This document shows, piece after piece, positions 1 through 64,000 of a stretch of DNA of 64,000 nt. The DNA comes from Chiloscyllium plagiosum (lineage: Eukaryota): positions 3,379,514-3,443,513 of the forward strand of contig NC_057753.1 of assembly GCF_004010195.1 (NCBI RefSeq), written 5' to 3'. The notes below the pieces were generated by a model that saw only the letters and a list, made by a program, of their open reading frames with translations, ran no database searches and had not been told where the DNA came from. Position 1 is the stretch's first letter. Each line of letters starts with the position of its first letter. A program made the translations under genes and the position numbers.

Positions 1-275
1 CCCATCCTCTGCAGTTTCCTGCCCTATCTGACGCACCGTAAAACTTGCCTAATGGCATCATAGTTGCATTTAGCCCAGCAATAACCATTGCCCTACGTTA
101 CATACCCTCCCTTTCCATTGCAAAAGTAAACAGGACAGAATTGTTGTCAGTATCAACAAAGTGCTCACCTACCTCCAAAACTGACACCTAGCCAGGTTCA
201 TTACTCAGTACCAAATCCAATGTGGCCTCGCCCCTTATTCGTTTGGCTACATATTGTATCAGGAAACCATTCTGC
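1..275 (-). mobile_element. CR1 LINE fragment (endonuclease region), opposite in orientation to the adjacent CR1 body
   Basis: Minus strand reads like the CR1 endonuclease C-terminal part (CVQNGFLIQY...ATLDLVLSNEPG). Cut by the window edge. Confidence 0.75.
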
Positions 276-1980
276 ACACATTGGAACGTTGTGCCTGGAG
301 TCCGAGGAGATGGGGAAGCGATAAATGAATATTTTTCCTCAGTATTCACCCTGGAAATATATATTGCTGTCGAGGAGAATTCTGAGATACAGGCTACTAG
401 ACGAGACGTGATTGCGTTTCACAAACAGGAGGTATTCGCAATGCTGGCAAATATGATTATATTTAAGACGCCTGGGCTGGGTGTGAGTCATTCTAAAATT
501 CTCTGAGATGGCAGGGAGGAGATATAGAATCTTTAGCTGTGATCTTTATGTTATCATTATCGACACGAATAGCGCCAGAAGACTGGAGGATAGCAAGTGT
601 TGTCGCCTTGATCAAGAAGAGGAGTAAAGACAACCGTGGTAATTATAGACCAGTGAGACTTACTTTGATTGTGAGTAAAGTGTTGGAACGGGGTTAGAAG
701 AGATCGGATTTATATTCATCTACACAGGAGTACATTGATTAGGAATAGTCAGCACGGTTTTATGATGGTAGGCCGTGCCTCACAAATCCTACTGAGTTCT
801 TTGAGATGGTGACCAAACTGGTGGATGAGACTAAAGCGGTTGATGTAGTGTATGTGGATTTCAATAAGGCATTTGTTCAGTTTCTCCACGGTCGGCTATT
901 GCACAAAATACGAAGACATGACATTGAGGGTGATTTAACGGTTTGGATCAGACATTGGCTAGCTGAAAGAAACTGGTAATTGAAAGGAAATGTTCATCAT
1001 GGATTTCGGTTTTTAGTTTTAGACCGCAAAGACCTGTTTTGGGTCAACTGCCGTTTGTCGTTTTTATAAATGACCTAGATGAGGGTGTAGAAGGATGCGT
1101 CATAAATTTGAGGATTTCACTAAGGTCTGTGGAGTAGTGTATAGTGCTGAAGAACGTTGTAGTTTGCAGTGGGACTTAGATAAGTTGCAGAGCTGGTTTG
1201 AGAGGTGGCAAATGGAGTTTAACGTGGAAAAGTGTGAGGTGATTCACTTTGGAAGTAACAAAAATAATAAAAACAACTGAGCTAATGGGAAGATTCTTGG
1301 ACGTATGGATGAGCAGAGAGAACTCGGTTGTCCATGTACATAGATCCCTGAAATTTGCCACCCAGGTTGATAGGATTGTTGAGAAGCAGACGGTGTTTTA
1401 GCTTTTATTGGTGGAGGGATTGCGTTTCAGAACCATAAAGCCACGTTACAGCTGTGCAAATCTCTGGTGTGACCGCACTCGGAGTACTGTGTACAGTTCT
1501 GGTCGCTGCACGAGAGAAAGGATGTTGAAGCTCTGGAAAGGGTTCAGAGAAGATTTAGTAGGATGTTGCCTGAAAGAGAGGGAGGTCTTATGATGAAACG
1601 CTGAGGGGCTTGAGGCTATTTTCATTAGAGAGAAGAAGGTTGAGAGGTGACTTAATTGAGACATGGAAGATAATCAGAGGTTAGATCGGTTGATCAGTGG
1701 TCATGGCTAGCACGACATGTCACAGCTTTAAATTGAGGGGCAATAAAGGGAGGACATATGTCAGATGTAGTTTATTTACTCAGAGAACTGGGGGAATAAA
1801 ACACACTGCTGTAATAGTCATAGACTGGCCAACCTTAACTGCTTTTAAATGGTCATTGGATAAACAGACACCGGAAAAGGAATAGTGTAGATAGGCTTCG
1901 GAATGGTTCCACAGGTTGGCGCAACATCGAGGGCCGAAAGCCCTGCACTGATCTGTGATGTTCTATGTTCCATGTTCTAT
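276..1980 (+). mobile_element. Decayed CR1 LINE, RT region and 3' tail
   Basis: ORF remnants such as LQWDLDKLQSWFERWQMEFNVEKCEVIHFG. Ends in (ttctatg)-type tandem repeats at about 1961-1980. Many stops and frameshifts. Confidence 0.9.
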
Positions 1981-2153
1981 TCCCTGCATCCCTGGATTAA
2001 CCAGCTGTCGCCTCCCCCAATGACACTACCTCCGCAAGTTATTCATGTGTGAGTACATCATTATCGTTGAGGAGTTCTTGAGGTTTGGAATATTGAAGTT
2101 GTTTTTTAAAAAAGTAATTCACGAGATGAGGGTGTCACTGGCTAGCGCACCAT

Positions 2154-3238
2154 TCAATAGACAATAGACAATAGACAATAGGTGCAGGAGTAGGCCATTC
2201 TGCCCTTCGAGCCTGCACCACCATTCAATATGATCATGGCTGATAATCCTTAATCAGTATCCTGTTCCTGCCTTACCTCCATAACCCTTGATTCGACAAT
2301 CCTTGAGAGATCTACCCAACTCTTTCTTAAATGAATCCAGAGACTGGGCCTCCACTGCCCTCTGGGGAAGAGCATTCCACACACCCACCACTCTCTGGGT
2401 GGAGAAGTTTCTCCTCATCTCAGTCCTAAATGGTCTACCCCGTACTTTTAAGCTGTGTCGTCTGGTTCGGCACTCACCCATCAGCGGAAACATGTTTCCT
2501 GCCTCCAGAGTGTCCAATCCTTTAATAATCTTACATGTCTTATTCAGATCCCCTCTCAGTCTTCTAAACCCAAGGGTATACAAGCCCAGTCGCTCTAGTC
2601 TTTCAGTGTAAGGTAATCCCGCCATTCCAGGAATTGACCTCATGAATCAACGCTGCACTCCCTCAATAGCCAGAATGTCTTTCCTCAAATTTGGAGACCA
2701 GAACTGCACACAGTACTCCAGGTGTGGTCTCACCAGGGCCCTGTACAGCTGCAGAAGAACCTCTTTGCTTCTATACTCAATCATTCTTGTTATGAAGGCC
2801 AGCATGCTATTAGCCTTCTTCACTACCTGCTGTACCTGCATGCTTACCTTCATTGACTGGTGTACAAGAACACCCAGATCTCTCTGTACTGCCCCTTTAC
2901 CTAAATTGATTCCATTTAGGTAGTAATCTGCCTTCTTGTTCTTGCCACCAAAGTGGATAACCATACATTTATCCACATTAAACTGCATCTGCCATGCATC
3001 TGACCACTCACCTAACTTGTCCAGGTTACCCTGTAATCTCCTAACGTCCTCATCACATTTCACCCTGCCACCCAGCTTAGGATCATCAGCAAATTTGCTA
3101 ATGTTATTGCAAATACCATCTTCTATATCATTAACGTATATTGTAAAAAGCTGCCGTCCCAGCACTGATCCCTGCGGTACCCCACTGGTCACTGCCTGCC
3201 ATTCCGAAATGGAGCCGTTTATCACTACACTTTGTTTC
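2154..3238 (-). mobile_element. Relatively young, 5'-truncated CR1 LINE (RT C-terminal half and 3' UTR)
   Basis: ORF 2647-3225 has VTSGVPQGSVLG, KFADD and LVRPHLEYCVQFWSP. ORF 2254-2643 continues in the same frame after one stop. 3' terminus is (tctattg)n, seen as caatagacaatagac on plus. Confidence 0.95.
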
Positions 3239-3339
3239 AGTACTCACCAAAATGTCACAGCAGTCATTGAAGAGCCACATGTCGGCCAGACCAGTTGAGT
3301 AGTGTTTTTTCTTTTTCCCGAACAAGACAGAGTTTTTCT

Positions 3340-3520
3340 TTGGACAATCGACAATGGATTCATTGTCGTCAGACTCTTAATTCCAAAGAAAATGTTGAAT
3401 TCAAATTACACTACTGCCTTAGATTTTGAACATTATTACGAACCCAGGTCCCCAGAGCATTACGTGGGTCTCTGGATTAATAAGCTAGTGGCAATACCAT
3501 TAGGCAATCGCCTTCCCTTA
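3340..3520 (-). mobile_element. tRNA-derived SINE 5' part; its probable 3' end is at about 2115-2153, split off by the CR1 insertion
   Basis: Reverse-complement tRNA-like head (cgaacccaggtccccagagcattacgtgggtctctggatt). A paralogous copy lies at about 47655-47835. Confidence 0.55.
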
Positions 3521-4805
3521 TGACACTAATTTGGTAAATGGAAGGTGTGAATGAAGTCGTATCCAAATAGGGAAGCCACGCAGACCCTAGTCCTTTCTGA
3601 CAGTATGATGTCTCGATGGGTTGGAGGACCATGTGAATTTATTCATGTCCATTCCACAAGTGAATGACCATGAATATGTGTGAATGCACAGCGGGTCACG
3701 CGTCTTCCTTTTCCTCTTCCCATGTGGAATCCACTGGGTCCTCCTTACATCATCTGTAATAATGGCAGGACAATGTGATATATCCTTCTACAGCGTCGAA
3801 CCTGAAGCGTTCTCTCATCAGTCGTGTCATTTCATGGCCCCACAGCCCTGCCACATGCTCCCACTCTGCAAGAATGCTCAAAACCCTGTTTCACAACTTT
3901 GTACAGTGACAATTTTATGATAGTGTTGATTAATGGCATATTTTCCTACGCTAAACTGATGATTCATTCTGATGGATGTTGGTTAAGCATTGAATTTAAA
4001 TCGAAATTCCAGTTAGCGGCCATTGCAAGTGAAATTAAATATAGAAGGTTGGAATATATCACTCGACGTTATTTAATGACAGGTTTCTAAGACAATTAAT
4101 TATCATTAACTGTGAAGTAGTATTTCAGGGCTGTTTTTGAGTATGGAATGCTAATTTTTACATCTATAAACGTCGTATTTTTTTCGATTCAATGATCAGC
4201 TTGTTGCACTGAGCACCACGGAGTATGACGTAATTACATTGACGTCACAATTATCAATTTCTCATTCCCGAGAGTTCGTTTTGTTCAAGTAACCTGTTGC
4301 GTTAATATTACAAATCAACCATCAATGTCCAGTTCCAATGAAGATTGCCTGATCATAGCGCTTAAATTTGTGACTCACTTTTGTACAACTTGTTTAAGTA
4401 AGTGCTGTCCACGCGAATGAATAGGTCAGATTGGAGGAGGTGGTTCTGAGAAAATACCAGTGGAGTGAAAGCTGCCGCTGTATTACGTAGTCAGCCAGCT
4501 TTAGCTTCGAAGGCCTACATATTCATGTGCACAGTGAGCGACAGTGACAAATGTAACTTTGCAGAAGGCAAAACAAAGACTGCAACTGAACTCAAAATCG
4601 TTCAAACTTGGTGGCGGTTAGGATTTCTTTTGGACATGAAGGTAGCAGAAGTAGACTTTCGGGCGAATTTGACAGCCCTGGAAGGAGAAACATGTGCAGC
4701 TGAGCAATCGTTTGTTGTTCCCTGGCTGCACATCCGAATGAGGATAAACAACTAGAAGCTTTCAGCTAATGTGCATGGAGTGAACAGTACATCTTTTTAA
4801 AAGTC

Positions 4806-5716
4806 TCAACACTTTAAAAGTTTAAGAAACAATCTCTGCGGATATTTTAACCCATTCTTTAACTCGTCTCTGAATTTATTCTGGGTTCCTGCATAAATAA
4901 ATGGATTTATACAGGAACTCAGAAACTGAAGCATATACCCGGTTTCCTCCAGGATGAAGGATGAATTGCTATAATCTGAAACGGAGTAATAAGTAACTTT
5001 TGCAATTCGGACATAGAGTACTGTTACAAAAAATACCGAATAAAGCAGAATAGAACTACCTGAAATGCCAAAAAGTAAGATAATAGATTTTTTCCGTTTC
5101 TCCACCTCTGGGTCACTTTGATTCTCTCCATTGCTCAGGGTGCGGAGTCTCTTGCGGGCTCGGTTGGCCGCTAAAATATGTCTGACAGTCAGTGCATTGA
5201 GCAGTAAAATCAGAACAAATGGGAGGCAGGGGACGAGAATGGATCGAATCAAATCGTATGCAGCCCAGGCCTGTGAGGTAGTAAATACTAATTTTGGAAC
5301 ACAGAACCATGGAACATCATTAATTATGTACAGTGGTTCAAATGTAAAATAGAAAAACGCATTTTTGAAGCAGCTCAGCGTGCAGACTCCCCCTATAACC
5401 CATTTCGCTGTTACTTCTGTACAGTATTTTAGTTTCAGCTTCTGGCAACAAATGGCTATAAATCGGTCAAAGGTGAAAGCGACCGTTAACCAGGCAGAAC
5501 AATCTATAACTGAAGAAATAAAGACAACGCGGAGACTGCATATCGGTGTGATGGATAAGAAGCTGAATGGGAAATAAATGCCAGCATTCCGGTTTATAAT
5601 CACATTAACTATAATGACCAAAAGATCTACTAGCGCCATGGATACCACGTAGTAAATGATGCATGCGGAGAGACCACATCTTCTTCGCTGTAAGATTACG
5701 ATCACTGCCAAATTTG
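4806..5716 (-). CDS. GPR139/GPR142-like class A GPCR, paralog 1, exon 2 (spliced protein 326 aa)
   Basis: Hydrophobic TM segments, DLL in TM2, WLTVAFTFDRFIAIC in TM3, TM3/ECL2 cysteines (TPIC, PWFC), NPFIY in TM7. Acceptor ttctctctgttacag|CA at 5717/5716 gives in-frame P-A-N-L-A-V with exon 1. Confidence 0.95.
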
Positions 5717-7163
5717 CTGTAACAGAGAGAATAAAGATGGAATAGTGAGAATTATGCCCGAGAGAGCGAGAGCAATGAAGTCGTTAGTTCAAATTTCAAC
5801 AAAATTCTACTTTCCACAGAATTGTTGGAAAAAAGTCAGACGTGTGTAGTTCGTATTTCCATTGGGAAATATGCTTCATACCACGTTCAAGAGTTTAGAT
5901 TAAGCTTGGAGCAATCATCTTAATTGAAAGCATGTTATGCCAGTAAGAAGAAATATTAATAATATATGTACTAACGGAAAGAAAATCATATTGAAAACAC
6001 AGTAAAACATGTCGGGAAAATGATTGGAAGAATGTTATGTATGCACTGAGTGAGGTAAATGATAAAACAGCAACTATGTGTGTCAAGTCTGTCCAGAGAA
6101 TTGATTGCATATTGCTTACTTTAAAAGACAATGTTCAAAAGGTATGAACTACTGTAAAGCAGTTCTCTGTTGAAACTACGTGCAGATAACATCAACAAAA
6201 TTATCTAGAGGCATTGGGAATGGGATGACATTAAGATTTTTTCAGCTTTGAACAGAAAGCATTGATTAAGATACAACAGTACTTCTCATTAATTTAGCGG
6301 GAAGCGTCAATGCTAACCGAAACCACTGGACCTTTGCAGATGCCGAGTTCTCATTCGGAGAACATCTCTTACAACATTGCAGCTCTCAATGCTGTAGTTT
6401 ACAGTAACGAGAAATGAGCAATTCTGTGCCAAGGTAGATATTATCTTTGTGATGCTCACTCACTGGAGCCTTCCCATTAGCACTATAAGACAGCACACAT
6501 ATTGAGTTGATAGTGGTAAATGTACAAATTCTATCATTACAGGTATCTCACGAAAATTGATATACAACACACGTTGTCACTTGTGGAACAGTATACTCTA
6601 TGTAAATACATTTCACGTAGCTATGGCGAGGAGCTGGAATACATTAGTTCATGGAGGCAATGTTAAAAACTGAATAGAATGTTGTGCTGGTTACGGGGAG
6701 AAAGTGTGAGAAGAGCACGGAATGAATTGTTTATCTGCAGACCGGATAGACACAAGGCTGATCAAATGCCCTCCTTCAGCACTGCGCTATTTCTGAAATT
6801 TCATGAAGAGAAGGTACAGGGCAGCTATTAAGAAAACGTACAAGTTATTGTGGAAACATATCATGAAGAAACTCAACTAAGAATGAAGATAAATTATATT
6901 CGCAAAAGTGAGAACACAGATGTTCAGTAATGACCATGCCAACAAGGAAATTAATTATTCCATTAACGCGGAGAATATTCTAAAGGGTAGATCTTAAAAA
7001 TGCGACCTTCGGACAGGAGAACCTACCTCTCAAAAGAAACGACAGCTCTTTAAACTGGGGATGAAATAACCGCAACGGGAAAATGGGCTGTTAGTGATAA
7101 ACAAAGAGGGGTGATTCAACAAATCTACGAATCGTGCAATAATAAATGAGTACAAATCTTTAC

Positions 7164-7233
7164 CTGGTATCCCGATAGCCGCAAGCAAATTATAGTAAAT
7201 GGAAAACAGCAGACCTTTTGGTGATATGTGCAT
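7164..7233 (-). CDS. GPCR paralog 1, coding exon 1 (MHISPKGLLFSIYYNLLAAIGIP+G)
   Basis: ATG at 7233, 70 nt, donor CCAG|gtaaag. Phase-1 intron 5717-7163 (1447 bp). Same exon length and phase in all three paralogs. Confidence 0.92.
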
Positions 7234-7283
7234 TTCTATCAGAAGATTTAAGCACATTCAGCGTTATGTCATATTTTTCCACA

Positions 7284-7318
7284 TTTATACATGAGTCAGG
7301 CTCAAGAGATTTAATTAG
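7284..7318 (-). promoter_or_regulatory. Proximal promoter of paralog 1: TATA box, O/E-like site and homeodomain site
   Basis: Minus strand CTAATTA-AA-TCTCTTGAG (7318-7301) and TATAAA (7289-7284), 51 nt upstream of the ATG. Position conserved in paralogs 2 and 3. Confidence 0.7.
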
Positions 7319-7499
7319 ATGGTTGAAACGTTTACAGTAATCAGCATGGTTGTAAAAAAGAACAGATAAATGCAGCTGCAGTTGGGCGTGTTTAGATGGA
7401 TTCAAACTCGAATTGGAAATGTCTAGGGGCTGCTAAATGCTTTAACAATGTTCCTTTTTCAGGTTAATGCCCTGGGTTTTCATCTATTCCATCTATTAA

Positions 7500-7710
7500 A
7501 GCCATCTACACTTCTTACTGTCTCAGAAAGACAGCCAACATCATCAAAGAACCCTCCCACCCCGATTAGAATCTCTTCCAACCTCTTCCATCAGGCAGAA
7601 GATACAAAAGCTTAGATACGCGTACCAAAGCTTTCAAGAATAGCTTATTTGCTGCTGTTATTAAATTTCTGAATGGTCTTCTCAAATTCAAAACCAAACG
7701 TTGATCATTG
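7500..7710 (+). mobile_element. Rex1/Babar-like LINE 3' fragment
   Basis: Encodes ANIIKEPSHP...LFQPLPSGRRYKSL...FKNS, typical of the Rex1-type ORF2 C-terminus. Confidence 0.65.
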
Positions 7711-8839
7711 ATTGTCCTTGTACCTTCGCATTGTACATCCCATAGTTTCCAGATCATATGACTTTGGTACTGATCCAGCAGTCTCCTCTGTTGTGCACTT
7801 TGATGCATCATTCATCAAGATCTTATTGGATGGAAGAGTAGGTTCCAAGGGTTGGATGGCCGACTCCAACTTCCAGTTGATATATTCATGTATATGCTCT
7901 TATGTAAAGGCCCTTACAAACTCTCAGGTGTCAGCACAGCGATGACATATTTTCAGAAGGTTTGAGAATGAAAGAAGTGAGCCTTTCATCTCTGTCTTGC
8001 AATGTAGCCCCAAACGAGTCTTTGTGAAACAGATGCTCTTGTTTAAGAAGCTAATCGAAGAGGGAGCAAAGGAACGGTTGATTGATTGATTTATTGTCAC
8101 GTGTAACTTGTTGAAAAATGCAGTGAAAAGTATTGCGCACTGTCGCTGCTCTCTGGCATGAACCCGAAAAACAGGAAAATGAACCATAACGTCGAATATA
8201 AAGGTAGAAATCGCAAGCAATACGAAAAGGTTGGAACAAAGGTCACCACTCGCCGTACCATTTCGCCTCCACTGACGTCATATTGGTTTCACACTTGATT
8301 GGTTCGGAGAAAGCAATGGAGAAGGAAAGCAGTGCGGAGAATTCAGGAGCACTTGGTTTCGGCGGCAAATCATGAGTAGAAACTCAGCTCTGTCCTTCTT
8401 TTGCAGTTCGAGAGCATTTTCCAGTCTCGGCCTCTATCTTGGTTCAGCATGAGTCACAGTGCACATGCAGCCGCCTTCCTAACCCAGATCAGACTGTCTA
8501 TCTTGCACATCAATGTACATGCTTTCTAATGAATTTCCGAGATTTTATGATCTGCCTCTGGAACAGGTGGGATTTGATCTCGGGTCAAATCTGCTTAGTA
8601 GGAAGGACACTACTACAAGCGCTTTACTGCACATGAAATACCCTGTGTGTTAATTGGACTGCACATGGAGTAAGCAAGTATGAGCAATTGAAGTGGAAAT
8701 GAACTCAGAGTAGGGCATTCTGCCGTACATTATGCATTATTAACTCAGTTAGCATGTTACTATTACAGAATGAATAAGACAGTGCATGGATCAGTGGGAA
8801 GCAATGTTTGCCATCGACAAGGAGAAAAAAATAATAGGT

Positions 8840-8884
8840 TTATATATATATATATATATATATATACACAAACAAACACACACC
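8840..8884. repeat. (TA)n microsatellite followed by a CA-rich tract
   Basis: tatatatatatatatatatatatatacacaaacaaacacacac. Confidence 0.95.
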
Positions 8885-9523
8885 CCGAGTGTTAATTTTT
8901 CCTGCTTTCCATTTTTTTTTCAAATTAACTCTGTGCTCAACAATAATCGGATGAGCTATGTAATAACGCAACGGGCAAAGGCATTTTCACGCATAACAAG
9001 TACGAAAATACAGAAATTGGAAACCAAGAGATAAGTAACATTTGCAATTCACACGTAATTTTAAAAATGCTGAATGAAATAACTTGAACCTGTCCGACAT
9101 AAGAAAGAGTCAAACAATGCAATATTTGCATTTCTTCAAAGCTGGATACCTTTAATTCTGAATTTTTCTGGGCCCAGAGTCTCGTACAGTCTTTATTGTG
9201 CATGAGAATATGACTGACCCTCAGAGCATTGAACAGCCAAATAAAAATAAATGACAGAGGATATGTTAACATTACGAGGATCCAGTTATATACAGCTCAT
9301 AATTGTGACTAATAATATATTGATTTCGTTTGACACAACAAGAGTATATTGTAATTCATAAAGAAGACTTGTCCAAAGTACGAGAGGATGTTTACAGCAC
9401 GATTCAATAAACAGGCAGTTTCTACTGTCACAGCTGTGGTTTTCTTGATATCATGCATCGTTTCTGGAAGCATATAGCTACTGAACAGTCAAAGGTGAAA
9501 ACAGTTACCACCAGAGAGAATAA

Positions 9524-11010
9524 TGGATGTAGGTTTGCTTGCTGAGCTGCAAGGTCCGTTTCCAGACGTTTCGTTACTCTACTAGCGAACATATTCAGTG
9601 GGCCTCAAACGAAGCAATGCTGAAACTTCCGGCTTTCCATTTGTATGTTTGGGTTTCACTGTGTTGTTGATGTAATTTCCTGTGGTGGTGTTATTTCATG
9701 AGGTGAAGTCACTTACTGTTCCTTTTCTCAGGGAGTGGTAGATGGGGTCTAATTCGATGTGCTTGTTGATAAAGTTCCAGTTGGAATGCCATGCTTATAG
9801 CAATTCTCGTGCATGTCTTTGTTTGGCATGTCCTAGGCTGGATATGTTGTCGCAGTCGAACCTCATCCGTATGTGAGGATACTAGTGAGAGTGGGTCACG
9901 TCTTTTTGTGGCTAGTTGATGTTCACATATCCTGGTGGCTAGTTTTCTGCATGCTTGTCCAATGTAGCGTTTGTTACAGTCATTCCACGGTATTTTGTAA
10001 GCGACATTAGTTTTGCTCGTTGTCTGTATAGCGTCTTTCAACTTCATTAGCTGCTCTTTTAGTATGTTGGTGGGTTTGTGGGCTACCATGATACCAAGGG
10101 TTCTGAGTAGTCTGGCAGTCAGTTTCGAGATGTCTTTGATGTAGGGGAGAGTGGCTAGGGTTTCTGGACGTGTTTTGTCTGCTTGTTTGTGTTTGCTGCT
10201 GAGAATTCAGGGGACTGTGTTCATTGGGTACCCATTCTTTTTGAATACACGGTATCGGTGATTTTTCTCTGCACTGCGTAGTTCCTCTGAGCTGCAGTGT
10301 GTATTGGCCCGTTGAAATAATGTTCTGATGCAGCTTCGTTTGTGGGTGCTGGGATGATAGCTTCTGTAGTTCAATATTTGGTCCGAATGTGTTGTTTTCC
10401 TGTAGATGCTGGTTTGAAGATCCCCGTTGGCTGTTCACGCTACTGTGAAATCTAGGAATGGTAGTTTGTTGTTGCTTTCCTCCTCTTTCGTGAATTTTAT
10501 GCCAGCAAGGGTATTATTGATGGTCTTGAAGGTTTCCTCTAAGTTGTTTCGTTTAGGATGGCAAAGGTGTCATCCACGTAGCATACACAAAGTTTGGGTT
10601 GGATGGTTGGCAGAACTGTTTGTTCAAGTCTCTGCATTACTGCCTCTGCTAAGAACCCTGATATCGGAGATCCCATGGGTGTTCCGTTTGTTTGTCTGTA
10701 GGTTTTGTTGTTGAAGTTGAAGTATGTGGTAAGGCATAGGTCCACTAGCTTGATGATACTGTCCTTGTTGATGAAGTTAGTGGTTTTTGGTGTATATATC
10801 TTTGGGTCTTCAAATATGTAGTCAGTGTTTCCTTGGCTAGTTTGATGTTGATTGATGTAAACAGGGATGTTACATCAAAGGAAACCACAATTTTATCCTC
10901 TTCTATCTTCGTGTCTTTGAAAGTCTTCAGGAATTCTTGGGTGGAGCGGAGTGAACCTTGCAGCTCAGCGAGCAAACCTACATCCGAAACCTAAACCTGA
11001 GCTTAGAACA
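9524..11010 (-). mobile_element. Penelope-like element (RT and GIY-YIG), decayed, with an inverted terminal segment
   Basis: SFDVTSLFT, GTPMGSPISG, YVDDTF and KRYIGQ..RKLATRI.EHQ motifs. 9526-9555 (gatgtaggtttgcttgctgagctgcaaggt) recurs as a reverse complement at about 10955-10985. Confidence 0.92.
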
Positions 11011-11209
11011 AAAAACAAACTACAGACTGAATTGAAGGAAAGAAAACTAAATGGAAGACAAACACACAGAATAAAGTTTACTATCACAGCTGCGAACATG
11101 CTGACGAGATCTGCCACCTCCATGGAGACTAAATAAATCGTCGCACATCTGGAGATGCCTTACATTCCCTGGGCCAGAATCATACGCACGGCAGAATTAG
11201 TTGCTTTAA

Positions 11210-11368
11210 GGGTAGATGGATTGGCCATGGGAAATGCAAGTCACAGGTATAGAGTGCTTGCCTGGGGGAGGGTCAGTGTGTGGATCTGGATGGAATGCTC
11301 ATTAGGTTTGATGGGGACTGTATGGGCCGCATGACCTGTTCCCATACTGTAGGAATGCTACAATTCTA
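11210..11368 (+). mobile_element. HE1-like SINE/LINE 3' tail fragment
   Basis: ggattggccatgggaaatgc...tgggccgcatgacctgttcccatactgtagg resembles the tail of the SINE at about 29010-29335. Confidence 0.6.
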
Positions 11369-11859
11369 GACAAATATATGAAGTTGGAGGAAAGATTACT
11401 GTAAGTTGTCACATTACTTACTAATTGCATTCAGCTTGTTCTGTTCAATATATAAAATCATTCTGATGCAGAAACGTATCTCTGAGAGTACAGCAGTTTA
11501 TCCAGTACTGTAAAGAACGGGCAGGAAATTTCAGGGTTTTGATACAGTTTGGTGATTTAGTTAGAGAAAATAAATTAATACTAGTCATATTCAACATGTA
11601 AAACCGAGTGGTCACATGAACATCCTGCGAATCTAAGGGACAGAGTTTGACACAAAGGTAGCAGATGATATTTCACGCACTTCAGTCAAAAAAGCTTCAC
11701 ATGGGGAGAACGATATCAGAAAAGGGCACTTGCATAAAGGGAAAGAAATTGTTTTGCATGGAATTCATGTGAGACGTAACTTGAGAAAATTATTTGATGC
11801 TGTTGGAAAATGGTGATGGCAACGAGTGAAACAAGTCATCTACATAATGTTTCCAGGTT

Positions 11860-13120
11860 TGATAAGGTGGCTAGTTCTGCCACGTATGAGTCAAAACATT
11901 GTCGTTTCAAGCAGTATTCTGGGACAGGAGTACTATGCTAATGCTTCAGGTGCATCTTTTCAGATAGATTGCTAAACTGAAGCAAAATCGAATTATAATG
12001 TGTATATAGAATTTGCACTAATTTAACGGAGAGCTGTTGTTCATTATCCAACACATTGACCAACATGCATATGGTTCAAAATTTAAGCAACGTGACAATG
12101 TGAATCTTGAGGAAATGGAGTCGCATTTCGTATGTGATGGTTTACTCAACAAACAGTATCAATACACAGTATTGCCACCTTGATACCATGACAGGGAATA
12201 ATAATACTCCCACAGTAAAAGTATGCATAACAGCAAGCAACTTAACTTACAGCATGCCACCACACGGTCAATGCATGTTACTGTGACAACATTAATATTA
12301 ATAAAGAAAACATTACTGTAGAGCCGTGAATTGTCTCTAACTGTGGCACACTCCGTGACTGTGGCAGTGTCCATATTTCTGAGCTGGCTGGCTCGGATTC
12401 ATAGTCATCAATGGTCCAGAGATTTGTAATAATATCTCTGAACTGGTTCATTGGTTAAAGGAACGTAGAACTAAATTTGCACATGATTTTGTCTGATATA
12501 CAGTGAACGCCATCAATAACAGATCAGAATTATATTTAAAGCGGGAGATGTTAGAAAGCAGTGGAAAACACCAAACGGACAGAGAACGTAGTTTTGGTGT
12601 TTTTATGTTAGCCTGTCGATAAGGAGAACAACATATACCTTGAATGTTAACAAACTGTCTTCCTCAAATTATTTTAATGCCACTTCGAGAAAGATGAAAT
12701 ATACAGCAGTAATGAAGACTCGTAATCCTAGTGAAGAATAAATATGATTAAATGATGGGTTGGAATTGATAGTTGGAAGAAATGATGATATTGAGTTGTG
12801 GGGGCATATCATATTCAATGTACAGAGACTTAGTTCAGAGAACTTACGTTTAGTTTTTCAAAAAATCCAATTTCATGTCCTGAGCTGACAAGATGGTATT
12901 CAGGACGATCATTTTCATTGTGCATAGATCCACCTGAAAATTGCCCTGTCAGTGTGGGATGCAACACAGCCTAAAGGTCAAGTTCAGTTTTAAATAACAA
13001 CAAAATTGACTGGAATTAATGTTCAGGAGCGGCAGCACCTATCACCATATATTATCTGACCTGCAGAGCATTTTTGCAATTTAGTAATTATTCTTGAATT
13101 TAAAGTCTCAAGCAATCTTC
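11860..13120. repeat. Duplicated non-coding block upstream of paralog 1; homologous to 51962-52920 and 54040-54312
   Basis: Colinear shared words, e.g. tgagtcaaaacattgtc, ttgctaaactgaagcaaa, aaggtcaagttcagttttaaataaca, tggaattaatgttca. Confidence 0.85.
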
Positions 13121-13413
13121 ATCAGCACATTAGTTCTAAGATAACATTATTCCAGAACTCCTTTAGGCTCGATCTCAGTACGATATGAGTGTGCCAATTT
13201 TCAAATTTAGGAGTCTATTTTGTACTGTAATCAGATTACACACTCCACTTGAACTATGTACAACTTTTAGAAATGCATGACTTGCTTGAAATGGCACATT
13301 AACCCTTATTGATCGATTTGTTCAACCGCTTCACTTGTCACTATTAAAAAAGGCAAAATAACAGAACCCTGTTCCTGCAATTGTTCTTCTTCTTGTACCT
13401 CGTTTGGGCATGC

Positions 13414-14028
13414 TGTGATTATGGGGAATGTAGTGGACAATGTTAAAGAATGATATTTTCAAGCCAAACCATTAAGGATTTATCGTTACTGGTTAATTGG
13501 ACGTGACAATGAGGAGACAAGAGGGAAATTAGCGTTTTGGTGCAAGACATTGTTTCGACTGTGGGGAACCACGTGAAACGGACACCTGTTGGATGGTTTT
13601 CTGCACATTGGAACGCCTGGGAATGAACTGAAAGCACCCAGAGTGTATTAGAATCAGGGACACAGCAACACTTGCAGAATTCCACCTCCAACTGAGACTG
13701 CGACCAGTACCTGGAAAACTGTGTGCTCCAGGTCAACCATTTCTAAACGTGTCTATGGTAGTTTAAGCTAAGAGATCCGCTCATTAGTTTTCTTTTGTTT
13801 CTAACATATCTAACGTAGATCGTATTTTCTATTGTATAATCACTACTCTTTATTTATATTTAATGTCTTATTATATGTACTGCTCAATATAGCGTACTGA
13901 TCAAGTACGGAACGCTTAATATAGTAATAACGGGTTAACATATATAGAAGCATAAGTAAATTTGTGAATTTGAATCATTTTACTCGCAGTGTATTTCGTT
14001 ACATCCCACCGAATCCACTACCAATCCA
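13414..14028 (+). mobile_element. Putative 5' LTR of an endogenous retrovirus
   Basis: Begins TGTG (start uncertain) and ends CCA three nt before a tRNA primer-binding site. Confidence 0.65.
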
Positions 14029-14031
14029 TTT

Positions 14032-14049
14032 TGGTGTAGTCAGCAGGAT
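14032..14049 (+). other. tRNA-Ser primer-binding site
   Basis: tggtgtagtcagcaggat versus TGGCGTAGTCGGCAGGAT (complement of the tRNA-Ser 3' end). Two mismatches, both CpG-type transitions. Confidence 0.85.
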
Positions 14050-15830
14050 TTGATGCGATGTTCAAAATATTCAAAAAGAAAAAAAAACAACCCAAGAAGA
14101 CGATCTGCATTCCACGGTGAAACACAAGTGGTGAGGGATTTAGATCATTTGCAAATTTCCTAGCCCAATAGAGGCACTTTGCCAGTCATGGGAATTCCTC
14201 ATAAAGGAATGTTTGGCCAGAAACGCTCAACAATTGGGGTATTAAAGGACTGTTTGGTGGAAGTGGGCTTCCCTAAGCAGAAAGAAATGAATGGATAGAT
14301 GGACGGATAATATTAACTGCATTGAGATATAAACATACCGCTCGAATGGAGAGTGAATGGGCTAATCAAATGTTAAAGGCTGTCTTGGCGCTGTCAGCAA
14401 AACAAAATGTGATGTTAATTGATGTGACTAAAACAACACAGGACAGCGAAATAAAAGCAGATTCAAATTGTCTGTCGGTAGGCGGCAGTACAATATTGAC
14501 AGAAAACCAGATGAAGGGAATGGTAGGTTGACCCATTGCAACTGTATCGGGTATTAACATCCAGCATGGATAATAATCATTCAGATGGGGCATATATCAT
14601 TCATGATCTCAACATATGAATGGTCTGAGGAGGAAGGAAATGATGAACGGATGGGCACCGAATTGCTAGCCTGTATGTTTGCAACCAATAAGACAACATA
14701 ACAGGGAAATATGCCTGTACTGAATTTTCTCTCAGGACAAAACTTTTCAATTGGAGATTGACACGATTTGGACAATAGACAGCAGACTAGGGAATCGTTA
14801 GCATCACTTAAGATTCTTGATTGTCAGGAGGATGTAAGATTACAGAGCTGGAGAATGGTTTTGAGATACTCTTCAGCCATGATGGAATGGCGGAGCAAAT
14901 TTTAATGCGCAAATGGCCAAATATCTACTCGTATGTCTTATGGCCTAATATGGGTAACGCGATTGTGGGATCAAGGAGCGGCTAATATTGAGACAAGTTA
15001 GTGGAAATCATATAAAGAGGCAGTTGAGTATGGACCCTCAAATTAACAATGTAATGCAGAACACTCAGGGTTCTGCAACTCTGTTACAATACGTTCAGAG
15101 GGTGGCTAGACATAAATACCAACTAAGGATTCCGAAACTGACTTTTTGTCCTGGGGAGCAACACAGGACCGTAAAAGGGGAATGAGGGAATAGCTGCAGA
15201 AATGGGATATAAAATCAATATTTTCAAGGGTCTGATCAAGAAATCATTACAGCAGGGATAAGAAGTGGGCTAATGAAGTAAGGACTTTCACTCATGAGAG
15301 GTGCTCTGTTAGCTTTATTGGGACCAGCTCAGGGTCGTCTGGTGGAAGAGATAACTTGGTTACTTGGAGGACACCGAAGTGGGGAAGGCAAATGCAATTG
15401 TGACACTGATGAAATATCTGGGGAGAATGCTATCAGATGGTACCGATCCGACACAAAGGATAAATAGGTGAGATATGTTTGCTGCACTTATAAATTCTGA
15501 GGTTGAAAGGACAGAGATTGCTGCCATGGGAACGAATACATGTGTATACCGTGTGAAAGTGATATTGTGCCCCAAAGGAAACGGTGCCCAAGGAAAAGCA
15601 CACAGATGATCGAAGTATATTGCGATAAAGGTGCAAAGATTGATAAAAACTATTGCTCATGAAGCTATACACGTATATCGTATATAGGAGAAGGTAGAAT
15701 ATGTATGGTGAGTTAGTAATCCCATTGACTAGGGATGGTGCTGGGACTCTGGGTCTTCATGAGGAACGTGACAAGGGGGCAACACATTCTGATAAAATTA
15801 TAATGGAGGGACATTAATAGGGAACGAGAC
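14050..15830 (+). mobile_element. Decayed class III (ERV-L/ERV-S-like) retroviral gag and possible start of protease
   Basis: WVTRLWDQGAANI...QLSMDPQIN (about 14950-15050) and R*DMFAALINSEVERTEIAAMGT (about 15465-15535) resemble ERV-L Gag motifs recalled from memory. No pol core or 3' LTR seen. Confidence 0.65.
14790..14948 (+). mobile_element. Short CR1 3' tail inserted in the ERV gag
   Basis: tcagccatgatggaatggcggagc...aaatggcc...tatgtcttatgg is a CR1-type 3' UTR terminus. Confidence 0.7.
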
Positions 15831-16730
15831 ACGGCATTATCGAATTTTAATGTTGAAATGGATGATGAAATAGACTTCTCTGATGTAGCAAAAATCATTA
15901 CACGGGCGACAGAAATCAATTAACAGTGCAGCTGGAGCTGGTATCTTAGATGACAAGGCAAGTAACCTTGAGAATGTAGCTGACCTCATTTACCCCACTG
16001 TTCCATCTCTGTGCAGTGAGACAAAGCCACTATGCAATGTCACTCAGAAGCCGAAATGGGTGGTGAAAAGAACAGGACCCCTTGGCACAGTTAGAGAAGA
16101 GACCAAGCAGTGAAGATAGCGAAGCCCACTGTGAAAACGGGAATGTATTCACAGAGAGCTCCTCTGCCAGTTACAAAGAATACACCTCTTGCATTTGACT
16201 GAAATCAATACATAAACAAAGAATTGACCGGAAGTATCATTGATTCAAGGAGATGCAAAGTTTTAAATGTTATTTTAAAAAAAAACTGCTGAAAAAAGAT
16301 GTTGTGAAACGAATGGTTTGGCTTATTCTCAAATGGCGGACAAAACATTTTGGAAGATACACAATTTGAACTCCGGACTTGGAATGTCAAATGCTTTCCC
16401 CCGCATATCTTCTGAGAAATCGTTTTTTTAAAAGGCAACCAATTATTACCTGCCTACCATCAGTCCTGAGAAAGGGTGACGAGACCAAAAACATGAACTT
16501 TGATTTCTCTCTACAGCTGACAGAACTGCATTGCTTTTCCAGCAATTTCAGATTCGTTTCTGATTTCCAGCAACTGCAGGCTTCTTTTTTGGATTTTATT
16601 TGGCCTGAGTAATGTTTGGTGACTGTTCCTTAAACTTCTTTTTGAAGGTGATTTTTGCAAAACGATCGAAAATAGGTTTTCTTTAAGTGAAGAGAAGCTG
16701 AAAAAGCCAATTTGAGACTGCTACAAGTAG

Positions 16731-19098
16731 TATGTGGATGTACCCACTGGAGAAGGTGCAGAAACTTGACCTACTCTTGGGAAATAAGGCAGGGGGGCAG
16801 GTGACTGAGTTGTCAGTGGAGGAGCACTTTGGGGTCAGCGAACATAATTCTATTCGTTTTAATATAGTGATGGGATAGGATAGACCAGATCTGAAAGTTG
16901 AAGTTCTAAAGTGGAGGAAGGCCAATTTTGATGGTATTCGGCAAGAATTTTTAAAAGCTGATTGAAGGCAGAATAGTCGCAGTAAAGGAACGGCTGGAAA
17001 ATGGGAAGCCTTCAGAAATGAGATAACGAGAGTCCAGAGAAAGTACACTCTTGTTCGGGTGAAACGAAAGGCTGGTAGGTATAGGGAATGCTTAATGATT
17101 AAGAAATTGAGGGTTTGGTTAAGAAAAAGAAGGAAGCATATGTCAGGTATAGATAGGATAGATCGAAGGAATCCTTAGAAGAGTATAAAGGCAGTAGGAG
17201 TATACTTAAGAGAGAAATCAGGAGGGCAAAAATGGGACACAATATAGCTTTGGCAAATAGAGTTAAGGAGAACCCAAAGAGTTTTAGCAAATACATTAAG
17301 GACAAAAGACTAACTAGGGAGAGTATAGGCCCCCTCAACGACCAGCAAGGAGACCTTTGTGTGGAGCTGCAGGAGACGGGGCAGGTACGAAATGAGTATT
17401 TTGCATCAGTATTTACTGTGGAAAAGGACATGGAAGAGATAGAATGTAGGGAAATAGATGATGACATCTTGAAAAATGTCCATATTACTGTGGAGGAAGT
17501 GCTGGATGTCTTGAAATGCATGAAAGTGGATAAATCCCCAGGACCTGATCAGTGGTAGCCTCGAACTCTGTTGAAAGCTAGGGAAGTGATTGCTGGGTTT
17601 CTTACTGAGATATTTGTATCATTGATAATGACAGGTGAAGTGCTGGAAGACTGGAGGTTTGCTAACATTGTGCCACTGTTTAAGAAAGTTGGTAAGGTCA
17701 ATCCAGGGATCTATAGACCAGTGAGCTTGATGTCATTAGTGGGCAGTTTGTTGGAGGGTATCCTTAGGAACTGGATGCACATATATTTGGAAAGGCATGT
17801 ACTGATTAGAGGTAGTAAACAAGGCTCTACGCATGGGAAATCATGTCTCCCAAACTTGATTTAGTTTTCTTTGAAGAAGTAACAAAGAAGATTGATGAGG
17901 GCAGAGCGGTAGATGTGATCTATGTGGACTTCGGTAAGGCGTTTGACAAGGTTCCCCATGGGAGAATGGTTAGCAAGGATTGTTCTCATGGAATACAGAG
18001 AGAACCTGCCATATGGATACAGAACTGCCTCAAAGGTCGAAGACAGTGGGTATTGGTGGAGGGTTGTTTTTCAGACTGGAGGCCTGTGACCAGTGGAGTG
18101 CCACAAGGACCAGTGTTGGGTCCACTACTTTTCATTATTTACATAAATGATTTGGATGTAAGCACAAGAGATATAATTAGTAAATTTGTTGATGACACCA
18201 AAATTGGAGGTGTAGTGGTCAGCGAAAAAGGTCACTTAAGATTACAACAGGATCTTGATCAGATGGGCTGAGAAGTGGCAGATGGAGTTTAATTTCGATA
18301 ATTAAAGTGAGGTGCTGCATTTTGGGAAAAGAAAATCTTAGCAGGACTAATACACTAAATGGTAAGGTCCAAGGGAATCTTGTTGAAGAAAGAGACCTTG
18401 GATTTCAGGTTCATAGCTCCTTGAAAGTGGAGCTGTAGGTAGACAGGATAGTAAAGAAGGCATCTGGTATGGTTTCCTTCACTGGTCAGAGTATTGAGCA
18501 CAGGAATTGGGAGGTCATGTTGTGGCTGTACAGGACATTGGTTAGGCCACTGTTGGAATATTGCGTGCAATTCTGTTTCGTTCCTATCCGAAAGATGTTG
18601 TGAATCTCGAAAAGGTGCAGAAAAGATTTACAAGGATGTTGCCAGAGTTTGAGGACTTGAGCTATAGGGAGAGGTTGAATAGGCTAGCGCTGTTTTCCCT
18701 GGAGCGTCGAAGGTTAAGGGGTGAACATATAGACGTTTATAAAATAATGAGGGGCATAGATAGGATAAATAGACAAAGTCATTTCCTTGGGTTGGGTGAA
18801 TCCAAAAGTAGAGGGCATAGGTTTAGGGTGAGAAGGGAAAGATATAAAAGAGATCTAAGGGGTATTTTGTCACTCAGAGGGTGGTATATATATGGAATGA
18901 GATGCCTGGGAAGTGGTAGAGGCTAGTACAGTTGCAACATTTAAAAGGCATCTGGTTGGATATATGAATAGAAAGGGTTTTGGAGTGATATGGGCCGGGT
19001 GCTGGCAGATGTGATTAGATTGGGTTGGGATATTTAATCGGCATGGTCGAGCTGGTCCGAAGGGTCTGTTTCCGTGCTGTACATCTCTATGACAATAT
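16731..19098 (+). mobile_element. 5'-truncated CR1 LINE (end of endonuclease, RT, 3' UTR)
   Basis: KSPGPDQ, YRPVSL, VDVIYVDFGKAFDKVPH, SGVPQGPVLGPLLF, KFVDD. Tail ctctatgac. Interrupted by stops and frameshifts. Confidence 0.95.
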
Positions 19099-19639
19099 GA
19101 TTGTCTGTCTGTCTTTTTAAAAACATAAATAATTGCACATATCTACGAAATAACATCACCTGGCGTCTTGAGCTCTGCACCTTCTGAGACTACGAGAGTT
19201 TACTCTTCATGCTGGCAGTTCTAAATCTTTTCAAACACCTTCTGTGTTGTGTGGACATTATTAAGCCCTGTGGGCTTCTTCCAGAGCCACATTGGATTTT
19301 GCTTCGTTGCAGTTTTTGTCCAGTTTTTCAAGAACGCAACTAGAAAGTTGGAAATCCTGTGAAGACAAATGTTTTGAAAAGAAGGGAATTACGAACTGAT
19401 TACTTCAATTAAACGTCCAATATAAAAGTACGATTCAAAATCACCAAGCTTGGATATAATTGTTTCTCAAATTGGGATTTATTGAAGTACTTGATACAAG
19501 TCGTTAGTTTAAGAATGCAGTCTTGAAATTCGGAAATCCAGGCGAATTTTAAATGACAAAAAAACAGGTTCAATTTTCATTTAAAAGACTGAGTGGAAAC
19601 ATTCTAGGTGTTTTAAATTTGTACCAGGGAAGGAAAAAT

Positions 19640-20262
19640 GATATTAATTGTTGTGAAGAACAACGAGGCAACGAAGGAAACCTGTCAGCCCAACGTCATC
19701 TTCATCGGCGCTCCATTGCAGACATGGCTGACAGGCTTCCAATCTCAGGGTGCTGGAGGTGGCTGTCCAGCCCGATGCAGCCAAAGCAGTCTCTGTTATG
19801 CTTAGTGCAGGTGATGGTCATGGGCAATTATGGGCGTGTATTGGGGTGGCAGGGTCCTCCTTTCCTTGTTTGCACCTGGCTTCCATTTTCTCCTGGTGGC
19901 AAGTTTTGAGGTGCTCGTCACCTTCCTGGTTGCCCCTCCTCCATTTCAGACAGTGCTGGGCGAATGATTCTGAGGTGTCTGTAGGAGTGTCATATTTTGC
20001 GAATGAAGATTTGATGGTATCACTGAAGCTCTTCCTCTTTCCACCGGGAGTTCGCCTGCCATTGGTAAGCTGGGGGGTAGAGCACCTGTTTGGGAGTCTT
20101 CATGTTGTTCCCGCAGACGGTGTGCCTCGCCTGTCGTAGACAATGCAGGGTGGTCAGTATCTCAATGCTGAGAATATTGGCGTATTCGAGAACACTGGTG
20201 TTGGCACAGCACTGTAGAGACCGTACACAAAGGAAACATGACTCAATTGTGGTCAATTTCAA
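19640..20262 (-). mobile_element. RTE-clade LINE 3' fragment
   Basis: NTSVLEYANILSIE...PKQVLY on the minus strand, typical of the RTE ORF C-terminus. Confidence 0.7.
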
Positions 20263-20554
20263 ATTTGGGAATAATCTTGAATGAATAAATTTCAGTGTTA
20301 TCTTGCAAATTGCATTTGAGAAAATGTTTTTGTCAGAAAGACAAACAAGCGAAAATTGATAATGCTTGAAACGACACAGTCATAATTTCTTTTTGTCTCT
20401 TTTAAACTTATTGTGAAAACATGATCTGTATTGTTGCTTACTCTAAGCACAAACGTTTCTGCAGAGTTCCACCATGAGATGTAATGATAAAATGGGAGCG
20501 ATATTTGAATAATTGTAAAACATCAACGCTTTTTATATGTTTACTGCTTTATGT

Positions 20555-20620
20555 AATATATATTGTATATACACACACGCATATACATACACACACACAC
20601 ATTGCATTATATATATTTAT
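20555..20620. repeat. Imperfect (TA)/(CA) microsatellite
   Basis: atatatattgtatatacacacacgcatatacatacacacacacac. Confidence 0.85.
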
Positions 20621-20621
20621 C

Positions 20622-21207
20622 TGTGATGAAGCTGTCACTTTCAAAAGTCTACTTTGGCCTGGGTTTGTCTGAGGAGAGGTTGTAGAGTTAGAGGTGCCGA
20701 ACTGGCTACGGTGCCAACCTGAGTTATTACGTTTTTTTGTTTGGGCAGTTTAGCAATTGAAGGAGAGTAACCAGTTTTCCCAATGTCTCGTTTTCTCCAG
20801 CTGTAGTAGTCCCAGAAGTTTTCAAGCTTCAGTAAATGATTCCTAACTGTCTTTCTTTGAAATCTCTTTGGGTGTTGGTCCCTCCTGCCTGTAAGAATCT
20901 GTATATGAATTAACCTTTTTACCAAGGGACATGACTATGGGATATTATTATATTGGAATAAATAATTAGTTAATTTGCACTATTGGGTAGTTTTCCAATT
21001 GCTAACCTATTCTAAATTCCTCTGTCTCTTGTTCATGTTTCAACTACAGTGTTTAAGCAAATTATGTTTCACTTAAAGCCGAGTGGTTTGACCAGTTGTA
21101 TCACACCTGGACCGCCCACTTCACATCGGCCTTCAAAATCAGCAAAGGTAATCGTCTTGGCTACCTTCTTAAAATATATTTGAGGGGTCCTGGCTTGCTC
21201 CATAACG
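20622..21207 (+). mobile_element. Solo LTR (Gypsy, probably Gmr1-type)
   Basis: TGTGATG...CATAACG termini. Flanks tatc/taac match 3 of 4, compatible with a 4-bp TSD. Its 3' end (accttcttaaaa...) resembles the end of the LTR at 40465-41029. Confidence 0.65.
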
Positions 21208-21252
21208 TAACTGTTGCTAAATATATGCTTATTGCTCACCATACTAATGTAA

Positions 21253-21413
21253 GAGAAAGTGAGGACTGCAGATGTTGGAGATCAGAGTCAAAATGTGTGG
21301 TGCTGGAAAAGTACGGCTGGTTTACTGATGAAGAGCTTATGCTTGAAAGATCGACTCTCTTGCTCCTCGGATGCTGGCTGACAGGCCCTGCTTTTCCAAC
21401 ATCACACTTTCTC
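21253..21413. mobile_element. Miniature non-autonomous Penelope-derived element with inverted ends and a hammerhead-like core
   Basis: Termini gagaaagtg...cactttctc. Internal ctgatga-agagc-ttat-gctt-gaaa. Similar to both ends of the element at 32234-33729. Confidence 0.7.
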
Positions 21414-21655
21414 AATCTATGAGTGTGCCACTTAATCTATTCATCAATGCATAATATTGATAACCAGCAATAAATGTTTCTAATAATTAGAATCATTAAC
21501 TCGTAGAGTATTTAAATCCGTCCCATTGAACCCACTATTGAATCATAACAGGGGAGCCCCTACCTGTTGCCCTGCCAGATCATTACCCAAAAATAAGTGC
21601 AATCCCTCAATAGATAATGTATTCGCTACTCCAGCAATCATTTGTCCTGATAACA

Positions 21656-22486
21656 TTGTCCTGGTAATCATTAAAAACACGGAAATAGAAAAAACACACC
21701 GGATCATCAACGCCACACTCACAAGAATCCGATTCACGAGAGAAGAAGAAAAGGATAGAAAACTCCCATTTCTAGACGTGATGGTACAGAGAACACCAGA
21801 CGGAGAATTCACTACAGGAGTATACAGGAAAGCCACACACACAGACCAAGTCCTAAACTATGAAAGTAACCACCCCAACACACACAAACGAAGCTGCATC
21901 AGGACACTATTCAAAAGGGCCACAACACACTGCAGTACACCAGGACTGCAAGAAGACGTCGACCTGGACCCAATATACCAACCACTACAGCGGACAGCTG
22001 AAACTGACAATAAGGACTGCACAAAACACTATATAGGACAAACAGGAAGACAGCTAACAATCTGCATACATGAACATCAACTAGCCATGAAACGACACGA
22101 CCAGCTATCCTTAGTAGCCACACACGCAGACAACAAGCAACATGAATTCGACTGGGACAACACGACTATCATAGGGCAAGCCAGACAGAGAACAGCCAGG
22201 GAATTCCTAGAGGCATGGCATTCATCCACAAACTCCATCAACAAACACATCGACCTGGACCCAATATACCAACCACTACAGCGTACAGTTGAAACTGACA
22301 ACCGGAAGCGACAGGGACAGACCACTATAAACCCCGGAGGAGACATCAAAGAAGCGCTTCGCAGGAGGCTCTCAAGGCACTGATGATGTCGCCTAGCCAG
22401 GGGACGAAACGTTTGCAACAAAAACTTCCAGCTCGGCGAACAGAACCACAACAACGAGCACCCGAGCTACAAATCTTCGCACAAAC
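21656..22486 (+). mobile_element. Young, 5'-truncated, internally deleted Penelope-like element
   Basis: LPFLDV, VYRKATHTDQ and GIY-YIG (HYIGQTGRQL) motifs. 15-bp TSD tttgtcctgataaca at 21641-21655 and 22487-22501. Confidence 0.95.
22377..22416 (+). ncRNA. Minimal type I hammerhead ribozyme motif in the Penelope pseudo-LTR
   Basis: gca-CTGATGA-t-gtcgcct-agcc-aggggac-GAAAC-GTT-tgc: intact core, stem II with one mismatch, 3-bp stem I, palindromic ACGT stem III. Confidence 0.75.
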
Positions 22487-22869
22487 TTTGTCCTGATAAC
22501 AATTCACATTTAGTTACCTTTATTACAATGGGGCTGGAACATGTTCGCCACCACTCCAATTCATTAGTAAATTAAAACAATGAACTGTGGATGCTGGAAC
22601 TGGTAAAAAGAAACATAAGTTACTGGAAAAAAGTCAGCACGTCTGGCAGCATTTGTGGAGAGAAATATATATTGCATGGAGACTGATAAAAAACGTCATG
22701 TGTTGATATGGATAGCCATGTCAATTGTATTCTGTATCTGCACTGACCAATCAATAATATTTCACAACAACATCTGTGCAGATTTTAAGCCTACTGTCAG
22801 GGTTCAGTTGTTGCAGCGATATGTTCAAATCCATTTGGGTACCTCTGCACAATTTAACGCAGGGTTTAG

Positions 22870-23585
22870 TGTTTTGAGATGGGGTAAACCCTCCTGCTTA
22901 ATTTAAACCAGTAACACACGGAAAGGTTTATCCCGTGCAGTAATTTATGATAATTCGAGAGGCAAGATGCATTTAAAGTAAAACATTCACAAATTTATTT
23001 CTTAAAGTATAACAGAGAATAAATAACTAACGACGATTTACAAATCCTTCTGCTAACCTATCTTTTACTTTCCCTTTTATAACACTGGTCCGATAAAACC
23101 CCCCCCGTTAAGGTTTACTGAAAAATTCAAATTTGAAAACAAGCCAGCGCTCGAATCTTTATCTTCCTTTGCAGAGTTGCTCTCCAGGTCGGTGTTGATG
23201 CTTTTCTCTGTGCAATCTCCTTCGCTGGACAGATACCTCTCTGAGAATTCTGACGAGCAGCATACATCTGTTGGTCTTTTGGCAGTTCTCTCTCAATTGT
23301 TCAATTTTCCCTGGTCTTACACCCCCAGAGCATCGGATTGCATCATTGGCTTTTAAGACTGTCAATTTACTAAATTCAAACTTGATTGGAGTTTGGAATT
23401 TTTCAGAGTACAATCTAAACTGATTGGCCTAATTTGAAATTGCTTTGTCATCTCGCGACAGACAGCTACTCTGGCTGCTGGGCCACCTGTAACATAATAT
23501 CTTGCTCAGAACACTTGGTGCTGTCGGGTAATTCTGCTCGCTTTTCAACTTCTGAAAGGTACAGTACAACCAGATCTTCCTAACA
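22870..23585 (-). mobile_element. Solo LTR with a perfect 4-bp TSD
   Basis: TGTT...AACA termini flanked by ttag (22866-22869) and ttag (23586-23589). Orientation inferred from a minus-strand AATAAA near 22995. Confidence 0.8.
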
Positions 23586-24004
23586 TTAGGGTTCGTGTGA
23601 GGATTATGGTGAGTGTCTTCGGTTTATGGGTGCCCTGGTTTTTCAGAATTTCAAGATGAATTTTCCCTGAACATGTCGACAGATTTCATTGCCCAGTGTT
23701 TAGATTAGAACAACTTTTAAACATTCCCAACTGCTCTTTTAAAGGAGTTTTCTGTTTTGAATCATTCTGAAAGTTTTCCATGATCATTCCCACCGCTGCT
23801 GCTTTCACAGTCGTTGCATCTTGTTACAAACCAACTCATAAAAATCAATTTTCTTCCCTTGTGTTCAGTTGTTTTGACGAGATAACAGTGGACTAGTTCA
23901 GCTTCCTTGACATTTACGTCTGGCATAAAATTCTGTAGTTCAGAAACGTCTTTCCTCGTGCAATCAGTAATAAAGGGATCATATTTCCTTAAGAATGAGG
24001 ACCG

Positions 24005-25835
24005 ATAGATTCTTAGAGTTTTGCTGACCAGAAACGGTCCCTCAGGTCAAACCAGTCAATGCCAACCATAATTCCAAGCTAAACCAGTCCCACCGGCCTG
24101 CGCTTGCGTCATATGCCTCCAGACATTCTTTATTTACACACTCATCGAAGTGTGTTTTTACTTTTGAATCTCTATCTTCATCCAGCACTGCCCGTGGAAA
24201 TGTATTTATCCATGCACCTTCAAAAGTCTATATCCCCTCACGTTAAAAATATGCCCCATAGTTTTGAGATGCCCCACCCCAGGGGAAAGACACTGCGATT
24301 CACCTTATCTATAGACATCATGATTTTATAAGGTCACCTCTCAAACTCACATATACAAGTGAAAATAAGTCCCTGCCTCTTTCCAAACCTTTCACTCCTG
24401 GCAAAATTCTGGTAATTTTTTTCTGAACCCACTCTAACTTAATAACAGCCTTCTTATAACAGGCGATAAGAACTTCATACAATAATGCAGAAGCACAAAC
24501 TCCCACACTCAGAGTTCTGACCAATAAAGGCAAGCGTGTTGAATACCCTCTTAGTCAGCCTGTTTACATGTGATGCAAATCTTGAAGAATTACGCACCCG
24601 ATCTCCTGGGTCTCTCCGTTATACAACACTGACAATTGTATATGGACTGCGCTTGTTTGCTTTGCCAAAGTGTGAGCCATTCCATTTATCCAAATTAAAC
24701 TCCATCTGCCAGTCCTCAGCCCATTGACCCAATAGATCAAGTTCTCCATGTAAACTTACATAAACTTACTCACTGTTCACGATACAGAAAATTGATGTTA
24801 TCTGCAAACCAACTAATCATAACTTGTGTCTTCTTATCTAAATCATTTAATTAAATAACAATCAAAAGCAAATCCAGCACTGACCCACATGGAACACATG
24901 GTAACAGGCCTTCTGCCTGAAACAAACATCCTCTGTCACCATTCTCTGTCAGGTGACAATTAAATCACTGATGTCGCCAATTAGCAAGCTAACACAGCTC
25001 CACATCCATATACAATTTAGCATGGTCAATGCCACCACACATGCACGTCCTTGGATTGTGGAAAGAAGCCGGACCATCAAGTAGAAAAATGGAACACATG
25101 CTTGCCCCATAGCTACAGTCACCCAAGGGTGGAAGCGAACACGCACCCCTAAGTACTGTGAGGTAGCAGTGCCAATTAAAAAGCCAGAGTCGCTGTTGAT
25201 ACTATTCAAGTGATTCGTTTGAACCCACTTGCATGATCTGAGATATACCTTTTTTATTCCTTACTGAAGCCATAATACCTTTATTAATCCATTGTTCCCT
25301 CATCCCACCTTTCACTCGAACCAGAACGTAATGACTCTGAATTCTTACACTTTCGAAAGCTACCCATTTATCAGACGTCCCCTGACCCACATGCAGTCTC
25401 ATTCAATCTATTTTTGTAAATTATTGTATCATAAGATTTGCCTTATTCAATTAAGACTTTTAATTGGTATGGAAGGCTTATTCATTTCCATAACAATTTA
25501 AAATCTAATTTAGCGTCACTTTTCTCACAGCTATCCTCATGATCACTTCAGCCACTTGCACTGCCAGATTACCGAAGATAAGATCAATTTTTTTCTCCTT
25601 CTCCCGTCGGAATGCTTGCATATTAATAAAGTTAATTTCTGGAACACATTTACCAAATTCTTCCCCATCAAAACCTTTAATACAATGGTACTCGCAGTCA
25701 ATGTTTGGAATAATAACTTGACCCACTATTACAACCTTATTATTCTTACCCATATCGGAAATCTTTTTGAATATTTGTTCCTCGAATTCCCTCTGACTGT
25801 GTTGAGGGGTAGTGGTGGTGTCAGTGATGGGGGGG
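24005..25835 (-). mobile_element. Old CR1 LINE fragments interrupted by an HE1-like SINE (about 24970-25190)
   Basis: KLEWVQKKITRILPG and NKVVIVG...PNIDC...GEEFGKCV remnants. SINE head reverse complement (ctgtgaggtagcagtgc). Confidence 0.8.
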
Positions 25836-26339
25836 CGGTGGTTGTGGGACAAGCAGCAAGAGTATTTTTTCCATGCACTGTTATCCATCACTACACGCGG
25901 AAATTGGTGACTGCAGCTTCAAACTGTGGACTCCTGTCTATCTGTGGGATGCAACGTCAACCATCCTCGGCCAAATCTCTCAATTCATTGACGACAGGCT
26001 CAGGAAAACACAGGCGGTTTATCTTCGATTTATGCATTCATGAATGAGAATGCCTTGTGGGCAAATGCATCATTGTTGACCTCAGCAGAGTGAAACCTCA
26101 GCAAAGTGTAATCAACGGCGAGTGATGTACTGATTAACTACTTTTTGAAATTTGATTCAAACTGGACACTCAATTTAATATATATTCTATGTTCAGTCTG
26201 TAGCCTTAAAGTCAGATGAGGAAAGTAAGTAAAGTAGCTCAATGAAAGAATGTAGCTGTCTGATTCTGGCTGTTCCACTTTAGTCACTTTGACTTCTTTC
26301 TCGAAAAGAGGTCGTTGTACTAGTTACTGAATGCAGCAG

Positions 26340-26635
26340 GTGAAAGTGAGGGCTGCAGATGCTGAAGATGAGAGTCCGGAGTGTGGCGCTGGAAAAGCTC
26401 ATAAGGTCAGGCAGCATCCGAGGAGTTGGAGAATCGATGATTCGCGCAAACGTCCTTGATCAGGAATAATGCTGGGAGCCTAGGGATGGGGAGATAAATG
26501 GGAAGGAATGGGGCAAAGGGGAAGGAAGCTGAGAGTGTGATAGGTGGACGGAGGTGGGGGTAATGGTGATAGGTCAGAGGGGAGGGTGGAGCGAATAGGT
26601 GGGAAGGAAGATGGACAGGTAGGATAAGTCATGAA
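26340..26635 (-). mobile_element. Penelope pseudo-LTR fragment with a degenerate hammerhead motif
   Basis: gaaagtgagggctgcagatgctg...gcagcatccgaggag followed by a purine-rich tract; reverse complement of the 33480-33730 type sequence. Confidence 0.75.
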
Positions 26636-26639
26636 CCTG

Positions 26640-28590
26640 ATGTTTATATGTGAGCCAGGGCTCCCTAATTGGACCCGGTTAACAGCCCCAGTCAGGCACT
26701 TCATATTCTATGGCCTGGCTATCCCGTTCCAATTACCATATCCAATTACTAAGTCCAGAGATGTAGGCCCATTCTGTTTCTTGTCGCCTCCTCTGGCGCA
26801 TTTCCACATAAAGTCCAGTTCCTTTCACTCAGCCTCTGGATACTGGCGTGTGGACCAGACTCTAGCCTGATCCTTATGCCTGGTGTGTCTCGGAAGAGAT
26901 CTATTTCCTTCAGGCGGTAACAGTGTTGAGTCTGCCATTTTCATCTCTTCCTGAGATGTTTCTTTAACGCGATGAGGAGGTTGAGAACCCATGGATTGTG
27001 ACAACCTTACTGCATGTTCTGAGAGGTTGCACTATGTCTTGCTCTATCCCTACTTCCGAGTTTGCAGCTTTCTTGTGGTCCACGTGCATGTTCAGAACCG
27101 CCTCTCCTATCTCTTCTGGTACTGTTTGATACCATTTCCAAGGCTGAAATTTTGCAATCACAAATGCAAGTTTGCCAGGATGAAGTTATGTACGAAGTTT
27201 CTGTAATACATTACCAATTCAAGAAAGACCTTAACTACCAGAGGCGTGGAAGCCACGGTACATGTAATTGCTCTCACTTTATTTTCCAACCTGTTATATC
27301 CTGGTTCTCTTGACTCTGTAGCCCAAGTAGGTGACATGTGGTGCCTTTAAGATACTTTCTTTTAACTCCTAAGTCTACAACGTATTGGAGAAACGTTAAG
27401 AACTGTATCCAGGTTATCTAAGTGATCAGTATTGGTCTTACAGTTTATTAGCACGATATCCACATAAGCGGTGACCTGGGAGAGTTCTTGTAAAATGTTT
27501 TCCATCGTCAGCTTTAAAGTGACGATACCCGCAAAGGCATTCTTGATTAAAGGTACAAGCCCTCATGGGTATTAATTGTAGCATACTTTTCGGAATCCTC
27601 ATTCAGCTACAATTGCAGGTATGCATGGAGCATATCCAGCTTCTTGAAGGACACTCCACCGCCATTTTTTGTAGTCAATTCCGGTATTCAAAGGATTGAG
27701 TATTTAACCATCTGTGAAAAGTGTGTTGCTGTGTCTTTTAAGTCCCTACAAACGTGAACCAAGCCACCGGGTATCAGAATTGTTACGAACAGTGATGCCC
27801 ATTTTGCAAGCTGGCCTGGTTTTATGATTCCTTCACTTTACACCCTCCTCATTTCTGCGTCTACTTTTTCATTTCAGACAAGGGGCGCTGAGCGGATCTC
27901 ACAGATTTGCAGAATTTCTTCCCAGTCAACATGTAAGGTGCCTTTATTTCCTTTGGTAGTGCTTAGATCATCCTGAACATCTTTTGAGCATTTAATTAGA
28001 GCCATTTTCTAATTGAAAAATGCTAAGCCAATTAATTTGAATCTCTGTCATTCAATTTCGCCACATCCAGCTTTATACTACAATCAGTGATAACTGACCC
28101 AGCTGCTTCTCATAATAAACTTGAGTGAAGTTGTATCCTTAATTTAACTGTTCCAAACAAGCCATCCATGGATTTTCCAGGAGGTGCGTCTTCCTCGATC
28201 CGGGCGTAAGAGTTCTCTTAGTCAATTTTAGACGAGTGGTACTCTTTTGCTGTCGTGTATCTACATACAGGAAACAACTCCATTAGCCTGCCGGCCTGGA
28301 AACTGAAGAAAATGTTAACTTTTTGGCCGAGACTTGGCTTTGCTTTGGGTTCTTCTGTGGGTTGACCCAGAGTTCCTCTTTTCAGGTTATATCCTCAATG
28401 AGTCAATGCTTTTTGCCTTCTCTCAAGTGGTCTTCGCCAAGCTCAGGGAGACTGGCGAGGATATGCATTTCTGTTGGGATACCTTACAAGTCACATGCTT
28501 AACTTGCCAAATTTTCCGATGGTAAAGATAGTTGTAGTACTTTTTGAAAACCAATTGGGCCTTTTGCTAGTAGGTGCTATTGCATCGTAA
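26640..28590 (-). mobile_element. Heavily deleted Gypsy LTR retrotransposon (partial 3' LTR, integrase, RT, gag remnants)
   Basis: Minus-strand remnants ENILQELSQVTAYVDI (RT), LRSFLxLVMYYRNFV and LNMHVD (integrase start). LTR-like sequence at 26640-26740. Confidence 0.75.
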
Positions 28591-28604
28591 CATCATTAAT
28601 CCCA

Positions 28605-28990
28605 CATACCAAACGTTCTCTCAGTACATAAGATGTCCTTCAGTCCATCGAATCCGAATCTCTAATCATCGCGTTTTCCAGCACTATGGCTCAGCCTTAA
28701 CTGTTATGAGGTAGTTAGGTTACCCACCTCAATTGCAATTCCAAGTGATGTATTCCATACCGAACCACCTTCTGAGTGAAAAGAAAGAATCTGCAATTCT
28801 CCTCTCCACATCCTTCCTTCCATCGAAAAACTGTGCAAACTGTGTTTGCAATCTTCATCTGAGTGGAACAGCAGCATTCTATCAAAGCTGTCCATGTCCC
28901 ATCAAAATCATACAGGTCTCTATGAAGTACCCTTCGACCTTCTCGACTCCAAAGAGCTTATTCATAGCTCAAGCAATCCATCCCAAAAAG
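28605..28990 (-). mobile_element. CR1 3' fragment
   Basis: Minus strand resembles the CR1 ORF2 end (...VWNTSL...) and 3' UTR. Confidence 0.6.
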
Positions 28991-29009
28991 CCCTCGTATG
29001 GTGCCTACC

Positions 29010-29335
29010 AATACGGTGTCTCAGTGGTTAACACTGCTGCCTTTTATTGTCAAGTTACTAGGTTTGATTCTACCCTCAGGATGATATTTGTGTAGAGTTT
29101 GCTTGCTCTCATCGTGTTTGCGTGGGTCTCTTCCATCAGTCCAGAAATTTGCAGGTTCGTTGGTTTGGCCATGCTAATCTGTCGGCTGTATGCACGCTAG
29201 GTGGTTCAGCTTCATCATATGTGGGGTAACAGGGATAATGTGCGGGGGTTGAGTCTGGATGGAAGACTCTTTGGATGGTTGGCGTGGACACACTGAGCCG
29301 AATGGCTTGCTTCCACAATGTCGGATTTCTTTGAT
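29010..29335 (+). mobile_element. HE1-like V-SINE, near full length, diverged
   Basis: tRNA-like head (cggtgtctcagtggttaacactgctgcc...ggtttgattc), V-domain-like tgtgtagagtttgc...gcgtggg, LINE-derived tail. Confidence 0.8.
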
Positions 29336-32300
29336 CGCTAACATAATACGGTTCTGATTTTATGGAAAGGTGGTCATGTGATTTCCTTAATATGTTATGA
29401 TGGGACTCTCTCTTTACGTGAATATGCACTTGCATCTTATCTTTTTTACTTACATTGGGATTTCCTGGATAGTCTGGATGTTAAAAGATTGAGTTGATCA
29501 ATTGCACTTAGAAAAGCGACACTCCATTTTGGCTTGCTTATTTGGCTATTGCATCTTCATTAAGTCTAAACTACACAACACTTCATTTCCTGTAAACAGT
29601 GTGTCTAACGGCTCAATGTGAGAGATTCCTGACCACTCAACTTTGTCTTTAAAACACAGAACATACAATAGTCCAGGACAGAACTGAACCTTCGGTCCTC
29701 GATGTTGTGTAGACCTTTCATCCTACTTTAAGATCAAACTAACCGACATACGTTACATTTTACTATCATCCATGTGCCTATCCAAGAATCGATTAAATAT
29801 CCCTAATGTAACGGACTCTGCTACCACAGCTGGCAGTGCATTCCACTCACCCACCAAGCTCTGTGTAAATAAAATAAAAAAACACCTCTGATATCTACCC
29901 TTAACATTCTTCGAATCACCTTAGATTTGTGTACCCTTCTGATAGCCATTTCCGCACTGGGAAACAGCCTCTGACTGTCCGTTCTATCTTTGCCTCGCAT
30001 CATCTTGTCCACATCGCTCAAGTCACCTTTCTATCCTTCTTTGCTCCAATGAGAAAGCCCCTAGCTCCTGCAACCTTTCTTTGTAAGACATGCTCTCCAG
30101 TCTAGACAGCTTTCTGCAAAATATTCCCTGCACACTCTCAAAAAATTCCACACCATTCCCACAATAAAGCGACCAGAACTGAACATAATATACCAAGTGT
30201 GGTCTAACTAGGGCTTTATATATCCACGGAACAATCTCGTGATTCCTAAAATCAATCCCCCTGCTAATTAAAGGCAACACACTGTACGCCTTTTTTCCAA
30301 CACCATCACTTTGTGGGATCTATGTACGTGGACCTCAAAATCTATCTGTTCCTCCAAACTGCCGAGATTCCTTTAATCTGCAGCATTCAAATTTGACATT
30401 CCAAATGACTTACTTTACACTTTTCCACTGTTGAAATTCATTGGACACTTCGCGACCAACACGATCCACAACTTCACCAAGCTACATGTCATGGAAACTT
30501 ACTGACTTACACTTACACTTTCTCATCCAAGTCATTTATAAAAATCACGAAAAGCTCATGTCCCAGAACAGATGCCTGCGGAACACTATTGGTCACCGTG
30601 CTTGAGGCTGAATAATTTGCATTTTCGATCGCCCTCTGTCTTTTCTGAGCCAACCATTTCTTTATTCACACAGCCAAACGTCCTTGCATCCCATTTTTTG
30701 AGTGAGCCTACCATGGGGAAACTTATCAAACTCCTTGCTATTATCCATGTACGCCACATCCATTCTTCTACCTTCATCAATATGATTCGTTACAACATCA
30801 ATAGGGCCTCTGAGGCATCACATGCGCCTCACAAATCAATGCTGACTGTGTGTAATCAAACTATGCATTTCCAAATTATGATAAAGTCTGTCTTTCAGAA
30901 TCCTTTCCAATAATATACTCACCACCAACGTAAGACCAATGTTTGGTCTGTGATTCCCAGGATTATCCCGATGTCCTTTCCTGAACAAGTGAATCACATT
31001 TGACATCCTCAAACATCTGGTCCTCCGCTGTAAAGATCATCGCCAAAGACGCAGCAATCTTTTCCCTCCCTCCCAGTAGTGAAATTGGACAGATCCTGCA
31101 TGACCTAGGGGTTTCAACTATGCTTCTGTTTATCAAAATTTCCAGAACATCCTCCTTCTTGATATCAACATGTCCGAGGCTATCAACATGTTACACACTG
31201 TCGCCACAAAACACAAGGTCCCTCTGAGTAGTGAATACGGAAGCAAACGTTTCATTAAGGACCTTCACTATCTCATCCGAATTAGGCACACGTTCTCCCC
31301 ACTATCCCTGATCAGCCCTACCCTCACTCTAGCCATCCTCTTTTTCCTAGCATAAGTGTAGAATGCACTGGGGTATTAATTAATCATACCCTCCAAGGCC
31401 TTTTGAAGCCTCATTTCTAACTCTTCTAAGTCAATTATTCTGTTCATTCCTGGCTATCTTGTAAAACTCTAGAGCCCTGTCTGATCCTTGCTCCCTTAAT
31501 CTTAAATAAGCTTCACTCTTACTCTTAACTGGATGGTATGAATGCTTGTTATCCAATGTTCCTTCACTGTATCATCCCTTCCTTGCCTCAGTGGGACAAA
31601 CCGATCGAACACTCATAACAGTTACTCCCGAAACATGTTCCACATTTCTGCCGTGCATTTCCATAAGAATATCTGTTCCCAACTCATGTCTCACAGTTCC
31701 TGTCTAATAATGTTGTAATTCTGTCTCCCCCAATTAAATGCTTTCCCATACTTTCTGTTCCTATCCCTCTCCATGGCTATACTAAACGTCAGTGAGTTGT
31801 AATCACTATCACCTAATTGCGATCCCACCATGAGATATGACAGCTGACCATGTTCTGTGCCAAGCAACAAATCTAATATTGCGTCCCATGTAGTCGGCTT
31901 ATCTACATGTTGTGCCAGGAATTTTTCCTGGTCACACCTGACAAAACCTGCTCCATCCAAACTACTTGCATTAACGAGGTTCCAATCAATATTAGGGAAG
32001 TTGAAGTCACCCATGACAACAACCCTGTTACTACTGCACCTTCCCAAAATCTGCCTCACAATTTGGTCCCTCCATGTTTCTGTTCCTATTGTGGCGTCTA
32101 TAGAAAGCTCCGATTAAGGTAACTCCTCCTTTCATTTGTCTGACTTCCACACATAATGATTCAGTGGACAAACCCTCTTCGACGACCTCGCTTTCTGCAG
32201 CTGTTAGACTATCCGTAGTTAGCATTGCTACTAGGAGAAGGTGAGGACTACAGATGCTGGAGACCAGAGTTGAAAAGTGTGGTGCTGGAAAAGTGCAGCA

Positions 32301-33541
32301 GGTCAGTCAGCATCCGAGGAAAGAGGGCGGTGCTGAATCCGGGAGTTGGGACTGAGATAAGGTGGGGGGAGGGGAAATGAGGAAGCTGGAGAACTCTACA
32401 TTCATCCCGTGTGGTTGAAGGCTTCCTAGGCAGAAAATGAGGCGCTCTTCCTCCAGGTGTCGTGTGGCCTCCCTCCCCTTCCTAGACCTCTCCATTTCTA
32501 TCTCGGGTGACCGACTCAAAACAGACATTTACTACAAACCGACCAAATCTCACAGCTACCTAGATTACACCTCCTCCCATCCTGCCCCCTGTAAAAACGC
32601 ATCCCATATTCCCAATTCCTTCGCCTCCGCCGCATCTGCTCCCAGGAGGACCAATACCACTACCGAACAACCCAGATGGCCTCCTTCTTCAAAGACCGCA
32701 ATTTTCCCTCCGACATGGTCGATGATGCTCTCCACCGCATCTCCTCCACTTCCCGCACCTCCGCCCATGAACCCCGACCGTCCAATCGCCACCAGGACAG
32801 AACCCCACTGGTCCTCACCTACCACCCCACCAACCTTCAGATACATCGTATCATCCTTCATCATTTCCGCCACCTCCAAACAGACCCCACCACTAGGGAT
32901 ATATTTCCCTCCCCACCGCATCAGCGTTCCAGAGAGACCATTCCTTCCGCGACTCCCTCGTCAGGTCCACATTTCCCACCAACCCAACCTCCACTCCTGG
33001 CACCTTCCCCTGCAACCGCAAGAAATGCAAAACTTGCGCCCACACCTCCCCCTCAGGTCCCTCCAAGGCCCCAAGGGATCCATCCATATCCATCACAAAT
33101 TCACCTGCACCTCCTTACACATCATTTACTGTATCCGCTGCACCCAATGTGGTCTCCTCTACATTGGTGAGACAGGCTGCTTACTTGTGGAACGTTTCAG
33201 GGAACACCTCTAGGACACCCGCACCAACCAACCCAACCGCCCCGTGGCTGAACACTTTAACTCCCCCTCCCACTCCGCTAAGGACATGCAGGTGCTTTGC
33301 CTCCTCCATCGCCAGACCCTGGCCACATGGCGCCTGGAGGAAGAGCACCTCATCTTCCGCCTAGGAACCCTCCAACCACACGGGATGAATGTAGATTTCT
33401 CCAGCTTTCCCATTTCCCCTCCCCCCACCTTATCTCAGTCCCAACCCCCGGATTCGGCACCGCCCTCTTGACCTGCAATCTTCTTCCTGGCCTATCACCC
33501 TCACCTCCTTCCACCTATCGTATTCCCAGCGCACCGTCACC

Positions 33542-33604
33542 NNNNNNNNNNNNNNNNNNNNNNNNNNNNNNNNNNNNNNNNNNNNNNNNNNNNNNNNNNN
33601 NNNN
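33542..33604. other. Assembly gap (63 N)
   Basis: Run of n inside the pyrimidine-rich Penelope tail. Confidence 1.
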
Positions 33605-33634
33605 TTATCTCAGCCCGCTTGGCACACCAGCCTC

Positions 33635-33670
33635 ATTCCTGAAGAAGGGCTTGTGCCTGAAACGTCGATT
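33635..33670 (+). ncRNA. Minimal hammerhead ribozyme motif in the Penelope pseudo-LTR
   Basis: attc-CTGAAGA-agggc-ttgt-gcct-GAAAC-GTC-gatt: intact core, short stem II, GUC triplet, weak stem I. Confidence 0.7.
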
Positions 33671-36409
33671 TTCCTGCTCCTCGGATGCTGACTGACCTGC
33701 TGCACTTTTCCAGAACCACACTTTTCAACTTAGCATTGCTACTACCCCACCCCTTTACTGGCCTCCCTATTCTTTTTGAAATATCTAAATACCAGAACAG
33801 CCATAAACTGTTCCTGCCACTGTGATGTCCAGGTCTCCGTAATGGCCATAACATTGTAGATCCAAGTGCTGATACATTCAAAAAAATTCATTACACTTAT
33901 TCCTGACACTTCTTATGCTAAAATAGACACACTTGAAACCATCACTCTGACTGCAAATATGCCCTATCAGTTGTCTATTGTTCCTCACAGACTCTAGGCA
34001 CGCTGTAGTTTTCTCTTCACCAGCTACCATATCCTCTAATCCATAGCTCGGGTTCCCACCCTCCTGCCAAACTCGATTAAATCCTACCGAATAGCTCAAG
34101 CAGACCTCCCTTTCAGGATATTTGAACCAGTCCTGTCGAGGTGCAAACCGTCCTCCTGGTATAGTTCCTACCTTCTTCAGTAAATATCCCAATGATCCAC
34201 ATATCTGAAGACCTTCCTTCGACACCTGCTCTGCTGTCACATGGTCAGTTGCATTCGTTCTCTGTTCCAAGCCTCATAAGCCCGTGGCACCCATAGCAAT
34301 CCTCAGATGACTACTCTGCTCGTCCTGCCTTTTAGCTTGCAAACTAACTCCCAATATTCACTTTCAGGTTCTCATCCCTCTTCCTAGCTATTTTTTAAGA
34401 ATCCTGTAGACTCAATCAGAGACAGCCCTGACCGTGGCACCAGGGAGGCAACATGCCATCCGAAACTCTCATTCTCAATCAAAAAAATCTCCTGTCTGTT
34501 CCTCTAACCGTTGAATCTCCTTTCACTATCGCTCTCCTATTCACCCCTTTCCTTTCTGAATCACAGAACTAGGCTCACTGCCGGACACCTGGCGTCTATG
34601 GCTGTCCCTTTCAAAGATACCACTGTGCTAACACCCTCCCCAACATTATGGAAAACTGGATACTTGTCAGCGACGGGGATCCCTGCAATGGCTGCCTATT
34701 CCCTTTCCCTCTCCTGACGGTCACCCAGCTACCTTTATGCTGTAAATTAGATTTGACTACCTCCAAATAACTCCTTTCTATCACCCCCTCAGCTTCCGGA
34801 ATCATCCAAAGATCATACATCTCCAGTTACCAAACGCAGTCTGTGAGGACTGGGAGATGTGTGCACTTGCCACATATGAAGTCAGCAGAGACACGAATGA
34901 TAACCTTTATCTCCTAAATCCTGCAAGACGAGCATGCAAGTGCCCTAGCTTCGATCCCAACCGCTCCAAATTATCAAAAGTAATAAAACAAAACATAACC
35001 TCAGCAACTGTCCACACAGATTCTTCTTTTTAATTCAAGGAGGAGGACGAGCGGGAGGCACTACACGTGCACTTGTTGGTGTTTAACGTTTGACAAGGTT
35101 CTGCATGGCAGGCAGGGATTCAGGGTGCTCTTGTCAATTTTATATAAAATTGGCTTAATGTCAGGAGACAGAGTATTGGGGATAGATGTCAAAGAACATC
35201 CTCGAATTCTGTGTTCATATGTGCAATCTATCTGTATTTCCAGCTCTTTACCACGCACGCTGGAGAGGCCAGAGAACAGCCCGAATCTGGCCTTTAGGTG
35301 GGACCCAGTCACTGTCTTAATTCCAGCTCAAATCAGAAGACAATGAAGCTCTGAAGTCCCAGTGGGATACAACATTTTAATGTATTTTTTTCATTACAGT
35401 AAGTGCATGCATCATTGCTATTATTCTTTCTCCCTTAATGTATGCATCCAAACCTGTGAAACACCTGATCAATAATGGATACAATTGTGGACAGCCCCAT
35501 GATCTCATGATGTTTGTCAGACATATTAATAATCAGGCATTAGGATCTAACAATGCATCCCAACAATTTGTTTTCCATAGTTAAAGACTATTCACTTTTC
35601 CAAATATTTCCCAGAATTGCCTATGTCCACGGGCTGCTGGAATTCTATTATTCATTTTGTTCATCGCTATCACCAGCAAGTTCTCTTTCTTATCTAATGT
35701 TTAGCACTGTTGCAATCACAGAAGATACAACAGGAAGTCAGTCTTTATTCATTGTTTAAACATTCCTAGTATTAGTTCAAGTATAAAGTTAGTAAAATGT
35801 AGTTTCATGTTTAGAACTGTTGTTACAACACTTTAGCTAATGAACAGTTTCTGCCTACCTGACCAGGTAGTCATTGCCTCTGTATCTTGCAGCTGCATTA
35901 TGGATCATTCTCGTCACATGCTGTCTTCGGAGATGAAAATTACTATCCCTACCACGACTAACATTGTTTTTTGCGAAAAAGGCAACATATTTTTCACTGA
36001 TAAGGCTAGAACTCAATCACATTCACGGCTCAAAGAACTTGTCTGATCTCATAGATTTTTACGATCCGTAATCCCACCCTCATCACTTGTCTGTCGTCGT
36101 TGTCGTATTCTACTATTTTTAATATCTTCGACCAACGTCAGGCTGTCTGTTCTCACACATCTCTTATTCAACTGTCTCCTGTACTGATCTGCAACTGTTG
36201 TTTTTACAGAACTACCTGTACATTAATTTGTAAGATTTTGATCAAAAAAGACTCTGTTACCTTGGGATAAACCCTTTCAAAGCTACCACTCTGCTAACAC
36301 ATAGGCTCACTTTAGTGCTGTGTCAGACATGTATATTCTGTTACTGCAGCCATATCTATGCCAAAGGGATATTGTGCCACCTCTGAGCAGGGGCTGCGTC
36401 GACAGAGCA

Positions 36410-37320
36410 AATGATAGTAGAGGATTGTTTTTTAAACGTGAGTCCTGTGACTAGCAATGTTCAATGGGGATCAATGCTAAGTCCACCGTTGTCATTTATA
36501 GAAATGATTTAGATGAGAATTTAGAAGGCATGGTCAGTAAGTCCGCAGATGACATCAGAACTGTAATACCATGAACGACGATGAAGGTAATTTAAGATGA
36601 CTAAACGATCATGATCATTTGGACCAAGGAACTGGACAGTTGCAAAGATCGTTTAATTTGGATAAACGTGAGGTATCGCAATTTGTTAATGAGCAGAATT
36701 TAGGGAATTACAAATAGGACCTTAAGTGGTGTTGTACAACAGAGAGACTTTGGTGCTCAGTTACGTAACATTTTCAAGTGTGAGTCATAATGGATATGGT
36801 GGTCAAGAAGGTGTTTACCATGCTTGCATTCATTGTTCAGAACTTTAAGTTACGGTTTGGGACGCGACGTTGAGATTGATCAAGACGTGAGTGAGGCCTC
36901 TTCTGGAGTACTGGGTCCAGTCAGGTCGCCCTATTTTAGGAAGGATATTGTAAATCTGGAGTATGTTCAGATGTTAAGGATCCTTCTGGGCAGGGAGGGT
37001 TTCAGTTGCAAATAGATGCTGAATAGGCTGGGACATTTTTCACTGGTTGATGGGTGACTTTATAAAGTTTACAAAATCATGTGGCTTATAATGAAGGCGA
37101 ACGGTAGGTTTCTGTTCCAATGCAGTAGATTTTCAAAACTGAGGCATATTTTTGTAGTGAAACAGAAAGTTTTCTTTAAAAAGAGTTCAGAGGCATTTAT
37201 TTTTTTAAAGACAGAGTGTGGTTCATGTTTGGAGATAAAGTGGTGGATACGGGTACAATTGCAATTTAAAAGGCAATTAGATAAGTAATTGAGTTGGACA
37301 AGTTATGAGGGACTATTGCA
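36410..37320 (+). mobile_element. Old CR1 RT and 3' fragment
   Basis: Remnants of PVTSxVxxGSML, SKxADD and SPYFRKDIVNLEYVQ. Confidence 0.8.
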
Positions 37321-37329
37321 AAGCGCAGC

Positions 37330-38205
37330 CAGATGGGTCTAGATTTGTTCGGCACGTGGATAGTGCTGAAGAATGTTGTGTGCTACAGAGGGACATCGAT
37401 ATGCAAATGAGTTTAATGAGGAAATGTGTGATGACGTTCACTTCAGAAGAAGTAAAAGGAATGCAGAGTACTGGGCAAATGGTAAGATTCTTGGCAGTGT
37501 TGATGAAGAGAGAGATCTCAGTGTCCTGGCGCATAAATCCCTGAAAGTTGACAGCCAGGTTAATAGGGTCGTTTTGAAGGTATATACTTTGTTGACATTT
37601 ATTGGCAGGGGAATTGAGTTTCGGAGCCACGAGATCATGCTTCAGCTGTGCAAGGCATTGGCAATTCCACACCTGGAGTATTGCGTGCAGTTCTGGTCTC
37701 CACATGATAGGAAGGATGTGGACGCTTGGGAAAGGGTTCAGAGGAGATTCACGAGGGCGTTGCCTGGTATGGAAAGAAGATCTTACGAGGCAAGGCTGAC
37801 GGAACTGAGACTGTTTTCGTTGGAGAGAAAACGTTGAGAGATGACTTAATCGAAATATATAAGCTGATGAGATGTTTAGATAGGGCGGAGATTGAGAGCC
37901 TTTTCCCTTAGATGTTGAAGGCTAACACGAGGGGACATATCTTTAAATTGAGGGGTTATAGATTTAGGACAGATATTCGGGGGAGTTTCTACACTCAGAG
38001 AGTCGTAGGAGTGTGGAACGGCCTGCCTGCAATAGTTCTAGACTCGCCGACAGTAAGGGCATTCAAATGGGCATTGGATATACATATGGATAATATTGAT
38101 ATGGTGTAGGATAGATGGGCACCATATATTTTCACAGGTCGGCGCAACTTCGAGGGGCGAAGAGCCTATACTGCGCTATAACGTTCTATGTTTTATGTTC
38201 TATAG
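37330..38205 (+). mobile_element. CR1 3' fragment nested in the older CR1
   Basis: PHLEYCVQFWSPHDRKDV and FYTQRVVGVWNGLP. Tail (ttctatg)n, similar to the element at 276-1980. Confidence 0.9.
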
Positions 38206-39619
38206 TCTGTTTTGACTGCGGGGTATTTTTCCATGCTGTACACCTCTATGACTCAATGATGAAAAGGAAGTTGTCAGTTCGAACATGACCATTGTTTTCT
38301 TGAGATTCCAACGTGCTAAAGAATTTGCATCAAATGATCTCTTTCACAATCTGCCCATGACATAACAAGACTTCAAGGCGTAAACACAATGATCTAAATA
38401 GTACCACCATCTGTGGAACGAAAGCAACAGCAATACCACTGAAAGCAGCAGGCCCTGCTGATACTAAAATATCTCATTTTCAATTAACATCATCACACCC
38501 TATCTGCCAGTATATGGTAGGATCGCAGTATCTCTCTGATGTTCTGCTGCTCAAATGCATGAACACGGGTAATGGTTTCATGTTACTGAAACGTCCCTGG
38601 GGGAAAAAAGTTAAGAGTGTGTAACTAGTGAATAAAGTAAAGCAAATTGAGTCCATACTGTCTAGAATATTGATTATTCCTCCAGAATGAACTGTCAGAA
38701 TTAACAGAGTTCCTTATTAGATGTGGTTAGCAAATGTAGACGAAGCAGAAAGGATTCCACTTCGTGTTGAGTGAACCTGTTATTTTGGTATGTGGAATAA
38801 AAAAGTACACTCTGCAACTAGCCTCCAGGATGTTTGTGGAAAGGACTGTCTGTCTTCTCAGGACAGGATCGGCGAACACTCTCCAGCCAAAGTGATTGAG
38901 TTGGTTCTTCACCAGCGTTTCATACGTTTCAACCATTCTCCAAGCCAAAATCTTCAAAAAGTTTCTGGCCAGAATGAAAGAGTTGGTTTTAATCTCGTTG
39001 AACAAAGAAAATAATCCCCTGACACGTGCATGAAATCTAATTATTGCTAATTCACCAATAACACTCGCAAATCAATTGTTTTTCCCTACATTCGTATGAC
39101 ACTGTGATTTATGTCATTAGTCCGCTGCTTGGCGCAATGCAGATCGGTTTCTCGTTATGCAGCATTTCTGGTCTCCCACTTCCCTCTTATTCTGGATAAC
39201 TGATGTTCACAGGGAAGTAGGTATTTCCGCTTCTGCTCCGAATTCCCACTTTGGAAAACAAGCGTCACAGAAAAACACATTTGTTTCAGGATTGTTAGTG
39301 ATTTACAATTGAATGAAACGTCACAAAAAATGCAACACAATTCGTTAAGTGGGTCATGAAAGGAATCTGAAGAAGAATGTTTTAAAACTACAGCAAACTA
39401 TCAGAGTGCGTGTAAATATTTGAAAAGGAAGAGAATAACTGATGTAAAATTGGTTTCTTACGGTGAAGGGAAATTATTTTTGGCAGTGCAGAAGTAGCAG
39501 GAACATTTTTTTGTTGTGTCAAACAACCGCACTGATTTCAAATACAATGCCAGAATGTAATCATGATAATATCCCCATTGATTGCAATTAAATGACACAT
39601 CATATGTAGGACTGGATGA

Positions 39620-40440
39620 CGCAAAGAACGAAAAGGACAAAGTACAATACAGCACAGGACAGGCCCTCCGGCCCTCCAAGCCAACGCTGGCAAGTTTCCC
39701 CCTTCCATACAAGAACTGTATTCACTTATCGGATCCGTATTCCTTCATTGTCTTGCCATTCATGTATCAATTCAGGTGCCTCTCGAACTCTGCCATTGTG
39801 TATCCTTCCACCACTTCCCCTGCCAGTGTTTTCTCGGCACTCAGCATCCTTTGTGTGAACAATATGCTTTGAACGTGTATTTTAAATGCGTGCCCCCTAT
39901 TCCCGCTCCGCACCTTGCATCTATGTTCCCTCTTAATTCTCCCCTCTACCATAGGAGAAAGACTCATGCTTTTCACTCTACTCATGTCGCTTACAATCTC
40001 ATAAATTCTGTCAGGTTGCCCCTCAATCTCATACATGCCAATGAAAACAAACCCAGTATATCCGTTCCTTTCTTCACAGTGAAAATCTTCCATACCAGGC
40101 AATATGCTGACAAACGTTGTCTATATCCTCTGCAAAGCATCAATATACTTCTGGTAGTGCAGTGACAAAAGCTGCATGCAACACTCCAAGTGTGGCCTAA
40201 CTAAAGTTCTATAAAGCTAATGCATATCCTTATACACAATACTCGTTCCAGTGGAGGCAATCATGTCGACGGCCTTTTTCCTACGTTATCTACTGCGGTT
40301 ACAACCTTCCGTGATCTTTAGACCTGCAAACCCACATCTCTCTGCATATCAATACCTCTCAGGGAGTATTGTACATTCACTGTACAATTTCGACCTGCAC
40401 TGGACCCTCCAAAATACATCACCTCACATTTGTCTTGTTT
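39620..40440 (-). mobile_element. CR1 3' fragment
   Basis: Minus-strand LVRPHLECCMQL and MPGMEDF; 3' UTR ending ctgtgctgtattgtact. Confidence 0.85.
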
Positions 40441-40464
40441 GGACAAGGCCAGACATTTTCAAAG

Positions 40465-41029
40465 CGTTTTACGAAGGGAGCCCAGACACTAACGTTTCTC
40501 AATGTTTTAAGAAGGTGTAAGTTGAATATTCCAGTGGTGATTCATCAGGTTTTAAACAAAAGGAATTTATTTCCAGAGTACCAAATGAGACAGAAAGAAA
40601 AGAGAAGAAAATTCAGAATAACCGAACTTACCTGAAAAAAAAACAACTCAATGATGCTGTTCGAAATGACTGCACCAGTCTCCTTGGCAAGAAGTTAAAA
40701 TCGGACACAGGTTCTTCCAGAAGAGAGAGACGGCAGAGAGATTTAGCATGGAAACTAGTTCCACTGTAGCGGTTTCTTTGGATTCCCCAGCTTAAAATGG
40801 CCAACAGGTCTGAACAGCCAGACCTCTGAAACCAAAACAAGCATACAGTAAAGCTGAACTTGGAGAACTGGTCACCTTCCTTTCATTATACAAGTGCTTT
40901 TCTCAAAACAAACCTTGAAAGCTTCTTCAAGTGGATAAAATTAGGCATCTCAAAACCCATGAATTTATATCTTCACTGAAAGCAAAATCAAAGACAACAT
41001 AATATTGTTTAAAGAGCAGCATCGTAACA
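40465..41029 (-). mobile_element. 3' LTR of a Gmr1-type Gypsy element
   Basis: Minus strand polypurine-like aagtggcgggg directly followed by TGTTACG at 41029. Far end resembles the end of the solo LTR at 20622-21207. Confidence 0.75.
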
Positions 41030-44000
41030 CCCCGCCACTTAAAAAGAATGAAATATTTATATCCAAAGTTGGCTTCATTTTTTAATCCAGTTAATTTTGC
41101 ATTTTTAGTACATAAACCTACACTCACATACATTGCATTGACTATACCATGGAAACTTTTACTATTGCATTCTGTTTCAGTCAGTTTACTCCTGCCACCG
41201 AATGCTTCCATTTCTGAACCAATTCTCAACAATTTGTCAGAGATCACGTTTTCTCGTTCTGCCACATGCACAATTGACAAATTGAATGGCTGTAACAACA
41301 AGATCTGTCTAAACAATCTGAATTTGTTGTCCACAAATTTATTTACAAAATTCATGGGCTAGGGTCAATGTGTATGACTGTCTCAGCTACGTTAATAATA
41401 ACACAAATAACTGGAATGTTGTCACGCCAACATCCAGCTCAAAGTCTCCTTCTAACAGTAGAATATTTCAGCTAACGAATGTTAAATTTCCTGGAGAAAT
41501 GCCCGAGAGGTCTTTCTATTTTCTCGTCATCTTCCTGCAAGAGCACAGCATCTATGCCTGCATTGCTTGCATCGATAGCCACCTTGAATGCCTTTGCGCA
41601 ATTACTGTGGCAAATAATGTGGCAGTGGTTAACACAGCTTTCAGCCTCTCAAATGCCTTCTGACAGTCAACTGCCTATTGAAATCTACTGCATTTCTTTT
41701 GCAATTCAGTGACTGGAGCAGCCACATTGCTACAATTTGGTACGAACTTCCGATATAATCCATTCAAACGTAAGAAGTTTATTACTGCTAGTTTTGTTGG
41801 TTATATGGAAAACTCTCCAATTACCTTTGTTTTGCATTCTGTGGGGCTATCTGACCATGTCCATTAAAATGGCTAAGGAAGGTGACTTGGGCTTTGAAAA
41901 ATCCGCTGTTACCCAGATTTATCACCAAGCCTGCCTCCTGAAATCAATCGGATCATTTGGATAAATGTCCCAAATGTTCTTTTCATGTGTCACTACAAAT
42001 TACCAGAATATCTTGACGATAATATAATTGGGCAGTCAGGCAACGAAATTATGATTAGCTTTTGAAATTCGACTCGCACATGATATTAAATTTATATAGT
42101 CCATTCGGTATTGTGAAGCCAAAATCGTCTTCACGCTTCTGTATAAAAGTACATTCAGCATCCTTCGAGCAAGTCCAACTTAGAAATATAAGTTCCTTGT
42201 CCCATCTTTTCAACACAGTCTTCCAAACGTAGAATTGAATATGCATCAATCTTTGTAACTGCATTAATTTTGCGGTAGTCCACACCGAACTGTTTGGCAC
42301 CATTTGATTTTGGCAACATTACAATGGGTGAGCTCCATTCTCTGTGACTCACTTCGATTACCTTGTCCTGGACCATGTGTTCAATCTCCTTTTTAATCTG
42401 TGCAACCTTTAGTGGGTTATGCATATAATGATGTTGCTTAATCGGAACAGCATCTCATTTATCTCTATCATGCATCAATAGGTTAGTACATCCCAGCTTA
42501 TTTCCACATATCCCTTCATGAAATAGCTCTTTCAGGTCATTTTGATGTTACTCTGGAAGTTAAAACAATAGTTAATTGCAATTTTTATAGCTTCTTCATT
42601 TTAAATTGAGTAATGTCGAGTTCAGAATCCTCTGAACTGTTTCTTCACTCTGTGTTGTATCCAATAACACATTCTCTTCTTGCGTTTTTCCCTAACAAAA
42701 TGCTTTTTGAGCATATTCACATGACACACTTTGTGAAATTTCTTTCACTGCAGAGTCTTTGTCAAATAGTTCACCTGATTCAATTTTCTTTCGACTTGAT
42801 AAGGTTCACTGAAACTTATTTTTGAAGGTCCACCGATCACTGGAAGTGACAGTAACACTATCTCTGACAGCAAAATTGCGAGGTTTTGATTTCTTGTTTG
42901 CTTCTTGTGCCATTATATGCCGTGATACTTTTAAATGCTGTCCAGCCAACTCCCCTGCTCTATTTAATCATTCTTTTTAATCTAACGCATATGTAGTCTC
43001 TGAATTCGGACTTCCAATTTTTCTTTAATAAATTTTGCGGCCTTCTCACTTTAGGCTCAAAGGTTAAATCCAATACACGAAATTTGGTCGATTCTTTTGG
43101 TGTATCATTGATCGCAAGAAGCACAAACGGAATTCTCTTATCTCCATCACCTGGATAGTGTTGACGATAGGCCCTCAACATGGACTTTAATGTCTGATGC
43201 CACTTTTCTAGAGCTCCCTTTTACTCTGAATGGTATGCAGTATATTTCATTTATTTCATTCCTCAGCTGTCCACAACTTCCTTGAATAATTTTGATGTCA
43301 AGATTGATCATTGAACTGATTGTACGTCTGTGGGTAATACATATCCAGTGAGAAGTTTCGGGACTTCCTCTGCAATCCTTTCAGCTTTGATTCGTGTAAT
43401 AGAATGGTCTCAGGTAATCTAGCGTACACATCCATTATTTGTAATGAATATTGATTCCAAATTCTTTTATGCAATTAATAAGACTTTTATATATGGTTCC
43501 TCACGCTCAGGGAGAGGCATTAAAGGTATAGTTTCAATTACTACATGTGGTTTTTCAATTTAGTGACATGTAAGACATGTCTGACAAAATTCAACTACAT
43601 CTTTGTGCAGGCCTGGTCAATAAAAATGTTTGTGGAAGTTTTCTTGAGTTTTCCTTACCCCTATATGGCCTCCTGCGAGTTGTTCATGTCTAACCTGTCA
43701 CACCGTCTTTCGTTCACCCACAGGCAATATGAGTTGATGAATTTCTGCTCATTTTTGATCTGCTTGAATCTATGATGGTCTCTTTCCCCTCATCAAAGTG
43801 TCATTTTTAAAGTACGAGCATTCATGGTTGAATTCTGAGTCTTCCTTCCTGTGTGCTTTCGAATACAATTTCCTTAAATTTTCATCTTACTGCTGTAACT
43901 CGGTTGATTTAGCTAAAGATTTCTACTTTGTCTGCCATTTGTTCCTGTTCTGTGTCAAGCATTTTATCAAATATGATCTCTGTTAATTCCACTTCAACTA

Positions 44001-46070
44001 TTTTATCTGCAATGTTTGAGTTGTCCTCTTTCAACTGGTGACTTTCTAACCTCATTACCCACATAGTCAAGGCAAATCGCAGTATATTAGTCTTTCAATA
44101 GTTCCTTTGCCTGAGTTTCTACTAGCATTTCAGTCACAGGACTCCGACCTGTGAAACAGTTATAACATTGAGTGCTTTTTGACACAACGGGTATTCCAGG
44201 TATTAACACCTTTTCTAGTAATAGTCCTTCCCATGCACATATCTCCTCAAATTTCAAATTCAAAGATTGAGATGATCTTGTATCTGTTAAATTTGTAACC
44301 TGCATATCTGCTGCTCCTGTCCTATGCGAGTAAACTTTACCTTTGCAGTTATGTGGTTTACAAAGATCTGGCACTTCCTCCTTAAGCAACCCCAGAACAG
44401 GTTTGACATTTCGGGCTTCCATTGTGTTTTCTGTTATCAGAAATTCACTGGCCTAACCTCTTTTCCTATATCTGGTTTCCAAGTGATTTATCTGAGCCAC
44501 CAACACTGCGATTTTACGTGGCTTGAGTTATTCCAGTGAAAATACCGGAGCTTTCTAACCTCTCTTTCCCCTTCCATGGTTTCGTTTTCATCCTGCGCTG
44601 TTATCCTAATGATTTTCATCGAGATCTACCACTCCCTTACCACGTGAGGATTTCTCTTTCCCCAGTTTCTGTCCTTCACGGGTTGAACCTGATGTTGGAA
44701 GCCAAACTTTGATTAATGAACCCAATTCATAATCAAACCCATGTTGTCTTGCTGATTTAACTCTCTGCTCTTCCACATGACTTCTCAGTACCTCAGAAAG
44801 TGAATGCGTGAATTCTTCCAAATTAAGCGTCACAGATTTGCTCCGCCTTTAATGCCATTATCCACCTAACAACATTACTCTGTTTTATCCTTTCAGACTC
44901 AATGTATATTTGACCAGGGTTGCCCCTTAAATTCCTGCAACTTTGTATGGAAGCTCCTGGAACAGGCGCATATGCACTTGAGATGTTCACTTCACGTTCT
45001 CATACGCCATAGATCCCCCCTCTGATAGTGATGTGAAAACCATGCGAGCTGTACCTACGAGTATTGATTACATCAACAAAGCCTGCATGGTGACTGGACC
45101 AAGGATTTGTTTCGTCAGCTTTTCAAATGAGTTGAAAAGGTCTCCATGTCCTTTTCATCAAACTGAGGCAATGCTTGAATTTATTTAACGGGTTCTGTCC
45201 ACCTCTTTGGCGAGCATATGTTTGCTCATGCTCACTCTCTTCCTCACTAAGCTTACCTTCAGCCTTCATCTGCATCGTTTTAATTTGACTTACCTGTCTC
45301 CGTGCCAACTTCTGCAGTTCAAACTCTATTTCTTTCTTCATTTTCTCTCTCTCTTCTCTATTTCTTTCTTTTGGTCTGCTAAAGCGATTCGTTCTTTTTC
45401 TCTTTCCTGTGCTAAAGTCTTCCCTTCCTTTCAGCTAAAAACCTCCCCATTTCTTTATCTTCTAAAATAGCTGTTCTTTACTTTTCTTTTATCTTCTAAC
45501 TTCTGCTGCCTCACTTGAAATTTAGACCTTTCTAACTCCATAGTTACCTTACATTTTCAGTTTTGATTTTGCCCCTGGTTAAATCCAATTCTAAGCTTAT
45601 TGTTACATCAGAAGGTATATCCTTTTTCTGTCCTTCTAAACTTTCTATGCGAATTTGGGCAGCATCTCCAAACCCCAAAATCTCTTGAGCAATGTTAAGA
45701 GCCATTTCAAAACTAAATTCCAATGGCCTTTCAGGCACACTTACATGTTGTGCTATTTCAGTAATAACCACAAAGACTCTCGGTGACACCGGAGATTTCA
45801 GTTCCAGCTTGATTGCTGATTCCCGCAGTTTTGCCTTGTTCACCTTTTGTAAAATCCTCCAAAGTCATTTCTTCCACACCAGAAAACTCTTCGTGACTGA
45901 AAGAGTCACTGCTGTCCAAACCCATGTTTAAATGAACGGAAATCAACACTTCGAACCAAAGACACTAACAGCCACGACTCACTACCTTCCAGTCCACCCA
46001 CGCCAATCCCAAATCTATGAGTATCTTAAATATCACGGTATTATGTTCACACCACAAGAAATGGCCCCCA
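41030..46070 (-). mobile_element. Decayed Gmr1-type Gypsy internal region: gag, PR, INT, RT, RNase H
   Basis: In transcription order: Gag PQFDEKD (about 45165), decayed CCHC knuckle (about 44520), protease-like LTDTRSSQS (about 44285), integrase IPFVLLAINDTPKEST (about 43120), RT WSSPIV/VDYRKIN/SKLDLL (42160-42420), RNase H LLLQPFNLSIVHVA.RENV (about 41270). Confidence 0.9.
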
Positions 46071-46089
46071 CGGAAACTTCACTTACTTG

Positions 46090-46515
46090 GCCTGACTTAT
46101 TCCCAAAAACTATGTCAGCATAGCCCCTTACCTGGTTGGACTGCTTACCTGCTGTGTCAGGAAACCCTCCTGAATGATCCTTACAAATTCTGCCCCATCC
46201 TCGCCCTGACCACGAAGGGAGTCCCAGTCACTATAGGGGAAGTTAATATCATGCTCTAAAACAACCTTGCTGTTTTTGCATCTTTTCAAAACCTATCTAT
46301 GCAGTTTCTCTTCTATCTGTTGGGAGGGCCAGCGCTGTGACTTCAACTTTCCTGTTTCTGAGTACGACCTGTATTGCCTGGCAGCTTGGGCCCTTTGATA
46401 TATGCTCCAACACTAGGGCCTTGAGATGCTCTTTAATCAATAATGCAACTCTCCCATCCCTTTTACATTGCCTTCTTTCACATCTGAAACGTCTGTCAAC
46501 ATATCCAAATCCAAG
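46090..46515 (-). mobile_element. CR1 endonuclease fragment
   Basis: Minus strand RRFRCERRQCKRDGRVALLIKE and NFPYSDWDS...AEFVRIIQEGFLTQ. Confidence 0.8.
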
Positions 46516-47654
46516 TGAACCTGATGATCTGGATAAACTCGCACTGAATATATTTGTGTAAATGTTGCTCTAAGCGGACAAGATACATTCGTATTCAACT
46601 GGCATCGCCAGATTGAAACAATTGAACAATTGTGTATGGATAGCGTCAGAATAGCCTGGATCATGTGGCCTGTGAGCTGTGATCATATGGATTCACCAAT
46701 AATCAACGCTGAAAGCTTGCCAAGATTGGCTGCAGTTGACTTTAGGCCCAATACATCTCTTAACAAACATGCAATGTGCCAAATTGTAGTAGTGCTTCAT
46801 ATCAGAATCGTATCTTCGGATCAGATCATTAAAGGCGAAATAGGGGTAGCAATATGCAGTTGCTCAAGAATGAACATGGACATGATACCAGATTGTTTTG
46901 CATGAAGATGACCTTGTCCAGTTTTGCTACGATACTTGGAATTAGTTTTGACCACAAAGCACAAATTAATGTTTAGATTTTGATTAGACTTAATATTCTG
47001 GTTGATTTTGAGCCTGCTGCCATGAAGATTACTGCAGAGCTCCACTGCCATGGCGATGGGGTCTGCGACTTCCAAAAAAGATGTGCGATGTACTTGTTAG
47101 AATATATCAGGTTAGTTTAAGCCATGCATTTCATGAAGCCAATAAGTATATTTTAAATCGGAGATCAGGCATTTAAGCTGATAAATTTGCATTTCATCTG
47201 AGCACACTTACCTTCCTTCCTGCATTCCTTTTGATCAAACATTCTTTTTAGCAATTGACTAAGGCCTGATGTTACATTTAGCGTTGCGATCAGGGTCTGA
47301 GCAAAATATTCAAGCAGGAAGTATTCGGTATCCAGGGATGGTTTTGGAGTTCTAATGAACTAGATGAATGAGTTAGGCCATCACAATTTTGGTATAAGGA
47401 TTTGGAGGAAATTCCCAAAAGACTACTTCTTGGCTGTAAAGGGCGGTTGCAAGGAACTGCCCTTCTCCAAATGGACCGAAGGTTTTGCCCAATACGTGGC
47501 ATTCCATTGACCAGCGTCGCCGATGGGCCTCGAACACACGTACCCAGAATATTATCTGGATCTCCGGATTAACAAGCTATCTCCTCTCTTTCTGACATCA
47601 CCTCCCCAAACTATCAATTTGTGGATGCCTCATTATTTTTGAGGATTTTGCTTT

Positions 47655-48960
47655 ATTGGACAGTCTACAATGGATTCGTTGTTTTTCGAATCTAAATGAC
47701 AGGAAAAAACTGTTGCACTCAAATTACATCATGCACCCTGAATGTTGTGCATTATCGCGAACCAAGATACCCAGAACTTTACCTGGGTCTCTGGATAAAC
47801 AATCCAGTGGCAAACGCATCAGGAAATCGACTTCCCTTACGACATTGTGATTTGGAAACTGGAAGGTGTGAATGAAGTTTTGTCCAAACAGTGAAGCCGA
47901 ACTGAGCCTGGTCCATTCTGGCAGTCTGCTGTCTCAGTGCGTTGGAGGACTGTGTGAACTGTCAGAACAATGTGATATATCCTTGCAAAGCCTTCCTTCA
48001 TGAGCCATGCCATTGCTCAGCCACACTATCTGCCACATATTCCCACTCTGCTGGACTGCTCAAAGCTCCATTGAACAATATTGTACTCTGACGCTGTTTT
48101 TCAATTGTGATATATTTTACTCAGCTAAACTGATAATTCATTCTGATGTATCTTGGTTAAATTTTGAATTGAAGTTGAAATGCCAAATATCTGCCATTGC
48201 ATTTGAAAGCAAATATAGACGGCTTGAAATATCACTTTGCATATATTAATAGTAGATTTCGAAGACATTTAATAACAGCAAATATGAAATAGTATTTCAG
48301 CACTGCATGTTAATATGGAATGCTAATTTCACATCGCTAAACATCTTATTGCTTTCGATTCAATTAACAACTTATGTCACTGAGCAGTACGGAAGTATGA
48401 CATAATTACATTGACATCAGAATGATCAATCTTTTATTACCAGTTGACTACGTGGTGATCAAGTGTTTCGGTGCGTTATTATTCCATAACAAATCCCAAT
48501 ATTCAGTTCCAATGAAGTTTGCCTGATCATAGCTCTCAAATATGGAATTCAGTGTTGTAAAACTTGGTAAATTAAGTGCTCTCCAGGCAAACGAACAGTT
48601 CAGAGAGAGGTTGTGTGCCTGATGAAACACCAGTGGAGTTAGGGCTGTTGACATGTTGCATAACCTGACGGATTTACCTTGGAAGGCATAAATAACTGTG
48701 TGCACATCAAGGGGCATTGACAAATGAGATTTTGTAGAAGGCAGAAGAAAGGCTGCTGTTAAACTCACAAACAATTCGAACTTGGTGGGGTTCCGGAAGC
48801 TTATCTTTTATTCCTGTTATAGCACCAGGTGCGTTTCTGGCCAAATTAGACAGCCTTGTACGGAAAAAGAGGTGGAGCTGAATAACGGTTTGGTGGCACT
48901 TGGCTGCGTGTTTGAATGAAGATAAACAATTGGAAGTTTTCAGCATGTGAATGTGTCTGC
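47655..48960. repeat. Duplicated 3' flank of paralog 2, homologous to about 3340-4805
   Basis: Colinear shared words ggaaggtgtgaatgaagt, gctaaactgat.attcattctgatg, tagtatttcag, tatggaatgctaattt, taattacattgac, cagttccaatgaag.ttgcctgatcatagc. Confidence 0.9.
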
Positions 48961-48994
48961 AGTATCAACACTTTAAAAGTTTTACAAGCAATCT

Positions 48995-49875
48995 CTATGG
49001 ATATTTTAATCCATCCTTTAACTCGTCTCTGAATTTATTTTGGATCCCCGCATAAATGAACGGATTTATGCAGGAACTCAGAAACTGAAGCATATACCCG
49101 GTTTCCTCCAGGATAAAGGATGACTTACTATAGTCAGAAACTGAGTAATAAGTAACTTTTGCAATTCGGACATAGAGCACTGTTGTAAAATATACTGAAT
49201 ACAACAGAACAAAACTCCCTGAAATGCCGAAGAGCAAGATAATGGACTTTTTCCGTTTTTCCATCTCTGTATCACTCTGATTCTCTCCACTGCTCAGGGT
49301 ATGGAGTCTCCTGCGGGCTCGATTGGCCGCTAAAATATGTCTGACTGTCAGAGCATTGAGCAGCAAAATCAGAATGAATGGAAGGCTAGGGACGAGAATG
49401 GAACGAATCAAATCATATGCTGCCCAGGCCTGTAAGGTACTAAATACTAATTTTGGAACACAGAACCAGGGTACGTTATTAATTGTGTACAGTGGTTCAG
49501 ATATAAAATATAAAAACGCATTTTTAAAGCAACTCAGTGTGCAGACGCCCCCTATTACACACTTTGCTGTTAGTTCAGTACAGTATTTCAGTTTCAGCTT
49601 CTGGCAACAAATGGTCACAAATCGATCAAAGGTGAAAGTGACCGTTAACCAGGCAGAACTATCTATTACTGAATATACAAGGAAAACACGGAGAATGCAT
49701 ATTGGTGTGATGGATAAGAAGCTGAATGGGAAATAAATACTAGCAGTCCGGTTTATAACCACTTTAAAAAAGATGACCAAGAGATCTGCTCCAGCCATGG
49801 ATACCACGTAGTAAATGATACATCCAGAAAGACCACATTTTCTTCTGCATAGTATTATGATCACTGCCAAGTTAG
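48995..49875 (-). CDS. GPR139/GPR142-like GPCR, paralog 2, exon 2 (spliced protein 316 aa; 10 C-terminal codons lost)
   Basis: Close paralog of 4806-5716 with DRF and NPFIY. Acceptor ttctctcggttacag|CT at 49876/49875. TAG where paralog 1 has CAG. Confidence 0.93.
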
Positions 49876-50004
49876 CTGTAACCGAGAGAACAAAGATGGA
49901 ATAGTGAGAATTATGCTTGAGAGTTCGAGAGCAATGAAGTCATTCGTCCAAATTTCAGCAAAATCATCCCTTTTGCAGAATTCTGTGTGAAAGTCAGATA
50001 CTTG

Positions 50005-50110
50005 TGACTAGATTTTCCTTCACCCACTTCACCTGACAAAGGCCTAAGGTTCAGAAAGCTTGTGATTTCAAATAACCCTGTTGGATGATGACCTGGTTTA
50101 ATCTGACTAA
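50005..50110 (+). mobile_element. Small Penelope-derived fragment with a degenerate hammerhead-like motif in the paralog 2 intron
   Basis: cacctgacaaaggcctaaggttcagaaagcttgtgatttcaaataaccctgttgga; catalytic core mutated. Confidence 0.5.
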
Positions 50111-51109
50111 CATGTCCTACAATACCGCAGCCCTCAGTTCTGCAGCTTATCGTCAGATGTAATGAGTACTCCTGTGGAGTGGTAGATATTTGTTTTTAAA
50201 ACTTACTCCACCAAATCCTAGCATCATCAGTCGTGAGCATAGAAGCAGCAGCAGTTAATCAGGTGGAGGAGAAAAGGGCTTAAAGAGCGAGTTTTCTGTT
50301 GGAGAATAATGTTGCTGTGTTTTATGAGTTAGGTGCTTTAGTGACCGGATACTAGTGTATCATCAGTGTATTTATCAGTAACTCAGTGCTCACAATAGTT
50401 GATGCATTGACTACTTAAATTAGCTTCTGTCAAGAAGTGTTTAATTGTTCAAATGCTATAAACAATCAATCGTCTTCTGTTACTTTCAGTGTCAGTTATC
50501 CAACATATTCAAATTTGCAGCATGACAACAATGTGATAATTCCCATTCTGAAACAATAAAAACAACAGAATTGGTCAACATGTACATCGGCACGGCAATG
50601 CAGTGATCTACACGCAGCAAAAGAGACAACATTTTATGTTTCCATTTACGCAGAACGGCTCTCTATTAATTTGCCCTCAGAGACATACCCCAAAGCAGAA
50701 CAGATATCCATCTACAAAGTGGCATCTCAATGACGATATGGCGAAAACAACATCGGAAATACTTCAACACTTCGAAATTTTCGTCAAAATAACTTTACAG
50801 TTTTCGCTCACAGGAGTCCTTCTATTTGCATAACAGAAAAATGTGTACATCGAGATGATAGTGTTACAGGCACAAATGCTATCATTAAAGGGGTGTGAAT
50901 TAAGTTAGAAACGAGCATCCATTTGTGTAACAATATACAATAGATTTTGTAAATGCGACCTTAAAATATAAGAGCCTAACTATTAAAAAACAAGCAAAGT
51001 ATTTTAAGTTGGAGTCGAAATATCCACAACAAGAAAAGAGGCATTCATGTTAAACAAAAAGGATTGATTCAACAAATCAACTAGTTAGGTAATAATAACA
51101 AATCTTTAC

Positions 51110-51179
51110 CTGGTATCCCAATAGCTGCAAGAAAATTATAATACATGGAAAACAACAGGCCTTTTGGTGAGATGTGCAT
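51110..51179 (-). CDS. GPCR paralog 2, coding exon 1 (MHISPKGLLFSMYYNFLAAIGIP+G)
   Basis: ATG at 51179, 70 nt, donor CCAG|gtaaag. Intron 49876-51109 (1234 bp). Not reported by the ORF track. Confidence 0.92.
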
Positions 51180-51229
51180 TTCGATCAGAAGGTTTAAGCA
51201 CACTTCACGTAACACTGTACTTTTCCACA

Positions 51230-51264
51230 TTTATACGTGAGATGGGCTCAAGGGATTCAATTAG
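51230..51264 (-). promoter_or_regulatory. Proximal promoter of paralog 2: TATA box, O/E-like site and homeodomain site
   Basis: Minus strand CTAATTG-AA-TCCCTTGAG (51264-51247) and TATAAA (51235-51230), 51 nt upstream of the ATG. Confidence 0.72.
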
Positions 51265-51784
51265 TTGGTTGCACCTTTTACAGCAATTACCACGTTTATT
51301 AAAAGAAACAGATGAGTGCAGTTGCAATGCGCTGTATTTGATTGTCTGGAACACGAATGGGAAATGTCCAGGGATTGGAAAATGCCTTAAGTGCGTTTCT
51401 TTTTCAACGTTCGTAACCTGAGTTTTTAGTTTATGCCTGATACAATGGGGTTTTCTCCTGGTCAAGCTTAAAGTTGCAAATTTTCTTTCTCCGTTGTCAC
51501 AATGGTTAATTTCAATCTCTGGCTGATGTATTGTTGACCAAATAAAGTTTCGGTGCAGTCCAGCAAAAGGGTCAAATGTGGGAAAGCTCACATCCCATAA
51601 TTGCATGACTGGTGGAATACAATGTATTCACATCCGTTTTTAGCTCAAAGATAGCTATGTACTTTCTGACGACCCTAGCATTTCTTCCAAACACGCTAAA
51701 TCCTTCATGTTGTATGTTTCTAATTCTGTTGAAAATATACTGGTCTACCTAGGTAAAAACATGTAGAACATTACCAAAGATCCT

Positions 51785-51945
51785 TTCTCCAGCACCTTCC
51801 AAACCCACGACAACTTCCATCTAGAAGAACAAGGCAAACTGGTACTTGGGAGCACCACCACCTAAAGTTCCCCTTCAAGACACTCACCACCTTGACTTCG
51901 AAATATGCCACTGTTCCTTTACAGTCGTTGGGTCAAAATCCTGTA
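51785..51945 (+). mobile_element. CR1/L2-like LINE 3' fragment
   Basis: cagcaccttccaaaccc...ctagaagaacaagg...caccaccacc...aagttcccc; related to the end of 55050-56240. Confidence 0.6.
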
Positions 51946-53070
51946 GCATTTTCAGCTTTTATTAGGTGGGTAGCTCTGCCACTTTTGAGTCAAAACATTG
52001 TCATTTCAAGCGCCATTTCAAGACAGGAGGACTATTGTAATGCTTGAGGTGTTCAGATAGGTTGCTAAACTGAAGCAAAGTCGAAATACAATGCGTGTAT
52101 ATAATCTGCATCAATTCAACGGAAAGCTGTTGCTCATATTCCAGCGCAATGAACAACATGTATACAGGGCAAAATTTAAGCAATACAATAATGAACATCT
52201 TGAAAAATGGAGCTGCATTTGGTGCATGTAGGTTTACACAACAAACAGCATCAATACGCAGTGCCGTTAAGTTTATATCATGGCACGGAATGATAATATT
52301 CCCGCAGTAAGGGCATCCATAATACAAATCAACTTAATTTGCAGTATGCCACTGCATGGCAAAGCGTGTTACTATGATGACTTAAGTAATATGCAAGAAA
52401 ACGTTTATTGTAGCGCAGTTCTGTAATCTCTGACTCTGGCACACAACCATTAACGGTTCTAGTGTCCAAACCTCTGGGCCAGGAGGCTCGGATTCAACCT
52501 CCTTATTGCTATTGAGGTTTGTAATACTATCTATGAACAGATTGCTTAGTAAATAGAATCACGAACTGAATTTACAACATGATTTTGAATGAAACTATCT
52601 GTACTCTGGAAGCATCAGTTACAGATCAGACTTGTATTTAAAGTATGAGATGTTAGCAAGCAGTGAAAAATACCAATTTCAGAGAGGAGATGGCTGTGGA
52701 GTTTTCGTGTCCACTATCAATCAAGAGAACTATGTATACCTTGAATGTGAAGATTCTGTGCCTCTCAAGACATTTTAATGTTACTTCAAGAAAGGTGAAA
52801 TACATAACAGTAATGAAGTTCATTATGCCAGTGAAGAATAAATGTAATTAAATGGAGGGTCAAAATGGATAGTTTGAAAAAAATCATGGTCTTCGTGGGT
52901 GGGGAAATCATGCCTGTTAAAGAGTTTAAAAAGTTTGTTCTAGTTAATAGACAAGTGATCGACTTAAATGTCGAAATGACATCGCCACCATCGATATGTA
53001 CTCGATGAAAATGCGAAAATGAAGGCAACGCAATTATTCCCATAATTAGCAATTGGCTAAGAATCTGTAT

Positions 53071-53139
53071 GTGGAAGCTCGATTGTTGGAAGAAAGGAAT
53101 AGTAAATGACAAACACTAAACTTTTGGTAATGAATGCAT
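53071..53139 (-). pseudogene. Orphan, inactivated exon 1 of a fourth GPCR paralog (MHSLPK/LVFVIYYSFLPTIELP)
   Basis: ATG CAT TCA TTA CCA AAA G-T TTA GTG TTT GTC ATT TAC TAT ... CTT CCA C aligns with the 70-nt exons, with a 1-bp deletion (69 nt). Donor G|GTA is now C|ATA. Upstream context gctcaaaacattgaccagaaATG resembles paralog 3 gctcagaacatctgtcagaaATG. Confidence 0.85.
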
Positions 53140-55049
53140 TTCTGGTCAATGTTTTGAGCATGTCCTTCATTATGTTCACGGATGGTGACGTTTTCTCTTC
53201 ATGTATTTCTTCATGGAGAAAATTAATTGATTTTGCTCGCGACATCAATGACACGAATGGAAAGGGGGAAGAGTAACAAAAAGTATTTTTTTCCAATATG
53301 ATAAAAAGCTGGTCACACTGTTCTCTTGTTCACCTAAAACAAATCGTTCAATTACAAACAGAAGATTTAGTGTGGACGTCAAAATTGGAATCGAAGAATT
53401 ATTACATTTAGCTCCTCAACGGTGAATTCAATGATGATTGCACAATTTGCAATTGAGAATGAATATACTGATTAAATAAATTGATAAACTTCAGATTTAA
53501 TTGGCACTTATAAGCACGTTCATACGTTTTTCTGCATTTTGTTTGCAAAGATATCCAGTTCAGTAATGTTACAAGTCGTCCTCGAATGTGAAATTCTGCT
53601 TAGGTTTGGCATGAGTTAGTGCAGTCCAGATTATTTATCTTCTGTGTGTACGGGTTCATATGATGGTGGATACCTTCGCAATGGAAATGTTCATTCCTGC
53701 ATAACTGCACCAAATTCCAATTCAGCATGATTAAATTCTGCGATGGCAGCGAAAATCACTACTGCCAGAGTTAATAATGATTAAAATGAAACAAGCTTAG
53801 TTTGATTTTCTTAAAAGTCTTGCTCAATGTCATTAATTACAGTGCAGCAATACCCGCTACAACACTATAATAATCAATGTAAACATGTTCAGATCAGCGC
53901 AGGTACGATTATGGTCAATGTAACCAACGTAGAAGATATTAATTTAGTATTACCAAGTCAACTACAGTACATGACTATATTTAGTGACAACATGTACCGG
54001 TTAAATTGTCACATGAAAAGTGCATAGATTTAGTTCAGTGTCCTTGAATGTTGTCTAATATATTCCATTTTCATGAGCTGAGCTGACACGATGTTATTCA
54101 GCACGATTTTTTCCAGTGTAGAAAGATTTACGGCAAATATTTCCTGTCAGTGTGGGGTACAGCTCAGAATCAAGGTCAAGTTCAGTTTTAAATAACAGCA
54201 ACATCAGCTGGAATTAATGTTCAAGGTCATCAGCACCAATTGCCATATGTTGTCAGACCTGATGAGCATTTTCATAAGTTAACATTCTTCATTTTAAAAG
54301 TCTTAAACCATCTATACTCTGTGTTATCTGTTCATTTGTACAGGCATAGTTCAGCACATATTAAGTCATAATGTATACAGTTAGATGAACAGAGCACTTC
54401 ACAGTTTATACAGATCAAGTTATGTAATGTTTGATTTGACGTGGTTTTCTCTTCCGTCTGCTCTGCATGTATTGCGAAAACCTTCAGTTCATTCACTTCC
54501 CACCTCAGTGGTTGGCTGTTCAGTTATTCTTTGACAGTTCTGGATGCCTGGTCTTCATACTTTAATATTCACCAAAGATATTTGAACACTCTGCTCTTGA
54601 ATACACAAGCAAACGCATTGCTTTCAACGTGTTGCTTTGAATACAAATCAAATAAATTTCATTGCTCATCACATTCGTAAATTTATATTTTCAAGTCATC
54701 AACGTCTGCTTTAATTGCACTTCATCCATCATATAAATCTGTTTCCAAGTGTCATAGCCATGTCTGCATTTTGTGGTATGTGTGCATTTAAGTTGTTGCA
54801 GTTCTAATCCTTCAATTTATCTGACATCTGCATCAGCGTCCTTCTATGCATATAACACCTTAACTTCAAGATTCCTCCCTCCTCACGCCATTATTTCTTG
54901 ATCTTTGTACTTTCCAAATGTTTCCCAATTTTGAATGCATTCGTCTGGCCATAGACCACATCCCATTATTCACTGTAACTGTTACCTCCAGACGTACTTG
55001 CACCACAGATATCAGTTTTCTGCAAATTGGATTTCGTCTGTGAGATCAA

Positions 55050-56240
55050 AAAATAGTTTGGAGGGACTGGATCCTGCAAAATCTATGGTCCTTGAAAACA
55101 TTCTGGCAGTAGTACTGAAGGCTTGTATTCCAGAACGTGCCACACACATAGCCACGTTGTTCCAGTACAGCCACAATATTGACATCTACCTGACAATGTA
55201 AAAAATATACCACCGTGTATGTTGCACACACACAAAAAAAGGAAAAAAAATCAATTACGACTTTTACTGTTCCATGAGACTAGTCTCATCATTAAAGTGA
55301 TGGAAAGTGACATCAACAGTGTTTAAGAACCTCAATTTAAAAAAAAAACAGCTCGATTTCGGAGATGAGTTGGAAGTGACTGCACTTGAAATTGAAAATG
55401 CAGCTACATTCGACAGAGTATGGCACGATGGAGTTCTATCTAAACTGACGTCAGTGGGAAACAGGAGGTAACTGTCGAGGTTTGTATTTTGGCTTGAGAA
55501 AAAACTGTGGTCTTTGCAGGTCTGTCAAACCGCCTCGAGGATATCACTGCAGGAGTTTCACAGGGGTACTGTCCTCGGCCCAACCTTCAGCTTCAGCGGC
55601 TTTACATCATCACTCGATCCGAGGTTGGATATTTGCCCATGATTGCACAATGACCACTCTTCTGGTACTGAAGCAGTCCACACATAAACACGCAACACCA
55701 TGATGTTAACCAAGTCTGAGATGACAAAAGACACAAGTGCGTTTCACTCCAGAGGAGTGTCAGGCATGGACTATTTCAAACAGAAGACAACCTGAGCATT
55801 GTCTCGTGTCACTCAATTACACAACCACCACTGACTGTCAACATCCTAATGCGGAACTGATCTGAACTAATTACATTAATGCTGTCTCCACGAGAGCAAC
55901 TCAGAGATTAGGAATCATGCTGCCAGTAACTCTCCACCGGACCTCCTAAAAGGCTTGCACCATCTTAGAAACCAAGTTAGGGTGGAATGCACTTCATTTG
56001 CCTGGATACGTGTAGCTTCAAGATCGCTCAAGATGTTGATACTATTCAGGACAAAATGATTTACTCGATCTGCACTACAATCAGAGTTCTTCACTGGTTC
56101 TACGAGACACTCAGTTGCAGCAATGTGAAGATAGGCTGCATAAGATACCCAGAGATAATTAGGCAGTACCCCCCAAACCAGCAAACACCTCTCAACAGAA
56201 GGACTCCGGTACCAAATATAAGAGAATACATTTATGGCAT
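55050..56240 (+). mobile_element. Old CR1/L2-like LINE RT and 3' fragment
   Basis: LDPAKSM..ENILAVVLKACIPE.A..IATLFQYS; AGVSQGYCPRP (QG motif); FAHD. Confidence 0.75.
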
Positions 56241-56869
56241 TGCATAAGTTCACTTTGCAGTTGTATAAATTTCTTAGCGGCATTTTCCACCTGGTCTCAT
56301 CCATTTGGAATATCATGGACATGCTGGTATTCCATTGGCACCAGGGACATATCTTTGCTGACATAAGCTGCACAGCTTTTTACTTGACTATCATTCATCG
56401 AGTTATCTGAGTAAACTGTCCTTATCCGTCTGTTTGTAGGAACATATCCTAGGTCCTTTCATAACTCATAACTTAAAAGTTTCTTCAAGCTTTTTTTCGG
56501 GGAGGCAGTATGCAACTTTGCGTCCAAGATGCATTCAGTGTTGGACCCTTGGAAGCTCTGGCAATAGCAAGTGCACAAAAAAATGCTTGCAGACCATGCC
56601 TTCTTGTGACAATGCAGCAGTGCTACTCCGACTCTGTAATCAGTTGCAGGTATCTGCCTTTTTTCCCTCACAGGTCTCTGTAAACGATCTCGTTTGGTGA
56701 ACATTGAAAAGCATTATTCATGACTGTCTCTGGAAGCTCCTCTTCAAAGAAATTGCAGCGTCTGCCCTTATTACGAACTTTAAATGATAACGTACCATTG
56801 TAAGTTGTTATCTGGCCCATCATTAACTCAAATTGGCGGATGATGAAGTTTATTGAATTTGTGTTGAAC

Positions 56870-59800
56870 GTCGAGGCGGGTTTCATCGAGCAGTACGTCA
56901 ACCATCCAACTCAGGAAGGGGCCATTCTGGCCCGGCGAGGTGGTTCAGGTTTCAGTCGGGAATTATTTTGGAAATACAGATCTCAATTCAGTAAGTTTTA
57001 GAATACTCATGGACAAAGATGAGAGTGGTCCTAATGGAAGGATATAGAACAATACAGTGGAGAACAGTCTCTTCGGCCTTCGATGGAGCACCGATCTATG
57101 AACTAATCTAAGCCCACCCCTACACTATCCCATCATCATCAATGTGCTTATCTAAGGATTGTCTATATCTCCCTAATGTGGCTGAGCTAAGTACATTGGC
57201 AGGAAAAAAAGAGAATACTGCAGAGGAGAAGAATAAGATACAAGATATTATACTAGAAAGCATCGAGGTTAATAAGGAAGAGATATTATCAATTCTAGAA
57301 GGAGCAAAAGTAGACGAGTAGCTCATTTTTTTTAGATTAGATTAGATTACATTACAGCGTGGAAACAGGCCCTTCGGCCCAACAAGTCCACACCAACCCG
57401 CCGAAGCACAACCCACCCATGCCCCTACATTTACCCCTTACCTAACACTACGGGCAATTTAGCACGGCCAATTCACCTGACCAATTCATTTGCCCATAGT
57501 GTTATTTGTATGAGTCAGGGGTAAATGCAGGGGAACGGGTTTGGATGGGTTACTGTGTGGAGAGTCAGTGTGGACTTGGGCTGAAGGGCCTGTTTCTATA
57601 CTGTAGGGAGCCGAATCTAATACCTATAGAAACCTTGAGGTTTTCCTTTATTCTACCTACTAAAGACTGTTCATGTCCTCTCTTTGCTCTTCTTAAGTCT
57701 CTCTTTAAATCCTTCCGAGCCAATCTGTAACTGTCCATCACCTTATCTGAACCATCTTGTATCATTTTGGGGGAAGGCCGACTGTACAAAAATTCAGCAG
57801 GAGCTGTGAAATATGGATTGGTAGCAGCTGTTTGAAGGTAAATCGACATTTGACATGTGAGAGGTTGATTAGAGTGCAAGAGAGACATGTTCCTTTGAAA
57901 ATGAGGGATAGAAATGGCAAGATTAGGGAACCATGGAGGACAGCTGAAATTGTGAGACTAGCTAAGAGGAAAAAGGAAGCATATATAAGGCCTCGGCGAC
58001 TGAAGACAGACGAAGCTTGGGAAGAATATTGGGACTGTAGGACCAATCTGAAACGAATAATTGAGAGAGGTAAAAGTGGTCATGAGTTATTTTCAGCAAA
58101 CAGGGTTAAAGAAAACGCCAAAGCCTTTATTCATCTTTAACGACCAAAAGTGTAACTAGACAAAGGGTTGGCCCACTCAAGGACAAAGGAGGAAAGTTGT
58201 GCGCAGAGGCAGATAAAATGGAAGAGATTCTTACTGTGTACTTTGCATCTGTATTCACCGAGGCGAGTGAAATGGTAGATATTGAGGTTAGGGATCGATG
58301 TTTGATTGCTCCAGGTCAAGCCAGCAGAAGTAGAGAGGAAGTGTTGGGTATTCTAAAAGGCATTAAGGTAGACAGGTGCACAGGTCCAGTCAGGATCTAT
58401 GTCAAATTACTGAGTGAAGCGAGAGGGGAAATAGCTGGGGCCTTAACAAATATATTTGCAGCATCGTTGAACAAGGATGAGGTCCCGTAGGACTGGAGAA
58501 GTGTTAATGTTGCACCCTTTTTCAAGAAGGTTTATCAGGGATAATACAGGTCATTTCAGACTGGTGAGCCTGACGTCAGCAGTAGGGAAGGTGCTGGAGA
58601 AGATACTGAGGTGTAGGATCTATTCCCATTTGGAAGAAAATGGGCCTATCAGTGACAGGCAACATGGTTTTGTGCGTATAGCCCTGGTCACCACATTATG
58701 AAAAGGATGCGGGTGCTTTGGAGAGGGTGCAGAGGAGGTTCACTCGGATGTTGCCTGGTATGGAGGGCACTCGCTGTAGATAGTATGAATAGGTTAGGAT
58801 TATTTACATTATAAAGACAGAAATTGAGGGGGACTTGATTGTGGTCCACGAAATCATGAAAGGTATAGACAGGTTGGATAGCAAGAATATTTTTCACAAA
58901 GCGGGGGACTCAATTACTAGGGGTCATGAGTTCAAGCTGAGTGCAGGGAAGGTCATATCTTTCCAACTTAATACAATTCGGAGAGGAGGTGGCAAAGTTA
59001 ATTGATGTGGGAAAAGCTGTAGATGTCATATACATGGGATTCTGTAAGGCGTTTACTAAGGTTCCCCATGGTAGACTGGTGGAGAAGGTGAAGTAACATG
59101 GGCTTCAGGGTGTACGAGCTAGACGAATAAAGAACTGGCTGAGCAGCAGGAGACAGAGAGTCGGAATTGAATGGATTAGGAAGTTTTCAGAAGACACGAA
59201 GACGGGTGGAGTACCAGATAGTGAAGGGGACTGTCAGAGAATGCAGCAGAATATAGATAGTTTGGAAAGTTGGGCAGAGAAATGACAGATGAAGTTCAAT
59301 CCAGGCAAGTGTGAGTTGATGCATTTTGTAAGATACCGTTCAAGAGCTAACCATATGGTAAATGGAAAGGTTCTGGGGAAAATTGTTGTACAGAGAGATC
59401 TGGGTGTTCAGGTCCTTTGTTCTCTGAAGGTGGCAACGCAAATCGATAGAGTAGTCAAGACGGCATATGGCATGCTTGTCTTCATCGGACGGGGAATTGA
59501 GTACAAGATTTGGCAGGTCATGTTACAGTTGTATAAGACTTTGGTTTGGCCACATTTGGAATACTGCGTAGAGCTCTGGTCACCACATTATGAAAAGGAT
59601 GTGGATGCTTTGGAGAGGGTGCAGAGGCGGTTCACTCGGATGTTGCCTGGTATGGAGAGCACTCACTGTAGATAGTATGAATAGGTTAGGATTATTTACA
59701 TTAGAAAGACAGAAGTTGAGGGGTACTTGATTGTGGTCCTGAAATCATGAGAGGTAGAGACAGGTTGGAGAGCAAGAATATTTTTCACAGACCGGGGACT

Positions 59801-60105
59801 CAATTACTAGGGGTCATGAGTTCAAGCTGCGTGGGGCATCTTTTCGGGGAGATACGTGTGGAAAGTTTATTAGGTAGAAAGTGATAGGTGCTTCGAATGC
59901 ATTGCCAGTGGAAGTGGTAGATGCGGGACGATAGCATCATTTAAGATGTATCTGGACAATACATGAATAAGCAGGGAGCAAACGGATACAGGCCCTTAGA
60001 AAATAGGCGACAGGTTTAGATAGAGGATCTGGATCTGCGCAGTCTTGGAGGGCTGAAGGGCGCGTTTCTGTGCTGTAATTTTCTTTGTTTTTTATTCTTG
60101 TTCTA
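56870..60105 (+). mobile_element. CR1 LINE (end of endonuclease to 3' UTR) with nested insertions at 57042-57756 and an internal duplication
   Basis: FRLVSLTSAVGK, MKFNPGKCE, LVWPHLEYCVELWSP; tail ctttgtt repeats. Confidence 0.9.
57333..57620. mobile_element. Two HE1-like SINE 3' halves in divergent, inverted arrangement
   Basis: 57333-57482 is minus with a (taatc)n tail. 57490-57620 is plus. Both carry gtgtggacttg...gggc.gaagggcctgtttc. Confidence 0.8.
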
Positions 60106-60687
60106 TATTTGAGCAGCTGCTAGGGCAGTGAAAGATTACTGTGCCTATTATTTGAAAGACAATGGCAACATCAGCTACGCACAGTGTCAGAATGATGGCA
60201 GGACTCTTTAATCGTCAGCATGACTAAAGGTACAGCTACTGATTCAGAAGTCTGTGAGTATTCAACATAACTTCCACAACTTATACCGTTCTGGATAAAG
60301 GTGCGGTACTGATGGCCAAACTTGCACCTATGTTTCTGATTTGAGAAAGAATTACAAATAAGCAACAATGGCTGTAGTTGTTTGCAACAGTCTCCAAATA
60401 GGAAAAAATGAACAAAAATAATCCCAAACAATTCCGACTGAGTACCCACTGTCAATCCCACTTTAGTCATCAACATTCTGGACATATCCTGAATAAGCAG
60501 GGGAAGGACAATTAGAAATCAACTGAAAACAAATTACCACACGTGCTTTTATAGCCTTGCAACATTCTTCGTACATTTCAGAATTTAACACGAAGGCAAT
60601 GTCTGAAAAAGCTCTCATGTGTAGCTGTGTGTAGAGAGCAGGATATGCTGCCCTAAAGCATACAAATGATTCTGGGTCATCCTCTTA

Positions 60688-61574
60688 TCAATACTTAAAC
60701 ATTTTAATAAATAGGTTCAAAGTAAATTTCTTTAATTCATCTCTAATTTTGTTCTGCGTTACAGCATATATAAATGGGTTGATGCAGGAACTCAATAACT
60801 GGAGCATATATCCAGTTTGTTGCAAATAAAATGTGGATCCTGAGGAATAAGTAACATTCGCAATTCGAACGTAGAGAATGTTTACAAAAAATAACATATA
60901 TAGTAGAATGAAAGTGCCTGAGATGGAGAAGAGTAAAATAATGGACTTTCTCCGTTTCTCCATCTCTGGGTCACGCTGAGTCTCTACAATTTTCTGAAGC
61001 TGGAGTCTCTTACGGGCTCTGTTGGCCAAGACAATGCGTCTCACAGTCAGTGCATTTAGTATTAAAATTAGAACAAAAGGGAGGCATGGATTTAAAATAG
61101 AACGGATCCAGTCATATGCAACCCAAGCAGGTGATGTATAACATACATCCTTTATGCTGCACAGCCAGGGTGTATTGTTGATTACGTATCTGGGTTCAAA
61201 TTCAAAATATATGAAAATATTTTTTATACCGCACAGAGTAGACACAACTCCTATCATCCACGCTGCCACCTTCCTGGTGCAATATTTTACTTTCAGGTTG
61301 TGGCAAGATATAGCCACAAATCGATCAAAAGTAAAAGCGACAGTTAACCAGGCGGAATTGTCAATAACTGCCAGATTTAATGCAGCACGAAAACTGCACA
61401 CTGGTGTGATAGAAAGGAAACTGGATGGGAAATAAATCCCAACAATGCGATTTAAAATCACAGCTGTGACCATGACCAGGAGATCTGTTGCTGCCATTGC
61501 CACCAAGTAGTAAGTGATGCAGCTCGAGAGACCACAGGTTCTTCGAGATAGGATTGCAATCACTGCTAGATTAG
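60688..61574 (-). CDS. GPR139/GPR142-like GPCR, paralog 3, exon 2 (spliced protein 318 aa)
   Basis: LVAMAATDLL, WLTVAFTFDRFVAISC, PCLPF, NPFIY. Acceptor tctttctttcttccag|CT at 61575/61574. Confidence 0.95.
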
Positions 61575-63159
61575 CTGGAAGAAAGAAAGACAGCGAGTTA
61601 CAATTGGACCATTTCTCCTTTTGATTACAATCAGGTTTCTCATATTACTGAAGTTTTCAGAAGTTTCAAGAGTTTAGAAGGAAACTATAACTTGGACATC
61701 ATTCCTTATTTTGTGGAATAATTGATTTTTAAATTAAACATTGAAACGAGGAAACCAAATTATTGACGCCACAGGAATACTATATAAAAATCTTTGCAGA
61801 CAGCTACATATCACCCACCAACAATTCACCACTTCATTTAGTTGAGTCCCATTCAAAGGCAAGAATAAATTTTAAAAATGGATTTAATATATTACAAGCA
61901 TAAGAAATACCGAAGTAAAGCAAATCATCCCAACAAAGAGAATACGTTGAAAGAGGCAATCTACAATGCACGGACAGTACAGTGGAAACTGACAATAGCA
62001 TGAATTTAGTCCAATTTTATTTCAATAAATTCATGTAATTCTTTTCACTGTTGGAAAAGCAGACATGAAACCTTCGAATATTACATTGGAAATAAAGTGG
62101 AAACATGCAACCCTCCAACTTCACAGAATTCACTCTGGGATTGATTCGATGACCGAGCTGTTCATGTGAGAATGACCTCTCATTTGTGGTGTCGATGGAA
62201 AGCATAGAAACTGGCTGGTGATGAGAAGTTTTTTCGGGGAAAGACCTTCCTGCAGTGCAGCACTTCATCAGTGGTTCATTGCACCGTCAGGGTAAATAAC
62301 GACTCATTTCTCATTTGCATTTTAAAAATTAAACCTTGCAAATGCAATACCAGAAATGCCAAAAAGTGTAGAGATTCATTCCATTTTAGAAGAACAACAA
62401 AACTAGAAACAGTTTAAGCTCATATCGAAAGTCGGTATTAGCTGGAAACCCCACATCAGCAATCATCACATTAGAACAATCAGAAACAGTTAATGTAGAG
62501 TGAACGTGCAGCGTTGAAACTGCGAGCACTAGCGACTGAAAACAAAAACAAATGCGCTCTGTGCATTAGTGGCAAATCCCCATCTTCGGTTAAAGGAGAA
62601 ATACAATGTTGTTATATATCTTTGAACATTTCGAATTCTAATTATTCCCCTTCTTTGAAATTAGTCATTAAATGCAGATGGAAATTGGTCAACAGTTCAA
62701 ACTACTGAAGCAATAATGCATTCATGCAGATTTTCCCTTTCATTCAAAGAAAATTGCACGATCAATCCAAATATATGATGGGATATTTGTGGAAATAAAC
62801 TTCGCAAAGAAAAATTAAAATGTGATGATAAAGAGAAAATTGTCTAAATAATGCTGCGATGGATCTACTGTTACAGGATAATAACTGCTTAGTGATTTAC
62901 CAAGTAACATGTTGCCAATAATGCAGCTGAATTGGATCGACTTTACAACTTATTTCTTCTATTAAAGCGTTGACACATCAGAAATGTATTACAACATGTA
63001 TCCGCCTTCACGGAGCACATCACAACGTTGAAGCCAACTGTTATGGCATATTGAATTGGAGAAACAATATTTATTGCTACCGGCCTCGTGATACTGGTGA
63101 AACTGGAGAACTGACGCAGCTAAACAGTATCTCTATGTGAGGAACTCTCAACATTTTAC

Positions 63160-63229
63160 CTGGAAGACCAATATCTGCAAGGACTGGATAATAAATGGCA
63201 AAGACCAAACCTCTTGGTATCTCATGCAT
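63160..63229 (-). CDS. GPCR paralog 3, coding exon 1 (MHEIPRGLVFAIYYPVLADIGLP+G)
   Basis: ATG at 63229, 70 nt, donor CCAG|gtaaaa. Intron 61575-63159 (1585 bp). Confidence 0.92.
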
Positions 63230-63280
63230 TTCTGACAGATGTTCTGAGCACCGTCCATGAATCATCGAAACATGACTACA

Positions 63281-63327
63281 TTTATACATGGTTGCATATG
63301 CATTTCAGACTTCAGGGAGTTAATTAG
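63281..63327 (-). promoter_or_regulatory. Proximal promoter of paralog 3: TATA box, O/E site and homeodomain site
   Basis: Minus strand CTAATTA-AC-TCCCTGAAG (63327-63310) and TATAAA (63286-63281), 52 nt upstream of the ATG. Plus-strand CTTCAGGGA matches YYYCARRRR exactly. Confidence 0.72.
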
Positions 63328-64000
63328 TTCGACTTGCTTTTTCCATCATGACTTTAATTGCAAGAAGCAGATTAGTACTGTTTCTGATTGTTGCACTTTT
63401 AATTGGAATGGATATTTGGGGCCTCAAATTGATCTAAAGTGACATGCACAGCGATTACATGAGGATCAAGGTATTATTTCGTCATAAAAATCATTGTTAC
63501 CTGAATATTGGCTTCAGAACATATTAGTGGCTTTCTCTGGAAACTTTAATGAGATAAACGAATATTTCAACGAAAGCACAGTCAAGTTCTACCATTATTA
63601 TTATATCCTTTCGATCATGATTCAGGTGCAACATGAGTCCAGTCAAGACTGATGCAGTAAAACATCTGTCTTTCCGGATGGATTTGCAGATGCGTTTAAG
63701 ATGCCTTCACCTTGACTGGTTTCATTGTGCATTATTGTAATTTCACCGCAATTACATTTCGTACAGGGAGATTCAGGTTCAGTACTGTGTGTGTTCATCA
63801 ATGTGTTACGATATGGTTCATCATGTTTAAGTTCAGCACGAACGGTTCCAGTCCACCAACATGAAAATCCATGTGGATTTTAATAGATCAGAGCAGTTAT
63901 ATCCATTTAGGACACCAGTTGATTAAATCTACATTAAGACTTCATATGAACACTTCTGTTTAACGTATTCACGTGAAGTATGATTTACTACAAGTCAGCC

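What the first reader, a model, noticed from the sequence alone, without database searches (positions are those of the whole stretch)
4806..63327. Tandem cluster of GPR139-like GPCRs: candidate uncharacterised chemoreceptor repertoire in a cartilaginous fish
Seen: three intact, co-oriented paralogs with identical two-exon structure, very short N-termini lacking an N-glycosylation sequon, a dead fourth exon 1, only transposon debris between them, and a shared promoter. Established: mammalian GPR139 and GPR142 are single-copy receptors activated by aromatic amino acids. Amino acids are major fish odorants, and cartilaginous fishes have very few classical OR genes. Inference: clustered birth-and-death evolution plus olfactory-type promoter motifs suggests an expanded sensory receptor family separate from OR/TAAR/V1R/V2R. 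Function cannot be shown from sequence alone.
Basis: partly seen in the sequence, partly recalled or inferred. Interest (0 to 1): 0.9.

Follow-up and report, generated by a model that had tools for sequence, protein, structure and literature searches.

The report
Huge unstudied shark receptor gene family
The three genes are real and belong to a family of hundreds of cell-surface receptor genes in this shark genome, distant cousins of GPR139, whose conserved smell-gene-like promoters suggest an overlooked chemical-sensing repertoire, although where they are switched on could not be shown.

Summary
Confirmed, and far larger than the window. Three two-exon class A GPCR genes are intact and under purifying selection (dN/dS 0.17-0.20). 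One family motif has 1,643 exact matches genome-wide (control 1). Two capped searches give 241 distinct loci, 212 without a stop. My rough estimate is several hundred to about 1,000 intact genes. They are not GPR139: a separate true GPR139 exists, a joint clade is rejected (p=0.00016), and 0 of 5 Trp/Phe-pocket residues are kept. They share GPR139's intron. Members were seen in sharks and rays; the sister gene looks single-copy in amphibians and sturgeon. Homeodomain, O/E-like and forkhead-like promoter modules occur in 24 of 36 promoters against 4 of 215 control windows. One young subfamily has loops with dN/dS 1.5. Best reading (0.55): an undescribed chemosensory repertoire; immune sensing is the main rival. 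No expression evidence was obtained. Eight paper searches found no description, and this scan had not found it before.

The parts
4806..5716 (-). Gene A exon 2 (TM1 C-half to stop)
   Evidence: Pfam 7tm_1 E 1.6e-18
7164..7233 (-). Gene A coding exon 1 (70 nt, ATG to phase-1 donor GTAAAG)
7284..7289 (-). Gene A TATA box, 56 nt before ATG
7300..7317 (-). Gene A homeodomain site next to O/E-like site
   Evidence: conserved in clade alignment
8982..9520 (-).
   Evidence: nhmmer E 1.2e-43; tblastn with stops
11002..11201 (-). Exon-2 pseudogene, 5' piece; separated from the 3' piece by a ~1.5 kb insertion
   Evidence: nhmmer E 2.8e-19
11850..13118 (-). Flank shared with 51949-54313: A and B lie in duplicated two-gene units; here exon 1 of the upstream copy is deleted
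   Evidence: self-BLAST 73%; inference from block order
48995..49875 (-). Gene B exon 2; early TAG, 10 residues shorter than A
51110..51179 (-). Gene B coding exon 1
51230..51263 (-). Gene B promoter: homeodomain + O/E-like site (51263-51246) and TATA (51235-51230)
53072..53254 (-). Dead exon 1 (ATG at 53139) with decayed promoter; frame break, donor lost, no exon 2 downstream
   Evidence: nhmmer E 7e-17
60688..61574 (-). Gene C exon 2
63160..63229 (-). Gene C coding exon 1
63281..63327 (-). Gene C promoter: TAATT site and O/E-like site (aligned in the clade, but misses my one-mismatch pattern) and TATA (63286-63281)

Best explanation
The genes are members of a very large elasmobranch radiation of class A GPCRs that most likely serves as a chemical-sensing repertoire in sensory cells, the olfactory epithelium first of all. 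SHOWN: a 7TM class A fold; descent from a GPR139-related but separate lineage; hundreds of intact copies in clusters on many contigs, with many pseudogenes; purifying selection on the core; fast change in the outer loops of the youngest subfamily; a compact promoter kept across distant subfamilies. INFERRED: Lhx2/Emx2-type homeodomain factors, EBF (O/E) factors and a forkhead-like factor bind these promoters and switch genes on in olfactory-type neurons, one or a few genes per cell. Each receptor would bind a different water-borne ligand, probably peptides or small polar molecules given the peptide-receptor ancestry and the loop-centred variation, and would signal through a shared G protein, since the inner face is conserved. 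Ligands, cell type and G protein are unknown.
For: Size: 1,643 exact matches of one TM3 motif against 1 control; 241 distinct near-full-length loci from two capped searches, 212 without a stop; at least 150 exon-1 copies of one further subfamily (cap reached). Published shark olfactory repertoires are about 10-50 genes despite large olfactory organs (PMC10116579, Discussion). Birth and death: 27 intact, 36 broken, 12 gapped of 75. Selection: dN/dS 0.14-0.25 in all region classes of the window's clade (7 pairs); in the young subfamily 1.51 for ECL2+ECL3 (95% bootstrap 1.16-2.01 by pairs, 1.09-2.37 by codons) against 0.37 elsewhere (11 disjoint pairs); 19 of the 20 most variable columns are in the outer part, which is 37% of columns. 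Promoter: with patterns fixed before the loci were viewed, homeodomain+O/E-like in 6 of 19 new upstream windows against 4 of 195 control windows (shuffle mean 0.65, maximum 2 in 100), and forkhead-like in 6 of 19 against 10 of 195. Either module in 24 of 36 promoters against 4 of 215 windows downstream of the donor. The single-copy sister gene has neither within 300 nt of its ATG (1 gene). The young subfamily also carries CTTTTAATGA, the last ten letters of the J-element homeodomain site quoted in PMC7804114. O/E and homeodomain motifs are required in mouse OR promoters (PMC12547500).
Against: No expression evidence. In one search, no read or contig joins exon 1 to exon 2 of gene A in three RNA or RNA-like runs (X5 and X6 sampled at about 2% and 6%, X7 whole; tissues unknown); X6 laid nothing at all. 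Homeodomain and EBF sites are short and are used in many other cells (own knowledge: B cells, other neurons). My O/E and homeodomain patterns are recalled, and were shaped on the first promoters I saw; the forkhead-homeodomain pattern was written after seeing the data. Promoters are related by descent, so 24 of 36 is not 36 independent tests. I could not compare spacing with the mouse composite logo (figure not held), and in mouse the composite marks enhancers, not promoters. In catshark all olfactory neurons are reported as microvillous, and ciliated OR-type neurons as absent. The window's own clade shows no excess of change in the loops (0.25 against 0.23). The three-loop value named in advance was 1.25 with an interval that includes 1 (0.87-1.71); ECL2+ECL3 was picked afterwards.
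Confidence: 0.55

Rival explanations
1. Immune or barrier sensing repertoire: receptors on leukocytes or epithelia that detect microbial or parasite peptides, comparable in role to formyl-peptide or MAS-related receptors.
For: Fast change is in the extracellular loops, not the deep pocket (TM outer halves 0.37, ECL2 1.67), as in arms races. The young subfamily has long, repeated, N-glycosylatable N-termini. EBF and forkhead factors also act in lymphocytes (own knowledge). MAS1-type receptors are reported absent from cartilaginous fishes (PMC8455134 passage).
Against: A homeodomain site directly beside an O/E-like site, plus TATA, is the OR-type combination. The window's clade is under even purifying selection and is shared by distant sharks.
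Confidence: 0.2
2. Sensory or neuronal receptors outside the nose: solitary chemosensory cells, taste buds, lateral line, electroreceptors, somatosensory neurons, or neuronal identity codes in the brain.
For: GPR139 itself is a brain receptor (PMC12208981 passages). The sister gene was found in amphibians and sturgeon, and in no amniote or teleost among 25 hits, which fits an aquatic sensory role of some kind.
Against: No data; the promoter modules point more directly to olfactory-type cells.
Confidence: 0.12
3. Mostly passive amplification: a modest set of working receptors was multiplied by segmental duplication, and most copies are silent or redundant.
For: 36 of 63 decidable sampled loci are broken. 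The young subfamily was copied with more than 9 kb of intron at about 80% identity. No transcript was seen. Unplaced contigs may add allelic duplicates.
Against: dN/dS of 0.17-0.20 among the window's genes and 0.37 in the core of the young subfamily. Promoter islands are kept while the DNA between them diverged. Many deep subfamilies are shared across sharks and rays.
Confidence: 0.1
4. Multiplied GPR139 orthologues that sense aromatic amino acids.
For: Automatic database names; shared intron; GPR139 is the top fold match, by a tiny margin.
Against: A true GPR139 exists separately (L140). Identity to it is only 20-22%. A joint clade is rejected, p-AU 0.00016. 0 of 5 pocket residues are kept.
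Confidence: 0.03

Closest known systems
GPR139 (PDB 7vug; GPR142 not examined)
   Same: Class A 7TM fold; top Foldseek match (E 6.6e-10, 22% identity); profile score 51.6 bits, level with TRHR at 53.1; the same phase-1 intron just before the TM1 Asn; one supported group in the tree (98/95).
   Different: Separate lineage: two amphioxus proteins and other vertebrate subtypes branch between them (AU test). Pocket F109/H187/W241/R244/N271 reads S/R/Y/F/Y in gene A. The family has the TM3 and ECL2 cysteines, where shark GPR139 has Asp at the TM3 position. One GPR139 motif match in this genome against hundreds of copies.
GPR139-related orphan subtypes of coelacanth, gar and fishes (named GPR210A/B in PMC6504862, passage seen)
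   Same: Nearest named non-elasmobranch relatives include Latimeria, Odontesthes and Engraulis proteins, with the same intron in their orthologues here.
   Different: This genome has its own orthologues of two such subtypes (64% and 48%) outside the expansion. I did not check whether they are the paper's GPR210A/B. The paper's text has no occurrence of 'shark' or 'cartilaginous'.
Unstudied amphibian/sturgeon gene auto-named 'probable GPR139' (e.g. XP_069092602.1, Pleurodeles)
   Same: Sister to the whole elasmobranch family (100/99).
   Different: Looks single-copy and conserved: about one cluster per species, 66-74% across 19 further amphibian clusters and 46% in sturgeon.
Vertebrate olfactory receptor repertoires (OR, TAAR, V1R/ORA, V2R/OlfC)
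   Same: Works-like resemblance only: large clustered family, many pseudogenes, variable outer face, homeodomain + O/E promoter sites.
   Different: No OR, V1R, T2R or class C Pfam match; other ancestry; coding intron; olfactory expression not shown.

Membership tests
Class A (rhodopsin-like) GPCR | 7tm_1 domain and seven-helix fold with a DRY-like motif | tested here: met
   Pfam above cut-off for 3 of 3. AlphaFold model of the 84%-identical homologue P0001: pLDDT 87, seven long helices plus helix 8. DRF motif. TM7 reads NPFIY in this clade and NTxIY in many others.
GPR139 orthologues | One clade with GPR139 | tested here: not met
   p-AU 0.00016; true GPR139 found elsewhere in the genome
GPR139 orthologues | Trp/Phe pocket F109, H187, W241, R244, N271 (PMC5430874) | tested here: not met
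   0 of 5 identical in A, B and C by alignment A4; W241 is kept in other subfamilies
GPR139 orthologues | Activation by Trp or Phe | not testable with these tools
   needs a cell assay
GPR139-related group in the wide sense | Shared phase-1 intron before the TM1 Asn | tested here: met
   9 of 9 loci examined, including GPR139 and three sister genes
GPR139-related group in the wide sense | Groups with GPR139 against TRHR and invertebrate peptide-receptor-like proteins | tested here: met
   98/95 in the careful tree. Caveats: GPR139 is a long branch; outgroups were 3 partial TRHR-like and 2 unnamed proteins; GPR142 was not included.
OR, V1R, T2R, V2R | Family-specific Pfam domain | tested here: not met
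   only 7tm_1 at E up to 0.01
TAAR | Closest to aminergic receptors | tested here: inconclusive
   No TAAR among the 60 best of 203 PDB matches, and peptide receptors rank above aminergic ones; no TAAR was put in the tree
Olfactory receptor repertoire (functional class) | Large clustered family with birth-and-death evolution | tested here: met
Olfactory receptor repertoire (functional class) | Homeodomain and O/E sites in the proximal promoter | tested here: met
   enriched over controls; patterns recalled, binding not shown
Olfactory receptor repertoire (functional class) | Sparse expression in olfactory sensory neurons | not testable with these tools
   one read lay on runs of unknown tissue gave no usable answer
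Olfactory receptor repertoire (functional class) | Activation by odorants | not testable with these tools
   needs an assay

The most novel reading that the evidence does not exclude
Sharks and rays built their main smell repertoire from a fifth receptor family: a GPR139-related peptide-receptor lineage that independently acquired an Lhx2/EBF-type promoter and grew to several hundred or about a thousand genes. That would be ten or more times the published shark repertoire and as large as the mouse OR family. The accepted view that cartilaginous fishes smell with 10-50 receptors would then come from searching only the four known families.
Probability: 0.45. Interest if true: 0.95.

Novelty: new variant of a known kind. 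Interest (0 to 1): 0.82.

Why it matters
Cartilaginous fishes have large olfactory organs but only about 10-50 known olfactory receptor genes, which has been explained as a trade of discrimination for sensitivity (PMC10116579). They are also described as poor in GPCRs (PMC8455134). A family of hundreds of intact GPCRs sitting under an automatic 'probable GPR139' label contradicts the second statement outright. It makes the first directly testable with RNA-seq data that probably already exist. If the family is olfactory, it is an independent origin of a vertebrate smell-receptor family with convergent gene control. If it is immune, it is a very large unrecognised innate receptor family. The apparently single-copy Xenopus sister gene offers an easy experimental entry.

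Tried and rejected
Single-sequence search of gene A exon 2 against the PDB found nothing at E 0.001; only a profile reached GPR139 and TRHR. No RNA holder was listed for gene A. Laying X5, X6, X7 and X1 on 3300-8800 at 80% likeness gave no exon1-exon2 joint. X5 has short partial reads of paralogues near 5185-5500 (about 15-17 reads, strand not interpretable, tissue unknown), which I do not count as evidence. X1 covers intron and flanks evenly and behaves as DNA; its very high summed depth at the TM3 motif is not a copy number, and I do not use it. Exon 1 of the young subfamily was not found within about 9 kb (11 loci) or about 19 kb (5 of those) upstream. I first considered exon-2-only copies, then rejected that when a direct search found at least 150 exon-1 copies; one exon 1 lies about 21 kb from an exon 2 in the same orientation. 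The exon-1 finder failed on 26 of the 52 loci (3 had no usable motif), so promoter sets hold only loci where exon 1 lay in range. In one search, at least four of the 19 'short' loci were really long-N-terminus genes scored in the wrong window and three windows held N runs; they were left in. For one search, short-set loci without an ATG or with a long N-terminus were dropped. No chimaera protein appeared in the 240 listed hits, but this was not a direct test. GPR142 was not found by the GPR139 motif. The catshark paper's supplement could not be read. The bioRxiv supplements of the Squalomix tandem-cluster survey are closed and may list this family unnamed. Pfam named only 1 of 10 spacer frames. 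No complex prediction was run, because no binding claim is made.
Full report
1. Observation. The window holds three long seven-helix reading frames on the - strand. Each has a 70-nt first coding exon, a phase-1 GT..AG intron of 1.2-1.6 kb and one long second exon, giving 326, 316 and 318 residues at 62-85% identity, with no sequon before TM1. Gene B stops 10 residues early. Pairwise dN/dS is 0.17-0.20. A DNA profile of promoter plus exon 1 finds exactly four places, the fourth being the dead exon at 53139. Self-comparison shows A and B inside duplicated blocks at 73-78% identity. From the block order I infer that a two-gene unit was duplicated, and that the upstream gene lost exon 1 in one copy and exon 2 in the other. 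The splice was not confirmed by RNA.

2. Size of the family. Gene A exon 2 against the own genome (3.56 Gb) returned 130 scored matches, all 60% or more identical, from 8,119 first-look candidates. A divergent member returned 122. Together these are 241 distinct loci, 212 full-length with no stop, 87 of them on the window's contig between 1.5 and 13 Mb. A TM3 motif has 1,643 exact matches against 1 for the reversed control, and a TM7 motif of the window's clade has 135 against 3. I fetched 75 of the first 100 listed TM3 matches (contigs C4-C8, so not a random sample): 27 had an intact exon 2, 36 were broken and 12 held assembly gaps. Applying 27 of 63 to 1,643 gives about 700. The motif is present in only 15 of 26 and 18 of 28 intact loci of other clades, which pushes the number up. 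Allelic duplicates on unplaced contigs push it down, and assembly errors may inflate the broken share. Several hundred to about 1,000 intact genes is my estimate, not a count.

3. Range and descent. The best 120 of 1,753 database hits to gene A are shark proteins (one has no name), mostly auto-named 'probable G-protein coupled receptor 139'. Skates and rays have members too; no chimaera was seen. A profile search of 50% representatives (names looked up for 20 of 150) led to salamander, coelacanth, teleost and amphioxus relatives. The own genome has separate genes for GPR139 (L140), for the coelacanth-type subtype (64%) and for the anchovy-type subtype (48%). In a careful tree of 37 rows rooted on three TRHR-like exons, GPR139, amphioxus, the sister subtypes and the family group at 98/95. 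The family plus an amphibian/sturgeon gene group at 100/99, and the family alone at 92/81 (a 75-row quick tree agrees). A clade of family plus GPR139 is rejected (p-AU 0.00016). All nine loci examined share the intron before the TM1 Asn. The amphibian gene has 19 further amphibian clusters at 66-74%, one sturgeon hit at 46%, and no amniote or teleost among 25 hits (this search needs shared words and can miss relatives). So this is an old jawed-vertebrate gene that seems to have stayed single in amphibians and radiated in elasmobranchs.

4. Protein anatomy. Pfam gives only 7tm_1. The model of an 84%-identical whale-shark homologue is a confident 7TM bundle with an ECL2 hairpin. Its best fold match is GPR139, barely ahead of peptide receptors. 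The five GPR139 residues named for Trp/Phe recognition (PMC5430874, passages) read S, R, Y, F, Y in gene A, and none is identical in B or C. In the window's clade, selection is purifying everywhere (0.14-0.25, 7 pairs). In a young, widely dispersed subfamily (23 intact exons, 11 disjoint pairs), 19 of the 20 most variable columns face outward. There, dN/dS over the three outer loops is 1.25 (0.87-1.71), and over ECL2+ECL3, chosen afterwards, 1.51 (1.16-2.01) against 0.37 for the rest.

5. Promoter. In 12 promoters of the window's clade, the conserved upstream islands are TAATT, an O/E-like site three bases later, and TATAA. Other clades carry TTGTTCA followed 11-12 bases later by TAAT, about 145-165 nt before the ATG. 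With patterns fixed before viewing 30 new loci, the 19 scored as short-N-terminus genes showed homeodomain+O/E in 6 (4 of 195 control windows; shuffles at most 2) and the forkhead-like word in 6 (10 of 195). Over 36 promoters, 24 have one of the two modules, against 4 of 215 windows downstream of the donor; the single-copy sister gene has neither. The young subfamily has the forkhead-like word, two homeodomain/O/E-like pairs and CTTTTAATGA, which matches the end of the J-element site AAACTTTTAATGA (PMC7804114, passages). Mouse OR promoters need O/E and homeodomain sites, while the side-by-side composite is typical of OR enhancers (PMC12547500 and PMC5608512, passages). The factor names are recalled labels, the promoters share ancestry, and binding is not shown. 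What is shown is long-term conservation of a compact module.

6. Mechanism and rivals. The combination of a very large clustered family, pseudogenes, a conserved inner face with a variable outer face, and OR-type promoter words is best explained by a chemosensory repertoire (0.55). An immune or barrier repertoire (0.2), other sensory or neuronal use (0.12), passive amplification (0.1) and multiplied amino-acid-sensing GPR139 (0.03) follow. The decisive datum, tissue expression, is missing. No RNA holder was listed, and the one read lay showed no spliced read in runs of unknown tissue. Catshark olfactory neurons are reported to be all microvillous (PMC10116579, abstract and first part of the Discussion), so an OR-like control system would have to work in that cell type.

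7. What is in print. Searches listed no paper on this expansion; 'gpr139' with 'shark' occurs in 4 papers, seen as listings only, none on this by title or abstract start. Passages read: PMC10620051 (no GPCR terms); PMC11979771 (no GPR term; supplement unreadable); bioRxiv 10.1101/2025.06.08.657570 (tandem survey names V2R and SUCNR1, labels only clusters with clear outside homologues; supplements closed); PMC8455134 (speaks of GPCR paucity); PMC6368271 (repertoire table); PMC6504862 (GPR210A/B, no sharks); PMC12208981 (no sharks). The library lacks most subscription papers, so a description elsewhere is possible. The proteins are in public annotations under automatic names. This scan's earlier notes hold nothing on the family.

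8. Verdict. A real and apparently undescribed receptor radiation of mammalian-OR scale in an animal group thought to lack one. It is GPR139-related but not GPR139. Its function is open, with a chemosensory role somewhat more likely than not. Novelty: new variant of a known kind. Interest 0.82.

Noticed in passing
L181-L210 (e.g. G000:C8:12258604-12258780): A very large young subfamily has exon 1 made of a variable number of roughly 13-residue repeats with NV(T/S) sequons: a repeat-built, glycosylatable N-terminus on a class A GPCR. Its ECL2 and ECL3 are hypervariable.
   Followed up: partly
G000:C8, 0.3-89 Mb: This contig carries family copies dispersed along most of its length (about 73 of the first 100 motif matches lie in its first 40 Mb), unlike the tight clusters on small contigs C37 and C44-C49.
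   Followed up: partly
L031/L244 (G000:C26:36.60 Mb), L032 (C98156), L045 (C27:2.29 Mb): Three further GPR139-related orphan genes outside the expansion, with the same intron; two have clear bony-vertebrate orthologues.
   Followed up: partly
P0219 and P0295-P0314: A conserved, apparently single-copy sister gene in frogs, salamanders, a caecilian and sturgeon; no amniote or teleost hit; no study found.
   Followed up: partly
G000:C21:59220998-59221894 and L140 (C21:58.73 Mb): One family member lies about 0.5 Mb from the true GPR139 gene; chance or a relic of origin, not examined.
   Followed up: no
window 9530-11000, 21487-22380, 32321-33469: Retroelement pieces. The first two match each other and resemble Penelope-like elements (recalled; Pfam gave no name). 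The first splits the exon-2 pseudogene. The third is flanked by a 149-nt inverted repeat at 91%.
   Followed up: no
window 40930-45864: Decayed frames that resemble an LTR retrotransposon gag/pol region (recalled; Pfam found nothing in five frames tested).
   Followed up: no
L241-L243: Three TRH-receptor-like genes in this genome, used as outgroup only.
   Followed up: no
window 4879-4923 (+): The TM7 coding stretch of gene A also matches the family profile on the opposite strand (E 3e-5); probably a near-palindromic codon run.
   Followed up: no

Follow-up and report, generated by a model that had tools for sequence, protein, structure and literature searches.

What the three G-protein coupled receptor (GPCR) genes of this locus are, and which cells would read the short motif lying in front of each of them, is the question addressed here. 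An earlier note on the same DNA of Chiloscyllium plagiosum had described a homeodomain site followed at fixed spacing by an O/E (EBF) site and a TATA box in all three promoters, and had proposed that the genes use an olfactory-neuron regulatory code. The window, by which we mean the whole 64-kb stretch of DNA that was analysed, carries on its minus strand three two-exon GPCR genes, each with a coding exon 1 of 70 nt, a phase-1 intron and an exon 2 that runs from mid-TM1 through the protein end. The features were located as follows:

4806..5716, minus strand: gene 1 coding exon 2 (whole protein 326 aa, class A GPCR)
7164..7233, minus strand: gene 1 coding exon 1 (ATG 7233; 23 codons + 1 nt; first half of TM1; phase-1 donor)
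7284..7289, minus strand: gene 1 TATA box (predicted start about 25-30 nt downstream)
7300..7309, minus strand: gene 1 EBF/O-E-like 10-mer (from family conservation and fit to the O/E consensus)
7310..7311, minus strand: gene 1 spacer, fixed 2 nt with free sequence (from the spacer scan; identity 0.25)
7312..7317, minus strand: gene 1 homeodomain site, TAATTR type (family column identity 0.71)
7373..7378, minus strand: gene 1 E-box CAGCTG, absent from the earlier note (enriched, 15/67 promoters)
9126..11198 (11198-11016 and 9499-9126), minus strand: decayed family exon 2 fragments upstream of gene 1 (tblastn E down to 5e-9)
48995..49875, minus strand: gene 2 coding exon 2 (protein 316 aa)
51110..51179, minus strand: gene 2 coding exon 1 (ATG 51179)
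51230..51235, minus strand: gene 2 TATA box
51246..51263, minus strand: gene 2 composite (homeodomain + 2 nt + EBF-like)
53072..53254, minus strand: dead fourth promoter and exon 1 (nhmmer E 3e-16; ATG 53139)
60688..61574, minus strand: gene 3 coding exon 2 (protein 318 aa)
63160..63229, minus strand: gene 3 coding exon 1 (ATG 63229)
63281..63286, minus strand: gene 3 TATA box (22 nt past the EBF site; family mode 10-11)
63309..63326, minus strand: gene 3 composite

The fourth exon 1, located 1.9 kb upstream of gene 2, has a premature stop and has lost its splice donor; its promoter has lost the TATA box and retains a decayed composite (53225-53208) whose distance, 78 nt, is the modal one. The stop codon of gene 2 (48995-48997, minus strand) lies 10 codons before that of gene 1, which trims the C-terminal tail at its end.

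A pattern search of the window returned the composite in exactly three places, on the minus strand only (starts at 7318, 51264, and 63327), and the TATA-containing 13-mer likewise had exactly three occurrences (7293, 51239, and 63290). The distances given in the earlier note were all right: the spacer is 2 nt in each of the three genes, and 51, 51, and 52 nt separate the end of TATAAA from the ATG in genes 1, 2, and 3, respectively. Gene 3 keeps the motifs though its upstream DNA aligned by blastn to neither gene 1 nor gene 2, the latter two being 74% identical to each other across 496 nt. The gap between the EBF site and TATA is 10, 10, and 22 nt, and the 12 additional nucleotides of gene 3 are therefore real; the reading of this difference as one helical turn was rejected, as TATA lies 10-11 nt past the EBF site in 29 of the 38 scored TATAA promoters of the family and gene 3 alone has 22. 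The O/E pattern YYYCARRRR, ascribed to the three sites, is exact only at the gene 3 site, and by eye the sites of genes 1 and 2 have one mismatch each. The 17-letter composite occurs 958 times in 3.56 Gb, compared to 882 for the control pattern, which corresponds to about 0.02 expected per 64-kb window. Since the three window paralogs are not independent of each other, the real test is a family-wide one.

For this purpose we used 103 stretches (100 fetched and the three window genes), 67 of which had exon 1 within range, whereas no exon 1 was found in the other 36. The resulting promoter sample is non-random, consisting mostly of closer relatives of gene 1, with the remainder coming from one divergent query. 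The strict composite was present in 30/67 promoters between -160 and -40 (200 shuffles: mean 0.1, maximum 2), and elsewhere in only one of 65 far-upstream windows and none of 67 intron windows. In a scan of spacer lengths, a 2-nt spacer was seen in 25 promoters and a 1-nt spacer in 4, and every other length gave 0-2. Scored separately, the EBF core was found in 27, the homeodomain site in 49, and TATA in 44 of the 67 promoters, against shuffle means of 0.4, 13.8, and 15.6. Upstream of these elements, an E-box was detected in 15/67 promoters (shuffle mean 1.8, maximum 7), and the word TGTTTR in 19/67 (shuffle mean 7.8), the latter also in 14/67 introns. Near -145 to -120, family promoters tend to show an E-box and then a T-rich forkhead/Sox-like word, the second of which is less clearly enriched.

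Motifs shared by duplicated genes could be passive leftovers of duplication or gene conversion with no selected function, given that all copies descend from one promoter, that genes 1 and 2 still align over about 500 nt, and that the short pattern is barely more frequent in the genome than its control. This explanation was examined by a footprint analysis based on a motif-blind alignment of 46 promoters, with 987 pairs having fourfold-degenerate sites that averaged 0.47 identity. The identity was 0.71 for the homeodomain site, 0.66 for the EBF site, and 0.78 for TATA, in comparison to 0.38-0.47 for the flanks and 0.47 for silent sites, whereas the 2-nt spacer between the two sites was randomised (0.25). 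Thus, the motifs are more conserved than the neighbouring sequence, and the earlier proposal withstood the check that it had itself named as a way to refute it. A spacer whose length is fixed and whose sequence is free is expected of a site for two factors. Moreover, the cassette persists between genes that are about 49% identical in protein, and it has decayed in the dead copy in the window. The passive explanation is largely refuted by these results, and we consider it very improbable.

The EBF-like site is conserved as a palindrome around a variable centre, with a half-site matrix of T.58 C.92 Y.89 C.89 Y.79, and the site fits the published O/E consensus in the form of the MatBase entry TCCCyngrga, as given in table 1 of PMC3247239. 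STAT, AP-2, and ZNF143 were rejected by eye, against their consensus sequences, as alternative identities of the site. The cassette is a set of conserved promoter elements: a homeodomain site, a 2-nt spacer, an EBF-like palindrome, about 10 nt, and TATA. It is not uniform across the family. The strict composite is lacking from 37/67 promoters; one whole divergent clade keeps EBF and TATA with the homeodomain half gone, and in a few promoters an EBF site is not clearly recognisable. The earliest-branching shark clade with promoter data in our tree has the same layout in two of three promoters.

The short composite alone is barely enriched genome-wide and its signal is local to the family; with a loose TATA added, it gave 607 matches vs 664 for the control, i.e. 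no useful enrichment. The full signature, a pattern derived from the sampled family promoters, had 69 matches in the genome vs 6 for the reversed control. Among the first 30 of the 69 matches, 26 were located directly before a family exon 1, and the remaining four look like chance. Six of these 26 were already in the promoter set and 20 were outside it, including 8 that belong to a previously unsampled subfamily. The signature is thus specific for the family, and the placement of the composite in promoters rests on these full-signature matches, TATA included.

As to the identity of the receptors, the three window proteins matched only PF00001 (7tm_1) in Pfam at E<=0.001, and none of the three matched the olfactory receptor (OR) protein profile; with 7tm_1 as the only match, the genes are not ORs. 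In a homologue search, which gave 1733 proteins, 119 of the 120 listed bear shark names, with one unnamed; the usual label among the listed homologues is 'probable G-protein coupled receptor 139'. Ten further representatives came from sharks, skates, and rays. Relatives at 26-33% identity were seen in coelacanth, salamanders, teleosts, and amphioxus (including P0223, P0234, P0240, and P0259). In a quick tree a salamander protein, on a long branch, groups with the shark family, which suggests an old jawed-vertebrate lineage that expanded in sharks and rays. Atlas look-alikes were members of the same family and FMRFamide-receptor-like GPCRs.

The best relative with a solved structure is human GPR139 (E 4e-10). 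The true GPR139 of this shark is a separate locus (L169), to which the family is 22-29% identical, and it falls outside the family in a quick maximum-likelihood tree that carries long-branch warnings, L169 being itself a long branch. Due to the low identity and this tree placement, the family appears to be GPR139-related and not orthologous. GPR139, a vertebrate orphan receptor activated by Trp/Phe, has in common with the family its database label and a phase-1 intron before the TM1 asparagine. The residues of the GPR139 agonist site are mostly not retained: among 62 members, H187 is kept in 3, N271 in 4, W241 in 23, and F109 in 14. The column of GPR139 H113 is occupied by aspartate in 58/62 members, with variable adjacent pocket columns; the shared aspartate is a possible counter-ion for an amine or peptide ligand.

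The family comprises at least 267 loci in this genome, as counted from two protein searches (140 + 130 scored loci, 3 shared); this is a lower bound taken from the best candidates, and it may include allelic copies on some small contigs. In-frame stops were present in 35/270 scored family matches (17 + 18). By its size, its clustering, and its pseudogenes the family looks like a repertoire. The dN/dS ratio calculated for 12 independent pairs was 0.23 overall, with none above 1 in any segment. The outward-facing segments outer TM3, ECL2, and outer TM6/ECL3 were more variable (0.30-0.32) than inner TM3/ICL2, inner TM5/ICL3, and inner TM7/helix 8 (0.12-0.21), and in the same pairs outer TM5 (0.20) and outer TM7 (0.12) were not.

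Four sequencing runs were matched to gene 1 at 85% likeness, and in the runs matched no RNA read fell on gene 1 exon 1 or its promoter. The 12.96 million records covered of the single-cell RNA run X5 (about 2% of that run; tissue and library chemistry unstated) included no read >=95% identical to gene 1; short matches came from a few diverged paralogs, with reads one-sided in strand. The lack of gene-1-like reads argues against DNA contamination and therefore indicates that members of the family are transcribed in some tissue. At one place about 15 reads accumulate, with 15 starts among them, and their flanks exactly match a gene on contig C9 (L106) that has the composite and a TATA-like word. 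The run X7, which we guess to be RNA and which may hold DNA, gave only short paralog pieces. A catshark study named no GPCR among the top 50 genes of its olfactory library, and no V2R there either. As many paralogs would be expected in a nose sample, the few seen in X5 may reflect expression elsewhere; the X5 reads may lean slightly toward some expression outside the nose, and they neither show nor exclude an olfactory one.

The X5 reads also bear on the possibility that these genes encode a receptor repertoire of immune cells or leukocytes. EBF1 acts in B-lineage cells, and EBF1 with E-box and forkhead factors makes up the B-cell code, so that the upstream E-box and forkhead-like words of the family promoters would be E2A and FOXO1 inputs; a single-cell sample with only a few paralogs transcribed is also unlike a broad repertoire. 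On the other hand, a homeodomain site fixed in position next to EBF has been documented in olfactory neurons, and we know of no B-cell equivalent of such a composite. The TGTTTR word is frequent in introns as well, and X5 had no read assignable to gene 1 at the above threshold. Taken together, we regard an immune role as rather unlikely.

As a control from known receptors we took 14 first exons from a V2R cluster (contig C13, L206-L219). A family score of 14 was reached by 0/14 V2R promoters, compared to 35/67 family promoters with training rows included. The best V2R scores, 13.1 and 10.2, belong to two near-duplicates, and the background maximum was 11.4. Thus, the known olfactory receptors of the shark do not share the cassette, judging by V2R promoters, in which the EBF-like excess is weak (p=0.003). 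A weaker control was provided by three V1R/ORA loci, of which two have by eye an apparent upstream intron; no family-type composite was found within about 1.4 kb of them. One V1R/ORA locus (L168) has the family EBF-like 10-mer reversed, about 311 nt before the ORF and upstream of a TATA-like word. In V2R promoters, TATATA was found near the ATG in 9/14, in comparison to 4.5% of background tiles, and GGGA-containing words resembling EBF half-sites were enriched.

The absence of the cassette from V2R promoters would fit a different explanation, in which a real EBF + homeodomain promoter, passed down from a GPR139-like neuronal ancestor, would be used by neurons or sensory cells of another kind (chemosensory cells of skin or gill, lateral-line or electroreceptor cells, or brain neurons). 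Neurons of the habenula or striatum type, and hair cells as well, contain EBF together with LIM-homeodomain factors. The phase-1 TM1 intron common to the family and true GPR139 points in the same direction, as does the expression of GPR139 in habenula, hypothalamus, and striatum, described in PMC5430874. However, a family whose copies number in the hundreds, diversify, and undergo birth and death is more in line with an outward-facing sensory repertoire than with a brain receptor, and we hold this alternative to be possible and on the whole unlikely.

The closest known system is the Lhx2/Ebf composite of the mouse Greek Islands, which are OR enhancers (Monahan 2017, PMC5608512; J element, PMC7804114). 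The shark composite is alike in having a homeodomain site directly 5ʹ of EBF, in the order and orientation of the sites, and in their rigid spacing. It differs in the spacing itself, with 1 bp between the Greek Island sites (also by eye in the probe and enhancer sequences) and 2 nt in the shark. The published mouse composite pattern was not enriched in family promoters beyond shuffles (16/67; shuffle mean 10.4, maximum 18). The location differs as well: mouse OR promoters are depleted of Greek Island composites, which are found in intergenic enhancers, whereas the shark composite lies about 10 nt before each TATA. The view of adjacent homeodomain and O/E sites as a hallmark of mammalian OR regulation thus stands for mouse enhancers, with their 1-bp separation, and fails for OR promoters. 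The shark cassette works like the Lhx2/Ebf composite but is not the Greek Island motif. According to Monahan (PMC5608512), two added bases impair fusion-probe binding, and a 1-nt shift may therefore matter; a later preprint describes co-binding of Lhx2 and Ebf in vitro without cooperativity.

The proximal promoters of mouse OR genes (Young 2011, PMC3247239) likewise have O/E, homeodomain, and TATA elements near the start and belong to a large clustered GPCR family; they are mostly without a juxtaposed composite, and TATA was called in only 39%. The shark genes, unlike mouse ORs, are non-OR genes with a coding first exon. With the OR, TAAR, V1R/ORA, and V2R/OlfC genes of cartilaginous fishes they share tandem clusters and birth and death (Syed 2023, PMC10116579), and with the shark V2R genes a TATA close to the ATG; they differ from these known chemoreceptor families in belonging to another GPCR lineage, in being several times as many as the V2R cluster seen here, and in the cassette, which V2R promoters lack.

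In the mechanism that we propose, the palindrome would be occupied by an EBF/COE dimer, and a homeodomain factor of LIM or Emx type would bind 2 nt upstream of it, with the fixed spacer presumably reflecting the relative placement of both factors on the helix. The dimer and the homeodomain factor would act beside TBP, about 10 nt further on, and transcription would begin about 25-30 nt past TATA, leaving a short 5ʹ UTR. Each duplicated gene would carry its own enhancer-like composite, and the cassette would drive the family as chemoreceptors in what are probably olfactory sensory neurons.

EBF and homeodomain factors act in other cell types too. The olfactory cell type is suggested by a grammar which, as far as we found, is otherwise documented only in mouse olfactory neurons, by family size and turnover, and by the reported gap between the olfactory organs of sharks and their known receptors: cartilaginous fishes are reported to have only about 10-50 known olfactory receptor genes despite large olfactory organs (PMC10116579). 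The same paper explains the small repertoire as discrimination traded for sensitivity, and states that the V2R co-receptor labels neurons at moderate frequency only while TRPC2 labels all. The promoter is olfactory in type and a role in olfactory neurons is plausible, and the interpretation in the earlier note is partly supported. With a probability of roughly 0.55, we take the cassette to be a core promoter of EBF/homeodomain type that drives a chemoreceptor repertoire not recognised before, likely in olfactory sensory neurons.

For a wider claim we see about even odds, namely that sharks and rays possess an unrecognised olfactory family that numbers hundreds of GPR139-derived class A GPCRs and exceeds their known olfactory families combined, in which each gene has its own promoter-embedded homeodomain/EBF composite; the rigid grammar of mammalian OR enhancers would then date to early jawed vertebrates, and the 'tiny shark repertoire' would be an artefact of four-family counts. 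In the literature, judged by titles and abstract openings and with most subscription papers outside the coverage, we found no description of the family or of its promoter. If the olfactory reading is true, this would be a new vertebrate chemoreceptor family, sharks would have many more smell receptors than now counted, and an Lhx2/Ebf-type grammar would operate from inside promoters. If the genes are expressed elsewhere, what is left is a GPCR repertoire of very large size that has a defined promoter code and awaits an explanation. As the family numbers at least 267 loci and has an olfactory-type promoter, the question is directly testable in existing tissue RNA-seq.

Two minor observations concern sequences related or adjacent to the family. 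A scattered subfamily with 83 matches, left out of the gene count, gives reads in run X5; the four copies inspected (L202-L205) were all frameshifted or partial, and the subfamily may be an amplified pseudogene lineage. In the window itself, the short ORFs at 2254-2988, 17232-18271, 37373-37837, 59289-59675, and 21781-22383 are sequences that we take by eye to be fragments of reverse-transcriptase/endonuclease genes from LINE-type and Penelope-type retroelements.
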